From sequence record NC_023557.1: a stretch of 64,000 nucleotides of DNA. One strand, given 5' to 3'. The translations under genes and the position numbers were made by a program. The notes under the pieces were generated by a model. It saw nothing but the letters and a program-made list of their open reading frames with translations, ran no database searches and had not been told where the DNA came from. This document shows positions 1 to 64,000 of the stretch, piece by piece (within the stretch, counting starts at the first letter, position 1; the number at the start of each line of letters is the position of its first letter).

Positions 1-1
1 T

Positions 2-619
2 GGCGAGTATGATAAGTACATCGAAGCGATCGCCTTGATGTATGGACTGGTGAGTAATAAGAAGGTCAAGACCAAAGGCTTTGGCGGGACGTATAATCAC
101 GTCAAGTTTGAGCAGAGCATCATGAAAGACAAGCAGCTGTTGAAGACGTACCTTACGCTCATCAACAAGGTGTTCTCCTTCTTCTTTATTAAAGTGAAGG
201 AACCCGAACAACGCTGCCTCATTTATTGTGCCACGGTCGAGATGTGTTTGTACGTGACGGATTATCTGAGTAGTATTCATGATACCCTGATCGTGCGTAA
301 GTATACCCAGGAAGACCCGAAAGAATCGTTGTATGAATCTGACGTGAGTGTTTCGACACTGAAGTCAGCCGGTACCGGTGTGGATATCCCAGGACTCCGC
401 ACTTGCATCATGACGATCGCGATTGGGTCACGGCAAGCCAGTGATCAGGCATTGGGACGACTGCGGCGGTTGAAAGACTACCCGGACACCATCCCGACGT
501 TTGTTTACTTCGCCTGCACGGGTATCGAAGCACACATGAAATACCACAGCAAGAAACTCGAACTCTTCCCAGTGAAGACGTTGAGTCTGCGTGAGGTGAA
601 CAGCGGCTTCTCGTTATAA
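2..619 (+). CDS. SF2 (UvsW-like) helicase, C-terminal part; gene starts left of the window
   Basis: Frame is open to the window edge. Helicase-C motifs V and VI: STLKSAGTGVDIPGL and QALGRLRR. Confidence 0.8.
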   Translation, partial: GEYDKYIEAIALMYGLVSNKKVKTKGFGGTYNHVKFEQSIMKDKQLLKTYLTLINKVFSFFFIKVKEPEQRCLIYCATVEMCLYVTDYLSSIHDTLIVRKYTQEDPKESLYESDVSVSTLKSAGTGVDIPGLRTCIMTIAIGSRQASDQALGRLRRLKDYPDTIPTFVYFACTGIEAHMKYHSKKLELFPVKTLSLREVNSGFSL

Positions 620-630
620 ACTGACTGTGT

Positions 631-668
631 AAAAGACCAGGGGGCTTACTCCTTGGTCTTTTATGCTT
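631..668 (+). terminator. Hairpin followed by TTATGCT variant motif
   Basis: AAAAGACCA/TGGTCTTTT stem with inner G-U pairs, right after the helicase stop; pyrimidine tract follows. Confidence 0.7.
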
Positions 669-703
669 TCTTTCCTTTTCTTTTTGTTAAGGATACACAG
701 CTT

Positions 704-1030
704 ATGAATGGTAACCGGCCAGTAATGGTGATTGGCGGCATGGGGTTGAGTCCTGCATTGATTGAGCGCTTACGACAGTTAGACGACCTGGAGATCAAAT
801 TGGTGGCCGATGTGGCAATCAGCGATATCCTGGAGTTTGAACCGGGTTATGCTCGCGGCTTGGTTCAGGCGATTCAGCATCAGCAACAACGTGAGTGGAA
901 TCCCTTCCGGGAAAGCTACTGGGATAACTTCATTACCCTGCGTCGTAAAGAGGTCAATGGACATACCAGCATTCCGCCTAAGAAAGCCGCCTGCAGCTCC
1001 CGTCGTAAGGGACGGAGGTTCAAGGGATGA
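704..1030 (+). CDS. Hypothetical protein, basic C-tail
   Basis: AAGGA RBS before ATG 704; the listed TTG start at 653 lies inside the terminator. Confidence 0.7.
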   Translation: MNGNRPVMVIGGMGLSPALIERLRQLDDLEIKLVADVAISDILEFEPGYARGLVQAIQHQQQREWNPFRESYWDNFITLRRKEVNGHTSIPPKKAACSSRRKGRRFKG

Positions 1031-1350
1031 GCGAGATCGATTATCGTGCATTGAAGTATTGTGTCACCAAGGTTAGTCGACGTATCCGCGACGGGGATTC
1101 CCGTAACGCGTCACGTTGCCTCTTCCAGTATGTTGAGACGCACGCCGCATTACAAGACATGGCCGCCATTGATCGTCTTTTAGCACAGTGCCGAGAAAAT
1201 AAGGTACCCCTAAAAGAGATCAACAAAGTCTCGTTACTGCGTGCATGCTCATGTTTACGCCCCCACCTTACAGAGTATCAGTCGTGTATGGACCTGTGGC
1301 GCCAGGACATTAAAGCGGCGGGTATGGAAAACTTATTAATAGGATTGTGA
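1027..1350 (+). CDS. Hypothetical protein
   Basis: ATGA overlap with the upstream gene; 107 aa. Confidence 0.7.
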   Translation: MSEIDYRALKYCVTKVSRRIRDGDSRNASRCLFQYVETHAALQDMAAIDRLLAQCRENKVPLKEINKVSLLRACSCLRPHLTEYQSCMDLWRQDIKAAGMENLLIGL

Positions 1351-1351
1351 T

Positions 1352-1714
1352 ATGTCTGATTATTGTGCGGATATCTTTAAAGCGATCAGTTGCAAAACCC
1401 CCACCAAAGGCAGTGAACTCTACATCGATGATTTCGGTGATCTGTGGATGTTGATTCCCAAGCTTAACCGCTTCGGTGAACAGTCAGTGTTTCGTCAGTA
1501 TGCCGGTAACCTTGCGTTGATGGCTGACCGCGGGCAGATGTATCAGGGTCAGTTATATGTGTGTGAGTTGATCCCGGGATATCACTTGGTGTTAACCAAC
1601 CAAGCCGTGATGGTCAACCAATACAGCCTGGTGCAGTATGTGAAGACCCGTGCTGCGAAAGTGGAAGCGCGCTACCGTAAGAAACCCAAGCCGATGAGCC
1701 GAGCTTACGCGTAA
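1352..1714 (+). CDS. Hypothetical protein
   Basis: AGGA RBS, tight operon packing; 120 aa. Confidence 0.7.
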   Translation: MSDYCADIFKAISCKTPTKGSELYIDDFGDLWMLIPKLNRFGEQSVFRQYAGNLALMADRGQMYQGQLYVCELIPGYHLVLTNQAVMVNQYSLVQYVKTRAAKVEARYRKKPKPMSRAYA

Positions 1715-1744
1715 GCAACCTGACTGACAAGAAAGGATAGACCT

Positions 1745-2254
1745 ATGTTCGAATGGTTCTCTGTGTTATTGATGAAGTGGTTGACCCGAAAGGAAAAGAA
1801 ACACAACAGGACAGTGCGGGTAGAACCGGTGGTGTTTGAACCGCAACTCAAACCCACCCCACAACCACTGAGCAACGCGTTAAAAGAAGAAGCGCAGCAG
1901 ATTCGGGACACCCTGCTGTTTGAGTCGCCGTTGAATAAATCCCGACCGATCCCGACCAAACCCACCTTACGGGTAGTAAGACCCAGTACAAGCTCCTCAC
2001 GCCCACACGGTAAGGCGAACGATGACAGCATGCTAACACATGCCTTATTGATGCAGCAGGTGTTAGCAGACGATACAGCGGCGTCTGATCGTCATCATCG
2101 TACCCATGCCCCTCAGGATAACCACCGCCATGAAGACCGACCCTCGTACCATTCCACGCCCACTCATCATAGCAGCCCTGGTAGTAGTCGCGATGATGAT
2201 AACGGGAGTAATGATTACAGTAGCGGACCTAGTGACAGCGGTTCGTCTGATTAA
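1745..2254 (+). CDS. Hypothetical protein with His/Ser/Asp-rich low-complexity C-tail
   Basis: AAGGA RBS; ends ...SSGPSDSGSSD. Confidence 0.7.
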   Translation: MFEWFSVLLMKWLTRKEKKHNRTVRVEPVVFEPQLKPTPQPLSNALKEEAQQIRDTLLFESPLNKSRPIPTKPTLRVVRPSTSSSRPHGKANDDSMLTHALLMQQVLADDTAASDRHHRTHAPQDNHRHEDRPSYHSTPTHHSSPGSSRDDDNGSNDYSSGPSDSGSSD

Positions 2255-2293
2255 CACCCTCGATTAACCTTACGTAATAAGGAACGCCTCACC

Positions 2294-3202
2294 ATGACAG
2301 ATCCCCACCCCATTCTCGCCGCAGCCATCGGAGAGCCCCAGGATGACGATTGCTGGGATTTTCCGGGCGAGACTGTTGTTGGTCACGGTGACTTGATGTA
2401 CACCAACGTCCATAAGCCTCAGGCGTTATGGAACGGTGTTATCCGGTCACTGCGAAAACGTTTCCTTACTGAACCGCCAATTAACCAAAAGGATACTTGT
2501 ATGACCGAGCAATACAAGCCATTGCCTGACACCGGGTACCAAAGCCCTTTCTGTGAGCCCGATGTTCTCAACACAAACGACCGGATTTATCCCCGCAAGA
2601 GTCTGGTAGCCTTACTGGAGAAATTCCCCTCCGATAATTTTCGTGGAACACCCGCAGTTCGCTATCCTTTTATGCGCCGTCTGGCGGTGTTGTTTAAGAT
2701 AGCGTTCTTACAGACCAGCCTTGACCAGAAGGCTTTATCCTTGAATACACGCCAGACCGGTAAGCCACGGATCACGCATCATTCATTAACTGGTATCTGT
2801 AATTTAATGCACCAGCTGCATTATGAGCTCAGAGAGCTTCAGTATCAGAACCCCAATCCGATTGACCTGACCCGTTACCTGAAACTCTTAACCGGTAAGG
2901 ATGTCTGGGAGAAGCCGGGTGTGGGTGCCTGGGGTAGTGAATTTACCATGCTCTATTTTCATCGTCATCAGGCAGGTGTCGGTAAATCAATGTTCTACAA
3001 CATGCTACCAAAAATCAAACTGCACCTGGCGGGTATTCATGCGACGTTCGGTGGTCGGCCGTGGATCTATAAGAGTAATTGCAGGGGTCCTGCTGGCTTC
3101 TGGCCTGCCACGATTGAATACGGTATGGCGCATAATGGGCCGGCCATCACTGCTCAGTTAAATCGCGAGCGTCTGGTGAAACCTAAGAAAGGAAAAGCAT
3201 AA
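2294..3202 (+). CDS. Hypothetical protein with a possible second start at 2501
   Basis: RBS before both ATG 2294 and the in-frame ATG 2501. Confidence 0.7.
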   Translation: MTDPHPILAAAIGEPQDDDCWDFPGETVVGHGDLMYTNVHKPQALWNGVIRSLRKRFLTEPPINQKDTCMTEQYKPLPDTGYQSPFCEPDVLNTNDRIYPRKSLVALLEKFPSDNFRGTPAVRYPFMRRLAVLFKIAFLQTSLDQKALSLNTRQTGKPRITHHSLTGICNLMHQLHYELRELQYQNPNPIDLTRYLKLLTGKDVWEKPGVGAWGSEFTMLYFHRHQAGVGKSMFYNMLPKIKLHLAGIHATFGGRPWIYKSNCRGPAGFWPATIEYGMAHNGPAITAQLNRERLVKPKKGKA

Positions 3203-4341
3203 TGGCACTGGATCAAGAGTATTATGAAAAGGCATTGGGCATCCTACTGACCAAAGGTTTCTCTAACCAAGAAGCTGACCAGATCGCCACCACGCTTTCG
3301 GTATATCTCCCGATGCGTTTCATCAAAGCTGGTGTATGGGCACTCATGCCTTACGACCAGCATCCGGCTGACCCCCTGGCATTTAAACACATGCGGCTAC
3401 TCGACCGTATCCCTGAGTTAAAGAAACCAGTGATCCTTCAAATGCCGACTGACTTTACTTACACCACGTATGGTCAGGAGTATTGCCCTGGTGCTGACGC
3501 ACCGACATACACCACAGGACCCGATGGTTATACACATCATCCGGTTGGTTGGGAGAGTGGCATTACTGGCATGCCAGGCGCAATGGGTCCGGCTGGGGAT
3601 GACAATATTGAAGTCAGTGATTTGACCTGTGATCACCCCCAAGGCGATTTTAGACTATCGTTACCTGCCGAATCAATGGTTAGTCAGTTTACCGTCGTCA
3701 TGCGGGTTGGTGGTAAACCTATTAAAATGACGCTGGAAGAACTCATCCAGGAAATTGGAGGTTATGACAAACTTCCTGCTTCTGCACGTGCTGCGATTGA
3801 TCGTGTCATGGAAGAGCATCGCAATGCCCCTGTAACTACTGTATCTGTGCGCACACCCTTACCAGGCGGAGTATCTCAGGAGCAGGCTGACTATCTGAAA
3901 CTGGGCGACCTCAGCGACATCGAAGGGATCAAACGGGCTTACCCGCTCATCGACGAGAAAACAGCTGAACGGATGTCTAAGTTGCATTGTCAGCTTAATC
4001 AGCATATCGCGCGGGTTCATCGTGAGCCGAGAGACGTTGAGGTATTTGATCTGCTTGCGGGCGATCACTCTCAGCGGATGTTCCAATCTCGTCATGCTAA
4101 ACGTCAGTACCCAAACAGTTTGTTTGAGAAGTTCCTGCCGGATCAAGCAGACATCGATGAACCCGAGGGCATGACTGTTAAAATCAAAACCCACAGCGTA
4201 CGTCACTTCGGACACGGTCTTGAAATTAGCACGCCTTTGTTTGGCCAATCCCACAAAAACCCTACTGGACCACAAACCATGCCGGGGCTTGAGAAAGGCC
4301 GTGATGGTAAACGTAAACGTAATAAGAAGGGCAGACGATGA
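3202..4341 (+). CDS. Hypothetical protein, basic C-tail
   Basis: TAATG coupling; 379 aa; ends GKRKRNKKGRR. Confidence 0.75.
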   Translation: MALDQEYYEKALGILLTKGFSNQEADQIATTLSVYLPMRFIKAGVWALMPYDQHPADPLAFKHMRLLDRIPELKKPVILQMPTDFTYTTYGQEYCPGADAPTYTTGPDGYTHHPVGWESGITGMPGAMGPAGDDNIEVSDLTCDHPQGDFRLSLPAESMVSQFTVVMRVGGKPIKMTLEELIQEIGGYDKLPASARAAIDRVMEEHRNAPVTTVSVRTPLPGGVSQEQADYLKLGDLSDIEGIKRAYPLIDEKTAERMSKLHCQLNQHIARVHREPRDVEVFDLLAGDHSQRMFQSRHAKRQYPNSLFEKFLPDQADIDEPEGMTVKIKTHSVRHFGHGLEISTPLFGQSHKNPTGPQTMPGLEKGRDGKRKRNKKGRR

Positions 4342-5111
4342 TCGATCGCAGTTTTGAAGGTGGCTGGGAGTCTATACTGCAATGGCATGGGTTTGCTGAT
4401 CGTGCTAAACAGGGGCTGTCTGAGCACTTTGTTATCGTGGATTACGGAACCCAGGCAGAGGCCGCCGCTTTTGAGCAATTGACAGCGCTGGCGGAGAAAG
4501 TGAAGTATGTCTCAGTCGAGCGAGTTAAAGCCGTTGACTTTACCCCGACGCTTGTACGTACGCTACATGAACGTGAACATGGCTGGCATTACTGTCATGT
4601 CATGGGGCGATGTGGTTACGGCGGCCACGGGATAATGATCGGTGATAATGGCGGCTGGACAGGCGCGCACGGCGGTGCAGGTGATGCAGGTCAGCCCTCA
4701 ACACCTGATGATGGCTCGATACTATACCAGACAGATTACAGTAGTCTCGGTATCCAGGACCGAGGATTTACTACGCTGCAAGACATGATGGAAAATGCCA
4801 GCCCTTACGATTACCCTCGGGAGATTCGTATAGTAGGGGATCGGCATGACCCGGATGTCAAAGCGTTAACGCAGGCGGTGATAAAGCTTGTTGGGCGTCG
4901 AGCTATCAAAGTAGTTAGCATACCGCATGCCGACATGATGTATAGACCCGGCCCGCACCGAACGTATAACCTCGCGCCGGAGAAATACCGGGAGCGATTT
5001 GACATTGCTTATAAACAAGCATTAGAAAATGTCAACAAGGCGGCCATCCTACCGTATGCCCGTGGGCCATTGCAGTCTGTTCTGGCGACTCAACGCAAGA
5101 AACACTTTTAA
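4338..5111 (+). CDS. Hypothetical protein
   Basis: ATGA coupling; 257 aa; Gly-rich middle segment. Confidence 0.75.
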   Translation: MIDRSFEGGWESILQWHGFADRAKQGLSEHFVIVDYGTQAEAAAFEQLTALAEKVKYVSVERVKAVDFTPTLVRTLHEREHGWHYCHVMGRCGYGGHGIMIGDNGGWTGAHGGAGDAGQPSTPDDGSILYQTDYSSLGIQDRGFTTLQDMMENASPYDYPREIRIVGDRHDPDVKALTQAVIKLVGRRAIKVVSIPHADMMYRPGPHRTYNLAPEKYRERFDIAYKQALENVNKAAILPYARGPLQSVLATQRKKHF

Positions 5112-5138
5112 TCAGTTCCCCTCAACAGGAGAGTAACC

Positions 5139-5444
5139 ATGTGTAACATGCGATCGGATTGGTTTGTAGAAGACGAACCGTCCATGAAGGAAAGTGATCC
5201 GCATTTCGACAACAAAGCAATGGATGGCTTGATGGCAAAGATCCGTGACTTTGTTAAAGAGAGTGATGCGGCGACCTATGTCCCGCAAGCCCTGTTTGGC
5301 GAAGCCGGTAAAGTTAACCTGTCCAAAGTGGCAGCAGTAACCCGTCCGGTCGATCACCTCATTACCCTGAACCCAGTGGCCAATGACGGTGATGTGTACC
5401 TGGACTTCGCGCGAGGGAAGCGACGTGGATATAAACCCCACTGA
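5139..5444 (+). CDS. Hypothetical protein
   Basis: AGGAGAG RBS; 101 aa. Confidence 0.7.
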   Translation: MCNMRSDWFVEDEPSMKESDPHFDNKAMDGLMAKIRDFVKESDAATYVPQALFGEAGKVNLSKVAAVTRPVDHLITLNPVANDGDVYLDFARGKRRGYKPH

Positions 5445-5655
5445 AGTTAACATCGAGCAGGCCAATCGTTATGAGGGGTCTACCGATGATTTGGTCCAGC
5501 AAGCTAATGATCGTGGTTTTCTCCAGGGGATTCGTATCACTTCTGGCGAGGACATCGATCCAAGCATTTGGACGCCTGAGAAGATCGAAAAGTTGAAAGC
5601 TGCACTTCGACATATTCGTGACTCAGAACAACGCATCAAAGGTAGCCAGGGGTAA
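5425..5655 (+). CDS. Small hypothetical protein
   Basis: GAGG RBS before GTG 5425, in frame with the listed ORF 5383; ends at the terminator. Confidence 0.55.
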   Translation: MDINPTEVNIEQANRYEGSTDDLVQQANDRGFLQGIRITSGEDIDPSIWTPEKIEKLKAALRHIRDSEQRIKGSQG

Positions 5656-5673
5656 CACCCTGGCTTTATGCCG
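5644..5673 (+). terminator. Hairpin plus TTATGCCG
   Basis: AGCCAGGG/CCCTGGCT stem followed directly by TTATGCCG. Confidence 0.7.
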
Positions 5674-5693
5674 GTTTAACGAGGACGTGTAAC

Positions 5694-6149
5694 ATGGAAT
5701 CGAGCGGTTTGATTACGCTGGCAATGCTCTTTTTAACCTTCGTCATCGGGTTGTGTTGTTGGCTGACGCGTTTCATACGCTATCACACCAACCGCTACAC
5801 CGTTGACACCAAGAAGGCATTAAAGCAATTTGCCTGTAAGCTTGAAAGAGTACTGGATGTCCCGCAGCCGTATTCGCTGGCACAAAGCGAAATGACAAGG
5901 CTGGATAATGAACTGAACGCTTCTCTCTTCCTCTTTGAAGAGATCACAGGGAAGATCCACGATGAAACCAGTCGACTGTACCTGGAGTCAAGTTTCATGG
6001 TGGTGCGCGGCACTCAACACGATACCCCGATTCGTATCTGTGTGGCGAACACAATCTTCAGCCTGTCAACGACTAACCACAATCACCACAGCGTCATGAA
6101 GGTCATCAACGACTTTAATAACCGCTTGGCTAAAATTGTAGAAAGTTAA
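5694..6149 (+). CDS. Membrane-anchored hypothetical protein
   Basis: GAGGA RBS; N-terminal hydrophobic helix LITLAMLFLTFVIGLCCWL. Confidence 0.7.
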   Translation: MESSGLITLAMLFLTFVIGLCCWLTRFIRYHTNRYTVDTKKALKQFACKLERVLDVPQPYSLAQSEMTRLDNELNASLFLFEEITGKIHDETSRLYLESSFMVVRGTQHDTPIRICVANTIFSLSTTNHNHHSVMKVINDFNNRLAKIVES

Positions 6150-6163
6150 GCACAGAAAAACTC

Positions 6164-6176
6164 AGACCTATATCAC
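6164..6176 (+). promoter_or_regulatory. Candidate phage promoter motif, variant AGACCTATATCAC
   Basis: Resembles intergenic copies at 13822, 54081 and 63962. Confidence 0.35.
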
Positions 6177-6224
6177 GCCCGTGATAGACCCCTCAACCCC
6201 CATTAATCTTAAGTGAGTTCAATC

Positions 6225-6665
6225 ATGAAATACGTTTACGCTATTATCGCTGTTCTTGGTTTCTCTTTTGTGTCTGTTGCATTTGCTGCAGATCAAACCA
6301 AAGTGGTGAAAGGCTGGTACGCCGAATACAACACGGCTTCGGTCCTGTATTCTGCTGGGCCAAAGAAAGGACAAGAATTGACCATGGAATGTGTATTAGG
6401 TGGTTGGACGTTTGCGTATGCAGACAAGATGGGCGAGGAGATAAACTCGGTCGATGATGACATGACAATCCTGGTCGACGGTGCAGCCTTTGCTGTGCCG
6501 AAGACGCAGGGTCAACGTGAGAAGTTATACGCCGCCATTCAGCACGCTAAGAGTGGTATTCAATACAAGACCCACGCCTATGGTGCGTCGGTAGTATTCC
6601 CAGTGGATGGCTTGGCCGAGATGTTTCGTGACCTGCCGTTTGAAGTCAGCCCGTGCATGAGCTAA
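6225..6665 (+). CDS. Secreted/periplasmic protein with Sec signal peptide
   Basis: MKYVYAIIAVLGFSFVSVAFA-A: basic-hydrophobic-AxA signal pattern. Confidence 0.7.
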   Translation: MKYVYAIIAVLGFSFVSVAFAADQTKVVKGWYAEYNTASVLYSAGPKKGQELTMECVLGGWTFAYADKMGEEINSVDDDMTILVDGAAFAVPKTQGQREKLYAAIQHAKSGIQYKTHAYGASVVFPVDGLAEMFRDLPFEVSPCMS

Positions 6666-6678
6666 AAGGAAAACAATT

Positions 6679-7380
6679 GTGATGATCCCTACCAAACAAA
6701 TTAAACGTAGCTACCGTCTGATCAAAGTGACTGCCGATGTAACACGGGATAACTGGATCGGGAAAGACATCGATTTCATTGTTCAGCCCAATAAAGACAT
6801 GATCGACGACACCACACGTGGTGGACCTAATCGCCTGCTCGCGACATACATCGTGCTGGGTAACCGTATTCCTGTAACCGTTAACAGCCATGCGACCATT
6901 ACCCGGGAAGAAGGCTTGCAGGATCTGCAGGTCAGTATTGTCGATGGTCAGTCAAAATACATTGACATCAGTAATGTGCGTTACGTTGTGTCGTGTGAGT
7001 TAGAAGAGCACTTCACCTACACTCCACCAAAAGAACCTTCGCTACTTGATCAGCTGGTTGGCGGACCAATGGGTGACCCAGCCCATATGTTCATTATCGA
7101 TGAAAACTATAACGTCTTTGTCGGCACAGCGAACGATTCACAAGAAGATTATACCTTGGCTGGTCGTCTGATCAGTAACCTCGGTTCTCATGATGCTGAA
7201 GCTAATGATTTGGAGATTATCGGCAGTTATCCTGATGACCAAGGTGACCACTACTACGTCTCCATTGACTGGAACAAGTCATTCATTTCCGGGATTTCCA
7301 ACAACGAGAAATGCGCATGGTTTAACCAACTCGATGCACTGGTAGCAATGTTACTGGAAAAGATTAAAGTTACAGTGTAA
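6679..7380 (+). CDS. Hypothetical protein
   Basis: AAGGA RBS; 233 aa. Confidence 0.75.
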   Translation: MMIPTKQIKRSYRLIKVTADVTRDNWIGKDIDFIVQPNKDMIDDTTRGGPNRLLATYIVLGNRIPVTVNSHATITREEGLQDLQVSIVDGQSKYIDISNVRYVVSCELEEHFTYTPPKEPSLLDQLVGGPMGDPAHMFIIDENYNVFVGTANDSQEDYTLAGRLISNLGSHDAEANDLEIIGSYPDDQGDHYYVSIDWNKSFISGISNNEKCAWFNQLDALVAMLLEKIKVTV

Positions 7381-7388
7381 GTAATATC

Positions 7389-7421
7389 AGGCAGGGGGAC
7401 TACTCTCTGCCTTTATTTTTT
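7389..7421 (+). terminator. Canonical intrinsic terminator
   Basis: AGGCAG/CTGCCT stem followed by TTATTTTTT. Confidence 0.75.
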
Positions 7422-7492
7422 GTGGTATTCTGCCACAGAAAACTACTGGCCATACTGCCAGTGGTATTCACTCAATAGACTGCGAGGAATAA

Positions 7493-8053
7493 ATGATGTT
7501 TGATAAAATTGAAGGATTGGCTGATGTGATTGAGCTGAAGTACGGCTTGCTTGATATCACCTATCACCGTGGTAACGACAAAGACCTCTATGTCGATGTC
7601 TTTTATAAAGACACGCGCTTGTCAAGCCGGCGTGATCTAACCGATGCCCTGGACTACGCTTATATCGGTGTGCGGTTGTGTAACCCTCAGTTCGGTGCCT
7701 GGTGTTACGGTGCTGAGCGTGAGTTGGTCATGTCGCATTTAATGGACGCATTGAGAATGGTGGGTAAGCCTGCACCCAGGGCGGTTGAAGACTCCCGGTT
7801 AAAGACAGGGATTCATCGTACCATTCAGCTGCTTGCCGAGAACGGTAACCTGCATCCGAAAGAGGATGATATCCGGATCACTATCCATCGTGCAGCACGA
7901 GTGGACTACGGTTCAACAGATACCATCGAAACAACCATTAGCATGACCAACCATGATATTACTATTAGTAAGCGACGGATTGAGTGTGTTAGTGGTGAGA
8001 TGCGGGATTTGCAAGCATGGGCGCGTAAGTTATATGCGAGACACTTTGAATAA
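7493..8053 (+). CDS. Hypothetical protein
   Basis: GAGGA RBS; 186 aa. Confidence 0.75.
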   Translation: MMFDKIEGLADVIELKYGLLDITYHRGNDKDLYVDVFYKDTRLSSRRDLTDALDYAYIGVRLCNPQFGAWCYGAERELVMSHLMDALRMVGKPAPRAVEDSRLKTGIHRTIQLLAENGNLHPKEDDIRITIHRAARVDYGSTDTIETTISMTNHDITISKRRIECVSGEMRDLQAWARKLYARHFE

Positions 8054-8063
8054 CGAGGTAGCT

Positions 8064-8465
8064 ATGGGTAGTGCGTACTGTAAGGTTGTGGCAATCCACA
8101 GCATCTATGTGCACAGTGCAGCGATGGAAGCGGTATCCGCTAAATACAGGAGCTGTTTTCGTTTGGCGTATAACTTCGTGAATGCTACGCAGTTAGCCCA
8201 ACAGCTACGGCTTGCCGTGAAGAACAGCGAAATCCTGATTGTTGATACCAGCGACTTTACTCGCCGGGCACTTAACAATCTTAATGAGCAGTTCTACTGC
8301 ATCTATCCAGGTGAGGAACAACATTCCGATATGTCAATCAAGCATCAGCGTAACTGTCGCATGACGCCTGACTGTATTCATATCGAAATTCAAAACCTCA
8401 GCGACTTTGAGCGCTTAAACTGGGAAATTCGACCCGATGCAGGGTTAAGGATATCACGCCGTTAG
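8064..8465 (+). CDS. Hypothetical protein
   Basis: GAGG RBS before ATG 8064; the listed start 7953 overlaps the previous gene. Confidence 0.6.
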   Translation: MGSAYCKVVAIHSIYVHSAAMEAVSAKYRSCFRLAYNFVNATQLAQQLRLAVKNSEILIVDTSDFTRRALNNLNEQFYCIYPGEEQHSDMSIKHQRNCRMTPDCIHIEIQNLSDFERLNWEIRPDAGLRISRR

Positions 8466-8467
8466 AA

Positions 8468-8519
8468 CGGCATATAGGCCCTCCGTTACGGAGGGCCTTT
8501 TATGACATCTTTTTTTTTT
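8468..8519. terminator. Bidirectional terminator at a convergent junction
   Basis: CGGCATAT, 10-bp perfect stem, TTTATGAC, then T10. Confidence 0.8.
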
Positions 8520-8530
8520 GGTTTACAGCG

Positions 8531-8908
8531 TTATACCAGGCGCTGAGTTAACTGCGAACTATATTGAATAGCGTGATAGGTCGCAGGTTTCTCAAGCTGC
8601 TCGGTGCAGCGGTAGACCGGGGTCTTCATAAAAGGACAACCGGCATTCATTAATGCCTCACGGTTGCTGGGCGACTCATCAACGCGAATCACCACATCCG
8701 TGGACTGGAAGCCAAAGACTTCCCGCTTCGTTGCAGTATATTCTGCATCCAGCACCACGATCTTACGGTTGATCACCAGCTTCACGGCCACCGGGTATTT
8801 GATTACCAGGTCTGACCCTAAGCCCGCCAAGACAAACTTAATGACAAACTTCTTAAGTCCATTTAGCAACTGACTCTCACTGGCCCAACTTTTAACAATC
8901 TGCAGCAT
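8531..8908 (-). CDS. Hypothetical protein, about 125 aa
   Basis: Fills the gap before the convergent terminator; purine-rich RBS-like sequence before ATG 8908. Confidence 0.6.
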   Translation of the reverse strand: MLQIVKSWASESQLLNGLKKFVIKFVLAGLGSDLVIKYPVAVKLVINRKIVVLDAEYTATKREVFGFQSTDVVIRVDESPSNREALMNAGCPFMKTPVYRCTEQLEKPATYHAIQYSSQLTQRLV

Positions 8909-8983
8909 GTGTGTATTTCCACTCATATAAGGGGAAGTTAAGAAAAGCAACCTGAGGGTCCGTCCGTGATCCCTCATAATGTA

Positions 8984-9538
8984 TTACTTCATACCGTCCA
9001 ACTGCTTTTGAAGTTCCTTTAACTGACGGCTTGCATCCGGCGTCTCGGCGTCATGATCTCTGATCGCTTCAATAAACGACTTTCGTTTGCAATAAGGATA
9101 CTTCATCCATTTATCAAATGACAAACCAAATTTGCCCAAGATATCCGCACGCAGATATTCGAGCTCATACTTTCGATACCCAACTAACGCCAGCGAGTCT
9201 TCCTGCTCGACCTGTAAGATTAACGAGAGCGGCGAGGTTTCCACGTTATGGTCAATAATCCCAAACGTGTCATCGTAAAGCTCTGTTAATCGAATTAGTG
9301 GATACTCCCAGTTCTCGGTAAGAAACGTGGGGTTTTCTAACGCGACATCCCAGGCATCGGACCGATCACTTTCGGACAGACCGAAATCCCAATGGATTAG
9401 ATGTCGGCTTGATCGAACGTCTGATTCAGTGTATTCGTCATTAGGGTAAAAAAAACCCGTGCTACGTTCAGCGGGGTGTACGCAGGGAAGGTGTTGCTCA
9501 CCAGCGGTTGACGCGCCTGGCAGTTCGGGCATTTCCAA
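8984..9538 (-). CDS. Downstream (-1 frame) ORF of a putative frameshifted chaperone pair
   Basis: Overlaps the upstream ORF by 142 nt; no convincing RBS; entered by a -1 slip at 9454-9448. Confidence 0.6.
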   Translation of the reverse strand: MEMPELPGASTAGEQHLPCVHPAERSTGFFYPNDEYTESDVRSSRHLIHWDFGLSESDRSDAWDVALENPTFLTENWEYPLIRLTELYDDTFGIIDHNVETSPLSLILQVEQEDSLALVGYRKYELEYLRADILGKFGLSFDKWMKYPYCKRKSFIEAIRDHDAETPDASRQLKELQKQLDGMK

Positions 9539-11016
9539 CGCGGTACCGCAACCACACCGACCGTTACCCGGTTGATGAACTTGTTCAGCTCTTCAAAGAA
9601 CGGTTTACGCATATCCGGGGTTGCACTGAATTGCTTCAGCAGCAATGCCACGTCATCGGCCGACTCAACATAGTTGCCGTCGTTGAACTCGATCTTGGTC
9701 ACCCAGTGGGCGTAACCGCGCATGGAGGACAGCGCTGCCTGTTTGTTGATGTGCTGCTCACGCTGCTCACGCGTCATGCTGTCGTTGAAGCTGTCGGTGA
9801 TCGCTTGTTGAATGCCGTTGATCCAGGCATAACCCGCTGCATTCTTATCTTCGAGTGATGGCACCCGCAGATAGAACTTCACATCTTTCACAGTGATGAC
9901 ATTGTCTTTCATCACTTCAAAGCCGGTCTGATAGGCAATGACCTGCTCGACGGTACGGCCGCTGAAGTGAGACATGTGCGCACGCTGGGTTGGTGACAGA
10001 CGATTGTTGTCAATGATCGACAGACGAGAGACGTTAACTTTCGCTGCTTCAACATGCACACACTTCTTCGGATCGGCGGCACAGGCAGTAACCATGTGGT
10101 AGCCAGACTTAAAGCGTGCGCCCAGGTAGGCGTTAGCGATCAGATCGAGATCCTGCTCTTTGATTAACGGCAGCAGGGTTTTCTTATCGGAGACACCGAT
10201 GCTGCTGTCAGTAACCATACCCAGCAGGAAGTCGGTCATGTGCTTACGCACCACGACATCCAGGTTGTTAAACACCAGACCGTTGGTACGACGACCGAGG
10301 ATCGCTTTCTCAGCCATGATGGCGGTTTGCATATCTACAAACTCATCATCACCGGCAATCAGCAACGTAACCCAGATACCAGAATGTGGCAGCGGCAGAT
10401 GGACATAGTCGCCCATGTTCATCACACCACGAGCACGCATCACTGCCTGTGGACCGGTCAGCAGTTTAGTGCCTTCGGTACTGCGCTTCACTGGCGGGCG
10501 AGAAACACCCTGCACTTTGTTATTGTCGAGCAGAATACCCTGCAGCCACTGCGCGCCATCTTGACGAATGGTCAGGTTCAGACCAGAACGGTACGACAGG
10601 TTGGTGATGGCGTTACTGGCCAGGGATAGCCAGATCATCGCTTTATCAGCACCGTACAGACTGACGATCTCTTTTAAGATCTTCTTGTCTTCGGTGTTGG
10701 TGTCGATCTCATTGATCAGCGCCGTCGCTGCATCGTAATCCTGATGCATAATAGACAGCACACCTTCCGTGCCGACATCCTCCATGGAATTCAGCTTTTC
10801 AATGATCGGGTTCTGATAGAGCGGATCGAACGCCTGCTCAACGGCTTCAACTTCAGGTGCTTCAGCTTCACCCTGCTGGCCGGTTTCTGCTGGCTCGGGA
10901 TCGGTGCCGATAGTACCAGTAGTCGCCGGACGACCTGGATCAACTTCAGGGATACCAGAGTGGTTTTCTTCAACAGGCTCTTGCTGTGACAGAATGGATG
11001 GGTTATCACCGGACAT
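9397..11016 (-). CDS. Conserved 539-aa protein with Cys motifs; putative tail/baseplate assembly chaperone
   Basis: AAGGA RBS; acidic N-tail; CAADPKKC and CPNC motifs reminiscent of T4 gp26-like chaperones (by eye). Confidence 0.55.
   Translation of the reverse strand: MSGDNPSILSQQEPVEENHSGIPEVDPGRPATTGTIGTDPEPAETGQQGEAEAPEVEAVEQAFDPLYQNPIIEKLNSMEDVGTEGVLSIMHQDYDAATALINEIDTNTEDKKILKEIVSLYGADKAMIWLSLASNAITNLSYRSGLNLTIRQDGAQWLQGILLDNNKVQGVSRPPVKRSTEGTKLLTGPQAVMRARGVMNMGDYVHLPLPHSGIWVTLLIAGDDEFVDMQTAIMAEKAILGRRTNGLVFNNLDVVVRKHMTDFLLGMVTDSSIGVSDKKTLLPLIKEQDLDLIANAYLGARFKSGYHMVTACAADPKKCVHVEAAKVNVSRLSIIDNNRLSPTQRAHMSHFSGRTVEQVIAYQTGFEVMKDNVITVKDVKFYLRVPSLEDKNAAGYAWINGIQQAITDSFNDSMTREQREQHINKQAALSSMRGYAHWVTKIEFNDGNYVESADDVALLLKQFSATPDMRKPFFEELNKFINRVTVGVVAVPRWKCPNCQARQPLVSNTFPAYTPLNVARVFFTLMTNTLNQTFDQADI
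9448..9454 (-). other. Candidate -1 ribosomal frameshift heptamer U-UUU-UUU
   Basis: 0 frame reads GTT TTT TTT ACC (V521-F-F-T); -1 frame reads GGT TTT TTT TAC (G-F-F-Y) of ORF 8984..9538. Confidence 0.55.
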
Positions 11017-11033
11017 TATGCTTATCCTTACCT

Positions 11034-11501
11034 TTACTTTTTAGTGGGGTCGACCTGAACCGGGTCATTGAGTTTGCTTACTGCGCCAGCGGCAACCGCG
11101 TTAGCATGGGCGCTGTCTGACATGGTCAGAATGGCAGCACCGTGACGCTGCATCGCATCCAGCAATTTACTTTGCAGGACGATGTATTGTTCGTGCACAC
11201 TGAGGAAGTCAGCGATGGTGCTGTCATGCAAGGCATAACCGGTTTTGCCTTGATGCTGCTGCTTGATCATCGGCAGTGTTTCATCGATCTCTTTGACTAC
11301 AGCCAGCGCCGCTTCGATGTGCGAGCTTAACGCAGAGGGGTTTGGCTGAAAGCGAATGATGTTGGTGTTGACGGCCATGAGGCAAGTATTGCTCAGCTCA
11401 TTGCGCAAATTAATCGTATAAGTTGCCGCAGAATCCAGGTACTCCCAGAACTGATCGGGCTGATGGACCTCTGGTGCGAGAGGCGGTTCATTGGTTGACA
11501 T
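11034..11501 (-). CDS. Hypothetical helical protein
   Basis: AAGGA RBS; co-oriented with the 539-aa gene. Confidence 0.75.
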   Translation of the reverse strand: MSTNEPPLAPEVHQPDQFWEYLDSAATYTINLRNELSNTCLMAVNTNIIRFQPNPSALSSHIEAALAVVKEIDETLPMIKQQHQGKTGYALHDSTIADFLSVHEQYIVLQSKLLDAMQRHGAAILTMSDSAHANAVAAGAVSKLNDPVQVDPTKK

Positions 11502-11593
11502 AACGGGTCCTTGAGGTGATTTATCTTGTGGCTTACATATATTGACACTACTAATGTCAACAATTACAACGTTTATACGGAAAAGGCACGGTC

Positions 11594-12505
11594 ATGAGTG
11601 ATTTTACTGACTTAACGAAATTGAAGACCGAATTACCACAAAACATCCAAAAGATTGATGAGCAGGATGATGTGGGTGACTTCAGCGATCTTAACGACTA
11701 CCTCATGACCATCATTCCGGATGAACGGCGTGAGCGCTTGATCGCGATCTGTCAAAACTTGAGTACCCTGCAGTATCATCAAGTCCAGCCCGATGTGGAT
11801 CGGTTACTAATGATGGCTAACGACGGTGAAGCGCCGTCGGTGCTCGATGACTTGACCCGGTTGTTATTTGAACACGCTTATGACTTAACGAAAAACATGG
11901 GTTTTAACTGGGCCGATGAGATTGAGTTTGATCAGCTGTTCCTGCTCGGTGATGTAATCGAAGGTGCCATGTTGATTGATGGCATGGAAGACTACGGCGA
12001 CCTCTCAGCGATCCTGGATGGGGATGACTCAGTTGAAGAGAAGGTGGTGGATATCTGGGGCCAGGTGCTCGACAAAGACATGCACCATCTCTTTGAACAG
12101 ATCCAGTCCATCGAACCGGCGGTGATCAGCGGGATCAAACAAGTCACGACCCGACCGTATGCCGAAGACGATTATGCAGATGTGCAGCGTCCACTTGAGT
12201 TTGTGGTTGAGCGGTTGGTGAAAGTCCGTGAAATGATGAAGACCGATGGCGTTGCTTACCAGCATGTGGCCAAGGGCGGGGCATTAGGCGTTGAGCTCGA
12301 TTCACTGATCACGCTATACACCCCTGAGTTGAATGCCGTGACCGATCCGATCGAACTGACCGACCTGCTGGTTGCCTTTACCCTGATCAGCAACACCCCA
12401 GATGGTTTGGTGAAATCCACCGCATCCCGGCTGGCAGAAAAATGGATTGATGATATCGAAGTCATCAATGTGGTAGGTAAACATATCGACAGGTATCCCG
12501 TGTGA
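11594..12505 (+). CDS. Acidic conserved hypothetical protein coupled to the RNAP subunit
   Basis: 303 aa; GTGA overlap with the beta-prime gene. Confidence 0.75.
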   Translation: MSDFTDLTKLKTELPQNIQKIDEQDDVGDFSDLNDYLMTIIPDERRERLIAICQNLSTLQYHQVQPDVDRLLMMANDGEAPSVLDDLTRLLFEHAYDLTKNMGFNWADEIEFDQLFLLGDVIEGAMLIDGMEDYGDLSAILDGDDSVEEKVVDIWGQVLDKDMHHLFEQIQSIEPAVISGIKQVTTRPYAEDDYADVQRPLEFVVERLVKVREMMKTDGVAYQHVAKGGALGVELDSLITLYTPELNAVTDPIELTDLLVAFTLISNTPDGLVKSTASRLAEKWIDDIEVINVVGKHIDRYPV

Positions 12506-13812
12506 ATATTCGCGACTATTTAATCATGGCCTTTCGGGCAGGGGCTTACAAGCAACGCCAGTGGGTGTTGAGTGTCATGAGTATCACCCAGACCCCGGAT
12601 GGTAAATCCGTAGCAGACAGTATGATCCCGTATCAGGCACACCGCATCAACATCGGTGCGACACTCGACTGGGCTTACTGGGATGACTTCAACAAAACCT
12701 TTGTGCCGATTGAGGGAGTGGATGTTAACTTCCCGTTGTTTCGACCCGAGGATCAATACACACTACAACCTGGGGATTTCGCCAATGTCACTGAAGAAGT
12801 TACTACTACTTTCGGCCGTATTCTGGCTAACCATTATTATTTTATCGATGTGGTCGGTGAACGTGTCCCCTTTCAGAACGTAGAATTCAACCGCGGGATG
12901 CTGGAGAAGATCTACAAGGCCCGGGTATTAGAAGACGCCCAGGACTTGCGGCGTTCTGATCCGTTCTACCTGACCGTCGATGAATTCAAACGCTCCGTGG
13001 ATAATGGCTTTGCCTTGGGTGGGTTGTCGAAACTTTGTGTACCGACTGCCTGTCCGGAAACCATGTATCCGCCGAAGTTCATCATCGAGATGCGTGACCG
13101 TCTGTTTGAAGAGCACAAGGATGAGCTCAACAACCCGGTGGTCATGGGGCGTATTCAGGATGAGCTGTTAAAGCACTACCGTGAGTTCCTAATGTCCACC
13201 CCGTCAGCCAAGTTCTTTGTGATCAAGAAGACCATCGACCAGGCCTTCAACAACATGTTCTTGACCGGCGGTATTGCCGGGGCTTTTGGTGGTAACACTG
13301 TTATTACCAACTCGCTGTACGAAGGCTGGAACCTGAAGAACTTCCCGGCGTTAGTGAATGGCTCTATCGAAGCTTCCTTTGACCGTGGTGCGGCTACAGC
13401 CGACGGTGGTGAGAAAGTGAAGATGTTGATCCGTGCCACGCAGAACATCCGTATCACCGATGATGATTGCGGCACCCAGCTCGGGGTACCGTGGGTGATT
13501 GAAGATGCCGGCAAGGCACGCTTCATTAACTCTTACATACTGGATAAGGGTGTGACGATTCTGTTAACTCCGGAGAACATTGATAAGTTCGTCGGTAAGC
13601 CGGTCATGACCCGTTCACCCAGCTTCTGTAAGAAATCCCATGGCGACTCCTGTAAGTTCTGCGTCGGTGCGCATAACGCCACCAACCCACGCGGGATGTC
13701 TTCCGGTACCTCGAAGATCGGTTCTACCCTGATGTTGTTATCGATGAAAGCGATGCATAAAGGCAGTAAGATCGATCTGATCGAGTATAACCTTGATGAG
13801 GTCTTTAACTGA
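12502..13812 (+). CDS. Split multisubunit RNA polymerase beta-prime fragment (phiKZ gp80-like virion RNAP by synteny)
   Basis: Bridge-helix-like DRGAATADGGEKVK, DDCGT, Zn-site RSPSFC..CKFC, trigger-helix-like GSTLMLLSMKAMH. Confidence 0.85.
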   Translation: MNIRDYLIMAFRAGAYKQRQWVLSVMSITQTPDGKSVADSMIPYQAHRINIGATLDWAYWDDFNKTFVPIEGVDVNFPLFRPEDQYTLQPGDFANVTEEVTTTFGRILANHYYFIDVVGERVPFQNVEFNRGMLEKIYKARVLEDAQDLRRSDPFYLTVDEFKRSVDNGFALGGLSKLCVPTACPETMYPPKFIIEMRDRLFEEHKDELNNPVVMGRIQDELLKHYREFLMSTPSAKFFVIKKTIDQAFNNMFLTGGIAGAFGGNTVITNSLYEGWNLKNFPALVNGSIEASFDRGAATADGGEKVKMLIRATQNIRITDDDCGTQLGVPWVIEDAGKARFINSYILDKGVTILLTPENIDKFVGKPVMTRSPSFCKKSHGDSCKFCVGAHNATNPRGMSSGTSKIGSTLMLLSMKAMHKGSKIDLIEYNLDEVFN

Positions 13813-13821
13813 GGATATCTG

Positions 13822-13835
13822 AAACCTACATTATA
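13822..13835 (+). promoter_or_regulatory. Candidate phage promoter AAACCTACATTATA
   Basis: Intergenic, ~45 nt before the island's first gene; ACCTACATTA core repeats at 54081 and 63962. Confidence 0.5.
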
Positions 13836-13866
13836 AGAGGGAGATAACTTTTATAAGGAACGTACC

Positions 13867-14583
13867 ATGTATGGTTTATTAATCCTCGCCTTGCCTCAGT
13901 CACCGTACGTCCACATGAGTGCGATGACTGCGGACAGGTTTACTGAACTGCTCCCACAACTCCAGAAAGAGCTCGATGCAGATATCTTTCCTAATGTGTG
14001 TTTCCAGGGTGCATTCAATGTCAGTAATACCCGTACGGTCACTCAGCTGTTTATTCCGTGTAGCGGATTGGTGGCGGCACGGGAGTTGGGGTATGAACAG
14101 ATCCGCAATATTCTCGCCAACCCAGAGAAGGAAGTCCAGCATGTCACCAACATCGGTGATTGGCTGGGTATTCCTGGTAAGGTGATGTTTGATAATGCGG
14201 ATGGATCTGTGGATGAGGTCGTTGTGACTGACATGTACAAATATCTGGTACATGAAAGAAGAGAGCGCTCTGTCTTTCGGTTCAGTCCTATTGATCTTAG
14301 TATAACCGATACCGAACCATTACCAACTCACCTCTACCCACGTGATCATTTCTACGACCAGGTCTACCTCGACAAAGACGGCGAGCGTGCTTTCCTGTCT
14401 TACGGGTCGTGCGGTGAGGAAGGCTGTGTCATAGAACCCAGAGAAGAGAAACCCGTGCAAGTGTACGGCGTTACCTACTCGTCACTGGATGAAGTGGCCC
14501 GATGTTATAACCTGCCTGAGCAGTACGTGAAAGAACGCGTTGAGTCTGACAGCCTTGAATGGCTGGAGTGGTCATATTTGTAA
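13867..14583 (+). CDS. Paralog of 18132..18914 with C-terminal NUMOD1/HTH-like domain
   Basis: Shared TNIGDWL, VTDxxKYL and GxxYSSxxE motifs. Confidence 0.7.
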   Translation: MYGLLILALPQSPYVHMSAMTADRFTELLPQLQKELDADIFPNVCFQGAFNVSNTRTVTQLFIPCSGLVAARELGYEQIRNILANPEKEVQHVTNIGDWLGIPGKVMFDNADGSVDEVVVTDMYKYLVHERRERSVFRFSPIDLSITDTEPLPTHLYPRDHFYDQVYLDKDGERAFLSYGSCGEEGCVIEPREEKPVQVYGVTYSSLDEVARCYNLPEQYVKERVESDSLEWLEWSYL

Positions 14584-14711
14584 AAGTATTTGGGGATGAG
14601 ACGCAGAGCTGATTCCCATCTACGGTAAGTTGTTCAAGGAAGCAGCAAACCGGTTATAAAAAATGAAAGGGTTTTCGTAAGATAGTCAGTGCTCCGTACC
14701 CGAGACAATAC

Positions 14712-14909
14712 ATGACCACAAACCCGCAGTTTATTTTCGTGGCTCAGAATTCTGATGCTACACACAGCGTAGAGAAACTGGAAGTAGGACGCGATACCGA
14801 TGCCCAGAAGAACCTCACGGAACTTCGTAAAGGTTTGCCGTTCGACTTCTCGTTTATCATGTCTGAAGAGGCGATCTATCAACTTCGACAGGCAGGGCAC
14901 ATCAACTAA
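14712..14909 (+). CDS. Small hypothetical protein
   Basis: 65 aa; fits operon orientation; weak RBS. Confidence 0.5.
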   Translation: MTTNPQFIFVAQNSDATHSVEKLEVGRDTDAQKNLTELRKGLPFDFSFIMSEEAIYQLRQAGHIN

Positions 14910-14924
14910 ACTGCTGAGGTAGTC

Positions 14925-15377
14925 ATGACGAACAAATCGGAGATCTCACACGGTGGTGGCGATCAGCCTATGGAAAAAGAGCAAAGCAACTTATCCGTAC
15001 TGGTGAACTACTCCACAGGTGTGATGGAAGGTGACCGTTTTAATTACTCGGTTGCATTGGCGCTGTTGAAAGACGGCATCAAAGTGAAACGCGAAGACTG
15101 GAAGAACGCTTTCCTGGTGTTCGTCCCGGGTAGTCAGAATGTTGAACTGCCAAAAGGGTCGCCGTATGAAGTCGCACTCCACGGTAAGAAGTCCGTTGCC
15201 AATATTCGTCCGCACATCGATCTGTACACGGAGTACGGTGAATTCGAAGTCGGTTGGACAGCCAACCAGGAAGACACTAACGCCGATGACTGGATGATTG
15301 TCTTAGACAAGAACACCAATCAAGACGACAGTGCCGACGAAGAGAAAGAGTCCTCAAACGACGACTCGAAGTCATAA
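14925..15377 (+). CDS. DUF2829 family protein (Tad2-like anti-defence sponge candidate)
   Basis: FNYSVALALLKDGIKVKREDWKNAFLVFVPG...PHID...WTANQEDTNADDWMIV matches the DUF2829 pattern. Confidence 0.75.
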   Translation: MTNKSEISHGGGDQPMEKEQSNLSVLVNYSTGVMEGDRFNYSVALALLKDGIKVKREDWKNAFLVFVPGSQNVELPKGSPYEVALHGKKSVANIRPHIDLYTEYGEFEVGWTANQEDTNADDWMIVLDKNTNQDDSADEEKESSNDDSKS

Positions 15378-15382
15378 ACTCC

Positions 15383-15411
15383 AGGAGAGCTTCGGCTCTC
15401 CTTTTATGCCC
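15383..15411 (+). terminator. UUCG hairpin plus TTTATGCCC
   Basis: AGGAGAGC-TTCG-GCTCTCCT. Confidence 0.75.
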
Positions 15412-15426
15412 ATTAAGGAACATGTA

Positions 15427-15786
15427 ATGAGTGAAAAGAAAGCGTTTGAAGTGGTATTGGATAGCCGTCATGAACCGTACGAGGCTTACCAGTTATTAGT
15501 GGCTCGCATCAATACCTTATTGCGCACCGGTCAAGGCTACCATGAAGTGAAACTCACGAAGTGGCAGCTTTACGATAACGGTCTTCTTATCAAGGGAGAT
15601 GATGATGTGCATATCTCCTTGTTGCGTCATTTCTATTACGATAAGCAACGCAATACGTTTGGTGGTGGCTTCATGGCCTTTGAGATCCTGGAAGATTTGG
15701 GTCGTTACTACAAAGTGCACGATATCACAGAAGGGATGAGCGAGAATGTTGGCCTCGTCTTCACGATCACGGTAACCACACCATAA
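15427..15786 (+). CDS. Small paralog array member 1
   Basis: AAGGAA RBS before ATG 15427; VKLTKWQLYDNG..KGDD. Confidence 0.75.
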   Translation: MSEKKAFEVVLDSRHEPYEAYQLLVARINTLLRTGQGYHEVKLTKWQLYDNGLLIKGDDDVHISLLRHFYYDKQRNTFGGGFMAFEILEDLGRYYKVHDITEGMSENVGLVFTITVTTP

Positions 15787-15795
15787 GAGGTTTAG

Positions 15796-16161
15796 ATGAA
15801 ACCACTCTTCGCCATGAAGTTCGATACCCGTGATGCGTCATTTACCAGTCAGCTGGATTTACTGCAATCCCGTATCAAGAGCTTCTCTAAACGTGGCACA
15901 ACGATTAAGGATGTGGTAGTCACTAGTTGGCAGCTGTTTTCAAACAACATGGTGGTGGCTGGCGACGACCCCGCCTACGTCACCATCATCCACAACTACC
16001 AGTATGACATTGAACAGCAGTGTGTAGTTGGTGGCGCCAGCGCGGTAGATACTCTCAGAGAGATCTGGTCGGCATATGGTCCTGACTCGACACTCCCACG
16101 TTACGGGTCTGTGCCGGGTGCTATCGATATTCAATACACGATTACTGTGTTCACTATTTAA
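15796..16161 (+). CDS. Small paralog array member 2
   Basis: GAGG RBS; VVVTSWQLFSNN..AGDD; aligns end to end with member 1. Confidence 0.75.
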   Translation: MKPLFAMKFDTRDASFTSQLDLLQSRIKSFSKRGTTIKDVVVTSWQLFSNNMVVAGDDPAYVTIIHNYQYDIEQQCVVGGASAVDTLREIWSAYGPDSTLPRYGSVPGAIDIQYTITVFTI

Positions 16162-16174
16162 AGGAGATACCCGC

Positions 16175-16567
16175 ATGGGAGTTTCTACTGCTGCTGCTCG
16201 TCGTTCTAAAGAAGGGGTGTTTACCCGGAGTATTGAAGTGCGTCATGATCACTGGAAACGGGATATCACTGATTTAGGACTGGATGTCCATAACCTGGTG
16301 CTGTGTAAGCAGGAGATCGTGTCAGTGACCCTCACTGCCTGGCGGGCGTATGACGAGTGCGGTGTATTGCGCGGCAGTGCCAAAGAGTTGAAGTTAGACA
16401 TTACGGAATGGTTCCTCGGTGACAAAGGCCCGGTCATTAATGATGCGATCAAACCTCTCACGTTTGCCTTCATCATTAATCAACAACGCAGCCAACGCAC
16501 GCCCTGGGTAAAAGATGTCCGCTTAGGGCTTAACCTGTCCATTGTCTACAAGAGGATTCAGCAATAA
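16175..16567 (+). CDS. Small paralog array member 3
   Basis: AAGGAG RBS before ATG 16175; VTLTAWRAYDECG..RG. Confidence 0.7.
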   Translation: MGVSTAAARRSKEGVFTRSIEVRHDHWKRDITDLGLDVHNLVLCKQEIVSVTLTAWRAYDECGVLRGSAKELKLDITEWFLGDKGPVINDAIKPLTFAFIINQQRSQRTPWVKDVRLGLNLSIVYKRIQQ

Positions 16568-16911
16568 TGGAAATTGTCCACCAACTCGATCTTAGCCACG
16601 GCTGGGAACCCTTCAACCGCCTGAAAGCCGCCTTTGCCAAGAAACCCCCGGAGGCGATCCACATCACTGCCTGGGTCGCTCATGGCTATAAAGGAAACCT
16701 CATCGGTGATGAGCAAGTGGTGAAAGGGTCGTGCCAGGAGTGCCGGATTGATGTGACCCACATCTTCTTTCCCAGTCGACCTGAGATCTTGATTGGTTTG
16801 TCGAGCTTCATTAACACTATTAACCGTGACGGGCCGGTGAAGATCCCAGCCTGGACCGGATCGATTACTCTTTGTCTTGAATTAGCGATAAGTTATACGG
16901 ATAGAATTTAA
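16567..16911 (+). CDS. Small paralog array member 4 (most divergent)
   Basis: TAATG coupling; IHITAWVAHGYKGNLIGD. Confidence 0.65.
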   Translation: MEIVHQLDLSHGWEPFNRLKAAFAKKPPEAIHITAWVAHGYKGNLIGDEQVVKGSCQECRIDVTHIFFPSRPEILIGLSSFINTINRDGPVKIPAWTGSITLCLELAISYTDRI

Positions 16912-17018
16912 TCGGCATATATTCTGTCTCGTTAGCGTAAGCTCGCTAAAAACCCTTTTAAAGTTTTGTATAACAAACTATCAACTTTGTAGAAAGAAAC
17001 AAATAGGAAATTAATCTC

Positions 17019-17729
17019 ATGTTGCATGAAAACTTTGAAGCCTTAGTGGCGAACATCGCCAACCAAATCAATCAGCTGGAACCAGAGGATCTACCGTCAC
17101 TGATCCTGACCAAGAGCGGAGTCTACATCAACGACAAGCGACACGATCGCACGCGTCTACTGCTGAACCTGTTTACCCCACAACCCGGGCACACCCATGA
17201 CGTGACCTTCGATCAAGAGCTGCAGGATGCTTTCGCTCACAACAACCTGGAGTTTATCAAAGTCGGTGAAGGGATCGCCTACGGACTACTGCGTACCAGT
17301 ATCGTTAACAACGAACCCGCGGTGTTCTGGATTCACGCTGATGTCTCCGATGATGCATCATTACTGAAGCAAGCCTGGGATATCATCACCGACCTGAAGA
17401 AGAATGCGGGTTACCCCCAGGCGTTTAACATTGACGTGCTCGACGTAAGCTGGCATGCGTTAAGCTGGGCACAACTGCTGGGGACTTTGCTTGACCGCAC
17501 TGACCCGACACGCCGGTTTCGTTTGGCAACTAACCCCGACTACGATTTTGTGTTATCCCAGAAAGCCATCACGTACTACCAGGAGACGTTGAGTAAACGT
17601 CCGATGGCACCGGTTGCTTACCTCGATGACACTAACCTGTTTAATGGTGGCGACTTTAACGACAGTGATCGCAACTGGGCAATCGCCCCGAACGACAGCA
17701 CCCGCCCTATCGTGAAGGTGTATGTTTAA
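17019..17729 (+). CDS. Hypothetical protein
   Basis: AGGA RBS; 236 aa. Confidence 0.75.
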   Translation: MLHENFEALVANIANQINQLEPEDLPSLILTKSGVYINDKRHDRTRLLLNLFTPQPGHTHDVTFDQELQDAFAHNNLEFIKVGEGIAYGLLRTSIVNNEPAVFWIHADVSDDASLLKQAWDIITDLKKNAGYPQAFNIDVLDVSWHALSWAQLLGTLLDRTDPTRRFRLATNPDYDFVLSQKAITYYQETLSKRPMAPVAYLDDTNLFNGGDFNDSDRNWAIAPNDSTRPIVKVYV

Positions 17730-17787
17730 ATAAACACAAGCTCCAGATGGTATACTTGGAAACATTTATTGATCTGGAGCCCCAGCC

Positions 17788-18087
17788 ATGCAAAACAATG
17801 ACGATGTGGTGCCGATGCACTATAACCACAACGTGGACATGAATAACCCGCTCGACGTGGATGAAGAGGCGTTAAAGGTTCGCTTCGCTGCGCGCCTGTG
17901 CAGCTTCCTTGATCTTGCCGAGCAACTGAATAAGGATGACTTAACCCAAAACGATATCAGTCAGTTCACCGTCGGTATCGTAAACTTAGTGTGTGACTCA
18001 ATGGGCAGTAGTCCCAAACGAGACCTTTACAGGAGACAGATGGTTGACAAACTTGAACCTGTTCTGTCGAGGCATCTGATTAAATAG
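17788..18087 (+). CDS. Hypothetical protein
   Basis: GGAG RBS; 99 aa. Confidence 0.7.
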   Translation: MQNNDDVVPMHYNHNVDMNNPLDVDEEALKVRFAARLCSFLDLAEQLNKDDLTQNDISQFTVGIVNLVCDSMGSSPKRDLYRRQMVDKLEPVLSRHLIK

Positions 18088-18131
18088 TCGGAGGCGTGAC
18101 GGAACGCGACTACATTGCAGTATAAAAGGAT

Positions 18132-18914
18132 ATGGCTATGACGTTCGAAAAAGAAGGGGACACGTTGCACATTGTGCGACTGAGAACCAAAGGCTGGTAC
18201 CACATGACGGTAACCAGCGATCCTGATGCGAGTATGGATATCGTTAACACGAACTTACGTCAGGGCACTTTTACTGATCCACTTTTACAACACCAGTACG
18301 ACATCTGTAAAAAAGAGATGGGACAAGATCCCAATCCAAATGACATCGTTTTCCACCAGTTCGTGACCACGCCAGACCAGACCGGGTATCAGTCTGGCCA
18401 CTGGATGATTCGTGATCACATTCGCCACGGCTATTCACTGAAGTGCCTGACTAACATCGGTGACTGGCTTTCAACCGCAGCCTATCTTTATATCCCAGAC
18501 CCTGATGATAAAGAGGGTGGTGAGAGAAAATACAAAGTAACTGACTTAGGTAAGTATCTCGACAAGGAAGAGTTGTTGGGTCACTCCGACCACCTGCCGA
18601 TGTATTTCTTGCCTGATGAGGAACCGGGTGACAGCTATGATGAGTTGATTGAAACCCATCGTCTTCCGCAACCTGACAAAGGTTACTCTTGTGTGGCCAT
18701 CAAGAACGGTATGTCGTTTAGTTTGCTGACGTACAACAACTCCAAGCGGGTGCTTTCAGAAGAGGAAGAACTGCAAACCACAACCGTCCCAGTCAGGGCA
18801 GATGGTTTGCTGTACAGCTCCGTCTTAGAGTTGGCTATGGCTAAGAACGCCCCAGTCTGGTTTGTCTTGGAGATGTTAACTTCCGAAACCGACCCGAACT
18901 GGCATTTCGTCTAA
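18132..18914 (+). CDS. Degenerate GIY-YIG-like protein with C-terminal NUMOD1/HTH-like domain
   Basis: LRQGTFTDPLLQHQYD resembles the GIY-YIG helix region; paralog of 13867. Confidence 0.6.
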   Translation: MAMTFEKEGDTLHIVRLRTKGWYHMTVTSDPDASMDIVNTNLRQGTFTDPLLQHQYDICKKEMGQDPNPNDIVFHQFVTTPDQTGYQSGHWMIRDHIRHGYSLKCLTNIGDWLSTAAYLYIPDPDDKEGGERKYKVTDLGKYLDKEELLGHSDHLPMYFLPDEEPGDSYDELIETHRLPQPDKGYSCVAIKNGMSFSLLTYNNSKRVLSEEEELQTTTVPVRADGLLYSSVLELAMAKNAPVWFVLEMLTSETDPNWHFV

Positions 18915-19002
18915 CCGAGATTGGCTGTGGGGAATCCTATGCAATTGCAAAGTGTAGAGAGAACCACGGCCAATCGTAAGCTGTATCATAAGGAGAGAGA
19001 TT

Positions 19003-20583
19003 GTGAGTGAAGCTAACCAGAACATCGTAGAAAGCTACGACGACCTGCCAAAGAACGCGCAGAAAGGTGATCGCTATACCGTGCGTGAAGACGCGATCGT
19101 TTACGAACTCCAGGAAGATGGTTCTTGGAAAGACGTAGACATCAACGAACAGGTTGATCAGGAAAACGAAGAGCAGGCGCAGACCGAAGATGGTCAGCAG
19201 TCTGACACCGGCGCAACTGATCAACCTGCCTCTGATGAAGAGGGCGATGCTGATTCGTCTAAAACTGCAGCTACCGATGAAGAAGACCAGGTAGATGACA
19301 ACGGCGATGACAAGCAGACTCCGGCTGAAGAGAAGCAGGAAGAAGCAGCGCAGGCGGTTGATGAAACCCAACCACGTGATGACCCTTACGTACGAGGAGC
19401 AAACAGCGATGCCAATCCGGCACAACCTGAAGATGCGAATCAAACGCAAGATCAGACTGACGAAGCAGGACAAACTCCTGATTCTTCTGACGATACCAAC
19501 ACGCAGCAGGAAAGCACTGATGGCGTTGCGACGCAGGATGCGAAAGAGCAGGCTAACATCCCGGAAGGGGTAGATCCTGAAGAAGCGCAACCTGATAACC
19601 AACCACTGGCAGTAGCACCGGTTGAACAACCCCCTGTCCAGCACGAAGCGGTCGCGGTTGATCCTAACGCTGACCAGCCATCACCTGAAGCGCGTCCAGA
19701 CAGCAAGATCGAAGAAGCAGCTGAACTGAACGCACAGAAAGAAGATGCGGCTCGTGATGAGATCGCTGAAGCCGGTGCCGATGCACAAGCTGCGACCTCT
19801 GCTGAGCAGACTGACGCTGGCAAAGCCAAAGAAGACGCACTGGCTGAAGGCCAGTTGCCGAACGATGGTGCTGCTGATGATGTCGCCGCTGGTAAACCAC
19901 GTAATGACCAGACCTACACCGAAGATCAGAAAGCAGCGAACACGCCAGCGCCTGAAATCGTGCAGGCTCAGGAAAACCATACGTCAGAGCCCGATCCGGT
20001 AGTCAGCCAGGAAGAGACCCATGTGCAGAACGCCACGGACCCTGACCAGCCGACCATTATCCCGCAGGAAGCGAAGTCTGAATCACTGGCGCATCAAGCG
20101 GCTGATCCAACGCAGGAAACTGTGTTTGTTAAGCAGGATGAAAACCTGGACCCGGAAGTGCGCGTGCTGCAACAGCGCATTGAAGAGTACATCGGCAATA
20201 TGGGTGTGAACGGTAAGCACGATCGCCGTGACGGTCCGAAGTATCAGGCTCGCCTGTACAAAGACCTGCACTCCATCATGGCGCTGGAGCCAGTGAAGTT
20301 CAAGCAAGTGATGGACTACCTGCTGAACCGTGTGTATGAAGAACGTGCCGGTGCTTTCTCCGACACCTATACGCGCCGTTACTTCGATCAGCTGTCACCG
20401 ATGCACATGCAGACCGATCGCGTGCGTGAGTTTGACAACATCCTCTCGCTGGTAACTACTGTGGGTCATTCCAAAAACCGCAGTCGTGCCCTGCAGCAGG
20501 TTGATCTGCAACGCGCCCTGAAGAATATTCAGGATGCCGGTAAGCAGCAGCGTATGGCAGCGTACTTTGATGCTCTGCGTTAA
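19003..20583 (+). CDS. Large acidic low-complexity protein with folded C-terminal domain
   Basis: AAGGAG RBS, GTG start; about 330 aa D/E/Q/A/P-rich region, then a helical domain from DPEVRVL. Confidence 0.85.
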   Translation: MSEANQNIVESYDDLPKNAQKGDRYTVREDAIVYELQEDGSWKDVDINEQVDQENEEQAQTEDGQQSDTGATDQPASDEEGDADSSKTAATDEEDQVDDNGDDKQTPAEEKQEEAAQAVDETQPRDDPYVRGANSDANPAQPEDANQTQDQTDEAGQTPDSSDDTNTQQESTDGVATQDAKEQANIPEGVDPEEAQPDNQPLAVAPVEQPPVQHEAVAVDPNADQPSPEARPDSKIEEAAELNAQKEDAARDEIAEAGADAQAATSAEQTDAGKAKEDALAEGQLPNDGAADDVAAGKPRNDQTYTEDQKAANTPAPEIVQAQENHTSEPDPVVSQEETHVQNATDPDQPTIIPQEAKSESLAHQAADPTQETVFVKQDENLDPEVRVLQQRIEEYIGNMGVNGKHDRRDGPKYQARLYKDLHSIMALEPVKFKQVMDYLLNRVYEERAGAFSDTYTRRYFDQLSPMHMQTDRVREFDNILSLVTTVGHSKNRSRALQQVDLQRALKNIQDAGKQQRMAAYFDALR

Positions 20584-20598
20584 TTGATCATTTGATCA

Positions 20599-20649
20599 GC
20601 ATAAGGAGAGGCCTCGCGCCTCTCCTGTTTATGCCGTCTTTTTTTTTTT
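20599..20649. terminator. Bidirectional terminator GCATAA-stem-TTATGCCG-T11
   Basis: AGGAGAGGC/GCCTCTCCT stem at a convergent junction. Confidence 0.8.
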
Positions 20650-21151
20650 ACACTAAAATGCCGTTAAAGGCCACCGGGTCATTAGCCAGGAATGGGTTGT
20701 ACCGAACCACGGACTCTAACGTGTAATCGTAATAGATGAAATCCAAGCATTGCGCACCCTGGTAGGTAGTCCATGACTTTGATAGATAACCATTGCGGTC
20801 TAACGCAACGTAAGCTGGGCGGCTTGACAACGGAGTAAACTTCATCAACACTTGTGGCTGGTTGTTGAGGTTGTTTGTAAATACAGGCAGGGAAGGATGA
20901 GCATGCCTTGCAATGGAGCACAACCAAGAGTCGTAGGTAAACCACTCTTTATACGGTGTGCCGTACATGTTGTTGGATGTGTTCAATGTAGTATTAACAT
21001 ATTTACCGGCATTGGCGGACATGCTGGTACTCGCGTTCGCTACCTTTGTATATTTGGCTGTATTGGCCGCAAGCCACGCCTCGAATTGCGCATAGGTCAT
21101 CTTAGTACCTATCTGTGGCTGTGACTTACTGCCCATTAACATCTCTAACAT
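20648..21151 (-). CDS. Putative virion accessory protein, paralog A
   Basis: AGGAG RBS; shares GTPY, IARHA.P, RNGY, LDFIYYD and FNG with 21164..21673. Confidence 0.8.
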   Translation of the reverse strand: MLEMLMGSKSQPQIGTKMTYAQFEAWLAANTAKYTKVANASTSMSANAGKYVNTTLNTSNNMYGTPYKEWFTYDSWLCSIARHAHPSLPVFTNNLNNQPQVLMKFTPLSSRPAYVALDRNGYLSKSWTTYQGAQCLDFIYYDYTLESVVRYNPFLANDPVAFNGILV

Positions 21152-21163
21152 GGTAACTCCTGA

Positions 21164-21673
21164 TTAGATCAACACCCCGTTAAACGGTACCGGTGTGCCG
21201 CCATTTAACGGAGTCCACCGCATCACAACACCCTGGGTATTGTCGTAGTAAATAAAGTCAAGCACAGTACGACCGTTAAATGATCCGTAAGACAAGCTGG
21301 TGTAACCGTTACGATTGAGGCCTGAATAGGCACTTTTGGTAACATAAGGTCCAAGCTTCATTAAACAAAACTGTTTATTCGCCAACATGTAATCAAACAT
21401 CGTTTGTGCCGGACACGCATGTCGTGCGATCCTTGCCCAAGTTGAATCGTGAGTACAGGAGTTTAAATAGGGCGTGCCCCACATGTTACCGCCATCACCC
21501 GTCATGGAGATCCTGGCATAGCCGTTCGTAAACGTGGTGGACGAAGGGGTGCCTGTATTCGACGCTGCACTGACCGCACTGTACTTAGTGGTATTGGTAT
21601 TTAACCAAGTAACAAAATCCGCATAGCTCATCTTTACAGTTTTCTTGCCAGCGTACATTAATAACTCGAGCAT
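21164..21673 (-). CDS. Putative virion accessory protein, paralog B
   Basis: GAGGTGGAG RBS; starts MLELLM; tandem paralog of 20648. Confidence 0.8.
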   Translation of the reverse strand: MLELLMYAGKKTVKMSYADFVTWLNTNTTKYSAVSAASNTGTPSSTTFTNGYARISMTGDGGNMWGTPYLNSCTHDSTWARIARHACPAQTMFDYMLANKQFCLMKLGPYVTKSAYSGLNRNGYTSLSYGSFNGRTVLDFIYYDNTQGVVMRWTPLNGGTPVPFNGVLI

Positions 21674-21744
21674 AACTCCACCTCAAAATAAAATCCCGTT
21701 AGCAAGGGTTCTGGTTCTCTAATACATGACTTATAGGATTTAGC

Positions 21745-21774
21745 CGGCATAACGGAGCAGGCAACGCCTACTCC
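21745..21774 (-). terminator. Hairpin plus TTATGCCG on the minus strand
   Basis: Stem GGAGTAGGC/GCCTGCTCC pairs fully (U-G wobble) only on the minus strand. Confidence 0.7.
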
Positions 21775-21814
21775 TGAATCCTGGTGTGAATAACGGTTGG
21801 TCGATTGGGGTATT

Positions 21815-22792
21815 TTAACCCGCTGTAGTTTGATCTGGGTAACCTCGACCTGTCCCCCAGACAATACGAACAATACCATCAGCACCACTACCTAACAAAC
21901 TGGTGCCGTCACTCTTGTACTGACTTGCCCCGCCGCCTCCTGCGCCCCCGCCTGGAATCGCGGTAGGTATCCCCGCCCCTGATCCTGGCATATCCTTGAT
22001 ACGTCCTGTCGATTTAATTCCCCCGCCACCTCGACCAGTATAGATCTTGGTAGTGCCTTGCGTCGTCAGGGTAACATTCCCACCATAACCCGCTCCCGTA
22101 TCCGCAGGGTTAGTGGGGGTTGCACCATAAGCACATCCTGTGCCACCATCGCCCATGTAACCGCCTGCACCGCCACCGCCGACCGCACGTGTCGTTAATG
22201 ACCCGGTGCCACCCTTTCCACCTGTACCACCCCCAACAATAGGTTTGGTAGCAGGGTTCTGGATAGGGTTGTTCGCGATCCCGGCTAACACACCGCCGAC
22301 GACATTTAACAGCCCGCCGACCAAACCGCCTACTAATCCCCCTACTATATCCACCAATACCAGATCCAGGAGATTACCGGAAAGTCCATTCGACTGCGGC
22401 ATGACGGTAACTGCCGTGTTACCGGATGCGTCCTCCCCGCCACCCACTGCTTTTAACAGATAGGTGCCATTACGCGCTATTCCGGAGAAAGACCCTTTAT
22501 TCGCTGTGAAGGCGGTTTTAACGGGTGTTGGTGTACCAACCCCACCTTGCCCTACCACAACCGTCATCTTCTCACCAGGGGTCACAGGGATCGCATTACG
22601 GTAACGTAACGTTCCGCCATTCCCGCCGGTATGTACAAGGGTAGTGCTACTGGCTGATTGACCGCCACCTACTGCGACGGCACTCATACTTGTTGCCCCT
22701 TCTGGCACAATCAGTTCATACACCCCCGCCTTTGTGAAGAGCGTCTCCAAGGGTAACTTAATGTGTGTCTTGTTTAACAATAACCCAATCAT
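21815..22792 (-). CDS. Glycine-rich tail-fibre-associated type protein
   Basis: AVAVGGG, GGNGG, GGGGAGG, GADGIVRIVWG motifs typical of phage glycine-rich domains. Confidence 0.7.
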   Translation of the reverse strand: MIGLLLNKTHIKLPLETLFTKAGVYELIVPEGATSMSAVAVGGGQSASSTTLVHTGGNGGTLRYRNAIPVTPGEKMTVVVGQGGVGTPTPVKTAFTANKGSFSGIARNGTYLLKAVGGGEDASGNTAVTVMPQSNGLSGNLLDLVLVDIVGGLVGGLVGGLLNVVGGVLAGIANNPIQNPATKPIVGGGTGGKGGTGSLTTRAVGGGGAGGYMGDGGTGCAYGATPTNPADTGAGYGGNVTLTTQGTTKIYTGRGGGGIKSTGRIKDMPGSGAGIPTAIPGGGAGGGGASQYKSDGTSLLGSGADGIVRIVWGTGRGYPDQTTAG

Positions 22793-22849
22793 GCATCATC
22801 CTTCTAGAATGAGTACCTTGACGACCTACTCGCGTCATAGCATTCCAAC

Positions 22850-22872
22850 CGGCATAAGGGAGTGGATACCCT
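22850..22872 (-). terminator. Short hairpin plus TTATGCCG after the polymerase subunit gene
   Basis: CGGCATAA on the plus strand with a weak AGGG/CCCT stem. Confidence 0.45.
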
Positions 22873-22901
22873 GACCGTAGCCAAGGCATCCACGTGGTGC
22901 G

Positions 22902-24623
22902 TCAAGCCGCAGCCATGAAATCGATCTCGATATGTTTTTCTACCATGAAGTCTTTCAGTAACGTAATGGTCTCAGGTGCTTTGTACAACTTACGTGCAAG
23001 TTCACCGGCATTGTTCATACCACCGGCTGCCAGGTTAACTGCTACCTGGCGATATTCCGTATCATCCAATCCTTCGATCTGGGTCATCTCAATCCAGGTG
23101 GTTTGTTTCCCCACATTCATGATGACCGTACCGGTCGGATATGCCCCTTCTACGTCGATGTCGTTCGTACCTGTACGGACATAGGACTTGACGTTCGGCA
23201 GTTCTTTAAACATCGCTTTGCCGTTTAAGGCAACCAGCTCTGTTGGGAGCATAACGATCCAACCACCCAATCCCTGAATGTGATCATCCAGTTCGGTACG
23301 CATCTGATCCGATGTAGTACCCCAGATATACCCTTCTTTCATTACATCGTAATGCATCGCCTCAGCGATACGTGTCGGCTGCGATATAAAGTTACGGTAG
23401 TCTGACACCCCGCAGAACGTTGGAACCGCTACAGAGAGATCTGAGGTCTTCTCGTCCATCATTTCAACCACGATGCAGTCGAAGATGTTATACATCACAT
23501 ATTCGTACTTGTAGTTACTCTGCATGAACTCATGCCAGTCCGCCCCGTGGTACCCTTCGGCTTCACTGAACTTCATCTTGGTCACCCCGAGTACTTTCTC
23601 AGCGATGTTATCCAGTTTGTAGTTCAGCTCTTTACCGTTCATGGTGCGCAGGTAGTAATAGGCTGACATCGATTCAGCCCAACGGAACGACGCAGGGGCA
23701 TTGACGTAAGGCCACTTCTCATAGTTAGCTAATGATGTCTTGGTGACTTCTTTGCCATCATTTTTTACTTTGTGGGTTTTGCCCTCGTAGTAATAAACGT
23801 TACGGTACTCTTGCGGTACCGAGGGATCGCAAATAACGTCAGCAGGGTTGATGCCGGCATTAGTTAATGTTTGGGTAAGGACCTTGTAGTCGAACTCGAG
23901 TACGTTCCAACCAGTGATAAAATCAGGCATCCACTCATGGGCGCGTTCAAACAGTTTGACAAAGCCATCCGCCGCACTGTCAACCAACACGAACTCTGGG
24001 TTGGTGATGCTGCGTTTGGTTGCCCAGTCGCCCAGGTATTTATCCCAGGCCAGTTTCAGCTTCTGATGAATACGCTCATCCGCTTCCCCGCCAAAGTAGC
24101 GACGGATCACAAAGGTAAAGGTGCGTTCTTTAAAGGTTAAGGATGCCATGATCGGCTCACCCTTATACCGCTCGTCTACCATTTCGGTTTCGATATCGAA
24201 CACACTGATTTTGTACGGTGTAAAGGTATCAGGAAACTTCGCTTCATACATCGCTTTGACAATCGAAGAGGGTTCGATGTCAGCGCCATACACGTACGGA
24301 CTGCGACACACCCGACGCAACTGCTGATCAGTAGCGCCTTTTCCCAGCATCTTTGAGATGTGGTTAGGAAGATCCCACTGCGGGCAACTGAACTTCTGCA
24401 GCTTGGACAGCTCTTCGTAATCTTTCTTATCCTGGTGATTGCGGTACGCTGGTTTGGTGAGGTAGTAATCACGCTTCATGTCTTTAATGATGCGGGTGTG
24501 GGGTTTGCTGTTCCCGTTCTCGTCAATCACATTCTCTTTCACGAAGATGATGTCTGATTTGCCGCGCAGAGAAAGGGTATAGATCGCGTGCTTGCATTCG
24601 AAACGAAGGTTATTGCTGCTCAT
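22902..24623 (-). CDS. Split family-B DNA polymerase, N-terminal subunit (3'-5' exonuclease plus motif A)
   Basis: ExoI FDIETE, ExoII TGWNVLEFD, ExoIII YNIFD, motif-A-like DIDVEGAYP near the C-terminus; no motif B or C. Confidence 0.8.
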   Translation of the reverse strand: MSSNNLRFECKHAIYTLSLRGKSDIIFVKENVIDENGNSKPHTRIIKDMKRDYYLTKPAYRNHQDKKDYEELSKLQKFSCPQWDLPNHISKMLGKGATDQQLRRVCRSPYVYGADIEPSSIVKAMYEAKFPDTFTPYKISVFDIETEMVDERYKGEPIMASLTFKERTFTFVIRRYFGGEADERIHQKLKLAWDKYLGDWATKRSITNPEFVLVDSAADGFVKLFERAHEWMPDFITGWNVLEFDYKVLTQTLTNAGINPADVICDPSVPQEYRNVYYYEGKTHKVKNDGKEVTKTSLANYEKWPYVNAPASFRWAESMSAYYYLRTMNGKELNYKLDNIAEKVLGVTKMKFSEAEGYHGADWHEFMQSNYKYEYVMYNIFDCIVVEMMDEKTSDLSVAVPTFCGVSDYRNFISQPTRIAEAMHYDVMKEGYIWGTTSDQMRTELDDHIQGLGGWIVMLPTELVALNGKAMFKELPNVKSYVRTGTNDIDVEGAYPTGTVIMNVGKQTTWIEMTQIEGLDDTEYRQVAVNLAAGGMNNAGELARKLYKAPETITLLKDFMVEKHIEIDFMAAA

Positions 24624-24723
24624 GATGAATGATAATCCTATGTCAAAACACTACAAAGTGCACCAGTGTTTAATACGCGTTATAACATCAGGCGTGCAAC
24701 TACATTTATACAAAGGAGATCAC

Positions 24724-25986
24724 ATGATCCTATCTAGCGGTCTGGAAGCGATTAGCTTTCAAAAGAATCCGCTCTTTTACAAACAGCTGGTTGTCGAATT
24801 CGGCCGTCTGATGGAACTTGCTAAAGCCAACGGTAAGAAGCGCTTGACCGAAGAGATGATGGCGCAATCTAACCTGGCGAAGATCACCATGGCGAACACC
24901 GGTATCAAAGTCTCGCCTGGGGTGGATACCCGCATGCAGTGTAATGCGTACGTTATGATCCCAAGTATCAACTCCTATCACGTCTTCAATGATCGCATGC
25001 GTCAGATCTTCTCAGGGTATGCCGAATCGTTTGAGCAGTTTCGTAAAGCCAACGATGTGTTGATTGGGTTGGTTGATCTGCAGAACTCCAAAGTGGGCGG
25101 GGTCTTCTCGACTATTGATCACCGCATCTGTCTGTCGTACGACATGATGACCGACTACGACATGACTCCGGGTGAAGTCGCCGCCATCTACATGCATGAA
25201 GTCGGCCATGCTTTTACCTTCCTGGAGATGCTGCATTATACCGCTACCACTAACCTGGTGCTGACGGCCGGCATTGAAGCGATCATCAAATCAGAAACTT
25301 CTCGTAAGCATGTCATCTTAAGTGATATCGAAAACTCCTTAGGGATTAAGATCGATAATAAAGATGAACTGGTCGCTTACGACAAGTATGAAGATTATGC
25401 TGTCACGATCCTGTCGAAGTACAACCGCACCCTAGCGGCAGCCCTGGGTTCACCGGCACACGATGAATCGATGTCTGAGCAGATGGCGGATATGTTTGCC
25501 ACCCGACATGGCGCGGGATTGGATCTGGCGCGTGGGTTGTCCCGTATTCACAAATATTACAATTCACCGAAGTTTAAGTTTGCCCGCTATCTGGAGATCT
25601 TTGTCGGCATCCTGCAGACCATGGGCTTGTCCCTGGTGTTCGATGTGCTGGGAGTAATCGTTGTCCTGACTGTCGGTAACTTCTTTGGTGGGACGTATGA
25701 CCGGGCGAAAGACCGTTTCATCCGCATGCGTAACGAAATCGTGGTCGGCCTGAAAGATGAAGAGATCAGTGCAGCTGACCGCAAACTCTTGATCAGTCAT
25801 ATCGCCGAGCTGGACAAGATCATTGCCCAGGCCAAAAACGAAAGCTCCTTTGTCGAGCAGCTGTCCCTGGTGGTGCGCGCAAGCCAGCGCGAGCGGTATG
25901 CCAGCAAGTACCTGCAAAAGGATCTTGAAGCCCTTCTTAATAATCCGCTCTATGTCAGTGCGGCCAAACTGAAAACATTGCAATAA
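24724..25986 (+). CDS. Virion head protein with zincin-like HExxH motif
   Basis: GGAG RBS before ATG 24724; GLE site at residue 8; HEVGH plus EQMADMFA..G; late hydrophobic segment. Confidence 0.7.
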   Translation: MILSSGLEAISFQKNPLFYKQLVVEFGRLMELAKANGKKRLTEEMMAQSNLAKITMANTGIKVSPGVDTRMQCNAYVMIPSINSYHVFNDRMRQIFSGYAESFEQFRKANDVLIGLVDLQNSKVGGVFSTIDHRICLSYDMMTDYDMTPGEVAAIYMHEVGHAFTFLEMLHYTATTNLVLTAGIEAIIKSETSRKHVILSDIENSLGIKIDNKDELVAYDKYEDYAVTILSKYNRTLAAALGSPAHDESMSEQMADMFATRHGAGLDLARGLSRIHKYYNSPKFKFARYLEIFVGILQTMGLSLVFDVLGVIVVLTVGNFFGGTYDRAKDRFIRMRNEIVVGLKDEEISAADRKLLISHIAELDKIIAQAKNESSFVEQLSLVVRASQRERYASKYLQKDLEALLNNPLYVSAAKLKTLQ

Positions 25987-25999
25987 GGATTCATCAGAA

Positions 26000-26506
26000 A
26001 TGATTATTGACGTAGCAGAATTAAAGAAACAGATCGTGTCGGTGCGTTCTATTGCAGAGATCCCAACTACCCTGCGTACTAAACTGATTGAAACCGGTCT
26101 GGCCCGTGCGGTAGCTTATGGTGTTGATCTGCCAAAAGAGCTGGTCGGCAACCCGGTCTCCTATTTCGCCAGCAACGCCACTGATGCTAAGCAGGCACTG
26201 GCGGTGATCAACGAAACCAACGTTATCAACATCTCCCGTATCCTGTCACTCGCCACCATCATCTGGCAGGCACGCTACAACATGGTTTATCTGCCAGCCA
26301 CTCGCGAGTCCATGGAGTTGACTCATCAGGTACTGTCCGATCAGCGTGAATGGTTGTTCGATGCAGAGCAGCAGGATTTCCTGTCGGCGACCATTGGCGA
26401 CGGCACGGTGCAAGACAGCCTGAAGCTGGCTCTGTTAAACTTCACCTGCCCGGCTGTGATCAACCCTAAGCAGGTAGCACCAGTCACCACCGCTGACGAG
26501 GAGTAA
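26000..26506 (+). CDS. Conserved putative virion protein
   Basis: AAGGA RBS; within the head-protein operon. Confidence 0.7.
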   Translation: MIIDVAELKKQIVSVRSIAEIPTTLRTKLIETGLARAVAYGVDLPKELVGNPVSYFASNATDAKQALAVINETNVINISRILSLATIIWQARYNMVYLPATRESMELTHQVLSDQREWLFDAEQQDFLSATIGDGTVQDSLKLALLNFTCPAVINPKQVAPVTTADEE

Positions 26507-26508
26507 TC

Positions 26509-27975
26509 ATGTCTATTGATCTGATCGCTTCCTTTATCGACGATTCGGGCAATGTCCCGATGACGGCGCTGACCGTGGTAAAGAAAGAGAACGACGAAGC
26601 CAACGCGCAGCTGCCGAAACAGGTAGCGATGCTGAAAGCCTCTAACGAACGTATCGTTGAACTTCAGTCTGTGATTGAACGTGTGCGCCGTGAAGGTATG
26701 AGCCGTGAAGTCGCCGCGATTGTTGCCTCGATTGCACCCGAAGCGTTGCCGGTTGGCTACGGTGCTGAAGGTTTCACTGAGCAACCCTCAAAGCTTGGGA
26801 TGGCTGCTGGTCTGGAATCGATCACCGCCTATGTGATTGATGGTATCAAACGTCTGATTGCGTTCCTGATTGATAAGGCCAAGAAAGCCGCTGCCTTTAT
26901 TGTGGATCAGTATCGTCGACTGACGGGCATTGCTCCCACTGCGTACAAGATCGATCGTCGTGCTGCTTATCTTACGGCGATGTCTGCCCGGTTTGCTCAG
27001 CACTTCGGTACGGATCTGGCGACTCTGTTAGAGCAGGATATCAATGCCGGCTTTACCAGTATCGAAAGTACTCGCATGGTATTAAGCGGTATGTTTGCTG
27101 ATGCGGAAGTGCTGCAGGCGGATCTGTCTAAATATGGCAAGCACATCAATGTCATGTCCAAACAGATCGAAGCGTTACTGGCAGATGCGCCAGCACGTGT
27201 GGTGCGGGTCAATGCGATTGTTAATGATGTCACGGTATCGCGCAATGGCAGCAACGATCGCAGTGCAGAGATCCTGCGTCTGATCGACACCCGTAACCTC
27301 GATGCCCTGGTCAGTACGTTGCGCAGCGTCAGTAAGTTACTGGTCAGCAGCCCGATGTACAAATCCACTGGCACTGGTAAAGACGGCAAAATCAAACAGA
27401 CTATCCTTGAGCAGTTAAACAGCGATGGTTTCCGTGAGATGATGTCCGGCCTTTCCATGGCTGCTAATGCTGGCATGACCCACACCATGGACATGACCGA
27501 TGCCTCGGCGATCATTCGTTCACGTAATCTGGCTGAGGCTGTTAAAGAGCTCACCAATTACGAAGAAGTGAAGAAGCGTTCATTGGATGACCTCAAGTCT
27601 GCTACTGGTTCGATCAACAGCAACAAATATGTGCAGGCCGCTGAACAGTCACCGGGTGATGACTCGACCATGGCGGCTGTGGTGCAGTTTAACCAATACT
27701 GGGATGATGTCACGACCGCCGTAAAAGTGGCACAGGACATCACCACCGCCTACGCGGAGACGGTATTCAAACTGCAGCTGTTCTCGGTGCGTTGTCAGGA
27801 CCTGGCGCTGGTGCAGTGGTCCGCTAACCCAGCCAATGCCGGTCTGGCAGAAGCCAATGCCGCGACTGAACGTCTGCAGGCAGTGGTCAAGCAGTATCTG
27901 GATAAGGTCGTGAAGAACACCACGGGCTTGAAAGGTGCGCTGGATGACCTCGGCAAACTGGTCAATCAACTGTAA
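26509..27975 (+). CDS. Head/ejection protein with cleavable propeptide
   Basis: GAE87 and GLE103 sites followed by an amphipathic helix. Confidence 0.7.
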   Translation: MSIDLIASFIDDSGNVPMTALTVVKKENDEANAQLPKQVAMLKASNERIVELQSVIERVRREGMSREVAAIVASIAPEALPVGYGAEGFTEQPSKLGMAAGLESITAYVIDGIKRLIAFLIDKAKKAAAFIVDQYRRLTGIAPTAYKIDRRAAYLTAMSARFAQHFGTDLATLLEQDINAGFTSIESTRMVLSGMFADAEVLQADLSKYGKHINVMSKQIEALLADAPARVVRVNAIVNDVTVSRNGSNDRSAEILRLIDTRNLDALVSTLRSVSKLLVSSPMYKSTGTGKDGKIKQTILEQLNSDGFREMMSGLSMAANAGMTHTMDMTDASAIIRSRNLAEAVKELTNYEEVKKRSLDDLKSATGSINSNKYVQAAEQSPGDDSTMAAVVQFNQYWDDVTTAVKVAQDITTAYAETVFKLQLFSVRCQDLALVQWSANPANAGLAEANAATERLQAVVKQYLDKVVKNTTGLKGALDDLGKLVNQL

Positions 27976-27984
27976 GGAAATCGC

Positions 27985-29241
27985 ATGGAATCCACATTAC
28001 TTCAAACGATCAACGAAACCACGGAGTTGTGTGACTCTTTGATTTCGTTGTCACAACGTCTTGAGATGTTGGGTCCCATTGCTGCTGAGTCCGTTAACTT
28101 CGCAAAGATCCACGAATCGATTAACCTGAAGGTGGCGAAGATTGCTGCCTCGATGGAGTCGATTGAGGCTAACGGCATCAACCAGGAGGCAGTGTTAGAA
28201 ATCAATACTGCCATGCCTGGTATCATACCCAACACCATCCCTCTTAATGGATACACCAAAGCCCGCAGTCAGATGAATGTGGGGTTTGCCTTAGAGTCGT
28301 TGGAGTCAGGTAAAGCAGCAATGATCTCCGGTTCAGTAACAGGGATCGTGGCCGTGATCGTTAAACTGTTTCGTTGGGTTGTCATGACCATCAAGCAGTA
28401 TGTCAAATCACGCCGTGATGCGAACCGTCTCGGTGTCTCTGTGACACAAGCGCTGCAACGTGCGGGGACGATCAACGAATACCTGTTAGAGCAGTTGGCG
28501 AAAACCCCTGAAGCCAAAGCCGCTCGTCCGGGCTTTGAATGGCTGGTATCGATCTGGCGTCCGCAGGCTGGGATCTTTAAGTTCAATGAAGATGCACTGG
28601 TGCAGTGGTGGCCAGAGCTCGTCAATGAACTGGAGTACGAATACAACCAGATCAGCAAGGCGTTTGAAACCCTGCGTAGCGGTGGGTCGTTTGTCCCGAA
28701 CATTGCGAAAGCGCATCAGTCACCCTCCATGAAGCGTTTCTTTGAAGCCTTACCGCAAGGGACGGATCGTCAAGGGAACATCGTTGAGGTAGAGCTGGCG
28801 AAGAAGCAGTTTCAGGAGAACCCACAGCGTGCGTTGTTCCAGCTGGCTGAACGTCTGCGCTACATGATCATGCGCGAGCCTAAATCAAAAGGTACTGACT
28901 TTGGGCAAGAGCTGATCTCAGTAGGTCGCAGTATTGAAGCTTACACCAATGTGGATCGTCTGGTGTTTGATCAGCTGAATACCTACGACACCAACAACCG
29001 ATTAGGGAAACTGGAAGAGGCGTTTGGTGCGTTGTATAAGCAAGTCCAAGCCACACGCTACACTGCAGACAAAGCCCTGGTTGATGAGTTCGTGGGTTAC
29101 CTGAACCGTTATTCAGAAAAGCTTAACTGTTTCGTGCAACTGATCACTATTGTGAGTTACCTGGATAGCTGTAGTTTCCAGATCCTTGACAATGTATCCA
29201 AAGCCACCATGAAGTACGTTGATATTGCTGCCAGTAATTAA
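27985..29241 (+). CDS. Head/ejection protein with cleavable propeptide
   Basis: SME58 and ALE104; propeptide similar to that of 26509. Confidence 0.7.
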   Translation: MESTLLQTINETTELCDSLISLSQRLEMLGPIAAESVNFAKIHESINLKVAKIAASMESIEANGINQEAVLEINTAMPGIIPNTIPLNGYTKARSQMNVGFALESLESGKAAMISGSVTGIVAVIVKLFRWVVMTIKQYVKSRRDANRLGVSVTQALQRAGTINEYLLEQLAKTPEAKAARPGFEWLVSIWRPQAGIFKFNEDALVQWWPELVNELEYEYNQISKAFETLRSGGSFVPNIAKAHQSPSMKRFFEALPQGTDRQGNIVEVELAKKQFQENPQRALFQLAERLRYMIMREPKSKGTDFGQELISVGRSIEAYTNVDRLVFDQLNTYDTNNRLGKLEEAFGALYKQVQATRYTADKALVDEFVGYLNRYSEKLNCFVQLITIVSYLDSCSFQILDNVSKATMKYVDIAASN

Positions 29242-29243
29242 AT

Positions 29244-29295
29244 CGGCATAAAGGCCTGGCCCTCCGCAAGGAAGGCCAGAGCCTTGCTTATGCCG
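29244..29295. terminator. Bidirectional terminator CGGCATAA-stem-TTATGCCG
   Basis: GCAA-loop stem at a convergent junction; the right arm includes the stop codon of the minus gene. Confidence 0.8.
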
Positions 29296-32245
29296 TTAAG
29301 CTTGACTTCGCTGAGGTATGTTTCAGGAAGGTAATGGAAATGTCTTCTTTCACCGTTAAGGTTTCATCCGACGCCACGTCTACCCGTTTCTTGATAGCAC
29401 ACCGCATGGTATCATCTAGCGCGGTCATGACTTTGATGTCACCGTTCACCCCGAGTGCTTTAAACTCGATATCAACCACATCCGACGTTCGATACGGTTT
29501 CAGCGCATCAACCAGATCTGTCAGACCAAATGTTGCCCGGGCAATCACTGCGGCAATCGCTGGGCTCACTTTCGCTGACAGGTTGTCACGCAATGAGGTG
29601 TTCTTGTAACCGTTGTCGGTCATGTAGAAGGTTACGTCAAAACCAATCGCGGCGGAGATCTGACGAGACTCTCGTGCATTGGCAATCACATCGATCAAGC
29701 CCAGGGTTTGTTTCGGTCGCAACGACACCGTGGTCTTCTCAAGCAACTGCCGCTTCACCGTGACCATGTCCTCTGTCACCCAATCAACCAGATCAGAGAT
29801 CACATCGGTGATGTATGTCTTGTCCAGCGGATTACCGGTAAAGTAGTAGACACCATCCAGACCCACCACATCGATCTCACGCACCACCACACGTTCATTA
29901 AGCGGGATAGGGTTCCCTTGCTCATCCGACTTAATGTCACCCACCCGATAACGATAGATGATGTTGTTATCAGCGTCATACATGATGTCGCCTTTGGCGT
30001 GCAGGATGATCGGTTGGTTGTTGCTGTCAAACACCAGTTGGTTAGTGACCGCATCACGCTGATACACCGTCTCTGCATAGCGCCATGGCACATCGACATC
30101 GTACTTCTGATACTCGATGTCAGACACCACTGAACGCGAACGCTGATACAGATAGGTCAGGGCTTTGCCCATCACCACATCGTAGGACTGCTCCGTCACC
30201 ACCACGAACTGCTGATCCAGGTAGAAACTCCCCAGCTTCTTATCGCTGTCGCTGTACACCACATCGTTCGGTGATTTGGCCACGGCAATACAGTTTAGCA
30301 GGATGAAGTTCTTTTCCAGTACCGAGCGCAACTTAGACGGTGCATTACCAAACTGACCAAAGGAGGTCAGGATGATCTCGTCCTCGTTGGTGATGTCGAG
30401 ATTACTGTCAATGTCAAACTGCCAGACACGTTCGCGGGTTGCTGTCCGACCGATCATCACGCCATTGAGGTAGCCGTAGTTGCTTTCCCCTTCTGGCATG
30501 AACAGTAACTGACACGCCACATCGCTGTCTGCCAGGTCTTTGTAGTAATCACCTGAACTTGTCACCACGGTTGCTCTAAAGCCATTGGTGGTTTTGGTAA
30601 AGGTAAAACTGTCCGCCACAAGTTCAACACCGATGGAGTTGTTCTCATAGCTGAATACCCGACCTGCTACAGAAGGACGATCCAGATCATAGACCCGAGT
30701 GGTAAACGCATCGTTATTCGCATCCAGCACCATGTAGAAAGGTGAGAACATGAACACGTTGTTGTTGACCGTCAAGGCACGACTGTCTAATCCCGCGCCG
30801 TTGATCGTGGCCAGTTCCGCATCTGATACCATGTTGTAGATACCGTTGACCAGCCGGTATAAGGCGGTCGGGGTGATGGTGATGCGATTGCCGTTGTCAC
30901 GCACTGCGGTATTACTGACCAACTGCAACATCGATGACTGCAGGGTAATGATCCCGGTACCGGCCGGCGTGTTGATACCAGACTTGTTGGTCTGCGGATT
31001 CAGTGACCGTGTCGCATGGTAAATACGTTGCGTCACTGTGTCTTCTGATTTCAATGCCCCGTAGCCTAAATCGACCAGGGTTTGTGAGACCTGCGCTTCA
31101 GTAATCGGTAAGACCGTTTTATTGGCCGAATAGATCACCGCTTCCCGCAACGCTTCAACACTGAGACCGTTCACCCCACCGCTGACACCGCTGCTGATCG
31201 ACATGGTCTTTTCATTAAAGACGGTCAATGGGGTAGAGTACTTATCCAACACCCGATCTTCGTAATTGAAGTCACGGTAGACCGCACTGATTGAAGAAGA
31301 CTGCAGCGCCAGCGTTTCGATAACCAGGTTACCTTTACTGGTGTAGACATCCGCCCGCACCTGACGACCCACTGCCAGATTGTTGGAGATGTAGATTTCC
31401 GGTAGCACAACCTTCACTGAGTCTTCTAACACCTGGGCGACGAAGGTCAGCTTGGTGTTGTCATAGACCAGGTCATCGTGGGTGACGTACGCCTCTTCCC
31501 ACTCATCGGTGACATTCGCCCGTGTAAAGACACGCAGGTAATAGAACTGATCACCTTTTAATGGATAGGTATTGCGATACCCACTCATGCTGGTAATCTG
31601 ACCGTAATAAGGCTGGGCTTTGAACTGACGTAAAGGTACCGTGATGTAGAGCAGTTCAACCCCGTTGAAGATCGCAGTGCGCCAGGTTAACTGGTTGGTT
31701 TCAACCGTCAGTAACGGGCTGGGTTGCGACACATCGTACACCACCACAAACCCGCCATGTTTCATCACCCGGATTTCAATCGGATACTCCAGACTGAAGG
31801 TGACATCCATCACCGTGATTTCCGTGTTGCGCGGAATCACCATCTTCGAGTAGATGCTGTCGATGTCATCGCTACCACTGCTGTCGAGTTGCACCGCTCG
31901 TGCCCGAATCTCATCGGCATTGAAAATGAAGTTGGTGGTGATACGTGACGGAGTACAGAAACGGTTCTTGTAATCCTCATCACTCATGTTGCGATACAGA
32001 TCTTCATACGTCCGCGCCATCTTCGGGTAGTACGCGGTATAAAGGTCTTCATGGTTTTGCATCACTGCTGAACCGGTCAGGGCAACCAGCTCAAAAGCAA
32101 ACATCGCAGGGTTGGTGGCATTCATGATATCAATCGTGCCGTCCATGTTTTGGTCTAACAGATCGAGTGTGTAGTCCATCATCAACGATGGATCATTACG
32201 CAGGTCGATCATTTTCTGTTTACGTACGTCGATGCTGTCGCTCAT
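29288..32245 (-). CDS. Baseplate wedge-like virion protein (T4 gp6/baseplate J-like)
   Basis: 985 aa; SGGVNGLSVEALRE..PIT resembles the gp6/J motif GG.D.E...LR; position in the phiKZ-like structural block. Confidence 0.6.
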   Translation of the reverse strand: MSDSIDVRKQKMIDLRNDPSLMMDYTLDLLDQNMDGTIDIMNATNPAMFAFELVALTGSAVMQNHEDLYTAYYPKMARTYEDLYRNMSDEDYKNRFCTPSRITTNFIFNADEIRARAVQLDSSGSDDIDSIYSKMVIPRNTEITVMDVTFSLEYPIEIRVMKHGGFVVVYDVSQPSPLLTVETNQLTWRTAIFNGVELLYITVPLRQFKAQPYYGQITSMSGYRNTYPLKGDQFYYLRVFTRANVTDEWEEAYVTHDDLVYDNTKLTFVAQVLEDSVKVVLPEIYISNNLAVGRQVRADVYTSKGNLVIETLALQSSSISAVYRDFNYEDRVLDKYSTPLTVFNEKTMSISSGVSGGVNGLSVEALREAVIYSANKTVLPITEAQVSQTLVDLGYGALKSEDTVTQRIYHATRSLNPQTNKSGINTPAGTGIITLQSSMLQLVSNTAVRDNGNRITITPTALYRLVNGIYNMVSDAELATINGAGLDSRALTVNNNVFMFSPFYMVLDANNDAFTTRVYDLDRPSVAGRVFSYENNSIGVELVADSFTFTKTTNGFRATVVTSSGDYYKDLADSDVACQLLFMPEGESNYGYLNGVMIGRTATRERVWQFDIDSNLDITNEDEIILTSFGQFGNAPSKLRSVLEKNFILLNCIAVAKSPNDVVYSDSDKKLGSFYLDQQFVVVTEQSYDVVMGKALTYLYQRSRSVVSDIEYQKYDVDVPWRYAETVYQRDAVTNQLVFDSNNQPIILHAKGDIMYDADNNIIYRYRVGDIKSDEQGNPIPLNERVVVREIDVVGLDGVYYFTGNPLDKTYITDVISDLVDWVTEDMVTVKRQLLEKTTVSLRPKQTLGLIDVIANARESRQISAAIGFDVTFYMTDNGYKNTSLRDNLSAKVSPAIAAVIARATFGLTDLVDALKPYRTSDVVDIEFKALGVNGDIKVMTALDDTMRCAIKKRVDVASDETLTVKEDISITFLKHTSAKSSLTA

Positions 32246-32254
32246 CGTAGCCTC

Positions 32255-33280
32255 TTATTTTTGATCCTTCGGAACCCACCACTGGAATTCGTTCGTCATC
32301 ACGTCGATATAAGGATAACCAATAAAGTTGTAGCGCTGCATTTCACCCGGGGAGATTTTGCGGAAGAACGTGTTACGGTTCGCGGCTTTCATCTGCGGGT
32401 TAAATAACTCGACACAACTGTTGAAATCCAGGATCAGGGATTGCGTGTTATAGCGCCAGCCCACACACTGCCAGTTACAACTGATTTGGTTATTGTTCTT
32501 GATCAGTGGGGTGTCTTTGGTGGTGCCAAAGTCAAACGCATTACCAATCGGGTTGGTGGTACAGATTGCTGCGTAGGGTGCACCGATCTTCGTCACATAG
32601 CGTGAAGTCTGATCCAGGATGATGCGATAGAAGCGCATGGTGTAATCAATATAGTTGTTAACAATGGCGTCCCAATAGGGAACCATGTCGCCAAGGTATA
32701 CCGATGAGCTGTACGTTTGCAGCAGATCCAGAATCATGGTGATCGGGTCACCTGAGATGTTGGTGTGCGTTGATGTCACCTGATAGGCTTCATTAAACTC
32801 CGATTGCCCATCGACCATCGACCAGGTTTCTTTACGTGAGCCTGGTGGTGCAGTAAAGGTATCGATCACGATATCGGGAAAACCGGTCATCGATTCCAGG
32901 GTGTTTGATAAAATGGACACGAAGGCCTGTTGGTTATCAAACAGTCTGGAGTAGCTTTTTCGATCAATTGTGCCGGTCGCATCAAACATCGAACGGATCG
33001 CACCTGGGATCGTATCGGCGTTGTTTGAAGCAAGCGAAAGCAGCTTTTCTTGTCGATTCAGATTATCGTATGACAGGTTAAGGATTGGGCGTGTGAAAAA
33101 GGTATACCCCATGACGTCTTTGTTGATGGGTAGAAAGGCGCTACGGTTACTGAATTTGTTCAAACCCCAATAGTTATGCGCAAGCGATGAGGTTACACTA
33201 CCATACCCGGACTCCCTTGCAGCCGAGTCAATACTCTCGGTCCACAACCCAGGATTGTAGTCGTCATTGTCATTGGCCAT
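32255..33280 (-). CDS. Virion structural protein, possibly tube-fold baseplate component
   Basis: YTFFTRPILNL motif; co-transcribed with the wedge gene. Confidence 0.5.
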   Translation of the reverse strand: MANDNDDYNPGLWTESIDSAARESGYGSVTSSLAHNYWGLNKFSNRSAFLPINKDVMGYTFFTRPILNLSYDNLNRQEKLLSLASNNADTIPGAIRSMFDATGTIDRKSYSRLFDNQQAFVSILSNTLESMTGFPDIVIDTFTAPPGSRKETWSMVDGQSEFNEAYQVTSTHTNISGDPITMILDLLQTYSSSVYLGDMVPYWDAIVNNYIDYTMRFYRIILDQTSRYVTKIGAPYAAICTTNPIGNAFDFGTTKDTPLIKNNNQISCNWQCVGWRYNTQSLILDFNSCVELFNPQMKAANRNTFFRKISPGEMQRYNFIGYPYIDVMTNEFQWWVPKDQK

Positions 33281-33333
33281 TACTCATCACCTCTTTGAAA
33301 TAGAATATCCGTTGAATCCATAGGAGTACTTTT

Positions 33334-34500
33334 ATGTTACCATTAGTTACGGGGGCGATTACACTGGCCAGTTCGCTTGCGCTTGTCGCCGAACGTATTC
33401 TGGCAGCCAAGAAAGCTGCTGGTGAAGTCGCTGGTACTGTTGACAATACGTTGGCCACGTTAGGCCAGATGGGCACACGTGATTTGGTAACCTTTACCAA
33501 AGTGACCCGCATGGAGCCTCTGGTGTTGTTAGATGATCGTTTGAAGTTTGATCCTTCGACCCCGGAGATCCTGCAAGTACTGACCAGTTTGATTGCCGGC
33601 TACTATACCCAGGCGTTTGCCCTGCTGGGCCAGGTCGACGGTATTGACGTCATTGGCACCCTGGATAAGCTGAACCCGTCACGTACTGGTATTGGTCTGA
33701 ACAACTTTGAAGGTGATCTTGAGAAAGACGGCCTCCATAAATTTAGTAACCAGTCAAATACCCCTCTCTATAGTATCGGGCTGGAAGCACTGACTGAAGT
33801 GCAGAGCGCCGAGAACAAGCCGGTTAAAATCCAGACCGATAAAAATGTCGTGGCTGATATTTCGGCACCGACTAACCTGGCGCTGGGTAAGATGATCAAG
33901 GTGACCTTGTCAGCTAATGGCAACACCATTGAGATCCCAATCACCATCCGTGTGAAACCTGTCACTACCGGTAGCGATGCCGTTACGGCGATTCTGGCTA
34001 TTGGTACCACGAAGAACACCGTGGCTGAGCGCTGGAACCGTTTCAAAGCCGGTGAGCTGACCTTCACTAACCTGGCCACTGGTGATGACGTGATTCGTCA
34101 ACACAAGAAGATCCTGGTGCAGGATACCTCTGGCTTCTATGCCGAGATCACCCGTCGTGCCCGTGGTAATGCGAAGAAAGGTGCCCTGTCCGGTAACCTG
34201 TCGCTGGCTACGGATTCTAACGTGGTAATGATCTCTTCAGCCACGGCGCTGGATGTGGGTCGCGAGCTCGGTGGTGAACTGTCCAACTTCCGTATCCGTG
34301 AAGCGATGTTCGCCAAGGTGTACTCTAACATGCTGATCATCGTGGATGACCTGCGTGGCATGGTCTCCTTCTACTACCGCGGTGAGTCATTACCAAACGT
34401 ACTGTCGCTGCAGGATATCAAACTGTATAACAAAGGCAGCGGTCCAGACATCATGTCGATCTTCAGTGCGTTTGCTGAAAACAAAATCCCTTCCCTTTAA
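33334..34500 (+). CDS. Head/inner-body protein (phiKZ gp89-like by synteny)
   Basis: GGAG RBS; GLE site (SIGLEAL); first gene of the head paralog block. Confidence 0.6.
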   Translation: MLPLVTGAITLASSLALVAERILAAKKAAGEVAGTVDNTLATLGQMGTRDLVTFTKVTRMEPLVLLDDRLKFDPSTPEILQVLTSLIAGYYTQAFALLGQVDGIDVIGTLDKLNPSRTGIGLNNFEGDLEKDGLHKFSNQSNTPLYSIGLEALTEVQSAENKPVKIQTDKNVVADISAPTNLALGKMIKVTLSANGNTIEIPITIRVKPVTTGSDAVTAILAIGTTKNTVAERWNRFKAGELTFTNLATGDDVIRQHKKILVQDTSGFYAEITRRARGNAKKGALSGNLSLATDSNVVMISSATALDVGRELGGELSNFRIREAMFAKVYSNMLIIVDDLRGMVSFYYRGESLPNVLSLQDIKLYNKGSGPDIMSIFSAFAENKIPSL

Positions 34501-34512
34501 GGATCTCGTTCG

Positions 34513-35406
34513 ATGAACATTTTTAACTACGTCAAAGGCCTGATTGGTACGGTTGACAAACGCGATGTCCTAAGCGAGATCGATGCCCTGCGTGATGAGC
34601 TCACCCGGTTCACCATTAACAACTATGCGAAAGCCATGGATGTTAATGTCAACACCGACGGCAGTAATTACTACGTAAAACAGATCAGTCGTGAATTCGC
34701 GAAAGTGAAACAGGTTGAAGGTTTACGTGGTCAGAACCTGATCGCTCAGACGTACATCTCCTTAAAGCAGCTGACCCTGACCCTGGAGTGGATGCGCAAA
34801 CAGGTTGAGCGTGAGTACGGCGGTCGTATTGCCCGTGAAGCCGTTGACTTTAAACAAGCCAACTTCCTGCGCTATATCGACTCGATCGACTTCTACCTGC
34901 GTTACGCTCGCTCCATGCTGCTCGTGGTGACGTCCCTGAATGCTAACCCATCAGCGGATATCACTAAAGGCTTCACGGTGCATGAGATCCGTTTCCTGAC
35001 CGATACTGCCGTGCACTTCATCTACCTGACCTCGCTGTTCTCACAGCCGGTGAGTGTGACTGAGAAAGTGTTCGATGCGGTGCCATCGGTTGTGGTCTCC
35101 GATGCGGATCAGCAAGCGATCGAAGCAGTACTGGGTAACAAGACCGATGTGGCGAGGTCTAACTTCATCCCACTGGGTTACAACCCGTTCTTCCTGATTG
35201 GTCGTCTGCGTGCTGAACGTCGTGTGAAACGCCTGCGGGCAGCTGAAGCGGCAGCCATTGCCACTGAGCTGACCTTGAGCAAGCTCATGGACAAACAAGC
35301 AGGCGGGTCAGAAGACCCCACCATTCAGAAACAAATTGATCATTATCAGAATCAGTTGAACCGACTGAACTTTGAGATCGATCAGATCAAATCCGAAGTC
35401 GAGTAA
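34513..35406 (+). CDS. Head/inner-body protein (phiKZ gp90-like by synteny)
   Basis: 297 aa helical protein with C-terminal coiled coil. Confidence 0.55.
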   Translation: MNIFNYVKGLIGTVDKRDVLSEIDALRDELTRFTINNYAKAMDVNVNTDGSNYYVKQISREFAKVKQVEGLRGQNLIAQTYISLKQLTLTLEWMRKQVEREYGGRIAREAVDFKQANFLRYIDSIDFYLRYARSMLLVVTSLNANPSADITKGFTVHEIRFLTDTAVHFIYLTSLFSQPVSVTEKVFDAVPSVVVSDADQQAIEAVLGNKTDVARSNFIPLGYNPFFLIGRLRAERRVKRLRAAEAAAIATELTLSKLMDKQAGGSEDPTIQKQIDHYQNQLNRLNFEIDQIKSEVE

Positions 35407-35416
35407 GGAGTCCGTC

Positions 35417-35956
35417 ATGGCAGATCGTGTTAGTACTGGTGCAGAGATTATCTACGGCACCGGCTTTACCTCCCATGGCGGTCCAGGACAGCAAGGCGTA
35501 AAGATCAACGTCGACAACAACGTCATTGATCTTTACCAGCGTTTGGCAGGCAACATCACGCTCGCCGGTAACTTTAACTTCCGAAAAGAAGTGTGTGTTA
35601 CTGCTGCACGACTGTTACTGCCATTGCCAAACTGGCTCCTGGCCACCCGTAGTAATTACCTGCACTCCAAACACGCGCTGTTGTTCGCCCGTGACCTGGG
35701 GTTGATTGCGATGGGTAAGAGTCCGGACATGAGTGTGATGACGCGCATGCGTCTGTTTTCACCCAGTTCTGTGAAGTCCAACCCGGGTGAGCTGAATGCG
35801 TCGAATTACGATGCACTCTCGTTGATCCCTAATAAGTTCATTGATGAGCTGCGTACCTATTCCAATGGTGCACAGCTGGCTAACCTGACCCGCGACGCAC
35901 AGCATGTGAAAGACCTGGTCACGTCATTATATGTCATGTTTGGTTCTGTTGAATAA
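35417..35956 (+). CDS. Putative virion protein
   Basis: AAGGAG RBS before ATG 35417. Confidence 0.7.
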   Translation: MADRVSTGAEIIYGTGFTSHGGPGQQGVKINVDNNVIDLYQRLAGNITLAGNFNFRKEVCVTAARLLLPLPNWLLATRSNYLHSKHALLFARDLGLIAMGKSPDMSVMTRMRLFSPSSVKSNPGELNASNYDALSLIPNKFIDELRTYSNGAQLANLTRDAQHVKDLVTSLYVMFGSVE

Positions 35957-35993
35957 CAGGCCTCAAAATCGGAATGTAGAGGATACGTAAAAA

Positions 35994-37583
35994 ATGAGTA
36001 AAGCATACCTCCATACCCTGCTGACTGCAGGTAATGAAGCGTTTGATGCAGCCGGCGAACCAGTGGGTGTGACTGTGGTTGATGCCCCGATCGAAGTGCC
36101 TGTTGTTGCAGACCCAGCAGTTGAGCCAGAAGCCCCAGCGGTAACTGATGCGCCAGTGGTTACGCAGGACCCGGTTGAGCCTGATCCAGAACCAGCAGCG
36201 GTCGTCGTTGCCATCAACGAAGATGAGAAAGAGCTGGTCATTGCGTCTACTGAAGCGGCTGCGGCCGAAGTGGTTGTGATCGAATCTGATTGCGCGCTGG
36301 AAGAAGTCGAAGACCTGCTGGACGACCAGATCCAGGTTGTGGCGGAAACTGAAAACATCGTCGCCTCTATGGAATCGTTCGTCGGTTCTGCGATGACCAT
36401 GCAGGATGCGCAAGCCCTGCAGCAGTGGGTGCATAACGCCACCCGTGGTCAGTATGATCAAGCTAAAGTTGTCGGCTCTCTGGAAGCGTTCGGTAACGAC
36501 GTCTCTACCGATGATGCGCTGAACGCTGGCCTGGAAGGGATCGGCGAGTTCCTGAAAGCTGCCCGTAATAAAGCAGCTGATCTGCGTAAAGTCATGGTTG
36601 CACGCTGGAACGCTTTCTTCAAAGATGTGTTCGTAGGCTTTGATAAAGTTGCACGTCGTGCTGATGCGCTGGGTAAACTGGCGAAAGGTACTTCAGGCGA
36701 ATCCAACTCCTCTACTATTCAGCTGCCGCTGGATACGGCCTGGCGTCTGGTGAAAGATGGTAAGGTTTCTCAGAACCTGCCGAAAGATCTGGGTGACCTG
36801 GGTAAATTTGCCAAGGCGGTCTTTAAAGACAACCCGGAAGCGCTGCTGGTGCATCGTAAGAAACTGGTTGACATCGCTGTTCGTCTGTCTACTGCTGACT
36901 ATGACGACGCACTGAAGATCGGCAAAGAGCTGGTGAACTTCGAACTGCCAAGCGTTGGCGTGTGCAAAACCAAAGTGGTCAACAACTCCAACACGGTTGA
37001 TGTGTATCGCTCTGATGAGTTCCTGGGTGCGCTGTCTATTTTCTATTGCAAGCCTGTTGACAAAATCAATGCGCAGTTACCACTGCCGCGTCAGCTGTCT
37101 GACAAGTTCAACTCCATCATCGCGATCGATGTGAGCGTGTCTGAAACCGGTAAGAAAACACCGAAGCTGGATGTCTCTATTGATACCCTGCAGCCGGCTG
37201 AAATCGCCAAAGTGGCTGATGATGTTAACGCTATCCTGGGTGACATCCGTCAGTACCGCACCAACTACGGTGAGTGGTATGCTGCGAACAGCGATCTGGA
37301 TCGTGTGATCGGTATCCTGGCGAACGTACCGTGGTCTGGCGATGCTGGCACCACTACTGTCGACAGCACCACTGATGCCGAGGGTAACACCTCAACCATC
37401 GTGAACATCATCGGTCTGAACCGCGACCTGGCGGATGTGATTGAAGGCATGCATGACATGTATAGCTACCTGTCTGTGAGCCCGATCCGTGTCCTGTCTG
37501 CTGAACTGCTGCCAATCCTGAACCGTGCACTGGAAGTGGGTGAACGTTCTCTGGCAACCTACAGCGACAACAACCTGGCGTAA
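35994..37583 (+). CDS. Head paralog family protein (phiKZ gp93-like family)
   Basis: Acidic propeptide with GNE, SME, SLE and GLE sites; highly biased codon use. Confidence 0.75.
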   Translation: MSKAYLHTLLTAGNEAFDAAGEPVGVTVVDAPIEVPVVADPAVEPEAPAVTDAPVVTQDPVEPDPEPAAVVVAINEDEKELVIASTEAAAAEVVVIESDCALEEVEDLLDDQIQVVAETENIVASMESFVGSAMTMQDAQALQQWVHNATRGQYDQAKVVGSLEAFGNDVSTDDALNAGLEGIGEFLKAARNKAADLRKVMVARWNAFFKDVFVGFDKVARRADALGKLAKGTSGESNSSTIQLPLDTAWRLVKDGKVSQNLPKDLGDLGKFAKAVFKDNPEALLVHRKKLVDIAVRLSTADYDDALKIGKELVNFELPSVGVCKTKVVNNSNTVDVYRSDEFLGALSIFYCKPVDKINAQLPLPRQLSDKFNSIIAIDVSVSETGKKTPKLDVSIDTLQPAEIAKVADDVNAILGDIRQYRTNYGEWYAANSDLDRVIGILANVPWSGDAGTTTVDSTTDAEGNTSTIVNIIGLNRDLADVIEGMHDMYSYLSVSPIRVLSAELLPILNRALEVGERSLATYSDNNLA

Positions 37584-37601
37584 CCGTCATAAGGCAAAGA
37601 G

Positions 37602-38987
37602 ATGTCTTTACACCAAAAGCTCCTCTCTGCCGGGCTGGAGGCGTTTGATGCGCCTCCGGCTGCTCCGGTAGTAGCGGCAGTAGTACCTGCTCCATTTGAT
37701 AACAACGCCCCGGTTAGCGAAGACCCGGAACTGCTTCGTGAAGAGACTGCTGCCCGTTTAGCGCTCGTGTCGATCATCGAAGCGGAACGTGACGAAGAAG
37801 ACTCTCGGTCAGCGGTTTATGAACTGCGTCGTCTGTCTGATGGTTTGGAAGGGTTGATGGTTGAGATTCAAAACGTCAACAACCCAGAAGAACCGACTGA
37901 AGACGAAATGGCGATGTTGAAAGCCACCGCCCAGCAAGTACGTAAAGAGCTGCTGGAAGATGGTGAGCAAGAACTCGTCATCAATGTCGAAAACGGCATT
38001 CTGGTTGGTTCACAGGAAGGTCTGGCTGATGCCCTCAGTAATGTGGCGAAGAAGATCGGTTTTGCATTAGGTAATGCAGCGAAAGGTTTACTGAGCAAAG
38101 GCGAGCAGGCGAAAGCGCCGTTGTCTTATAACCGTAAACTGGCAGCTGAACTGAAAGCGAAAATCGATAAGCTCGGCACGACTGAATTTGACTTTACCAT
38201 GCCAGCTGATCTGGTCCGTCAGATTCGTGTGAGTGATACCGGTCCGGTTGATGCACTCAAAGCAGTAGCAGACTTCCCGGCAGCACTTGAGGCTTGGTAT
38301 CTGACCCCTGCTGATGCAGCAATGAACCTGTTTGAAAAACACGCCAACATCGTGCAGGCGATTGCCGGTAGCAAGACTCTCGAAGAGTTCAATACGAATT
38401 ATGCGAAACTGAGCTCACTGGCGCCACCGCTGCCTGCAGGCGCTAAACGCCTTGATCCGATTAACACGCGGGATTATATCTTCGACGTTAATGAACATCA
38501 CCCAAGTATGGGTCGTGTGGCTCGCTACTATTATGTTGCGCGTCCGGATGTGGGTAAAACGCCTGAAGATAAAGCGCTGGATAATGTCATTGCTTTGGCG
38601 CAGTATTCGACCGGGATCTATCCGTTCGATAAGATCTCTAAACGTAAAGCAACTGATGAGCAGGTGAAGTTCAGTGCGGCTGAAGTCAAAGGCTTGCTGG
38701 ATGACATGCTGAAAGCGTGTGACGTGGTTGATAAATACCTTTCACGTTTCGCAGTCGCCAGCACAATGGATAAGCGCTACAACGCTCTGGTTGATTTACT
38801 CAATAGCGACTTGCGTAAACAAGAGTGGTGTTCCAAAGAAGTCAACAGCATGGCACGCGTTGCGTTGATCTCAATGGATGCGTATTATTCATACGGGTTT
38901 GCTTATACCAGTCGTGCTTACGAGCTGATGGACGTGATCGTCAAGTTGGTGAAGAAAGCCGTGTATAAATCTGACCTCAGTAAGTAA
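37602..38987 (+). CDS. Head paralog family protein
   Basis: SAGLEAFD leader; GLE and SQE sites. Confidence 0.75.
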   Translation: MSLHQKLLSAGLEAFDAPPAAPVVAAVVPAPFDNNAPVSEDPELLREETAARLALVSIIEAERDEEDSRSAVYELRRLSDGLEGLMVEIQNVNNPEEPTEDEMAMLKATAQQVRKELLEDGEQELVINVENGILVGSQEGLADALSNVAKKIGFALGNAAKGLLSKGEQAKAPLSYNRKLAAELKAKIDKLGTTEFDFTMPADLVRQIRVSDTGPVDALKAVADFPAALEAWYLTPADAAMNLFEKHANIVQAIAGSKTLEEFNTNYAKLSSLAPPLPAGAKRLDPINTRDYIFDVNEHHPSMGRVARYYYVARPDVGKTPEDKALDNVIALAQYSTGIYPFDKISKRKATDEQVKFSAAEVKGLLDDMLKACDVVDKYLSRFAVASTMDKRYNALVDLLNSDLRKQEWCSKEVNSMARVALISMDAYYSYGFAYTSRAYELMDVIVKLVKKAVYKSDLSK

Positions 38988-38998
38988 ACGGAGAAAAC

Positions 38999-40369
38999 AT
39001 GTCCGCGATTAATGACTTTCTATTTACTGCGGGCATGGAGGGGTTTAACGACCCCTCCTCTATACCGCCCGTTGGTATAGTTGTGCCCTTTTTTGGTGTT
39101 GAAGAGTTCGCCGAAGCGGATGCTGAACAATCTGTACGCATGACAGAGATGAACCAGCAAGCTGAAGCGATTCAACGCCTGCAACAAACGCTGGTCTACA
39201 TCAACGCTCACCGTCCGACCTTTGACCGTGAGAACGCCGCTGTCGTGCAGCAAGCGCTGGGTGAAGTACAGGTACTGATGCCCGACATGGAAGACCCGGT
39301 CACCATCATGGGGTCGCTGGAGCATTATACCCCGGCTTACACCAACCACCTGCTTGCGCACGGTATTGAAGGCATTGGTGATAAGATCCTGAGCGTGGTC
39401 AAGAAGATCATCGAACTCTTGAAGAAAGGTTATGCCTTCTTGAGTAAAGCCATCCAGGCAAAGGGTGTGGTCTTCGGTAAACAGAAGCGCGAACTCGATG
39501 ACCTCAATGCGTGGTTTAAAGAGCAACGCAAAAGCAACGATAAGCCCGCTACCACCGCCGGCAATGAACCTAAGGTTGTTACGATCACTGCCCCGACCTA
39601 TCTGTACACCGTCGACAGTAACAAACCGTTAGCGGCAGATCGCTTAGCAAGCGAAGTGGCAAAGTACAACAAATTCCTGCAGGCCTTCTCGGTTGATTTC
39701 ATCCGGGCGCATATTACCCTGGGCGATCTCTATATTCGTGCACTGGGCGGTCTGGATATTGCCAGCACCAGTAACGAAGAGTTGTTCACCAAGATGTTTA
39801 AGGGTCAGTTTAAATACCAGGCCTCGGGTGCATCGCTGTACACCAAACGCAACGGCGAGATGTGTGATATCGAAACAGTTGGGTTGATTGGCGGGATTGG
39901 CTTTAAAGCCTCCATCGCGAATATCCTGGTCGCACCGCTTGAGATGACTGCAGACGGTTCTAACCAGCGTAAGTTCTTCAAGCAGATGAACGGGTTATAC
40001 AACTACAGTTTTGTCTCCAAAATAAAAATGGATGGCAGTACGGTAGGGAATACCCCAATCTATGCTTGCAGTCTCGCTGACGCTGAGCGGCTGGTGAATC
40101 AACTTGATATGTTGACCAACTGGATGATTAACAGTCAACACGACGAAGAGATCCGTGACTTTAATAAGCGGGTGACTGAGTGTGTGGATAAGCTGGCTGA
40201 TCGTGCCGGTCGTCTGGGTAATGACCGCAGTGATTTTATCACCACTGTGATCAACGCTTTGTCTGGTATCTCCAGTGGTCTGGAAAATGTGTCCCGTGGC
40301 ATGAATCAGCAAACGAACACATTGATCAACAACTTGCGTGAGTACGTTACCAAATCCACGAAAGCGTAA
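38999..40369 (+). CDS. Head paralog family protein
   Basis: TAGMEGFN leader; SLE and GIE sites; LIGG motif. Confidence 0.75.
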   Translation: MSAINDFLFTAGMEGFNDPSSIPPVGIVVPFFGVEEFAEADAEQSVRMTEMNQQAEAIQRLQQTLVYINAHRPTFDRENAAVVQQALGEVQVLMPDMEDPVTIMGSLEHYTPAYTNHLLAHGIEGIGDKILSVVKKIIELLKKGYAFLSKAIQAKGVVFGKQKRELDDLNAWFKEQRKSNDKPATTAGNEPKVVTITAPTYLYTVDSNKPLAADRLASEVAKYNKFLQAFSVDFIRAHITLGDLYIRALGGLDIASTSNEELFTKMFKGQFKYQASGASLYTKRNGEMCDIETVGLIGGIGFKASIANILVAPLEMTADGSNQRKFFKQMNGLYNYSFVSKIKMDGSTVGNTPIYACSLADAERLVNQLDMLTNWMINSQHDEEIRDFNKRVTECVDKLADRAGRLGNDRSDFITTVINALSGISSGLENVSRGMNQQTNTLINNLREYVTKSTKA

Positions 40370-40462
40370 ATTATTATATGTGTTAACGGCCCTGCAGGAA
40401 ACGCGGGGTCTTATCACAATACGATCGTATTTAATTTCATGAAATTAAGGTAGAGACTCACT

Positions 40463-41851
40463 ATGTCTATTCAAGCATTTTTAAACCTCGGCGCCGAGGC
40501 TTTCGAAGACGCACCGGTTGTTGAAGAAGCACCGGTTGTAGTTGTTGCACCAGTACCAGAAGAAGTGATCGAGTTGATCGCTGAGCGTGACGACGCGAAC
40601 CTGGCTGTTGAGCTGGCACAAGACTCTGCTGAGATCTCCTCTGCCTCTCGTCAGGTTGAAGAATTCGCTGCAGCGATCGAGCGCGTTGAAAACGTGCAGG
40701 CGTCAATGGAACACTTCATCGAAGCGGGCCTGTCGCAGAAATCAGCAATGATGCTGCATCAGCAGATCAACACCGTCATGGCCTCTATCGGTAAAGACGG
40801 CGCTGCAATCGGTGGTGGTCTGGAAAACTTCGACAACGAAGAAGCCAGCATCGCGTTACTGACTGCCGGCCTGGAAGCTCTGAACAGCGAGAAAGCCTCG
40901 CTGGGTGAACGTATCCGTGCAGCCATGATCAATGGTGGCGATAGCGTTAGCAAATTCTTCAGCAAATTCCTGACTGCATCAGGTCGCATGAAAGCGCGCG
41001 CACAAGCAATCTCTAAGGCTGCAAAAGCCAACGGTTCTGCTTCTGCCGAAGTAACGCTGAAAAGCAAATACCTGACCGTGAAAGGTGGCGCTGCCAGCAC
41101 CAACCTGAAAGCGGACATCGCAGCATTCCACAAATTTGCTGAAGACGGCGCAGCTCGTTTCTTCAAAGATGGCGGTGCGTTCCTGAGCGGCGATATCCTG
41201 TCTGCTATCAAAACCATGGGCAACACCACTACCATGGAAGCAGCAGCGAAAGTCGTTAGCGGTCTGAAATACCCAGGTTACCCAGGCGCTACTATTGCGG
41301 TGCAGGATAAACCTGCCTTCACCATCAAGCGTACTGAAGTGGTCCTCGGTGGTTACGCCGTGTTTGATCTGCAGTACAAAACCACTGGCGGCGATACGCA
41401 GGCTGAACTGGTGCATGAGCTGAAAGCGCTGGGTAAAAACCGCGTGCACGTGAAACAGGCGCCGGAAGAGAAAGGCAAATCAGAATTCAGCCAGACTGTG
41501 TCTGCTGCTGATGCCGCAGCGATTGCTGATGAAGTCGCCAAACTGGCTGACATCGCCGCTACCCTGCAGCGTAACATTGCCTGGATGGGTCCGTTCACCA
41601 AATCTCTGATCAACTCCAGCATTGCTGCGAGCGCTACTCAGGGTCGTGCGGCGAATGCTGAGAAGGGTGTTGCGGTTGTTCTGGATGCCCTGGCGCGTGT
41701 GCCAACTGGCGTGTTCCAGTCTGTACAGAGCCTGAGCTGGGAACTGTCTTCTGCCATCCTGAAAGTTGGCGATGCGGGTCTGAAGGTTGCGAACAAAGTA
41801 GCAAAAACTTCTGACAGCAGCGTCCCGGCTGGTAACGAAGCCACTGCATAA
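40463..41851 (+). CDS. Head paralog family protein, probably high-copy
   Basis: LGAEAFED leader; SME and two GLE sites; own upstream TATG plus hairpin; biased codons. Confidence 0.75.
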   Translation: MSIQAFLNLGAEAFEDAPVVEEAPVVVVAPVPEEVIELIAERDDANLAVELAQDSAEISSASRQVEEFAAAIERVENVQASMEHFIEAGLSQKSAMMLHQQINTVMASIGKDGAAIGGGLENFDNEEASIALLTAGLEALNSEKASLGERIRAAMINGGDSVSKFFSKFLTASGRMKARAQAISKAAKANGSASAEVTLKSKYLTVKGGAASTNLKADIAAFHKFAEDGAARFFKDGGAFLSGDILSAIKTMGNTTTMEAAAKVVSGLKYPGYPGATIAVQDKPAFTIKRTEVVLGGYAVFDLQYKTTGGDTQAELVHELKALGKNRVHVKQAPEEKGKSEFSQTVSAADAAAIADEVAKLADIAATLQRNIAWMGPFTKSLINSSIAASATQGRAANAEKGVAVVLDALARVPTGVFQSVQSLSWELSSAILKVGDAGLKVANKVAKTSDSSVPAGNEATA

Positions 41852-41868
41852 GTAGCACATCTGTAACC

Positions 41869-41904
41869 TTAGGGGGAGAGGGGTTTCCCTCTCCTCTTAT
41901 ACCG
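41869..41904 (+). terminator. Hairpin plus TTATACCG variant
   Basis: Purine/pyrimidine stem GGAGAGGG/CCCTCTCC after the 40463 gene. Confidence 0.65.
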
Positions 41905-41921
41905 ACCAAGAAGGTGAATGC

Positions 41922-44264
41922 ATGTCAACCATGACAGAACTGGGTCCGTCACAAGGCACACTCCTTGCGGATGAGAAAGCAGTACACGATGACGCGGCCA
42001 CCGAAGCCACCGAAGTTGCACTCCACGTATTAAAGAAGATTGGTAAGAAGAAAGAGAAAGATGACGAGGATGAGGAGGTCGTGCTCTCATTTGGTAGCGA
42101 AGGCTATGCCATGCTCACCAGTATGTCATTTGATCTGACTGAGAACTCCGATCTGGCCGTACAGGAACTCCTGGATAAGATCACCACCATCGTCATTGAA
42201 GCGAACGGCAATCTCACGCAGAAAGATCTGGAGAAGATCAAGAGTGTGGGCAATGAGTCGTTGTTAGGCGATGGGAATGAAGACTATAAAGAAGTCGTCA
42301 CCATGGTCATGAAACGGATCATGCAATTCATTCGCTGGGCGATCAACCAGGGTAAGGAAGGGATCAAACGGGTTGCTGACCGCTTGAGTCGTCTGAGCGT
42401 GAAGACGATGTATGTTGAGCGTAAGATCGATATCTCCACTGACAACTCATTACCGACTGACAAGTTTGTGTTACCGCGTAGCTATCCGATGCTGATGATG
42501 GCGAACAAACCGCCGGCCAATGCCATGGAAGTGATCAACGCCGTCAACCGCACCAAGTATCTCTTCACTACGCTACATAACGACTACCAAGGCTTCCAGA
42601 CGTTGTTTAAGACGGCGGTGTCAACAGGTTCACGGGCTGACACCTTAGAGATGATCAACAACTATCTCAACGGTCTGATCAGTAAGCTCTCAGCACGCCC
42701 TAACCCGCTGTTCGATAACCGCAATACCTTTAACCAGTTACCGGGTGGATATCGTCTGGTGTTCTCAGAAGGTCAGTCATTTGCGGACTGTGGAGCAACG
42801 ATTCTGCGCACACCGGAGAAATACGAAGCCGCACCGGCTGTTCAGCGTCCAGATAAAGCGAGTCTGGTGCGGCTGGTCAGTGAGATCAAAACCTACCTGC
42901 GGGTGATTAACGAAGTCTACGGTAAAGTCTCCAGTCGTCTGGAAGTTGATTTCCGTAACATCGTGAAAGCGGCCGAGAAAGAAGTGAAGGGGTTTGATTC
43001 AACGGCAGATATCCGCACTGCCTCGACCACCATCGAGTGGTTCACCGAACAGCAGTCACGCCTGTATACCCGCTCAATGATGCTCTCTTGTACGGTATTG
43101 AATGCCGCACTTGATTACTGTCTGGGTGCCATTGGGGCGAAACCGGCTGTCGGTACCGAAAGCTTTGATATCCATGATACCTCATCAATGGGTTATGCGA
43201 TCGAGTCGCTGGGTGAACAAATGGAACGGCTTGATGCCGGGTTGTGTGAGCTGGAGATCGATGCCCGCACTATGCAGTCGATTACCGATGTCAAAGAGAT
43301 GGTAGATGTCGATAACGATCACGTCATCCAGCTTCTGATGCAACAACGCCCAAGCAGCTATTTCAATCCACCGGATGGGTTGTCAGAGTACTCGCTGGGT
43401 GATGCCTTTAACGGTAGTGCTACGGCACGTTATATTGGCAGGCGCTTAACCAGCATCGTTAACCTCACGAATCAGCTCTCTGGCACCACGGATTTGATGA
43501 AAGGGTTATTGGCTGAAATGCCAACGGGTGAGATCAAGCCAGGCAGTGATGCGGATGTGATCGAACGTAACTCGTTGCTTGACCGGGAGATGTTTGAAGG
43601 TCATCCCCTGTGTGCGTTCCTGCATCGGGTAGACCGGGAAGGTATCTACGCCACCGATGTGATTCGTTATGTTACTGACACCTATGAGAAGCTGCGTCAA
43701 GTGCGAACGACTCTGGCGGTTCAGGCCGAGCAGATGACACTAACAGTGGCTGATGGCGAGATGAACGTGAGCTTGTTGAAAGAGTTCCTGTTTAACGCCC
43801 CTCAGGAGCCCTTCACGGACAGCGTGCTCTGTGGTGGATTCAGACTACAACCTGTAGCAGAAAAGCTCGGAGAACTCGTTATACACGGCGCTGTGATGGA
43901 TTCCCCTCCACCACTGAAACCGATGACGACTATCCATCGCCCAAGCTACGACGAGTATAATGGTGTCAACCAGCTGGCAAGCCTGTTCGGTAATGAACTG
44001 CGGGAGCTAGCTAAGATCGCAGAGCGGCTACAAATCGGCACAGGGTATCTGCGCTACATCACAACCTCAGTAGCAGACAACCTCAATGAGGATGGCTTGA
44101 AAGGCGGGGGTGATGGTTGGTTCAATACTGCACTCGAGTACTTGGCGGTGTCAGCACGCCAGTATCGCTGGATGTATCGCCTAACCGTTCAGTTGGCGGT
44201 GTATGAGCACACCATGATCAATGCCCTGCGTCACTACAACAACTCAGGAGGCTGGCATGACTGA
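41922..44264 (+). CDS. Double-length head paralog family protein
   Basis: GSE, GNE and internal GTE sites; two GG[YF]RL motifs. Confidence 0.7.
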   Translation: MSTMTELGPSQGTLLADEKAVHDDAATEATEVALHVLKKIGKKKEKDDEDEEVVLSFGSEGYAMLTSMSFDLTENSDLAVQELLDKITTIVIEANGNLTQKDLEKIKSVGNESLLGDGNEDYKEVVTMVMKRIMQFIRWAINQGKEGIKRVADRLSRLSVKTMYVERKIDISTDNSLPTDKFVLPRSYPMLMMANKPPANAMEVINAVNRTKYLFTTLHNDYQGFQTLFKTAVSTGSRADTLEMINNYLNGLISKLSARPNPLFDNRNTFNQLPGGYRLVFSEGQSFADCGATILRTPEKYEAAPAVQRPDKASLVRLVSEIKTYLRVINEVYGKVSSRLEVDFRNIVKAAEKEVKGFDSTADIRTASTTIEWFTEQQSRLYTRSMMLSCTVLNAALDYCLGAIGAKPAVGTESFDIHDTSSMGYAIESLGEQMERLDAGLCELEIDARTMQSITDVKEMVDVDNDHVIQLLMQQRPSSYFNPPDGLSEYSLGDAFNGSATARYIGRRLTSIVNLTNQLSGTTDLMKGLLAEMPTGEIKPGSDADVIERNSLLDREMFEGHPLCAFLHRVDREGIYATDVIRYVTDTYEKLRQVRTTLAVQAEQMTLTVADGEMNVSLLKEFLFNAPQEPFTDSVLCGGFRLQPVAEKLGELVIHGAVMDSPPPLKPMTTIHRPSYDEYNGVNQLASLFGNELRELAKIAERLQIGTGYLRYITTSVADNLNEDGLKGGGDGWFNTALEYLAVSARQYRWMYRLTVQLAVYEHTMINALRHYNNSGGWHD

Positions 44265-44604
44265 TAACAGTAACAAGGCGCTGTACAATGCAGCGCGGTT
44301 GCCTGTTCTTTACGAGTACCCGCATGACTTCACCCCGTATGCTCGTTTACTGGCTAACGAGAAGCAAGGTGCACAACCTTCGCAGGCGTTTGCTGAGATG
44401 CTGGCTAAGGTAACGGGCGATCCCTGGACGATGACCCCTAAGCAGCCGTATACCCTGTACGGCGCCAAGGTGACGTTGATTGGTGAGAACCAACCCAACT
44501 TCCCAACCAGTAAACGGTTTCCTTACGTCCTGGTGTTGCAGTTGAGTACCCGGTATCAAGAACGCAAGTTATACCTGAGTTTTAAGATCTTGAAATCGAG
44601 CTGA
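44257..44604 (+). CDS. Small conserved hypothetical (putative virion) protein
   Basis: GGAGG RBS before ATG 44257. Confidence 0.7.
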   Translation: MTDNSNKALYNAARLPVLYEYPHDFTPYARLLANEKQGAQPSQAFAEMLAKVTGDPWTMTPKQPYTLYGAKVTLIGENQPNFPTSKRFPYVLVLQLSTRYQERKLYLSFKILKSS

Positions 44605-44641
44605 GCATAAGGAGAGGGCGTTTGCCCTCTCCTCTATGCCG
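44605..44641. terminator. Bidirectional terminator GCATAA-stem-CTATGCCG
   Basis: 10-bp stem AGGAGAGGGC/GCCCTCTCCT at a convergent junction. Confidence 0.8.
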
Positions 44642-45343
44642 TTATGCTTGTGGTGCTTCGCCACTGCCATCAGCTGGCGGGGTGTCATCTTCACTGAACG
44701 TGTTGGGAATACGAGGCAGATCACCAATCACGGTTGCAGAGGTTACCGCGTTCTTGAAAGTCCAATAACGCTCAAGGTACGCATTATAAGACTCCAGCAG
44801 ACGCTCAACCACGTCGATCACTTCAACCGGTAGGAGTTCAACCATTTGCCCGTCAACAGTACGCAGACGGAATTTGGTTTCATCGGATGCCCCGACACGT
44901 TTCTCACCGACCACACGCATACCCATCAGGTTAGCGCGTTCTTCAGCGGTCATCACCACTTTGTAGTCTGTGTTGTCATGGGTAAATGCAATACCGGTGT
45001 TAAGATCATTACTGATGATCTCTTTGGCACTTTGCAGCGACATGTCTTTACCCATTGCCAGGTTGGCTGCGAGCTCTTCTTCGTTATAAGCCCGCACATC
45101 CCAGAACTGGTAATAAAGACCGTCATCACCTTTAACCGGTGTGCCTTCGGTTACCACATCACCATCCGGTCGATCAACCATGTTGACCATGGCGTAAGGA
45201 CGAGGAAGGTTTAGCAGCTTCTCAGACTCGATGGTGCTACCCCAGCTGGTCTGCATGTTGTCCTGGCGGGCATCATACATGTACTTCGGGTAAGCCATAT
45301 CCTCGATACGGACGAGGGGTGTAGAATTCGTTACTGTAGTCAT
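44642..45343 (-). CDS. Tail-fibre-associated/assembly protein, DUF4376-like C-terminus
   Basis: AAGGAG RBS; directly downstream of the fibre gene; family call by pattern. Confidence 0.55.
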   Translation of the reverse strand: MTTVTNSTPLVRIEDMAYPKYMYDARQDNMQTSWGSTIESEKLLNLPRPYAMVNMVDRPDGDVVTEGTPVKGDDGLYYQFWDVRAYNEEELAANLAMGKDMSLQSAKEIISNDLNTGIAFTHDNTDYKVVMTAEERANLMGMRVVGEKRVGASDETKFRLRTVDGQMVELLPVEVIDVVERLLESYNAYLERYWTFKNAVTSATVIGDLPRIPNTFSEDDTPPADGSGEAPQA

Positions 45344-45360
45344 TACGACTCCTTGAAGAA

Positions 45361-45382
45361 TGCTGGGGCTTTCACCCCAGCA
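45361..45382. terminator. Hairpin between fibre and chaperone genes
   Basis: TGCTGGGG/CCCCAGCA 8-bp stem; no U-tract. Confidence 0.4.
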
Positions 45383-45391
45383 CAGACGCCG

Positions 45392-48499
<3,108 letters not shown>

Positions 48500-48558
48500 T
48501 ACAAACCTCTTTTAGTAACTATATTGCTGTTTAGTGTAAACGGGTTCACACTCGTGTG

Positions 48559-49092
48559 TTATGCCACGCTTTCAAGCTTCAGTGGCTGGCCGTCTTCAGT
48601 TGTGAGCCATTGACCACTTTCAGTCAGCAGGACAGGCTGCTGCGTCGCACCGGTGTTAATCAGTACCGCAAGGGTACCTTCATAGACGAGGCTACTTTGG
48701 AAGACGATGTCGTGCATGATACGACCTTCGCTATCCGTGTTGTTCGCGTCAATGGTGCGATCTGAAATGTCATTGGCTGTGACCTGCAAGCCGTAACGAC
48801 CGTTTAACGTCGCCAGCAGATCTTTAGTTGTGGATGGAGTACTAACAGTGAGTTCTGGAACAATGCCAAAAAACAACGTCGATACCTTGAGTCGGTCGAG
48901 GTTGACGATATTGCTCCCAACGTACCCTTTGTCAGCTACAGCAATAACAGGGATGTCGGTATCGCGTTTACCCGCTCCTGTCACTGGCGTAGGGACACCA
49001 AAGTTAATTTGATCAGCCTGGATAGTAAGATTATTATCCTGGTTAATTTGATCAACGATGATTTGGGCCGATGGCTGATTCAGGATGGTCAT
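48559..49092 (-). CDS. Virion accessory protein, likely fibre adaptor
   Basis: GGAG RBS; IN..N..FG.P..GY.GS..DRL jumbo-phage structural pattern; C-terminal LLTESG.WLTTEDG..LKLE. Confidence 0.6.
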   Translation of the reverse strand: MTILNQPSAQIIVDQINQDNNLTIQADQINFGVPTPVTGAGKRDTDIPVIAVADKGYVGSNIVNLDRLKVSTLFFGIVPELTVSTPSTTKDLLATLNGRYGLQVTANDISDRTIDANNTDSEGRIMHDIVFQSSLVYEGTLAVLINTGATQQPVLLTESGQWLTTEDGQPLKLESVA

Positions 49093-49223
49093 ACTTTTCT
49101 CCCGTAAGCGCCGTTTCTGATGATCATATAATAATTTCTTTTCTACAAAACTAACCTAATCAAATAGGTATTCTGTGGTGAAATCGTATAGACATTAAAA
49201 GAAAGGGGATTGAGGATTACATC

Positions 49224-50780
49224 ATGCCCATTGTGACTGAAGCTACACCTGAGCAACACAAGTCGATTATTCGCCCGGTGGTCATTGAAGTCGTCAACCA
49301 GATTCTGCCTGTCATGCGCTTAAGTAATGACGACGAATTGATCTTCAATGGTTTTGCGGATATTGCCATGTTGTCAAATTCCATGATCGGTGTGAACCGT
49401 AACCCTGACTCACCCATTCGTCCACCGGGTCCAAGTCAGATCATGGTTAATATCGAGGAGAGTGCAACCAGCACCACCTCACCTGAGATGGCGGTACTTT
49501 ATCCTGAGAACCGGTTTATCATGCGTGATGCTCGCCTGGGGATTGGTATCCGTCCGGTTCGTAAACGCACCTTACTCAACATCACCTTTAATAAACGTTT
49601 CCGCTCCAAAGCCGCCGCTGACCGCTGGCATTCCAACATGGAACAGCTGATGGCCCGTTATGTGCAGGATTATATCCACACCCTGGATTATCACTACAAC
49701 ATCCCTGACGGTATGCTGGTGATGCTCAGTGAGTTCTGGAAGCTGCGTGAAGCACAAGCGCCGTATAACCAGAACTTCGGTGAATGGCTCTCCTCGTGCA
49801 TGGCGCCGTACCAGACGGTCACCACTAACCAGGCGGGTAAACAAGCACAGTTGTCATTTGCTGAATCGTTAGATAACGTGCAGGGGTGGTGGGATTTCGA
49901 TGTGGTGCCCTACCCGGTCCGTGAGAACACCCGTGGGAACTGGCAAGTCACCTTCGATTACAAAGTCGAATTTGATAAGGTAATTGAATTGGTGATGAAC
50001 TACCCGATCATCATTCATAACCAGATGCTTCCCCCGGAGATGATCCCTCAGCCACGCCTACCGAGCTATCGCAACAAGGTATATCAGAAGAACGCGATGA
50101 TGTATCGGGCCGAAGCCGTACAGCAGGAAGTAGAGCCAGCAAACTACAGCTTGCGTGATTACCTGTGCTACCCGGTGTACGATGACTGGATACCGGAATA
50201 CATCCCGCCGTATCAGATCGTGCAATACACTGCCCAGCTTGCTGTTGATCCGGCTGACCTGCGGTTGGTGGTTAACTTAAAAGAGTTGGGGGATTATGAG
50301 TTCACGGGAGCGGCACTGGAGTACTTGCGCTATGTGAAGAACCGGGCTTTCGTCAATACCCGTTCGGTGATTCAGCTGAAGGTGTATGAAGAGGATGTGC
50401 TGATCGATTCGGAGAAGCTCACCTTGGACAGTAACCTGGATGTGCACTGTGCCTTTGATCTGAACCTGCGTAAATCTTACCACATCATGGTCACCATCGA
50501 CTCCGACCTGGCAAAACTGTCTGAACAGACCGTCAGTGAGTTAAAAGAAGATGGCTGGTTTACTGAGAATGTCTTGCAGGTGATCTACCCGCAGTATCTC
50601 AATACCCCGGTTTGGCCAAAACCCAATGACCGGGGGACGATCTCTGATCTTGCCTGGGATCGGTTTGTGGCGGCACTCTACCCGACCAACCAATGGTACC
50701 GCAAGCCGGACATCGCCCAGCTAACGATTGGACAGTTTACCATTCTTGCTAAGAAGAGAAACGATCATGGCTATCGCTAA
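49224..50780 (+). CDS. Conserved virion structural protein
   Basis: GAGG RBS; 518 aa; in the phiKZ-like neck/tail block. Confidence 0.65.
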   Translation: MPIVTEATPEQHKSIIRPVVIEVVNQILPVMRLSNDDELIFNGFADIAMLSNSMIGVNRNPDSPIRPPGPSQIMVNIEESATSTTSPEMAVLYPENRFIMRDARLGIGIRPVRKRTLLNITFNKRFRSKAAADRWHSNMEQLMARYVQDYIHTLDYHYNIPDGMLVMLSEFWKLREAQAPYNQNFGEWLSSCMAPYQTVTTNQAGKQAQLSFAESLDNVQGWWDFDVVPYPVRENTRGNWQVTFDYKVEFDKVIELVMNYPIIIHNQMLPPEMIPQPRLPSYRNKVYQKNAMMYRAEAVQQEVEPANYSLRDYLCYPVYDDWIPEYIPPYQIVQYTAQLAVDPADLRLVVNLKELGDYEFTGAALEYLRYVKNRAFVNTRSVIQLKVYEEDVLIDSEKLTLDSNLDVHCAFDLNLRKSYHIMVTIDSDLAKLSEQTVSELKEDGWFTENVLQVIYPQYLNTPVWPKPNDRGTISDLAWDRFVAALYPTNQWYRKPDIAQLTIGQFTILAKKRNDHGYR

Positions 50781-52038
50781 GACACCCGCATCGAAGGTTC
50801 CAAACCCGGTGCAGAACCCGGTGATCAAATCACCGGAGGTTAGAAACGAAGTGGTCGATTCCACTTATAACCCCCGTAAGTCGTTAATGACCTTTGTCGG
50901 GGGTTCGTCTTGGGTCATCACCTATTACAGTCAGGTCTTGGGCGAAGGCAGTGAGCCCATGGCCTTGCAGCATGACGAGCAAGGGACCACACAGCAGTAC
51001 CTGCGTATTCGTCGCAATGTCATGAAAGTCTCCACCCCGCTGAACCACAACCCCGAGAAAGACCAGGGGCAAATGGAAATCACCGGGGCCGGTTATCTGA
51101 TGCCAGGGATTGTGCCGAACCAAGGTGACATGTTTGTCGCCGATGTGGGTGATGGTCGTGCTGGACTCTTTACCATCAACGATATCGAGATCATGTCCAT
51201 CTACAACGACACTGCGTATCAGGTGACGTATGAGATGACGGACTTCTGGGATGCTGCTATCCAGAAGCTGCTTGATGACAAGACGGTGCAAGACACGGTC
51301 TACGACATGGACTTTGCCCGTACGGGTAAGAACCCGATCATCGCCTCGGAAGACTTCTTTAACCGTGAGCGCATGATGGGACTGGAGGCCTCGTTAATCC
51401 ATCACTTCTTCATGACGTTTTACGATAACGAGTTCAACACCTTCTTACTCCCGGGGCAATTGCGCACTACTTACGACCCGTACCATGCCCGGTTTGTGGA
51501 TAAGTTGATTGACTACGATTCACGCCCAGGTCATGCCCGGGTTAACATCTACGACGAGTCACTCAAGGGTAATGCAAAACCCACGACGATCTGGGACCTG
51601 TTAGTTGCACAAGACCCGCTGATGTTTAAGTACATCACCAAACAGATGCAAGTCTTGCCCGCGACGTACTTTCGCAGTGCCACCGCGCTGTACGGGGCAA
51701 TTGCGTATGCAGGTATCTACGGGGTGGTCTATCCGGTCAGTACCGATATCTTCATTAATACCGATATCGCCATTCCAGTCACCCCCATCAACCCCTTGCT
51801 GTTCAGTGGGATTGGGATCAACAAAACCTACGTGTTAAGTGAGGCCTTCTATCTGCAGCAACCGCATCTGATGAGCGAGCTGGAGCGGCAGGTGTACAAC
51901 CTCATTACCGGCTTACCCATCAACGTGGAGAAGCTGATCGATTTGGTGGATGCCTACTTCGAGGCAGCGCCATTGGTACAATACTACGCATTTCCTCTAT
52001 TAGTGTGTTTGTGCCGAACCGCACGTTATCGTTTATAG
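50767..52038 (+). CDS. Conserved virion structural protein (neck/head-completion-like)
   Basis: ATG 50767; PNQGDMF..GLFTI resembles neck-protein beta-barrel motifs (weak). Confidence 0.55.
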   Translation: MAIAKTPASKVPNPVQNPVIKSPEVRNEVVDSTYNPRKSLMTFVGGSSWVITYYSQVLGEGSEPMALQHDEQGTTQQYLRIRRNVMKVSTPLNHNPEKDQGQMEITGAGYLMPGIVPNQGDMFVADVGDGRAGLFTINDIEIMSIYNDTAYQVTYEMTDFWDAAIQKLLDDKTVQDTVYDMDFARTGKNPIIASEDFFNRERMMGLEASLIHHFFMTFYDNEFNTFLLPGQLRTTYDPYHARFVDKLIDYDSRPGHARVNIYDESLKGNAKPTTIWDLLVAQDPLMFKYITKQMQVLPATYFRSATALYGAIAYAGIYGVVYPVSTDIFINTDIAIPVTPINPLLFSGIGINKTYVLSEAFYLQQPHLMSELERQVYNLITGLPINVEKLIDLVDAYFEAAPLVQYYAFPLLVCLCRTARYRL

Positions 52039-52045
52039 GTGTTCT

Positions 52046-52675
52046 ATGACCCAGGTGATACATAGCACGGAATTTCTAAAGAGTGAACTGGAGCGTTTAC
52101 AAGTGGTGCTGTTCGAGTGCCGCTATGAATGCCGTATCCGCCAACGCGATCTCTACGATGTTGACTATCTGCAAAACGTGGGACTGCCATCATCTGGGAT
52201 AGCTTGGCTCGATCAGGAGATGGACAACCAGTTAGTGGATATGTTCCTTACCATTAACAAGATGACCGAGTGTGTGAAGAATGGGTATAACTTCTACATC
52301 AACTACCCGGAGACCTACGCCGGGATCATCTACAAAGCGATCACCGACTACATCCGCTATTACGGCGAGCTCTCGGACCGTTTCCCGAACTTACCGTTAC
52401 CGGATCAGGACGACTTTGAAATCCTGGATCAGACCGCCAGTAAGATCTATACAGTTTATCGCTGCTACGAGAAACCGGAAGAACTCTCGGGGATTGTCGG
52501 TCGTCTGCGTCGACGTCGTCGCTCCTTCGATCTGCAGAACCCGGTGGCCGAAGTTGAGCTGCAGCGTGATGAAGACGGTAACGTGATTGCGAAGGAACAT
52601 AACTCGATGCTGGATATGTTTGCTGATCGCATGACCGTGAAGAGGATTCCAAAGCATGAATTTGGAGAAGAGTAG
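52046..52675 (+). CDS. Conserved hypothetical protein
   Basis: 209 aa; tight operon packing. Confidence 0.7.
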   Translation: MTQVIHSTEFLKSELERLQVVLFECRYECRIRQRDLYDVDYLQNVGLPSSGIAWLDQEMDNQLVDMFLTINKMTECVKNGYNFYINYPETYAGIIYKAITDYIRYYGELSDRFPNLPLPDQDDFEILDQTASKIYTVYRCYEKPEELSGIVGRLRRRRRSFDLQNPVAEVELQRDEDGNVIAKEHNSMLDMFADRMTVKRIPKHEFGEE

Positions 52676-54017
52676 TCTTTATAATGAAATCATCGCGATC
52701 GGGACCAAAGGCGGGCGCAGTGTCTACCGAATAAAGGCGGAGATCTTTTTTGATACCACCGTCTGTTCAGTATTCCGGGTACGCAGCCTCAATCGCTTTG
52801 ATGACTTCATGAACCGCTATAGTGAAGAGCTGAACATTGAAGTGGCAATGTCGGAGGGGGTGTACAACCAACAGATCATCCCCAATGCCACGCGACTTAA
52901 GATGCACCTGGTGATTAACAAGTACGAACCGGGACAAGAACCCGTCAGTACGCGCTACACACTTCGGGTGTTTCCTAAAACGGGATATGACCCGCAGCTG
53001 ACACAACAACGGGCCGCGGATATCAACCAGGCTGCGATTGCTGCAACCTCCTTGCAGTTCTATCAGTTCCAGTTGTTTACCTCTGCGATTGAACAACTCA
53101 GTGCAACACCGTGTGCCGGGATCTTTCCTACTACCTCACCGGCGGCGTTAATTCGGGTGTTACTGGGCGGGGTGTCGGAAGGGCTGGAGTTACCGTTAGA
53201 GGAAAAGCCGCTGGGGATGGAGATGTACCCGGTGGATGCGGTGACGCCAGATGGCAAGGAGATCATCAAGAACCATGTGGTGGTCAAGCCGATCCAGTTG
53301 TGTGACTTACCGGGCTTTCTACAGCACGAGTATGGGTTGTACAAGACAGCGATTGGGTCGTATTACCATAAGCAGTACTGGCACATCTGGCCGCTCTACA
53401 ACACCAAACGGTTTGAACTGGTGCGCAAGAACCTGATTGTAGTCAACGTTCCTAAGGATAAGTTCCCTAACATGGAACACACCTATGAGATGCGTGGCTC
53501 GAGTCTGTGTGTCTTGGCGACCGGTGATACTGCAGTGCACGACACGTCGAACCTGGCGCAATACCAGGAAGGCAATGGCGTCAGAGCAACCCGGTCCTCT
53601 GCGATGAGTGGTGATGAGGGGATGGAGGTGAAGCAGGGGCAGGTGGTGCTGCAGCGTGGTGCGACTAACTCTGAGTTCATTACCAATACCCGTCAAGGTG
53701 CAGTTAACTTCGCCCCCATGGCCGGTGAGATCACGGACAACAGTTATCGCATTGTGTCAAAGACCGCAGTTAATAACGGAGCTACCATTCAGGTGACCTG
53801 GCAGAACGCCGACCCTGAGCTGATCTTTCCTGGCATGCCGGTGAAGTACCTCTACATGAAGTCGACGGGTGTTGAACAACGCTACGGGACGCTGGTGATG
53901 GCAGAGGCGCATTATCGACTCGCACAGGACGGGTTAGCTGATGAGGTGATGTTGTGTGATATAGCCTTAACCTTGTTCATTGATACCGCCGACGAAACCG
54001 CCAACAGTTCATTGTAA
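52656..54017 (+). CDS. Baseplate hub-like virion protein
   Basis: 453 aa, beta-rich; position equivalent to the phiKZ-like hub gene (recall). Confidence 0.5.
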   Translation: MNLEKSSLYNEIIAIGTKGGRSVYRIKAEIFFDTTVCSVFRVRSLNRFDDFMNRYSEELNIEVAMSEGVYNQQIIPNATRLKMHLVINKYEPGQEPVSTRYTLRVFPKTGYDPQLTQQRAADINQAAIAATSLQFYQFQLFTSAIEQLSATPCAGIFPTTSPAALIRVLLGGVSEGLELPLEEKPLGMEMYPVDAVTPDGKEIIKNHVVVKPIQLCDLPGFLQHEYGLYKTAIGSYYHKQYWHIWPLYNTKRFELVRKNLIVVNVPKDKFPNMEHTYEMRGSSLCVLATGDTAVHDTSNLAQYQEGNGVRATRSSAMSGDEGMEVKQGQVVLQRGATNSEFITNTRQGAVNFAPMAGEITDNSYRIVSKTAVNNGATIQVTWQNADPELIFPGMPVKYLYMKSTGVEQRYGTLVMAEAHYRLAQDGLADEVMLCDIALTLFIDTADETANSSL

Positions 54018-54080
54018 TTAGTGACATTCATCCCTAGTCTTATGAGCTCCTGGCTCATAGGCTAGGATGGATTTATTCTT

Positions 54081-54093
54081 AGACCTACATTAT
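54081..54093 (+). promoter_or_regulatory. Candidate phage promoter AGACCTACATTAT
   Basis: Follows a hairpin at 54033-54066 and precedes RBS plus ATG 54127. Confidence 0.5.
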
Positions 54094-54126
54094 CGAGATG
54101 ATCCAATAAAATATAAGGACTTCACC

Positions 54127-55605
54127 ATGAGTCGCAATTTCTCGTTGACCACCCTCATCAATCTCCTTCAAGCTGAGCTCGATTGGTACTCTACCCAGTT
54201 TCCTGAGTTTGAAGCCGATGTGCTGGACATTGTTAATAACACCATCAGCGGTAAATTAACCGCCAGTGACTTTGGCTGGACTTATAATCGTCTGATCTCT
54301 AAATTTGGTCTGGTGATGCAGGATACCGGCAACCCGCGGGCAAGGTTCTTGCGTTGCATCGTACCGAACTGCACCCATGGCGTTGTCCCGCTGCTGCAGA
54401 GCATTCGTAATTACGGTGATCAACACATCGATCGTGATCACATCATGGCCAGCGCCGTAGAGATCTTGCTGGGAAATTCCGTCGCCCCGATTATCAGCAG
54501 TTTTTATAAAAGCATCAAGCAGGGTGGCGATACTGCACCGTGGGAGCGTGAGGGTTATTATGAATTGTTGTATATGCGCTTGCGCAACAACCGCCATCAA
54601 TTCCCTTCAGGCTTTCAGGTGCTGCAACCCCAACCGCGCTTGACGGATGAACTCTCCACTGAGATCTATCGTCGCTTTGATGAGATTGTCGGTGCCCTGG
54701 AGAAGTTTAACAGCGACCCACAATACGCGTCAGAGAACTACACCCTGCACGGCCTGCAAGATCCGTGGACTCATGCCGGGACTCGGGGCGATACCATGGC
54801 AGCGAAGTTGTGCCGTGCAATTGATGGTGAACGCCCCCACCACTATGACGAAGATGAAGACGAGGAGCTTTCGTTTAACCTCACGCCCTATAACCCGGAA
54901 GCGGATTTAGTGAGCACGCTGAATAACGTGCATCATCTTCAGCCAATTGTGAAAGCCATCGTCAGTGCGGCAGCCACCAAAGAGTCTATTGATGAACGTT
55001 ACCCGTTTCGTCAACCTCACGGTGTGCTTCAGTTGGTGCAGAAAGGTTACTTCGATGGCCTGACCCCAAAACACCTCAACGAGATCTACAGCACCGATCT
55101 CACTATCCCTGCGATCCACAACGTATTAAGTAAGGTAACTTACTATAGTCGCGATGACCATGCGCAGCTTGAACTCGACCAGAACGGCAACATTCCTGAT
55201 CGTCAAATCAACCCGGTGATCACTAACTTTAACCAAGCTCTAAACCGTACATACCCAACCAATATCCCGTTACTGACCATTCCGATGCCGGTGGCCATGA
55301 ACGAAGAGCTCGACTTTGCAGCCCTCGCGAAAACCGAGATCAGAAACTATAACCGGGATGGGTATCTGTGGTTGTTGCTCGGTATCGTCTTTGACATCAG
55401 TAAAATGACCGTGACGTATCGCCGTCAGCTGAACCGCATCAAAGGCGTGCCGTTACGGAAGGTGTGGGAGCTGCCTCTGATCGTCACACCACATCGCACC
55501 ATCGAAGAGATCTTTGCTGATCTTGGTTATGAAATCTTAGAGGTAACTGATCCAAATGCCAAAACAGAAGCTCCAGTTCGAAAACCTGGTGGCAAGCGTA
55601 AATGA
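54127..55605 (+). CDS. Large hypothetical accessory protein
   Basis: AAGGA RBS before ATG 54127; the listed start 54067 lies upstream of the promoter motif. Confidence 0.75.
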   Translation: MSRNFSLTTLINLLQAELDWYSTQFPEFEADVLDIVNNTISGKLTASDFGWTYNRLISKFGLVMQDTGNPRARFLRCIVPNCTHGVVPLLQSIRNYGDQHIDRDHIMASAVEILLGNSVAPIISSFYKSIKQGGDTAPWEREGYYELLYMRLRNNRHQFPSGFQVLQPQPRLTDELSTEIYRRFDEIVGALEKFNSDPQYASENYTLHGLQDPWTHAGTRGDTMAAKLCRAIDGERPHHYDEDEDEELSFNLTPYNPEADLVSTLNNVHHLQPIVKAIVSAAATKESIDERYPFRQPHGVLQLVQKGYFDGLTPKHLNEIYSTDLTIPAIHNVLSKVTYYSRDDHAQLELDQNGNIPDRQINPVITNFNQALNRTYPTNIPLLTIPMPVAMNEELDFAALAKTEIRNYNRDGYLWLLLGIVFDISKMTVTYRRQLNRIKGVPLRKVWELPLIVTPHRTIEEIFADLGYEILEVTDPNAKTEAPVRKPGGKRK

Positions 55606-55951
55606 TTTCGCTGGTCAACTGGGTCAGGTAGCTGTGCTGATCGAAGGCTTTGATGGGGGCGCTAAGCGCCCCTACTTAGCGTTTGCTCTCCATATGCTCC
55701 TTTCATCAGACGCGTCCGAGCGACTGGGTGCCGGTTGGTACCTGTTACTCATTCGGGCTATGTACAACGAACTCGGCCATGAGTTCACTGCCGTTGATGA
55801 GTTAGACGACTTCATCGATACTTTTTATGACTTGTTTGATGCACACAACATCGAACTGAACGACGCCGTCGTGAACGAATTGAATATCGCTTTCGACATG
55901 TTTGAAGAGTCACTCGACCTGGGTGATGCCACCGACGAGTATGACGACTAA
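55556..55951 (+). CDS. Acidic hypothetical protein
   Basis: GAGG RBS; 50-nt overlap with the previous gene. Confidence 0.65.
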   Translation: MPKQKLQFENLVASVNDFAGQLGQVAVLIEGFDGGAKRPYLAFALHMLLSSDASERLGAGWYLLLIRAMYNELGHEFTAVDELDDFIDTFYDLFDAHNIELNDAVVNELNIAFDMFEESLDLGDATDEYDD

Positions 55952-55980
55952 TTCCCATCCTTAATTAACCGAGACGTAAA

Positions 55981-56202
55981 ATGAAAAAGAACATCCTACT
56001 GGCTGTGGTCCTGCTGTCTGCATTTCCTTCTGTAAAGGCATCCATGGATGTCCCGCCAGACCCGTACACCATTCAGTGTTTATCGGAGACTGAATGCTTT
56101 TATGCTAATGGACGTAAAGTGACTGAGCAGGAACTTCAGAAACTGGCGCTCCTGATTCAACAAGAGGAACAAAATGAGTCAAGTCAAAACAATGACGGCT
56201 GA
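55981..56202 (+). CDS. Small secreted protein with two Cys
   Basis: MKKNILLAVVLLSAFPSVKA signal peptide. Confidence 0.65.
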   Translation: MKKNILLAVVLLSAFPSVKASMDVPPDPYTIQCLSETECFYANGRKVTEQELQKLALLIQQEEQNESSQNNDG

Positions 56203-56956
56203 AGAGATCAGAAAGGCGATGTGGGTTTATGATGCATTGTCTAACAGCCACCGTGGTCTGTATGTCAAAGCAGAAGGTCCGGATGGTTCGGGTAAGTCAA
56301 CCTTTGTGAAACTGTTAACGGAATGGTTACAGACACAGTTAGGTAACAGCCGGGCGGTGATGACCCGTGAAATGGGCGGCACTGCACAAGGTCGTGTCTT
56401 TCGTGAAATGGTGCTCTTCCCTAAAGAGACCCAAGAGCTGGATCTGCAAACTGAAACGCTGCTGTGCTGGGCTGATCGGGTTGAAGGCCAGAAGCAAGTT
56501 AAAGCCTGGTTAAACGCCGGGATCGCTGTGGTTCAGGATCGTACCTACTTCTCCACCTACGCTTATCAAGGCATGCTGTACGGACAGTCACCGTTGGTAA
56601 GCAAGATTCATTCCGGCCTGGACATCATGAACGCGGATATCGTGTTTGTGTTGGACGTTGACCCAGAAGACATTCTGGCACGCGTAGGTCGTCGTGAAGC
56701 AAAGGGTAATGAAGATCCAACGGGTAATGACCGGATGGATGTGATGACCGATCGGCAGCTAAAAGACCTCTGCTACTTTTATCGGGGTATTGAGCACCAG
56801 ATGCCAGCCTGTGCCAATATCAAACAATCTAAAGTCATCCACCTGGATGGCCGGCAAACGCAGGAGCAATTGCTGCAGGATGCCATTGTTCACTTAACCC
56901 GTTTTCTGGATGAGAAGGAACGCGAAGCAAATGACCTCTGCCGTGCTATTTGCTAA
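56174..56956 (+). CDS. tmk: Thymidylate (dTMP) kinase
   Basis: P-loop EGPDGSGKST, REMGGT, DR-x-YFST.AYQG. Confidence 0.92.
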   Translation: MSQVKTMTAEEIRKAMWVYDALSNSHRGLYVKAEGPDGSGKSTFVKLLTEWLQTQLGNSRAVMTREMGGTAQGRVFREMVLFPKETQELDLQTETLLCWADRVEGQKQVKAWLNAGIAVVQDRTYFSTYAYQGMLYGQSPLVSKIHSGLDIMNADIVFVLDVDPEDILARVGRREAKGNEDPTGNDRMDVMTDRQLKDLCYFYRGIEHQMPACANIKQSKVIHLDGRQTQEQLLQDAIVHLTRFLDEKEREANDLCRAIC

Positions 56957-57242
56957 TGTGACCGAACCGCTGTTGCTGAAACTCAAAGAGGTGAATGAAG
57001 CGGTTGACCTCGAGTGGCTGATTGAACAGGGTAAGATGGTCAGTCTTATTCGTAAGAACGTCGTGCGTGCTGAACGTGACGACGGCGCGCATGTGCATGT
57101 GATGGTGTTTCCCCGCGAGTATCTTCTGAACCTCGCTGACCGCCATGACGATGCGCAATATCAGGCCTGGTTAATCGAAAGCAAGATCAAGCCTTTTAAA
57201 GAGCATTACGCTCACGGTAGTCTCAGTATGTACGTGTACTAA
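56931..57242 (+). CDS. Hypothetical protein
   Basis: AAGGA RBS before ATG 56931. Confidence 0.65.
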   Translation: MTSAVLFANVTEPLLLKLKEVNEAVDLEWLIEQGKMVSLIRKNVVRAERDDGAHVHVMVFPREYLLNLADRHDDAQYQAWLIESKIKPFKEHYAHGSLSMYVY

Positions 57243-57248
57243 CTTTAA

Positions 57249-57280
57249 GCAGGAGTAAGGAAACTTACTCCGCTTATGCC
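57249..57280 (+). terminator. GAAA hairpin plus TTATGCC
   Basis: GGAGTAAG-GAAA-CTTACTCC. Confidence 0.75.
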
Positions 57281-57305
57281 AATTTAATTTAACCGGACGT
57301 GTATC

Positions 57306-57716
57306 ATGAAATTAGGCTTTTATTACGCATTAGTAAAGAACCATGTGTCAGGTAAACGTGAGATCTTATCCATCCAACGTGAGAGTGTCGCAGAACTCTT
57401 CCCAGTGTGTTATACGCGACTCTGTAAAGAGATCGAGGAAAACCACAGTGGTAAGTACGAAACCTCAGCATTGGCCTTTGGTGCGCTTAAAATCGAGTAT
57501 CATGCAGCCAGTCAATTGGGAACGGTATGGATTGGCCATACCAAGGTCGGAATCATTACCCCGAAAGCCACGTTGATCTCGGTAGGTGTGGAGTATCCGA
57601 TTGGGACTTTCTATCTATCCCCACCGCCAAGTCTGCAGCTTGGTGACCCGGAATTGATTCAGTTACGGGATGTGGTGGCCAGTGTTATTGGCGATGCAAC
57701 ATGGGTGATGAACTAA
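57306..57716 (+). CDS. Hypothetical protein
   Basis: 136 aa; GGA RBS. Confidence 0.7.
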   Translation: MKLGFYYALVKNHVSGKREILSIQRESVAELFPVCYTRLCKEIEENHSGKYETSALAFGALKIEYHAASQLGTVWIGHTKVGIITPKATLISVGVEYPIGTFYLSPPPSLQLGDPELIQLRDVVASVIGDATWVMN

Positions 57717-58213
57717 TGGCGAAGATCAATGTCTCGAATGCCACGACTTATAAGTTCTTTAAAGAACGTGCAAACCATACACTGCGTCATTTTGCCCAAG
57801 ATCTTGATCCGGGTATTCTGCCGGTCGTAAGGGAACTTAACGCAATAGAAGGGATCGCCCCCGTCTGGAGTTGTGAGTCACACCCTAAAGGTAATGCACA
57901 TCTTCTTCGCGAGGCATACGTTATCTGTGTGGTCACTGGGCGGGGGATGGATAAGTTAGAAGAGATCTATAAAGAATGGATGCGGTTGCTAGACCAAGAT
58001 CGATCATCCTGGCGTAAAGACGATACCGCCCATTCTCGTAGAAAACGAGTATTTGCTCATCATGTGGTAATCACAACACGTCGCTTGACTTGGCCTAATG
58101 ACTTCAGTCGCCACTATACCTCTGTCTGTTTAGGGTATGAGCGCCTTAATGCCGTCAACAAGCGCTTGGTGCTTCTGTCGTTTGAACAAGCTATCCGTAA
58201 CGTAACCTTTTAA
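57716..58213 (+). CDS. Hypothetical protein with D.GI..V..LN..SC..H motif (TYW3-like?)
   Basis: TAATG coupling; DPGILPVVRELNAIEGIAPVWSCESHP. Confidence 0.6.
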   Translation: MAKINVSNATTYKFFKERANHTLRHFAQDLDPGILPVVRELNAIEGIAPVWSCESHPKGNAHLLREAYVICVVTGRGMDKLEEIYKEWMRLLDQDRSSWRKDDTAHSRRKRVFAHHVVITTRRLTWPNDFSRHYTSVCLGYERLNAVNKRLVLLSFEQAIRNVTF

Positions 58214-58220
58214 ACTTAAT

Positions 58221-58289
58221 CGGCATAACCCCCTGAGAGAGAAGCGCAATGCTTCTCTCTCAGGGATGCCTGAATCTCTTTTTTTTTTT
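58221..58289. terminator. Bidirectional terminator CGGCATAA-15-bp stem-ATGCC-T11
   Basis: CCCTGAGAGAGAAGC/GCTTCTCTCTCAGGG perfect stem. Confidence 0.85.
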
Positions 58290-58409
58290 AGTCTGGTTAA
58301 ATATAGTGGATAGAGAATTAACTTGAATAACAAAAAATAAAGCAAAGTAATATCAACGCCGGTAAGGGCTACAACAGTTGTTCTAATTTTCAGGCACGTA
58401 GCCTAGGAG

Positions 58410-58449
58410 AAAAAAAAAAGGAGGAAGCAGCTTATCCAGTTACTTCCTC
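58410..58449 (-). terminator. Canonical terminator of the helicase gene
   Basis: GAGGAAG/CTTCCTC stem plus T10 on the minus strand. Confidence 0.65.
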
Positions 58450-58490
58450 AAAAACGTTATTTCTCGTCGTCCCCATTCTGGGACATAGTA

Positions 58491-60023
58491 TTACCCAAAC
58501 CACGGAGCTCCACCGCCATCAGAGTTTGTCTCTCCGGCAACGTGCTTACGGGATTTGTCCTTTCCATTCACATCATCAAGAATACCGACTCCAGGTTCGA
58601 ACTTGTAAACGCAATATTTATCACGCTCAGGTGTAATCGAAATGGTGCGATGCTTACCGCGCTGAATGCACAGATAAGACTCTTCACCAACACGGACAAT
58701 ATGGATAATCATTTCCACATCGACTTCTTGGTCGATCTTGGTACAGTTATCCCAATAACCTTTATTCGCTGTTTCACGTGGAAGGTCTTCTTCGAGACCG
58801 TTACGGACCAGCATCTTCGCAGCAGGACTCAACTGATGCGGAGTAATGACACAGATACCACGAGCTGACGTAAAGTTACGGACACGACGGAAAAGATCAC
58901 GGTACTCTTGTCCCGCAACACCTTTCTCGCAACCTTCTTTACTGAACATCCCCAGGTAGTCGATGGTTAATAGATGAATCTCATAGCCCATGTTCTCAAA
59001 GTGCTTGATACGCTCAAAGAGATTACGGTAACCAAACTGCGATGGGTTAACACGACAGAAGTTGACTTCATAACCGTTAATAGACAAGGCGGCTAAGACT
59101 TCACGGGCTGCTTCCGCTTCATCTACTGTCTGATGGTTATGATCCAGGCCATCGATGTTTGCTTTGATCTTCTTCCACCACAGAACCATGTTGTCGGTCA
59201 TGTTGTTTTCAGAAGAGATGTGCATGATCATCGGTTTCTTCTTCGGATCACGCATGTACGGTTTGTTAAAGGTAGCGATCTGACGTGTCAGGTCCATGGT
59301 GAAACCGGTCTTGTTGTTGTGCTGCAATGCACCAATCAAGACGAACTCACTGCGACGGAACCCACCCACTTCACCCAGCATGCGGTTGATGCCGGTGTAG
59401 CCTGTCTTTAATACCCCAAGCGTAGAAGACTCTTCTTTCGCTTGCTTAAAGATCTTACCCACTTCTTCCAGGTTACTGACTGTAATGTCAGAGATCACCG
59501 CTGGGTCAAACTGTTCAGAGACGCCGATGTTAACCGTTTCGATCTCTTCTAAGAGCTTGACCACCGCAGAATCCATGTCGATGTCTTCACCGCCAAAGAT
59601 GATAGGTGCTGCAAACCGCTTGATGATGGCCTTCGCCCGACGGTGCTGATCCCACTTACGCAGTTCACGTCCAATGGCAACCACAGACTGTTTGGCTTTG
59701 TAAGGATCATCCTCGGTGCTGCTGACACCCATTTCTAAGGCTTGGTAAGTTGCCGCGTCATGACCGCAGTCAGTTAACAAGCGTTGAAGCAGATCAGTTT
59801 TATCCAGTGGTTGATTCTTAGGACGACTAATCATCCAGCGAATAGTACGGCGTAAAGCCAGCTGTACATTGCGGGATTCGTCATCACCTGTACCTTCAAC
59901 AGGGGTCGGAATGTTATCCAGGAGCTCATCAACGAACTCACTGCTGTCATCGCTGTCAGTGCCAACAATGGACTCTTGATAAAATAACGTAATAATCTTT
60001 ATGAGTAATAGAACGGTTTCCAT
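58491..60023 (-). CDS. dnaB: DnaB-like replicative helicase
   Basis: GAGG RBS before ATG 60023; Walker A variant GALQHNNKTG, Walker B LLTIDY, TPHQLS motif. Confidence 0.85.
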   Translation of the reverse strand: METVLLLIKIITLFYQESIVGTDSDDSSEFVDELLDNIPTPVEGTGDDESRNVQLALRRTIRWMISRPKNQPLDKTDLLQRLLTDCGHDAATYQALEMGVSSTEDDPYKAKQSVVAIGRELRKWDQHRRAKAIIKRFAAPIIFGGEDIDMDSAVVKLLEEIETVNIGVSEQFDPAVISDITVSNLEEVGKIFKQAKEESSTLGVLKTGYTGINRMLGEVGGFRRSEFVLIGALQHNNKTGFTMDLTRQIATFNKPYMRDPKKKPMIMHISSENNMTDNMVLWWKKIKANIDGLDHNHQTVDEAEAAREVLAALSINGYEVNFCRVNPSQFGYRNLFERIKHFENMGYEIHLLTIDYLGMFSKEGCEKGVAGQEYRDLFRRVRNFTSARGICVITPHQLSPAAKMLVRNGLEEDLPRETANKGYWDNCTKIDQEVDVEMIIHIVRVGEESYLCIQRGKHRTISITPERDKYCVYKFEPGVGILDDVNGKDKSRKHVAGETNSDGGGAPWFG

Positions 60024-60027
60024 TATG
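60024..60027 (+). promoter_or_regulatory. Candidate late promoter core TATG upstream of the gp119-like gene
   Basis: Position equivalent to the phiKZ late promoter P119L (TATG consensus, from recall). Confidence 0.45.
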
Positions 60028-60051
60028 CCCCTCGTTATAAGGTAATTAACC

Positions 60052-60681
60052 ATGTACAATGAAAAGTTGGTAATTGTGCCAGCGCCAATCCTTCGGGCTA
60101 TTCACAATGCAAAAGAAAGTGAAGCAATTTTAACGTGTCCGAAAAGAATGCTTTCCATATTATCCAGACGTGATGTCATTTTCTACTACGTGGTGAATAC
60201 TCTTCTTTGTGACTATTCCTATAAAGCAGACCCAGCCAACCCAGAACCACCATTGGTGTCGGCGCTGCGGGATCTGTTGTCACACACTAACGGCGTAATG
60301 AATGCCTTTACCTCGCCGGCGTGGGTTGCGTTTGTTGATGAGAACGACGCCGATATCCAAAGTGAGCGTCGACTGAAAGCGCGTAGTATCTATGAGTACC
60401 TGACTGGTGAACCGTATGCATGGAATTCAACAGAAGGTGACGATTCTTTAAGCTATATCTATGACACCCAGGCGAAAGTCGTGGGAGGTGAAGCCGTTGC
60501 AGTGTTGATTAATGCTGTGAAGGAGAACGATAGTTACAATATCATCAGTCATCAACGTTTATTCGAACAAACCATTCTGGCGTTCACTACACTGACAGCA
60601 GACACCAAAAGCTTTGCTTCCCTTTATAAAGGCTTTTGTGAACTGGTTTACCAAGACTCGCTAATCCGACGTTTTGCGTAA
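60052..60681 (+). CDS. Conserved protein preceding the capsid gene (phiKZ gp119-like by synteny)
   Basis: TAAGG RBS; lies between DnaB and MCP. Confidence 0.7.
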   Translation: MYNEKLVIVPAPILRAIHNAKESEAILTCPKRMLSILSRRDVIFYYVVNTLLCDYSYKADPANPEPPLVSALRDLLSHTNGVMNAFTSPAWVAFVDENDADIQSERRLKARSIYEYLTGEPYAWNSTEGDDSLSYIYDTQAKVVGGEAVAVLINAVKENDSYNIISHQRLFEQTILAFTTLTADTKSFASLYKGFCELVYQDSLIRRFA

Positions 60682-60823
60682 GAATCTATGTAATAGTATG
60701 TAAATTGCCATTTCGATGGCGGCGTACTGTTATGACCGTGTGTTAGCGCGACACAACCCCCTGTTTATGTACATAGACAGGTAATATCGAAAACTTATAT
60801 AAGTTATTGAAGGAAACAACGAA

Positions 60824-63091
60824 ATGGCATTGAAACTTCTGCATGTAGCTAAAACCGCCGACATGCTGTCACGCATCCAATCTCAGATCAATGGCGGCCA
60901 TGCATCAGGCGACGCTACCGCGGTTAAAAGCTACGGTATGGAGTCGCTTGACGGCAACACTCTGGGCGCGCAGGAAACCGCCATCAAAAATGGTATCTCT
61001 GTCATTACCGACGTGATCGCTCAGGGCACTGCATCTCAGGGCCAGAGCTACGCCGGTAACGGTCTGGAAGGTTTCTCTGATGCACAGATCCAAGCGGCAT
61101 CAATCGCACTGACTATCGGTGGTGACTTCCAGGGTTACATCGGTGCACTGAAAAACAACTCTAACCGTGCCATGTCTGCATCTGACCTGAGCCTGGTTTC
61201 CGGTAGCCGTTACGGCTCTGCTAACATGAAGCAGGGTTACGGTACCGAAGCTTTCGAACAGGCGCAGAGCTTTGTTCCTCAGCAGAACGCAACGGTTGAA
61301 TACAACCTGAAAGCGGCTAAGCAGGATGCCGTTGGTGAAGCCTTCTTCCCAACTACTACCCTGACGCCAAACGACATCGGCCTGAGCGTAACTGTGCCGG
61401 TTGACATCGTTGAACCTTTCATCAAGCACAAAGCAAATGGCGAAGTGACGGATTGGCAGCGTAAGAAGCTCATCAACGCAATGCGTGACCCGACCATTCT
61501 GCGTAACGACGCGATCAAGCTGATTCCTTATCGTCCACTGGACGGCAGCAACGACGCACAGTTCGCAGTAGGCGTGCCGAAGTTCAACGAAATTCAGGGC
61601 GGCGAAGAAGTACCAACTGGTGCACTGAAGCCTGGTATCAAAATCGGTTTCATGGGTCTGTGCTCTACTCCGTCTCTGGTTCAGGCCGGCGCGCTGGAAG
61701 CATCTGATCAGATCGACACCGGTGCTCGTCTGCAGTACATCTGGATCGAAGTAGCTAACGCCTCTGGCACCAAAGAGCTGTTCAAGCTGCGTACTGATCA
61801 CCTGGATCGTTCTACTTTCCAGAAATCTCAGGAAGGCGATAAGTTCGAGACGTCTCTGGACTTCTCTAACATCACCATCGCGCTGAACGACCTGAACAAA
61901 ACCACCGACAACACCGATTCAGCTCTGCTGGCTCCGTTGGTGACTTCTGGTCAGCAAGCGATCCTGGCGCTGGATATCAAAGGCACCATGAACCACGAGA
62001 AAGGCAGCCTGGTAGTTAACTCGCTGACTAACCCGTCTATCATCCGTGTTTACGATACCGTGGCTAAAGAAGATGCGAACACCAAGTCTGGTGCTCTGCG
62101 TGACGCAATCGACGCTCTGACGATCACCTTCAAAGGTTACTTCGTCCGCGCTAACCTGCGTAACAGCAACTTCCGTACCCGCGAGCAGCGTGTTGACCGC
62201 CAGACTTCCGTGTACAAGTACATGGTACAGCTGGGCGCACCAATCACTGCTATCGCTCCAGTAACTGACGCATGGGGCCCGAAAGAGTCTATCGCAGTTG
62301 AAACCCTGAGCAACGCAACGTATGCACGTAACTCCGCAATGGCTATCAGCCGTCTGCTGGACTACGTTGAAACCATCCGTGATGCAGGCGTGACCAACAA
62401 CGGTCTGTGGCAGCGTTACGATGAGAACAGCATCGAAGGCGTTGGTAAAGCTGTAGTTGATCCATGGTACGGCGAAGGTAGCTTTGACATCTCTAAAGTT
62501 GTCAACGGTGTTAAATCTTCTCAGACCCGCGACGACGTTTCTGAAAAGATCCTGAACATCCTGCGTACCTACGCATACCGCATGAACGCCGAGTCTGGCT
62601 ACAACGTTGCACTGCAGATGCTGTACAACGAAGTTCAGCCAACGCTGGTTATCGCAACCGACAACATCATCGCGCAGTACCTGATGGAAGTTGGTGACCT
62701 CCGCACAGCTGGTATCAGCTTCAAAGTGCACGTGGCCACCACCAACAACATCGAGATGCGCGGCAAGATCATCATGACCCTGTCTCGTATGAAGTCAGGC
62801 GGTCTGGATCTGCTGACGTTCGGTATGCACCTGTGGGTGCCTGAGATCGTAGCAACTGTTAACGTAATGCGTAACGGTACCTACATCGAAGAAACCATGG
62901 TGCAGCCGCGTAACCTGCACGTAGTGGTTTGCCCAATCGTGGCGAACATCACCATCACCGGTCTGGAAGATGCGTACACCGGCAAGATCACCGTCCCAGT
63001 TGACGTTGTGAGCATGCCTGAGTCTGCTGGCGCCCAAGACCTGGGTGGTCTGAACACTACTCCGGCAACTACTACCAACCCTGCTGCGTAA
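60824..63091 (+). CDS. Major capsid protein
   Basis: 755 aa; GME40, GLE82, GTE142 maturation sites; strongly biased codons; GEAFFPT and QPRNLHV motifs; phiKZ gp120 synteny. Confidence 0.9.
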   Translation: MALKLLHVAKTADMLSRIQSQINGGHASGDATAVKSYGMESLDGNTLGAQETAIKNGISVITDVIAQGTASQGQSYAGNGLEGFSDAQIQAASIALTIGGDFQGYIGALKNNSNRAMSASDLSLVSGSRYGSANMKQGYGTEAFEQAQSFVPQQNATVEYNLKAAKQDAVGEAFFPTTTLTPNDIGLSVTVPVDIVEPFIKHKANGEVTDWQRKKLINAMRDPTILRNDAIKLIPYRPLDGSNDAQFAVGVPKFNEIQGGEEVPTGALKPGIKIGFMGLCSTPSLVQAGALEASDQIDTGARLQYIWIEVANASGTKELFKLRTDHLDRSTFQKSQEGDKFETSLDFSNITIALNDLNKTTDNTDSALLAPLVTSGQQAILALDIKGTMNHEKGSLVVNSLTNPSIIRVYDTVAKEDANTKSGALRDAIDALTITFKGYFVRANLRNSNFRTREQRVDRQTSVYKYMVQLGAPITAIAPVTDAWGPKESIAVETLSNATYARNSAMAISRLLDYVETIRDAGVTNNGLWQRYDENSIEGVGKAVVDPWYGEGSFDISKVVNGVKSSQTRDDVSEKILNILRTYAYRMNAESGYNVALQMLYNEVQPTLVIATDNIIAQYLMEVGDLRTAGISFKVHVATTNNIEMRGKIIMTLSRMKSGGLDLLTFGMHLWVPEIVATVNVMRNGTYIEETMVQPRNLHVVVCPIVANITITGLEDAYTGKITVPVDVVSMPESAGAQDLGGLNTTPATTTNPAA

Positions 63092-63118
63092 GCACCAGGC
63101 GCGAGAGTAATCCGTAGC

Positions 63119-63158
63119 GCATAAACAGAGGAGGAGCATTGCTCCTCCTCTTATGCCG
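63119..63158 (+). terminator. GCATAA-hairpin-TTATGCCG after the capsid gene
   Basis: 11-bp stem AGAGGAGGAGC/GCTCCTCCTCT. Confidence 0.8.
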
Positions 63159-63196
63159 TGTGATTTTATAGAGGCACACACCAGGGGCGGATAGTA

Positions 63197-63910
63197 ATGC
63201 TTGAATTACTAATGATAGGAAGGAAGAAAGCAACAGGGGGTGGGATACCTGCAGATCTTGGACCAGGACCTGCCTCCATGCTTGGGTATTACGAACGACC
63301 GGATGGCGGTAACTCGGGGTACTTCGGTACCTTTACTAATTTTGTTTCAACAGCTGGGTTATGTCAATCTATCGGGTTAACTGCAGGCTATCAGCAAACT
63401 GAGAATGCCACTTGGCATAAGTTTCTGTTAGATGGTAAGATCCTCTTTATACCAACCAACTATATCGTGCGTAACCTCCATTGGAACTACATTTATAATG
63501 CCGGGGCAGTATATGGGGATGACAGTTTTGGTCTTTATCAAAGCCCAACGCCAACAGCACAGAGTGCCAAGCATGTGACGGTGGATGGTCGGGTTTATCG
63601 CGTGCGGTTAGTATCTATCTCAAATGGTGATCCGGCTCTGACAGGCCAAATCGATAAAACCACCGAATGGGGTCGGTTGATGTATCCGATTGATCCAACG
63701 GTAGATGCTAGTAATACTGAAGCGGGTAAGAAATGGGGTAACGTGGGACTGCTTTTGAGTTCAACGCAGATTCTGGCAAAGGAGACCTACGCCAGCACAC
63801 CTGCTAGTAGCCTGGTTGTGGTTACGAATTCTACGACACGCTCCGCTCAATCTAAATCAACCGCACCCAGTAACTGTACCTGGCGTCCTATTCTTGAACT
63901 TGTGCAGTAA
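63197..63910 (+). CDS. phiKZ-like paralogous virion (tail-associated) family protein
   Basis: GPGP..L..GYFG, WHKFLLDGKILFIP, YRVRL, EWGRLMY and WRPILELV family motifs. Confidence 0.75.
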   Translation: MLELLMIGRKKATGGGIPADLGPGPASMLGYYERPDGGNSGYFGTFTNFVSTAGLCQSIGLTAGYQQTENATWHKFLLDGKILFIPTNYIVRNLHWNYIYNAGAVYGDDSFGLYQSPTPTAQSAKHVTVDGRVYRVRLVSISNGDPALTGQIDKTTEWGRLMYPIDPTVDASNTEAGKKWGNVGLLLSSTQILAKETYASTPASSLVVVTNSTTRSAQSKSTAPSNCTWRPILELVQ

Positions 63911-63915
63911 GCTCT

Positions 63916-63946
63916 AAGAGGAAGGCTCCGGCCTCCTCTTATGCCG
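63916..63946 (+). terminator. Hairpin plus TTATGCCG
   Basis: AAGAGGAAGGC/GCCTCCTCTT stem. Confidence 0.7.
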
Positions 63947-63961
63947 ATCTGAAAGAATTAC

Positions 63962-63974
63962 AGACCTACATTAC
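63962..63974 (+). promoter_or_regulatory. Candidate phage promoter AGACCTACATTAC
   Basis: Third near-identical intergenic copy, right after a terminator. Confidence 0.5.
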
Positions 63975-64000
63975 TAACTAGATGTAACAGCGACGCTAGT

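Follow-up and report, generated by a model that had tools for sequence, protein, structure and literature searches.

What is the hairpin that lies at so many gene ends in the terminal 64 kb of the Erwinia phage Ea35-70, and why is it followed by a conserved TTATGCC-type sequence where a run of U would be expected? Ea35-70 is a jumbo, phiKZ-like, nucleus-forming phage of the genus Agricanvirus, and the window analysed here is that entire final stretch of 64 kb. An initial annotation had listed 14 such hairpins and proposed that they act in termination, in RNA processing or binding, or in re-initiation. We confirm that the gene-end elements, consisting of a hairpin and the octamer TTATGCCG, are real. 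They are likely to be phiKZ-type factor-independent (intrinsic) transcription terminators. As judged from motif and context, they appear to be this phage's own version of a stop signal mapped in its relatives phiKZ and 201phi2-1, and in that sense they are mostly known, the phiKZ motif having been published in 2024 (PMC10914365).

Hairpins and tails at gene ends

All 14 listed hairpins are present and fold stably, with minimum free energies of -14 to -36 kcal/mol and z-scores of -2.7 to -7.8 relative to shuffles in 16 strand-specific folds (Table 1). TTATGCC occurs 17 times in the window, as opposed to 6.9 +/- 2.6 times in shuffled sequence, and no shuffle reaches 17. Although non-coding DNA makes up only 5.2% of the window, all nine copies of TTATGCCG lie at gene ends, eight of them intergenic and one overlapping the stop codon of a convergent gene; the intergenic density of the octamer in the window is ~146 times its coding density. 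The whole genome contains 41 copies, compared with 10 for a reversed-pattern control. A stem of at least 6 bp ends within a few nucleotides upstream of 34 of these copies (83%), and the number preceded by a hairpin becomes 39 of 41 once two imperfect stems seen by eye are included. The same stem test was positive at 1.8% of random positions and at none of the 10 reversed-pattern controls.

The claim of a fixed motif holds for the core of the tail, but several listed sites carry variants and not the exact octamer. Aligned on TATG, the Ea35-70 logo reads T (83%), then C (92%), C/T (100%) and G (71%). C occupies +1 in 92% of tails and +2 in 77%, and the final T of the phiKZ consensus, present in 31%, is not conserved. 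That the tail stands in place of a U-tract is borne out by the strong gene-end hairpins, 56% of which have TATG within 9 nt. Only 9% have at least six T in the next 8 nt, as compared with 29% in T4 and 27-47% in chimalliviruses of the T-run type. Three sites have an additional T-run 8-12 nt further on. The UUCG, GAAA and GCAA loops singled out at first do occur (3, 3 and 2 of 72), but the real feature is tetraloops generally (33 of 72). Strand-specific G-U pairing was also noted correctly: in the sense strand G-U pairs outnumber A-C pairs by 26 to 10 (p = 0.011), a real but modest bias, and this excess points to function in RNA.

The orientation first described holds: relative to the direction of the upstream gene, the tail comes on the 3′ side of the stem, and for the genome-wide TTATGCCG copies it is mostly found 27-67 nt past the co-directional stop codon. 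Among the annotated genes of the window, an element is present at five of five convergent and none of five divergent junctions. Tails on both flanks, which had been proposed for convergent junctions, are seen at 8468, 20599, 29244 and 44605, whereas 58221 has one on its minus-strand flank only. Read in the plus direction, the 58221 stem is followed by ATGCC and T11. Genome-wide, an element occurs at 37% of convergent gene ends, at 11% of co-directional ends and once among 34 divergent regions, as determined with our own simple gene caller, whose calls match the annotation for 63 of the window's 69 stops.

Table 1. Predicted terminators and additional gene-end elements in the window
Position	Strand	Element	Stem, tail and surroundings
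630..669	+	Predicted terminator after helicase gene (stop 619)	15-bp stem, tail variant TTTTATGCT, then T-rich run; MFE -26, z -6.6
5644..5673	+	Predicted terminator overlapping Ea357_255 end	8-bp stem, TTATGCCG; next gene 21 nt on
7389..7422	+	Additional gene-end hairpin, T-run type, absent from earlier list	Stem, TTTATTTTTTG
8468..8508	both	Predicted bidirectional terminator, convergent junction	10-bp stem; minus tail ATATGCCG; plus tail variant TTTTATGAC, then T10
15383..15411	+	Predicted terminator	UUCG tetraloop; tail TTTTATGCCC; octamer variant TTATGCCC
20597..20636	both	Predicted bidirectional terminator, convergent junction	Plus tail TTTATGCCG, then T11; minus tail TTATGCTG
21745..21774	-	Predicted terminator	9-bp stem, GTTATGCCG
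22850..22893	-	Predicted terminator after DNA polymerase gene	12-bp stem, TCCCTTATGCCG
29244..29295	both	Predicted bidirectional terminator, convergent junction	TTATGCCG on each strand; plus copy overlaps Ea357_286 stop codon
39037..39069	+	Additional element, absent from earlier list	9-bp stem, TCTATACCG; 39 nt inside annotated Ea357_293 start, 74 nt past previous stop
41870..41904	+	Predicted terminator	Tail variant TTATACCG
44604..44641	both	Predicted bidirectional terminator, convergent junction	Plus tail variant CTATGCCG; minus tail TTATGCTC
57252..57281	+	Predicted terminator	8-bp stem, GAAA loop, GCTTATGCCA; octamer variant TTATGCCA
58221..58266	-	Predicted terminator after DnaB-like helicase gene	16-bp stem, GTTATGCCG; MFE -36, z -7.8
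63127..63158	+	Predicted terminator after major head protein gene	11-bp stem, TTATGCCG
63915..63946	+	Predicted terminator after Ea357_314	Imperfect stem, CTTATGCCG; CCTACATTAC promoter-like motif 20 nt on

Conservation and the mapped terminators of relatives

Comparison with AH06 and three metagenomic relatives shows stems that have co-varied or been exchanged for others beside an invariant TTATGCC. The AH06 tails at 15383 and 41870 are identical to those of Ea35-70, the 5644 tail is conserved as GTTATGCCA, the 8468 stem carries a compensatory change (GGC..GCC to GGT..ACC), and the 44604 hairpin has an inverted loop. At 57252, four relatives have a replaced stem sequence in which pairing is kept, followed by an invariant CTTATGCC tail. 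Rfam covariance models gave no matches at gathering score in the 64-kb window. The sole RNA-type sequencing run found is from a relative less than 90% identical to Ea35-70, in the form of assembled contigs.

ONT-cappable-seq of phiKZ identified 61 terminators sharing a stem-loop and YTTATKYYGT, with the full motif 5′-BCCYCCCCHWWDGGGRRGGBYTTATKYYGT-3′ (Putzeys et al. 2024, Microlife, PMC10914365). 201phi2-1 has a similar one, motif A (n = 59; Microb Biotechnol 2024, PMC11512511). In our own scan, the logo T-TATG-Y-Y-G was common to Ea35-70, phiKZ, 201phi2-1 and Goslar. We placed eight 201phi2-1 termination sites by their published coordinates (PMC11512511), assigning them to the plus strand, which the text does not give, because the sequence contexts fit. 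Seven fall at hairpin-(T)TATGNN|G, 8 nt after the stem, and the eighth one nucleotide earlier; ONT termination sites are accurate to ~2 nt only. The same eight elements terminated reporter transcription in uninfected P. chlororaphis with an efficiency equal to or better than that of lambda T0 (PMC11512511). The proposal of a phage-polymerase-specific termination signal is supported in part: homology with phiKZ and 201phi2-1 argues for hairpin-based termination, but the specificity is not supported, since the 201phi2-1 homologues stop the host enzyme. On our reading, the elements would not be restricted to phage polymerases. For Ea35-70 itself, the analysis shows how the elements are built, placed and oriented, their enrichment, the covariation of their stems and the identity of their motif with the mapped terminators; that RNA ends at these elements, where precisely its 3′ end lies and the mechanism of pausing discussed below are what we infer.

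The reporter result also bears on whether these are processing, stability or protein-binding elements, for example sites for a phage-nucleus mRNA export factor, with 3′ ends made post-transcriptionally. A fixed single-stranded sequence beside a variable stem is typical of RNA elements recognised by proteins, and ONT 3′ ends alone cannot separate termination from processing. Nonetheless, the 201phi2-1 homologues block a downstream reporter in uninfected cells, where phage factors are absent (PMC11512511). The 3′ end in 201phi2-1 lies at a normal distance past the stem for intrinsic termination, and several chimallivirus genera with the same nucleus have T-runs instead of the tail. RNase E sites are AU-rich, and the C|G cut position is unlike them. 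The data are explained without processing and without an RNA-binding or export role, and we regard either as quite improbable.

A palindromic repeat dispersed at the DNA level (REP-like), with no role in transcription, would fit the near-identical copies at three genome sites (the 63127 element and two others) and the DNA assembly of a related strain that skips 788 bp between two copies. Such a repeat is very hard to reconcile with a tail strictly oriented by the direction of the upstream gene, with stems that vary between sites while pairing is kept, with sense-biased G-U pairs, and with RNA ends mapped at the homologous motif in phiKZ and 201phi2-1; we consider it extremely unlikely.

TATG as a late-promoter core

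TATG is also the phiKZ late promoter, with +1 at the G (Yakunina et al. 2015, PMC4666361; structure in PMC12809450), and the initial annotation had suggested coupled termination and re-initiation, in which the non-virion RNA polymerase (nvRNAP) would restart at the G of TATG for the next gene. The Ea35-70 tail contains this core with G as the potential +1, and a co-directional gene follows in 24 of the 41 copies. Promoter-terminator coupling has reportedly been described in bacteria in a bioRxiv preprint. Such coupling is unlikely here because 16 of the 41 copies run into a convergent gene after 2-15 nt and the 34 divergent regions hold a single element; in these two sets TATG is not placed to drive a same-strand downstream gene. 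In addition, there is no GC hairpin at P119L, a validated late promoter of phiKZ, whose TATG stands in TATGTAG and not TATGYYG, and in phiKZ late promoters TATG is necessary but insufficient, downstream sequence shifting activity ~30-fold. Intergenic TATG without a hairpin is most commonly followed by the triplets TAA or TAC (12 of 104), as against CCG in the hairpin class, and promoter-like motifs distinct from the tail exist in Ea35-70, namely TATGTA and CCTACATTAC, the latter ~20 nt past several of the predicted terminators. The tail and the late promoter share four identical bases on the non-template strand; they differ in that promoters lack the upstream hairpin and trailing YYG, and in that many of the Ea35-70 elements are not followed by a gene they could drive.

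The same four bases might instead tune the stop to the phage polymerase. The TATG pocket used by the nvRNAP at late promoters (beta-lobe of phiKZ GP123) would catch the non-template TATG of the tail, and the resulting pause, 5-8 nt past the hairpin, would take the place of the U-tract. Late promoters and terminator tails have TATG as their common invariant core, the GP123 pocket binds it in single-stranded non-template form (PMC12809450), and the geometry fits, with the G of TATG 5-7 nt past the stem. Ea35-70 has a GP123 homologue at genome positions 1041-2729 (blastp 3e-50). Among 18 genomes with such a homologue, at least 30% TATG tails are found in eight of the nine with Tyr or Phe at residue 406 and in two of the nine with Trp or His, but this correlation is confounded by phylogeny, the underlying GP123 alignments show only 21-30% identity, and there are exceptions (YongXC32, Phe, 6% TATG tails; PhiEaH1 and 2050HW, Trp, 31-32%). 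Host RNA polymerase is also stopped by the homologous 201phi2-1 elements in uninfected cells (PMC11512511), and the transcribing complex is described as having only an incomplete pocket (PMC12809450). Since the elements follow genes of all classes, the virion polymerase must stop at them as well. We therefore view pocket capture as doubtful. If it did occur, a single pocket would mark late transcript starts and, behind a hairpin, transcript stops, and this would explain why genera with Tyr/Phe at 406 mostly have TATG tails and Trp genera mostly ordinary T-runs. The distribution itself is new: the tail is confined to some chimallivirus genera, and others carry T-runs.

A proposed stop and its known counterparts

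For an intrinsic terminator of the phiKZ type, we propose that, behind the polymerase, the RNA folds into a GC-rich hairpin. The next 7-9 nt read (U)UUAUGCC, and the RNA would be released past the second pyrimidine, with the conserved G as the following base (TTATGCC|G). A weak start of the RNA-DNA hybrid would come from the short U/A stretch, and the step from pyrimidine to G is similar to the elemental pause signal of multisubunit RNA polymerases; together, the two would replace the long U-tract of ordinary terminators. At convergent pairs, a single hairpin with a tail on either flank could halt both transcripts. A weak hybrid and a Y|G pause do not by themselves account for how strongly all four bases, T-A-T-G, are conserved.

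With canonical intrinsic terminators the elements share a GC-rich hairpin, predicted release 7-9 nt past the stem, a palindrome usable in both directions and, as judged by the 201phi2-1 homologues (PMC11512511), function with host RNA polymerase. They differ in their tail: ~6-8 U directly after the stem are uncommon at the strong gene-end hairpins of Ea35-70, where the U-tract is cut to UU(A)U followed by a conserved GCCG. The elemental pause consensus reported from E. coli NET-seq work in 2014 is said to be G(-10) Y(-1) G(+1). At the mapped 201phi2-1 sites the RNA likewise ends in a pyrimidine, with G as the following base, and nine positions upstream phiKZ, 201phi2-1 and Goslar have G in 62-86% of cases. 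In contrast, position -10 is C in 67% of Ea35-70 copies, which we attribute to the reversed polarity of its stems. The class II pause and termination signal of T7 RNA polymerase is sequence-specific and hairpin-independent; it too is a conserved short sequence that helps to stop a phage polymerase, but it involves no hairpin, a single-subunit enzyme and an unrelated sequence.

The closest counterparts are the phiKZ and 201phi2-1 motifs. Ea35-70 has a GC-rich stem-loop, usually with a tetraloop, directly upstream of a (T)TTATG-Y-Y-G tail that conforms to TTAT-K-Y-Y-G. As in these relatives, the genome has dozens of copies, placed after stop codons in the orientation of the upstream gene and bidirectional at convergent pairs. 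The phage belongs to the same family as they do and encodes the same two phiKZ-like multisubunit RNA polymerases, a beta-subunit gene being annotated at 12502-13812 of the window. Its tail is more rigid (TTATGCCG, as opposed to K-Y-Y in phiKZ), and its stem polarity is reversed, with a purine-rich 5′ arm (GGAGAGG) and a 3′ arm of CCTCTCC. The Ea35-70 elements are known from sequence and those of the relatives from transcript ends.

Occurrence and anatomy of the hairpin–tail elements

By megablast, 8.3 kb of the window aligned at 100% identity to the genome of Erwinia phage Ea35-70 (NC_023557; 271,084 bp; genus Agricanvirus). The window begins at record position 207,085, thus forming the final 64 kb of this genome, and contains 69 annotated genes, with a non-coding share of only 5.2%. 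Genome-wide statistics were obtained by assembling the whole genome from the record and applying a simple ORF-based gene caller, which recovered 63/69 annotated stop codons in the window. All 14 gene-end hairpins listed in the initial annotation are present, their MFE lying between -14 and -36 kcal/mol (z = -2.7 to -7.8). The TTATGCC motif occurs 17 times in the window versus 6.9 expected. For the octamer TTATGCCG, the exact form of the tail, the intergenic density in the window is ~146 times that in coding sequence. Of its nine copies in the window, eight lie between genes, and the ninth extends over a convergent gene's stop codon. Genome-wide, the octamer is found in 41 copies versus 10 for a reversed-pattern control. 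A hairpin lies immediately 5′ of 34/41 copies, or 39/41 counting two imperfect stems judged by eye, compared with 1.8% at random positions and 0/10 at control sites. A looser definition, hairpin plus TATGYY, gives 69 elements in the genome.

The stems are variable, GC-rich and 8–16 bp long, with a purine-rich 5′ arm (GGAGAGG type) and a commonest loop length of 4 nt. They are followed by 1–3 bases, mostly T, and then by TATG, C (92%), C or T (100%) and G (71%). At convergent junctions the tail had been described as present on both flanks, and at 8468, 20599, 29244 and 44605 its reverse complement is indeed found on the other flank, so that each direction meets a hairpin and then a tail. Conservation of the tail merely through pairing with a complementary left flank was considered and rejected. 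A CGGCATAA-like left flank accompanies only ~1/4 of copies, which argues that the tail is not just an extension of the stem, and unidirectional sites that retain the tail lead to the same conclusion. No matching family was found in Rfam. Overall, the description first given of these hairpins was borne out, with corrections to minor details.

Two further sites are listed in the table. A hairpin followed by TCTATACCG, located within Ea357_293 of the internal-head-protein paralogue cluster at 39 nt from the annotated start, could be an attenuator in the 5′ end of that gene, or the annotated start may be too early. A ATATGCCG tail adjoins a weak hairpin between two plus-strand genes, antisense to local transcription. 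When DNA of a near-identical phage was assembled (sequencing run X3), 788 bp comprising gene Ea357_314 were skipped, and the two terminators that bound the skip have a 15-nt identical stretch in common. Contigs from X3 and a further run, X2, also break nearby and run on into a look-alike terminator elsewhere in the genome. The repeated terminators may have recombined with each other, or the assembly may have jumped.

Position, selection and transcript ends

The placement of the elements and their orientation point to termination, not initiation. Among the 41 octamer copies, the distance from the co-directional stop codon to the tail is mostly 27–67 nt, and 16 head straight for a convergent gene whose 3′ end is 2–15 nt away and thus have no gene to drive. 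With our own gene calls, elements are found genome-wide at 37% of convergent gene ends, 11% of co-directional gene ends and 1 in 34 divergent regions; when the annotation of the window is used instead, they occur at 5/5 convergent and 0/5 divergent junctions.

Orthologous sites were compared in AH06, a related Erwinia phage (~80% identical), and in three metagenomic relatives. The stems show compensatory changes, as at site 8468 (GGC..GCC to GGT..ACC); at 57249 and 63916 the stem sequence is wholly replaced with pairing kept, and at 44605 the loop is inverted. TTATGCC is invariant throughout. This pattern of substitution indicates that the stem is selected as structure and the tail as sequence. 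The strand-specific G-U pairs reported earlier were confirmed by the excess of G-U over A-C at non-Watson-Crick positions of the sense strand (26 vs 10, p = 0.011), as is expected if the hairpin acts as RNA and is read only one way.

The sole RNA-type public run comes from a relative <90% identical and consists of contigs only. One 3.2-kb contig carries the capsid gene and the preceding gene and ends ~100 nt past the capsid stop; this would fit a unit stopping at the terminator, in a sample too weak to count. For the Pseudomonas relative 201phi2-1, eight strong termination sites have been cloned and assayed in uninfected P. chlororaphis with a two-colour terminator trap, where four performed better than lambda T0 and two equalled it (PMC11512511). 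Placing the published coordinates on the genome, we found 8/8 at hairpin-(T)TATGNN|G, two of them reading exactly TTATGCC|G. The 3′ end falls precisely two bases past TATG, with G next, at seven sites and one base earlier at the eighth, and it lies 8 nt past the stem. These positions make the conserved G the base that is not added, and the 8-nt spacing is the distance of ordinary intrinsic termination. The consensus core of the elemental pause has a pyrimidine at the RNA end and G as the incoming base. The trap result further implies that host polymerase was stopped without any phage factor. A signal specific for phage polymerases, as initially proposed, is therefore not supported, since homologous elements act on the host enzyme in uninfected cells, although the elements might still be tuned to phage polymerases.

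Promoter-like motifs beside the elements

A second proposal, that the tail is a promoter or re-initiation site, draws on phiKZ late promoters, which carry TATG with +1 at G. The model late promoter P119L, however, reads TTGCTATGTAGAC and has no upstream GC hairpin (oligonucleotides, PMC7618050), and the tail is probably not such a site. In Ea35-70, intergenic TATG with a hairpin (n = 61) is followed by CCG; intergenic TATG lacking one (n = 104) shows weak preference only, the commonest next triplets being TAA and TAC. A per-genome analysis of 4-mer strand asymmetry upstream of genes did not recover even the known phiKZ TATG signal.

Besides the three TATGTA(A/C) copies listed in the table, ten more are found upstream of other genes, genome-wide. 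They are candidate late promoters that resemble phiKZ P119L (TATGTAG). A second intergenic motif, CCTACATTAC or (AT-rich)-aCCTACATTAC/T, has an AT-rich upstream stretch and 17 genome copies, all on the plus strand. Every copy has a co-directional gene next downstream; for 16 of them that gene was called, and in 15 of these the distance is 29–206 nt. The motif is often found ~20 nt past a terminator and is conserved in both AH06 and the metagenomic relatives. It probably serves as an early or middle promoter, given its likeness to the middle-promoter element AAanTTACc of phiKZ. Given these separate motifs beside the terminators, terminator and promoter roles appear to reside on adjacent but distinct signals. 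Of the interpretations originally offered for the elements, our analysis favors terminators; they would not be restricted to phage polymerases and are probably not promoters.

Features of the window discussed in the text
Feature	Window position	Genome position	Strand	Setting
TATGTA(A/C), three copies	60687, 60697, 60766			upstream region (142 nt) of the major head protein gene
CCTACATTAC motif	13826, 54085, 63966	220910, 261169, 271050 (plus 14 more sites)	plus	
Hairpin + TCTATACCG	39037–39069			5′ part of annotated Ea357_293
ATATGCCG tail	16912–16945		minus	
T10–T11 runs	8509–8518, 20637–20647, 58278–58288			8–12 nt past the tail at three convergent junctions
Skip in X3 assembly	63143 joined to 63932			
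Contig breaks in X2 and X3	63119, 63159	170613 (look-alike terminator)		

The tail among chimalliviruses and known terminators

We scanned 22 phiKZ-like (chimallivirus) genomes, or 70–320 kb parts of them, and determined what share of the strong gene-end hairpins in each have TATG no more than 9 nt away. The panel was built from phage records; a capsid-protein locus search gave only four close loci. High shares were found in Psa21 (70%), Ea35-70 and RP31 (56% each), Noxifer (53%), AH06 (52%), phiKZ (45%) and 201phi2-1 (42%), and intermediate shares (29–32% each) in PhiEaH1, Goslar, 2050HW, pEt-SU, RSL2 and SNUABM48. PCH45 (8%), YongXC32 (6%), SPFM17 (3%), Huxley (2%) and CR5 (0%) were near background, with T4 (6%) and AR9 (2%) as controls. 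The low-share group has T-runs instead: at 21–46% of hairpins, six or more of the 8 nt that follow are T. By genus, the tail is present in Phikzvirus, Serwervirus, Tepukevirus, Noxifervirus, Agricanvirus, Ripduovirus and Goslarvirus, and near background in Seoulvirus, Machinavirus, Derbicusvirus and PCH45. As far as our literature search goes, this split within the family is new. T-runs also follow the tail at three junctions in the window (see table), and the T-run after gene-end hairpins of SPN3US-like and Machinavirus phages likewise stands several nt off the stem, with information peaks at tail positions 5–12.

In the phiKZ non-virion polymerase, single-stranded non-template TATG is bound in a pocket of GP123 that, according to the authors, is incomplete in the transcribing complex (PMC12809450). 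GP123 homologues were located and aligned at 21–30% identity, and the 14 published pocket residues were read off. Phe151 and His331 do not vary among the homologues, and only two of these lack Gln466. At residue 406, which stacks on T-3/A-2, Tyr or Phe accompanies at least 30% TATG tails in 8/9 genomes and Trp or His in 2/9, in a comparison that is small, not phylogenetically independent and subject to exceptions. The split at this residue is consistent with this pocket sensing TATG at terminators as well, an idea that is speculative and, in our estimation, unlikely.

For annotation, the elements mark where ~60–70 predicted transcription units end in Ea35-70 and its relatives in Agricanvirus. 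These are biocontrol phages against fire blight, and finders based on U-tracts would overlook the elements. To the published motif we add that RNA ends appear to lie just 5′ of the conserved G and that the tail, as the tail/T-run split implies, is a lineage-specific alternative to the U-tract inside one virus family, not universal among nucleus-forming phages. Genera with tails and those with T-runs offer natural contrasts for how non-canonical multisubunit polymerases terminate, and the family-wide split and the TATG coincidence deserve experiment. The elements may also be of use as compact, strong terminators for synthetic biology.

ONT-cappable-seq of phiKZ gave 61 predicted intrinsic terminators with the motif 5′-BCCYCCCCHWWDGGGRRGGBYTTATKYYGT-3′, in which a TTAT region comes after a stem-loop (PMC10914365), and a closely similar motif A is present in 59/132 terminators of 201phi2-1 (PMC11512511). 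In our own scan of gene-end hairpins, phiKZ, 201phi2-1 and Goslar shared the aligned logo T-TATG-Y-Y-G(-T), and together with the published motifs it identifies the Ea35-70 octamer as the Agricanvirus form of the phiKZ/201phi2-1 motif. We found no paper describing the motif for Ea35-70 or Agricanvirus. Judged by its sequence, the element is the terminator class published in 2024, now in a new genus. It differs in stem polarity: the 5′ arm, purine-rich in Agricanvirus, is dominated by pyrimidines in phiKZ, 201phi2-1 and Goslar. In those three phages the base nine positions upstream of the RNA end is G in 62–86% of copies; as a consequence of the opposite polarity, the base at pause position -10 in Ea35-70 is C, not G.

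Follow-up and report, generated by a model that had tools for sequence, protein, structure and literature searches.

A probable programmed -1 frameshift at a conserved all-U site in cg18, the phiKZ gp77 family of Chimalliviridae core genes

Several phages and bacteria obtain two proteins from one gene by shifting a fraction of their ribosomes into the -1 frame. In lambda G/GT and P2 E/E+E', the shift takes place near the 3' end of the upstream open reading frame (ORF), and lambda thereby makes an abundant short protein and a rarer, C-terminally extended form that have their N-terminal part (about 100-150 aa) in common; G/GT is a non-structural tail assembly factor, encoded between the tube and tape-measure genes, and its arrangement is conserved while the sequences diverge. 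Gene 10A/10B of phage T7, whose product is a capsid protein, also shifts to -1 near the end of a morphogenesis gene, so that a minority of the molecules acquire a C-terminal extension; the slippery site is U-rich and has no defined stimulator of the classical kind close by (review PMC5009743). Escherichia coli dnaX (gamma/tau) makes two isoforms by tandem -1 slippage on a homopolymeric X_XXY_YYZ site, a process that depends on a Shine-Dalgarno-like element upstream and a hairpin downstream. A two-product solution of another type is found in phage T4, where the two related proteins gp26 (short) and gp51 (with a tail in frame), both members of PF12322 and both listed as hub assembly chaperones (PMC3004832), appear to be encoded as paralogs.

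The locus described here belongs to Erwinia phage Ea35-70. The window, that is, the whole stretch of DNA that was analysed, is 64,000 nucleotides long (record NC_023557.1); the locus lies on its minus strand, on which all coordinates are read, and the 0 and -1 frames were translated and searched separately throughout, no joined-frame sequence being built. Its features are as follows.

11034..11501, minus strand: Ea357_264, the upstream neighbour, 155 aa, counterpart of phiKZ gp78 by synteny
9397..11016, minus strand: Ea357_263, the 0-frame gene, 539 aa and stop (ORF list and GenBank annotation)
9448..9454, minus strand: candidate slippery heptamer T_TTT_TTT in X_XXY_YYZ phase, codons GTT TTT TTT
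8984..9448, minus strand: predicted -1 frame extension, 154 codons and stop, counted after the slip
9397..9447, minus strand: predicted dual-coding overlap, in which the short form has its last 16 codons and stop and the extension its first 17 codons
9380..9408, minus strand: weak CCGA...UCGG stem, starting 40 nt after the heptamer and spanning the 0-frame stop
9370..9386, minus strand: TTTCGG/CCGAAA hairpin, beginning 62 nt after the heptamer
9244-9396, minus strand: start-less stretch past the 0-frame stop
8984..9379, minus strand: GenBank CDS Ea357_262, with a CTG start at 9379, as deposited

Around the site the sequence reads ...CGG GTT TTT TTT ACC CTA ATG..., the T run being eight bases long (9448-9455), and 16 sense codons separate the heptamer from the stop of Ea357_263. 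The original prediction had placed an in-phase U heptamer at this position and this distance from the stop, and had deduced a fusion of 677 residues; the sequence bears out both, since 523 codons before the slip and 154 after it add up to that length. It had also described the downstream ORF as start-less, and so it is: the open stretch of the -1 frame extends from 9592 to 8984, its only ATG, GTG or TTG codons 5' of the site are TTG 9538 and ATG 9532, and the first one 3' of the site is a GTG 153 nt beyond the 0-frame stop, leaving residues 18-68 of the extension with no such codon upstream of them in the -1 frame after the site. Five runs of at least seven T occur on the two strands of the window, of which only the one at the slip site falls inside an open frame of at least 100 codons. 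The majority of ribosomes would thus stay in frame through GTT TTT TTT ACC and terminate 16 codons further on, releasing the 539-aa protein, while a minority would slip back by one base on U_UUU_UUU, with both Phe-tRNAs re-pairing to UUU, and would translate 154 more codons. The resulting long form, of approximately 677 aa, would combine the shared first 523 residues with a conserved, mostly helical C-terminal domain. We infer that the shift is ribosomal, together with its efficiency and the joint action of the two isoforms.

How does this arrangement compare with the described systems? As in lambda G/GT and P2 E/E+E', the -1 shift predicted from the sequence would lie near the 3' end of the upstream ORF, and the similarity to G/GT extends to a predicted pair of an abundant short and a rarer extended form with a common N-terminal part, and to a layout that persists while sequences diverge. 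An affiliation to these chaperones had been proposed from the start, and the layout is the part of that comparison that stands. Membership in the G/GT and P2 E/E' families does not: searches by sequence, profile and fold gave no match to tail-assembly-chaperone families, the common part is about 540 aa long, the gene is not located between tube and tape-measure genes in Chimalliviridae, and its heptamer is all U with no evident stimulator. A role in tail assembly, established for G/GT, is here only presumed. The locus shares with T7 gene 10 the position of the shift and a C-terminal extension on a minority of products, the proteins being unrelated in sequence, and with dnaX the tandem slippage on a homopolymeric X_XXY_YYZ site; in dnaX, however, the shift truncates the protein, and the hairpin on which it depends has no equivalent in the folds and alifold predictions made for our locus.

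Ea357_263 corresponds to the Chimalliviridae core gene cg18, that is, to phiKZ gp77, 201phi2-1 gp136 (annotated in its record as 'similar to phiKZ gp77'), RAY gp267 and Goslar gp081; the 'gp77' of the Goslar paper is a capsid decorator and does not belong to the phiKZ gp77 family. cg18 is one of about 70 core genes of the family and appears as 'hypothetical protein' in the core-gene table (Prichard et al. 2023, PMC10299810 supplement). The protein matches phrog_4585 (E 5.5e-189), a family that ends at the end of the short form; its PHROG matches are all families of unknown function, no Pfam family was found for it, and phmmer and hmmsearch against PDB sequences returned only spurious matches (WD-repeat designs, eIF2B). 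It also matches none of the chains in the solved phiKZ and Goslar virion structures, its 201phi2-1 homolog gp136 carries no mass-spectrometry-detected flag in its record, and gp266 and gp267 do not figure among the proteins listed in the accessible part of the RAY/Deimos-Minion lysate proteomics (PMC6690015). In Chimalliviridae, its neighbours are virion-RNA-polymerase, head-protein and helicase genes, with gp78, gp79 and vRNAP beta' on one side, and small ORFs and a helicase on the other. We found no description of a frameshift in our literature search, whether for phiKZ gp76/gp77, for Chimalliviridae in general or for gp26/gp51.

Conservation of the site was assessed in 119 loci, 25 curated from approximately 20 clades and 94 from IMG/VR, the latter collected with three narrow alignments, as the full 15-sequence alignment contains no sufficiently conserved stretch. 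All but one of the curated loci (24/25) carry an in-phase T_TTT_TTN at a conserved Phe-Phe (FF) motif, the exception being Psa21 with A_TTT_TTT. In IMG/VR, T_TTT_TTN is found in 71 loci, N_TTT_TTN in 18 and T_TTT in 5; the full heptamer is therefore missing in 23/94, where a shorter in-phase U-slip motif is kept. An extension homolog in the -1 frame, opening before the 0-frame stop, is present in 119/119 loci, and the arrangement is maintained across Chimalliviridae, including phiKZ, 201phi2-1, SPN3US-like phages, PCH45, RSL2 and Vibrio phages. Because the FF motif is conserved as protein, coding partly explains the T run. Nevertheless, the codon that precedes the two Phe codons specifies six different amino acids in the curated set and has T as third base (Psa21 has A_TTT_TTT), and given each gene's own codon usage the chance that it ends in T across 19 clades is about 4e-11, and that of finding TTT as first Phe codon in all 19 about 1e-10. 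UUUUUUU is generally avoided in enterobacterial genes (PMC4066793). T runs vary from 5 to 9 across loci, all with the same frame relation, and in loci L007-L010 the run is immediately preceded by a stop in the -1 frame, making entry into this frame from upstream impossible. Homologs thus keep the slippery site, and the recoding, as far as can be predicted from their genomes, is a property of the whole family, phiKZ included, and not special to Ea35-70.

The start-less part of the extension, as judged from its divergence, evolves as coding sequence under purifying selection. Substitutions by codon position amount to 0.32/0.26/0.55 and dN/dS to 0.05-0.25, and in SA002, pEa_SNUABM_48 and Proteus phage 10 the tblastn matches to the extension start at its residue 1, encoded directly after the site. 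The first start codon falls inside the conserved domain in Ea35-70 (+153), AH06 (+204) and phiKZ/KTN4 (+219 nt past the stop); across relatives, the downstream ORF evidently has no conserved start of its own. The CTG start of Ea357_262 is not conserved either, and conserved coding sequence is present upstream of it; the CDS as deposited may hence be read as a truncated call of the -1 extension. Selection evidently acts on the 0 frame as well, whose third-position divergence drops from 0.56 upstream to 0.40 in the overlap and whose tail is conserved, T524, L525 and I539 being invariant in one alignment of homologs and the tail aligning with the C-termini of distant homologs. Taken together, the conserved in-phase site, the constant -1 frame and the coding character of the start-less stretch make a programmed -1 frameshift, yielding a short and a long protein from cg18, the best explanation, and in our judgment a highly probable one; the original proposal of such a shift thereby gains strong comparative backing.

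The main rival, although an unlikely one, is transcriptional slippage, in which the RNA polymerase of the phage or the host would add one U, giving some mRNAs on which the long form is read without any change of frame; a ribosomal shift would yield the same proteins. Several observations are compatible with it: most loci have 7-9 consecutive T at the site, Chimalliviridae have their own divergent multisubunit RNA polymerases, and slippage of this kind has been named as a possible cause of UUUUUUU avoidance in genes (PMC4066793). In addition, neither per-locus folds nor alifold revealed a conserved stimulatory structure 5-9 nt downstream of the heptamer, and folding z-scores downstream of the site lie mostly between -1 and 0. 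The TTTCGG/CCGAAA hairpin noticed originally is indeed present in Ea35-70, but a stimulator role finds no support, since it is absent in AH06 and other relatives. The CCGA...UCGG stem (RNAalifold -6.2 kcal/mol, 1/8 pairs compensatory) is conserved only in the Agricanvirus-like group, its sequence being kept mainly because it is dual-coding, and its relevance to the shift is doubtful. Low-level shifting is possible without a stimulator. In E. coli, U_UUU_UUU is a weaker shifter than A_AAA_AAG (PMC5009743). What argues against polymerase slippage is that runs of only 5-6 T occur in 20/89 IMG/VR loci scored for run length, and also in BONAISHI, S-WAM1, LPCS28 and OLIVR5, with the -1 ORF intact, and that the last base of the heptamer may be T, C or G, yet the X_XXY_YY phase is constant, a combination that fits tRNA re-pairing rather than run length.

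Slightly less probable again is a pair of separate genes, the downstream ORF being translated alone, either through reinitiation after the upstream stop or from a start that is close by or non-canonical, and the T run reflecting the Phe-Phe motif only. All database entries are short calls that stand alone, and a search of 1.84 billion representatives with the extension as query retrieved no fusion in a single frame. An ATG, GTG or TTG lies within 60 nt after the stop in 56/89 IMG/VR loci, at or before the stop in three of these; in RP12, RSL2, PCH45 and Moabite, an ATG or GTG soon after the 0-frame stop makes independent translation of the downstream ORF possible, Moabite having an annotated RBS, and 201phi2-1 gp135 and RP12 ORF254 overlap the upstream stop. 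Such a reading is difficult to reconcile with the phages in which the first possible start is located within the conserved domain (Ea35-70, AH06 and phiKZ/KTN4), with purifying selection on a stretch that no start precedes, with homology that begins at the slip site, with the -1 relation and the opening before the stop in every locus, with a T before the Phe codons far commoner than codon usage predicts, or with the lack of conservation of the GenBank CTG. Finally, homopolymers are error-prone in some sequencing chemistries and the site is one, but a miscall splitting an ordinary 677-aa gene (the A9 assembly error considered in the original prediction), or a decaying pseudogene, is already refuted by the comparative data and hardly credible, given that the same -1 configuration, with runs of 5 to 9 T, recurs in more than 100 genomes and metagenomic contigs assembled independently of one another, which excludes assembly error, that the 0-frame tail is conserved up to the C-termini of distant homologs, that phrog_4585 ends where the short form does and that selection acts on both frames.

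If the frameshift is real, the downstream gene is mis-annotated or truncated in every genome of the family, including phiKZ, 201phi2-1, RAY and Goslar, and all Chimalliviridae genomes encode a protein of about 680 aa that has gone unrecognised; public annotations miss this predicted two-protein output of cg18. It would open a way into the role of this core gene, probably a tail or baseplate-hub assembly factor in two forms, and would represent an all-U slip site maintained for a very long time without obvious stimulator. Existing proteomic, ribosome-profiling and RNA-seq data would allow a direct test.

As for function, profile and model comparisons leave about an even chance that the common part of cg18 is a remote relative of the T4 gp26/gp51 hub-assembly chaperones. 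A likeness to gp26 had been suspected by eye, and receives moderate support from hhalign, which aligns the cg18 family with a gp26/gp51 alignment over 190 columns (gp26 residues 10-202; probability 70.8%, E 3.8e-5) and pairs C312/C319 and C496/C499 of cg18 with the Cys pairs of gp26; against single T4 gp26 or gp51 sequences, only the CxxC stretch is aligned. PF12322 itself gave no match to 15 cg18 family members at E<=1, and phrog_150 matches one family member at E 0.26. The AlphaFold2 model of the 539-aa protein, built from 12 sequences with a mean pLDDT of 51, retrieved from BFVD with Foldseek at least nine proteins annotated as baseplate hub subunit or assembly protein (E 1e-6 to 2e-2; TM about 0.5-0.6, normalised to the target), and nothing below E 0.4 from the PDB. 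Residues ~229-506 of cg18 would thus correspond to nearly the whole of gp26, with two Cys pairs and a C-terminal Phe-Phe motif, cg18 having ~230 extra N-terminal residues. The two isoforms would then be a short and a long assembly factor made in a fixed ratio, comparable to lambda G/GT in their mode of action.

The two related products of T4, gp26 without and gp51 with a tail, recall the two predicted forms of cg18, and may suggest a reason why T4 has two paralogous hub 'chaperones'; gene 26 of T4 also has an annotated internal product, 26'. T4, in contrast, uses two genes and has no heptamer (TTC TTT). In the T4-like phages S-WAM1, LPCS28 and OLIVR5, the same heptamer is followed by a tail in the -1 frame that shares homology with the C-terminal end of T4 gp51. 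A -1 frameshift could be ancestral to the whole gp26/gp51 (PF12322) family, in T4-like phages (Kyanoviridae, some Straboviridae, Pootjesviridae) as in nucleus-forming jumbo phages, with T4 derived through duplication, a tentative proposal to which we give somewhat less than even credence. If true, the gp26/gp51 duplication replaced recoding in T4, and the family would supply contractile tails of the T4 type with the equivalent of lambda G/GT that has long been missing.

The extension fits less easily into this scheme, being ~150 aa long versus about 45-65 aa for the T4-type tail, to which it is not detectably related: HMM and hhalign comparisons of the Chimalliviridae extension with T4 gp51 and the -1 tails of T4-like phages gave nothing significant, leaving a by-eye motif likeness to gp51-type tails unsupported. 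The T-segment likeness initially ascribed to the downstream peptide was not confirmed either, the extension matching nothing in Pfam, annotated PHROG families or the PDB, and its AlphaFold2 model (5 sequences, pLDDT 47) is too poor for a structure search. In LPCS28, the gp26-like gene sits between a tube-family gene and that of a 610-aa protein.

The site lies in Erwinia phage Ea35-70, an Agricanvirus and nucleus-forming jumbo phage to which the window is 100% identical, and comprises the following features:

11016 to 9397, minus strand: 0-frame gene Ea357_263 (539 aa), in both the ORF list and the GenBank annotation
9448-9455, minus strand: run of eight T near the 3' end of Ea357_263, read as GTT TTT TTT ACC
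open through the site and ending at 8984, minus strand: -1 ORF, 154 codons after the site
8984-9379, minus strand: GenBank CDS Ea357_262, called from a CTG at 9379

The last seven bases of the run form an X_XXY_YYZ heptamer in 0-frame phase, 16 sense codons upstream of the Ea357_263 stop, and the original prediction had described the site accurately: T run, phase, distance to the stop, -1 ORF and start-less stretch were all re-found. Among the five runs of at least seven T in the 64-kb window, only the one carrying the heptamer sits within an open frame of at least 100 codons; the other four, of 10-11 T (8510-8519, 20639-20649 and 58279-58289 on the plus strand, 58410-58419 on the minus strand), may be terminator- or promoter-associated tracts.

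Ea357_263, whose protein matches phrog_4585 end to end, is the Chimalliviridae core gene cg18 according to record notes and the published core-gene table (phiKZ gp77, 201phi2-1 gp136, RAY gp267, Goslar gp081), where it is labeled 'hypothetical protein' (PMC10299810), and tblastn detects homologs in 217 phage records. In every locus viewed, cg18 adjoins the gp78, gp79 and virion RNA polymerase beta' genes, with a helicase gene nearby; in the gene neighborhoods of Chimalliviridae records it is not within a tail module.

The slip site and -1 overlap, which were to be looked for in homologs, are kept. In a curated set of 25 loci, which spans about 20 clades and upstream proteins as little as ~16-20% identical, 24 show T_TTT_TTN (N = T, C or G) in phase at a shared Phe-Phe motif, among them phiKZ/KTN4, 201phi2-1, SPN3US-like SPFM4, PCH45, RSL2, RP12, Moabite, Wellington, Vibrio phage BONAISHI and Halocynthia phage JM-2012, the exception being Psa21 with A_TTT_TTT. 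The residue just before the two Phe varies (V, A, T, G, Y or L, six in all), and its codon, which provides the first T of the heptamer, has T as its third base in every case (p ~4e-11 over 19 clades, from own-gene codon usage), and the first Phe is TTT throughout these clades (p ~1e-10), both probabilities being rough because the sampled loci are phylogenetically related. The picture is less uniform, yet confirmed, in 94 IMG/VR loci sampled more widely: the full T_TTT_TTN is found in 71, N_TTT_TTN with another first base in 18, and an in-phase T_TTT alone in 5, while a homolog of the extension (the -1 product after the heptamer) opens in the -1 frame before the 0-frame stop in all 94. In the 89 loci with N_TTT_TTN, the -1 ORF extends beyond the site for 143-181 codons, and its peptide matches the extension HMM in every case. 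The frame relation is the same at T-run lengths from 5 to 9, which excludes the homopolymer assembly error (A9) raised as a possible artifact.

The peptide encoded after the site matches those of SA002, pEa_SNUABM_48 and Proteus phage 10 from residue 1, within the upstream gene (tblastn), and entry into this frame from upstream is blocked in four metagenomic relatives, where a -1-frame stop codon immediately precedes the run. The downstream ORF does not have the conserved start of its own that would have spoken against recoding: the first possible start falls within the conserved domain in Ea35-70 (a GTG, the first ATG/GTG/TTG after the site, 153 nt past the 0-frame stop), AH06 (204 nt) and phiKZ/KTN4 (219 nt). 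Codon-position divergence in the start-less stretch (extension residues 18-68) is 0.32/0.26/0.55, against 0.31/0.27/0.56 in the upstream gene, with a dN/dS of 0.05-0.25. Third-position divergence of the 0 frame falls to 0.40 in the 16-codon overlap, as dual coding predicts. From these sequence comparisons, the -1 ORF appears to be translated from the slip site, giving a candidate long protein. Conservation extends to the 0-frame tail after the site, which can be aligned to the C-terminal ends of distant homologs, so that the short form is a real product too. A 16-nt block (GCCGACATCTAATCCA; window 9393-9408, minus strand; columns 46-61 of the nine-phage alignment A5) spans the 0-frame stop and is identical in 7 of the 9 phages, including SA002 and pEa_SNUABM_48 at a protein identity to Ea35-70 of only ~40%; dual coding accounts for some of this conservation, and an additional RNA-level role may exist. 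Other records carry truncated versions of the downstream gene, called from internal Met, Leu or Val codons (AH06_283, 68 aa; KTN4_102, 80 aa) and preceded by unannotated gaps of ~200 nt.

Clades with a start just past the stop may translate the downstream ORF independently, perhaps alongside the shift, but independent initiation cannot explain Ea35-70, AH06 or phiKZ. The heptamer is degraded in Psa21 (L024:2680-2760) and at loci L110, L115, L116, L118 and L123, either to A_TTT_TTT or to T_TTT alone (GTT TTT ACC or CTT TTT ATT); these lineages retain the -1 extension ORF, most with an ATG 27-60 nt past the stop, and frameshifting may there be giving way to independent initiation. Transcriptional slippage at the T run would yield the same proteins as a ribosomal shift, but is improbable, as runs of just 5-6 T exist with the -1 ORF intact. 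Under ribosomal frameshifting, two Phe-tRNAs would slip -1 in tandem on U_UUU_UUU, which fits the kept phase and the free last base of the heptamer. No conserved stimulator emerges when the 75 nt downstream are folded, the individual folds being unremarkable and the consensus structure a weak stem 40 nt from the site that spans the stop; the TTTCGG/CCGAAA hairpin proposed earlier lies 62 nt from the site and is not conserved. U_UUU_UUU shifts less well than A_AAA_AAG in E. coli (PMC5009743), enterobacterial genes avoid UUUUUUU (PMC4066793), and the predicted shift is likely of low efficiency and fixed ratio.

Programmed -1 frameshifting is a known phenomenon in phage assembly genes. The proposed likeness to lambda G/GT holds for the two-product -1 arrangement, as predicted for cg18 from sequence, but not for family membership, the cg18 products having no match in Pfam, annotated PHROG or PDB sequences. 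If true, the frameshift extends across the whole family of nucleus-forming jumbo phages, and none of the records examined annotates it; no published description was found in a search mostly outside subscription journals.

Regarding function, AlphaFold models are poor (pLDDT 51 and 47); a Foldseek search of BFVD from such a model returned, outside the own family, at least nine proteins (E 1e-6 to 2e-2) named baseplate hub subunit, baseplate hub assembly protein or gp51-like, and some depositors' labels on cg18 homologs agree. T4 gp26 and gp51 both belong to PF12322 and are counted among the hub assembly chaperones (PMC3004832). Alignment of cg18 with ten gp26/gp51 members by hhalign (probability 70.8%, E 3.8e-5, 190 columns) spans nearly all of gp26, whose family likewise ends in a Phe-Phe motif. 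Both Cys pairs line up, in keeping with the gp26-like cysteines first noticed by eye, and homology is probable rather than established, cg18 being probably a divergent, remote member of the gp26/gp51 family. In the 539-aa protein, C312, C319, H321, C496 and C499 (window 9523-10083, minus strand) include four cysteines in two distant pairs, kept family-wide and aligned with those of T4 gp26, which suggests a structural zinc site common to both families.

In three T4-like phages, the gp26-like gene encodes its Phe-Phe as T_TTT_TTC, in phase and 2-3 codons short of the stop:

L039:816-971: gp26-family end and -1 ORF, Agrobacterium phage OLIVR5
L043:1824-2027: the same, cyanophage S-WAM1
L042:1908-2087: the same, Cronobacter phage LPCS28

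The heptamer is absent from the gp26-family genes of T4, KIT01, an Acinetobacter phage and FL38. After the heptamer, the -1 frame stays open for 65 codons (S-WAM1) or 57 codons (LPCS28), OLIVR5 being seen in part, and in the first two phages occupies an unannotated gap, stopping exactly where the next large gene begins. The three -1 peptides are mutually homologous from residue 1 and match phrog_634 ('baseplate hub assembly catalyst'), that of S-WAM1 also matching phrog_150 (positions 236-276); the Chimalliviridae extension has no detectable relation to them. Their HMM matches T4 gp51 residues 202-244, and phrog_150 is covered from 14 to 235 by T4 gp26 and from 13 to 280 by gp51, so that gp51 resembles a single-frame core plus -1 tail and gp26 the short form; judging from these matches, gp51 may be the fused and gp26 the unfused equivalent of the recoded gene. 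In LPCS28, a tube-family gene and the gene of a 610-aa protein flank the gp26-like gene, which there occupies the classical chaperone position.

Follow-up and report, generated by a model that had tools for sequence, protein, structure and literature searches.

Ea357_269 of Erwinia phage Ea35-70: a Tad2-family protein with a non-canonical pocket and a candidate immune-signal sponge in the genus Agricanvirus

Erwinia phage Ea35-70 encodes a protein (Ea357_269) that is a true member of the Tad2/DUF2829 family, an assignment firmly supported by profile matches and by the predicted fold, and that carries a non-canonical ligand pocket. Its family membership, fold, single-copy conservation under purifying selection and the detection of an orthologous protein are directly established, and we favor, with moderate confidence, the view that it acts as a cytoplasmic sponge, built as an oligomer, that captures a nucleotide-derived immune signal. 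If it behaves like the Tad2 proteins of known structure, Ea357_269 would be made in the cytoplasm during infection, would form homo-oligomers (all solved relatives are tetramers), would trap a small nucleotide-derived immune signal in the pockets between its subunits, and would keep this signal from the host effector that aborts the infection.

Nucleus-forming jumbo phages shield their DNA from nucleases, but not from diffusible small-signal defenses that kill the infected cell. Given that the family membership is firm and that the phage genus is nucleus-forming, a sponge role is, by analogy, a reasonable default for Ea357_269. If true, this would place a second, unrelated sponge family in a chimallivirus genus, with consequences for how such phages counter signaling immunity; moreover, Agricanvirus phages are candidates for fire blight biocontrol, and the host defenses that they neutralize bear on their host range. 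The DUF2829 domain call itself was already known, being present in GenBank and in the UniRef names of relatives. What is new here is the non-canonical pocket together with its family-wide co-variation, the region-wise selection, the proteomic link through the orthologue gp273 and the patchy distribution among jumbo phages.

Gene context, family membership and predicted fold

The window, i.e., the whole stretch of 64,000 nucleotides that was analyzed, comes from Erwinia phage Ea35-70 (100% identity to KF806589; window positions equal record positions minus 207,084), a jumbo phage with a genome of 271 kb that belongs to the genus Agricanvirus. The open reading frame that an earlier note on this DNA had placed at 14925-15377 (+) is present there, with an ATG start, an in-frame stop directly upstream of it and a Shine-Dalgarno-like element (Table 1). 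In GenBank its product is a hypothetical protein, although the record note names DUF2829/pfam11195. Owing to the small ORF that ends 15 bases upstream (Ea357_268) and to the terminator-like hairpin after the stop, the two genes probably form a short, co-transcribed transcription unit. The hairpin folds with a dG of -16.3 kcal/mol (z -4.4, none of 200 shuffles as stable); a consensus terminator scan missed it and it is clear on folding. A scan for sigma-70-type promoters around the gene returned 4 matches against 5.4 expected in shuffled sequence, and is uninformative, as the phage uses its own RNA polymerases.

Table 1 Features of the Tad2-like gene of phage Ea35-70 and its immediate surroundings (window positions)
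Feature	Position	Strand	Remarks
65-aa ORF Ea357_268	14712..14909	+	phrog_11788; function unknown; ends 15 bases before the Tad2-like start
Shine-Dalgarno-like GAGG	14916..14919	+	five bases 5' of the ATG, read from the sequence
Tad2-like (PF11195/DUF2829) gene	14925..15377	+	150 aa + stop; Ea357_269, AHI60423.1; orthologue of RAY gp273
N-terminal extension, residues 1-36	14925..15032	+	residues 1-27 with pLDDT under 50; strongest conservation
Tad2 fold domain, residues 37-127	15033..15305	+	predicted helix 41-49, beta strands, helix 115-119
Shortened beta1-beta2 pocket loop Trp59-Lys60-Asn61	15099..15107	+	canonical form W-N-G-K-(G/N)
Insertion between beta2 and the next core strand, residues 68-96	15126..15212	+	29 aa
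Pocket helix W111-T-A-N-Q-E-D117...D122-W123	15255..15293	+	Trp, Gln and Asp conserved; within the clade, the domain varies most here
Disordered acidic tail, residues 128-150	15306..15374	+	9 D/E, 3 K
Intrinsic-terminator-like hairpin	15383..15407	+	eight GC-rich pairs, UUCG loop, then UUUUAU; six bases after the stop

Searches of the neighboring genes against Pfam and PHROGs gave no clue to function, all of them being of unknown function. Upstream of this block (12502-13812, GTG start) lies a piece of a phiKZ-type multisubunit RNA polymerase beta subunit (phrog_2962, 3e-167). The gene at 13867-14583 encodes 238 residues of unknown function (phrog_6749), with a sub-threshold match to Yopt as its only Pfam match (E 0.005). 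Among the E. amylovora Agricanvirus phages it is the most variable gene of the block (0 to 34 amino acid differences, dS 0.03-0.73) after the mosaic one at 15796-16161, and it is nearly unalignable with that of the E. billingiae phage AH06. Directly downstream of the Tad2-like gene, 15427-15786 and 15796-16161 are tandem paralogues, both belonging to phrog_6658 (E 1e-60 or lower). The second of them is the mosaic: 32 of its 121 residues differ between Ea35-70 and the phages Mortimer, Deimos-Minion, Simmy50 and Special G (dS 1.2-1.4), and the Ea35-70 copy is much nearer to that of AH06 (15 differences, dS 0.31), a pattern that suggests allele exchange through recombination.

The profile search that the earlier note had proposed bore out its domain call. 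PF11195 (Tad2-like) matches residues 40-126 of Ea357_269 with an E-value of 4.6e-14 and 53.2 bits (cut-off 25), covering positions 2-73 of the 73 in the profile, i.e., a significant, whole-domain match above the curated cut-off, and the protein also matches phrog_1048 at 2e-47. In a six-frame search of the whole genome PF11195 is found at this single locus. A phmmer search of 1.84 billion cluster representatives recovered 324 relatives at E-values up to 1e-3, with one cluster only below 1e-30 (the protein's own clade) and the next match at 1.9e-14 (ca. 51% domain identity); the closest GenBank phages outside the clade are Pectobacterium podoviruses, with 42% identity over residues 39-126.

Structure-based searches led to the same family. 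By sequence, the PDB entries retrieved were SptTad2 (1.1e-5, the top match), ModTad2 (3e-5) and SPO1 Tad2. An AlphaFold2 model built on a family alignment of 121 sequences has a mean pLDDT above 90 over residues 41-120, and residues 1-27 and 130-150 are predicted to be disordered. Within the domain the model shows the arrangement typical of Tad2, an N-terminal helix on an antiparallel beta sheet followed by a short C-terminal helix. Foldseek matched it in the PDB to ModTad2, SptTad2, HgmTad2/AcrIIA7 and SPO1 Tad2 (E 3e-7 to 3e-5, target TM 0.67-0.89), with no structure outside the Tad2 family below an E-value of 0.1, and in a structural comparison ranked by Z SptTad2 came first (12.5).

The sequence motif from which the earlier note had recognized the family is real in Ea357_269 and, judged by the letters themselves, lies far beyond chance. 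It runs through AL..LK.G.KV.R..W (residues 44-59), W...FL..VPG (59-69), PHID (96-99) and W.A.Q.D..ADDW.IV (111-126), and its leading F corresponds to Tyr41, with Phe39 two residues upstream. The claim of a full DUF2829 pattern holds for nearly every letter of this motif, but not for the most conserved motif of the family, G-W-N-G-(K/A), which reads D-W-K-N-A in Ea357_269.

The ligand pocket: kept and altered positions

Tad2 proteins are homotetramers (two V-shaped dimers) that sequester immune signals in inter-subunit pockets of at least two kinds. The ligands include 3'cADPR and 2'cADPR for SPO1 Tad2, N7-cADPR for Tad2_71 and His-ADPR at the canonical site of ModTad2, and a second pocket accommodates cGG, cGAMP and cUG in HgmTad2 and SptTad2, and cUMP and cCMP in MoTad2. 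As the known ligands are so varied, the ligand of a Tad2 protein is unreadable from family membership. In SPO1 Tad2 the gcADPR pocket comprises W25, N26, W73 and D79, with T78, I63 and T65 at the adenine and with D67, H71 and S76 coordinating waters (10.1101/2023.05.01.538930). [quoted passage not shown]

We aligned Ea357_269 with SPO1 Tad2, whose reference sequence was taken from the SPO1 record (L011:42122-42388). The aromatic sandwich and acidic anchor of the SPO1 protein (W25, W73 and D79) are kept as W59, W111 and D117, all of them invariant, and T65 is kept as T102; the changed positions are I63 (L100), S76 (N114), T78 (E116), D67 (Y104) and H71 (E108). Thus, a check of the pocket residues, also proposed in the earlier note, gave a divided answer: W59, W111 and D117 stand, and the Asn-Gly pair is lost and the Thr78 position is Glu. 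Both in the MAFFT alignment with SPO1 Tad2 and in the HMMER alignments with SptTad2 and ModTad2 the pocket loop is two residues short, with the Asn-Gly of W-N-G-K-N deleted. Ea357_269 lacks the signature of a canonical gcADPR-type pocket, i.e., Asn-Gly after the first Trp combined with Ser76/Thr78.

This loss is a marked departure, given that W-N-G occurs in 211 of 255 parsed relatives (and G-W-N-G in 113 of the 120 top-scoring profile matches). The proteins without W-N-G form a minority among the parsed relatives, and they co-vary at the second pocket element, which reads W-[LV]-[AP]-S-Q-[ATGS]-D in canonical proteins; the non-canonical ones favor W-T-P-[STN]-Q-E-D. Glu at the Thr78 position is found in 12 of the 44 non-canonical proteins and is not among the six commonest residues there in the 211 canonical ones. 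Owing to this co-variation of the motif-less relatives, we regard Ea357_269 as representing a recurring divergent pocket type and not a random wreck. With the Asn-Gly clamp deleted and Glu in place of the adenine-contacting Thr, its ligand may differ from the canonical 3'cADPR; the candidates, in no order of preference, may be another ADP-ribose-derived Thoeris signal, a cyclic mononucleotide or a novel signal of Erwinia/Pantoea.

Functional data on other homologues are of help here. Counting only clear results ('y, y, y') and taking entries such as 'n, N/A, y' as ambiguous, six of nine homologues with W-N-G clearly counter one or more of seven systems (Hadary et al., 10.1101/2025.08.24.671296 Table S2). 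Among the six without W-N-G, one (no. 79) is clearly positive against the same seven systems and the other five show no clear activity (10.1101/2025.08.24.671296 Table S2), which lowers the chance that a motif-less Tad2 matches an already-tested signal. The positive one has the loop W-S-K-D and is a clear inhibitor of Thoeris types I and IV (10.1101/2025.08.24.671296 Table S2), and hence a Tad2 with a short loop can be a working Thoeris sponge.

That Ea357_269 is a canonical anti-Thoeris Tad2, sequestering 3'cADPR and 2'cADPR (gcADPR) like SPO1 Tad2, is in our view unlikely. It shares the family, the fold and the Trp/Trp/Asp core of the pocket with such proteins, and type I Thoeris is inhibited by most tested Tad2 proteins, the non-canonical no. 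79 included. However, the residues that would hold gcADPR, the ligand named in the earlier note, are altered: the Asn-Gly clamp is deleted, and Glu116, Tyr104 and Glu108 occupy the positions of Thr78, Asp67 and His71, in a family that mostly retains W-N-G. The hosts speak against it as well, as Thoeris goes unmentioned in the text of a survey of 317 E. amylovora genomes (PMC13480210).

In the same survey, which used DefenseFinder, CBASS_I and Pycsar turn up nowhere but in the lists of correlated systems (PMC13480210). A sponge acting through the second pocket (the A-C interface) could bind c-di-GMP/cGAMP like HgmTad2 and SptTad2, or cUMP/cCMP like MoTad2, and would act against CBASS or Pycsar or alter c-di-GMP signaling of the host. 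The insertion between beta2 and beta5 tells against cyclic dinucleotides, the other ligands brought up in the earlier note: it measures 24 residues in SPO1 Tad2 and 35-41 in the cyclic-dinucleotide binders HgmTad2, SptTad2 and SaTad2, and with 29 residues Ea357_269 falls, by insertion length, outside the range tied to their binding. We consider a second-pocket sponge quite unlikely.

Selection, expression and the two terminal extensions

Residues 1-133 are 100% identical in all sixteen E. amylovora Agricanvirus phage records, and over the full length only one substitution (N145Q) is seen among four sampled E. amylovora Agricanvirus genomes. Because synonymous divergence is low among the E. amylovora phages, the informative dN/dS comparisons are those with phage AH06 of E. 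billingiae and with L005, a metagenomic relative of 287 kb. The whole gene has a dN/dS of 0.17 against AH06. By region, the N-terminal extension is the most strongly conserved (0.05 against AH06, 0.04 against L005), followed by the Tad2 domain (0.13 and 0.08) and the tail (0.29 and 1.1). Ea357_269 is a single-copy gene under purifying selection. Its fast-evolving tail varies in length and sequence among relatives and keeps its acidity; in Ea35-70 the acidic character that the earlier note had remarked on is evident (9 Asp/Glu against 3 Lys).

The orthologue in phage RAY, gp273, is among the proteins that LC-MS/MS identified in a crude lysate of that phage (18.7% coverage; PMC6690015, Table 3), and through it the family protein is known to be expressed. 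A pseudogene or decaying remnant is ruled out by the dN/dS of 0.17 or lower and by this detected orthologous protein.

Within the Agricanvirus clade, the pocket loop and helix hold a disproportionate share of the variable positions: 8 of their 14 positions vary, and 8 of 77 do so elsewhere in the domain (Fisher p 2.6e-4). The comparison covers only four distinct sequences, and its pocket set was defined after viewing the alignment. This pattern is suggestive only, and may reflect either diversifying selection on specificity or relaxed constraint. No variation is seen in the clade at Trp59, Asn61, Trp111, Gln115, Asp117, Asp122 or Trp123.

Relaxed constraint on the pocket is what could be expected if the Tad2 fold had been recruited beyond signal sequestration, e.g., for protein binding via the extension and the tail, or as an AcrIIA7-like anti-CRISPR. 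The N-terminal extension, more conserved than the Tad2 domain itself and absent from all characterized sponges, would also suit such a role, and a DUF2829 protein was once reported as AcrIIA7. Yet the invariant residues just listed speak against it, the gene neighbors indicate no partner, and the anti-CRISPR activity of AcrIIA7 was not reproduced by Li et al. Moreover, the activity ascribed to AcrIIA7 is inhibition of type II-A Cas9, and the E. amylovora survey gives type I-E as the widespread CRISPR system (PMC13480210). We hold a function of this kind to be very unlikely.

Taken together, the sponge that we favor is supported by the family and fold, the retention of W59, W111, D117 and T102, purifying selection, the detection of gp273, the precedent of no. 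79, a family that handles multiple signals and the patchy distribution described below. Weighing against it are the missing canonical Asn-Gly, the five of six W-N-G-less homologues without clear activity in Table S2, the absence of Thoeris from the E. amylovora survey text and an N-terminal extension that has no counterpart in characterized Tad2 proteins.

Distribution in jumbo phages and comparison with known systems

RAY, which belongs to the same genus and shares ca. 95% DNA identity here, was shown to build a phage nucleus (PMC10299810), and the premise of a nucleus-forming phage, on which the earlier note had built its argument, is therefore sound. The further step, that a phage of this kind needs a sponge, does not generalize. 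A marker shared by such phages, the phiKZ-type RNA polymerase subunit encoded just upstream, is present in 302 phage records, and ten other jumbo phages were chosen by it. In nine of these ten phiKZ-like phages PF11195 has no match. The one exception is Erwinia phage pEa_SNUABM_48, whose RNA polymerase subunit is 53% identical and whose lineage is the nearest among jumbo phages outside Agricanvirus; it encodes an 84-aa canonical Tad2 with W-N-G-K at a non-syntenic locus (L023:1474-1728), and this points to an independent acquisition. Tad2 as a core gene of nucleus-forming phages is ruled out by these nine phages and by the different locus in the tenth. Such a patchy distribution among jumbo phages fits accessory counter-defense genes that were acquired independently. 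In the survey cited above, which also covered 227 Erwinia phages, Tad proteins are unmentioned (PMC13480210).

Several other arrangements of Tad2-like and sponge genes were seen along the way. The domain PF13876 (Phage_gp49_66), which we take to be the Acb2 sponge family, was sought in the Ea35-70 genome as a second sponge and none was found. Metagenomic proteins fuse a Tad2-like domain to PF13876 (P0077), to PF06442 (P0043) or to PF21825 (P0101), and a Tad2-Acb2 fusion would amount to a two-family sponge in one chain. In Vibrio phage KVP40 eight bases separate a DUF2829 gene (L010:93-697) from asiA, the early anti-sigma factor gene upstream of it, an arrangement in keeping with Tad2-like genes of T4-like phages being expressed early.

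A bolder version of the sponge reading can be sketched, which we offer as speculation and think improbable as a whole. Ea357_269 would then typify a distinct Tad2 subtype, with a short loop, a W-T/x-P/A-[STN]-Q-E-D helix and a conserved extension, that captures a signal new to Tad2, possibly an Erwinia/Pantoea messenger; its pocket would be diversifying in an arms race, and it would be the first Tad2-type sponge to work beside a phage nucleus. The non-canonical pocket would in any case make the protein a useful probe, as capture from infected Erwinia could identify the signal in the way His-ADPR was found with ModTad2.

Compared with SPO1 Tad2 (gp34.65; PDB 8SME, 8SMF, 8SMG, 8WJE), to which it is 26% identical, Ea357_269 is extended by 36 residues at the N-terminus and by an acidic tail of 23 residues, both lacking in the 89-aa SPO1 protein, and its loop is two residues shorter and without the Asn-Gly of the SPO1 W-N-G-K. 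ModTad2/MoTad2 (PDB 8V3E, 9EIB), which binds His-ADPR and cUMP, is among the best matches (E 3e-5, TM 0.82-0.89) and illustrates both the presence of a second pocket and the redirection of the family to other signals through changes in the pocket; unlike Ea357_269, it keeps W-N-G, has Ser at the Thr78 position and carries no terminal extensions. HgmTad2 (AcrIIA7) and SptTad2 (PDB 8KBI-8KBM, 8WJC, 8WJD), which bind gcADPR and cGG/cGAMP, have the same fold, but their cyclic-dinucleotide pocket comes from the longer 35-41 aa insertion, and the W21-N22-G23 of the HgmTad2 gcADPR pocket is a motif absent from Ea357_269. Tad2 no. 79 (Hadary et al. 2025; an 80-aa metagenomic protein from IMG/VR) resembles Ea357_269 in missing the Asn-Gly after the first Trp, but is much shorter and has a very different C-terminal motif (W-K-E-T-M-I-E).

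[quoted passage not shown]
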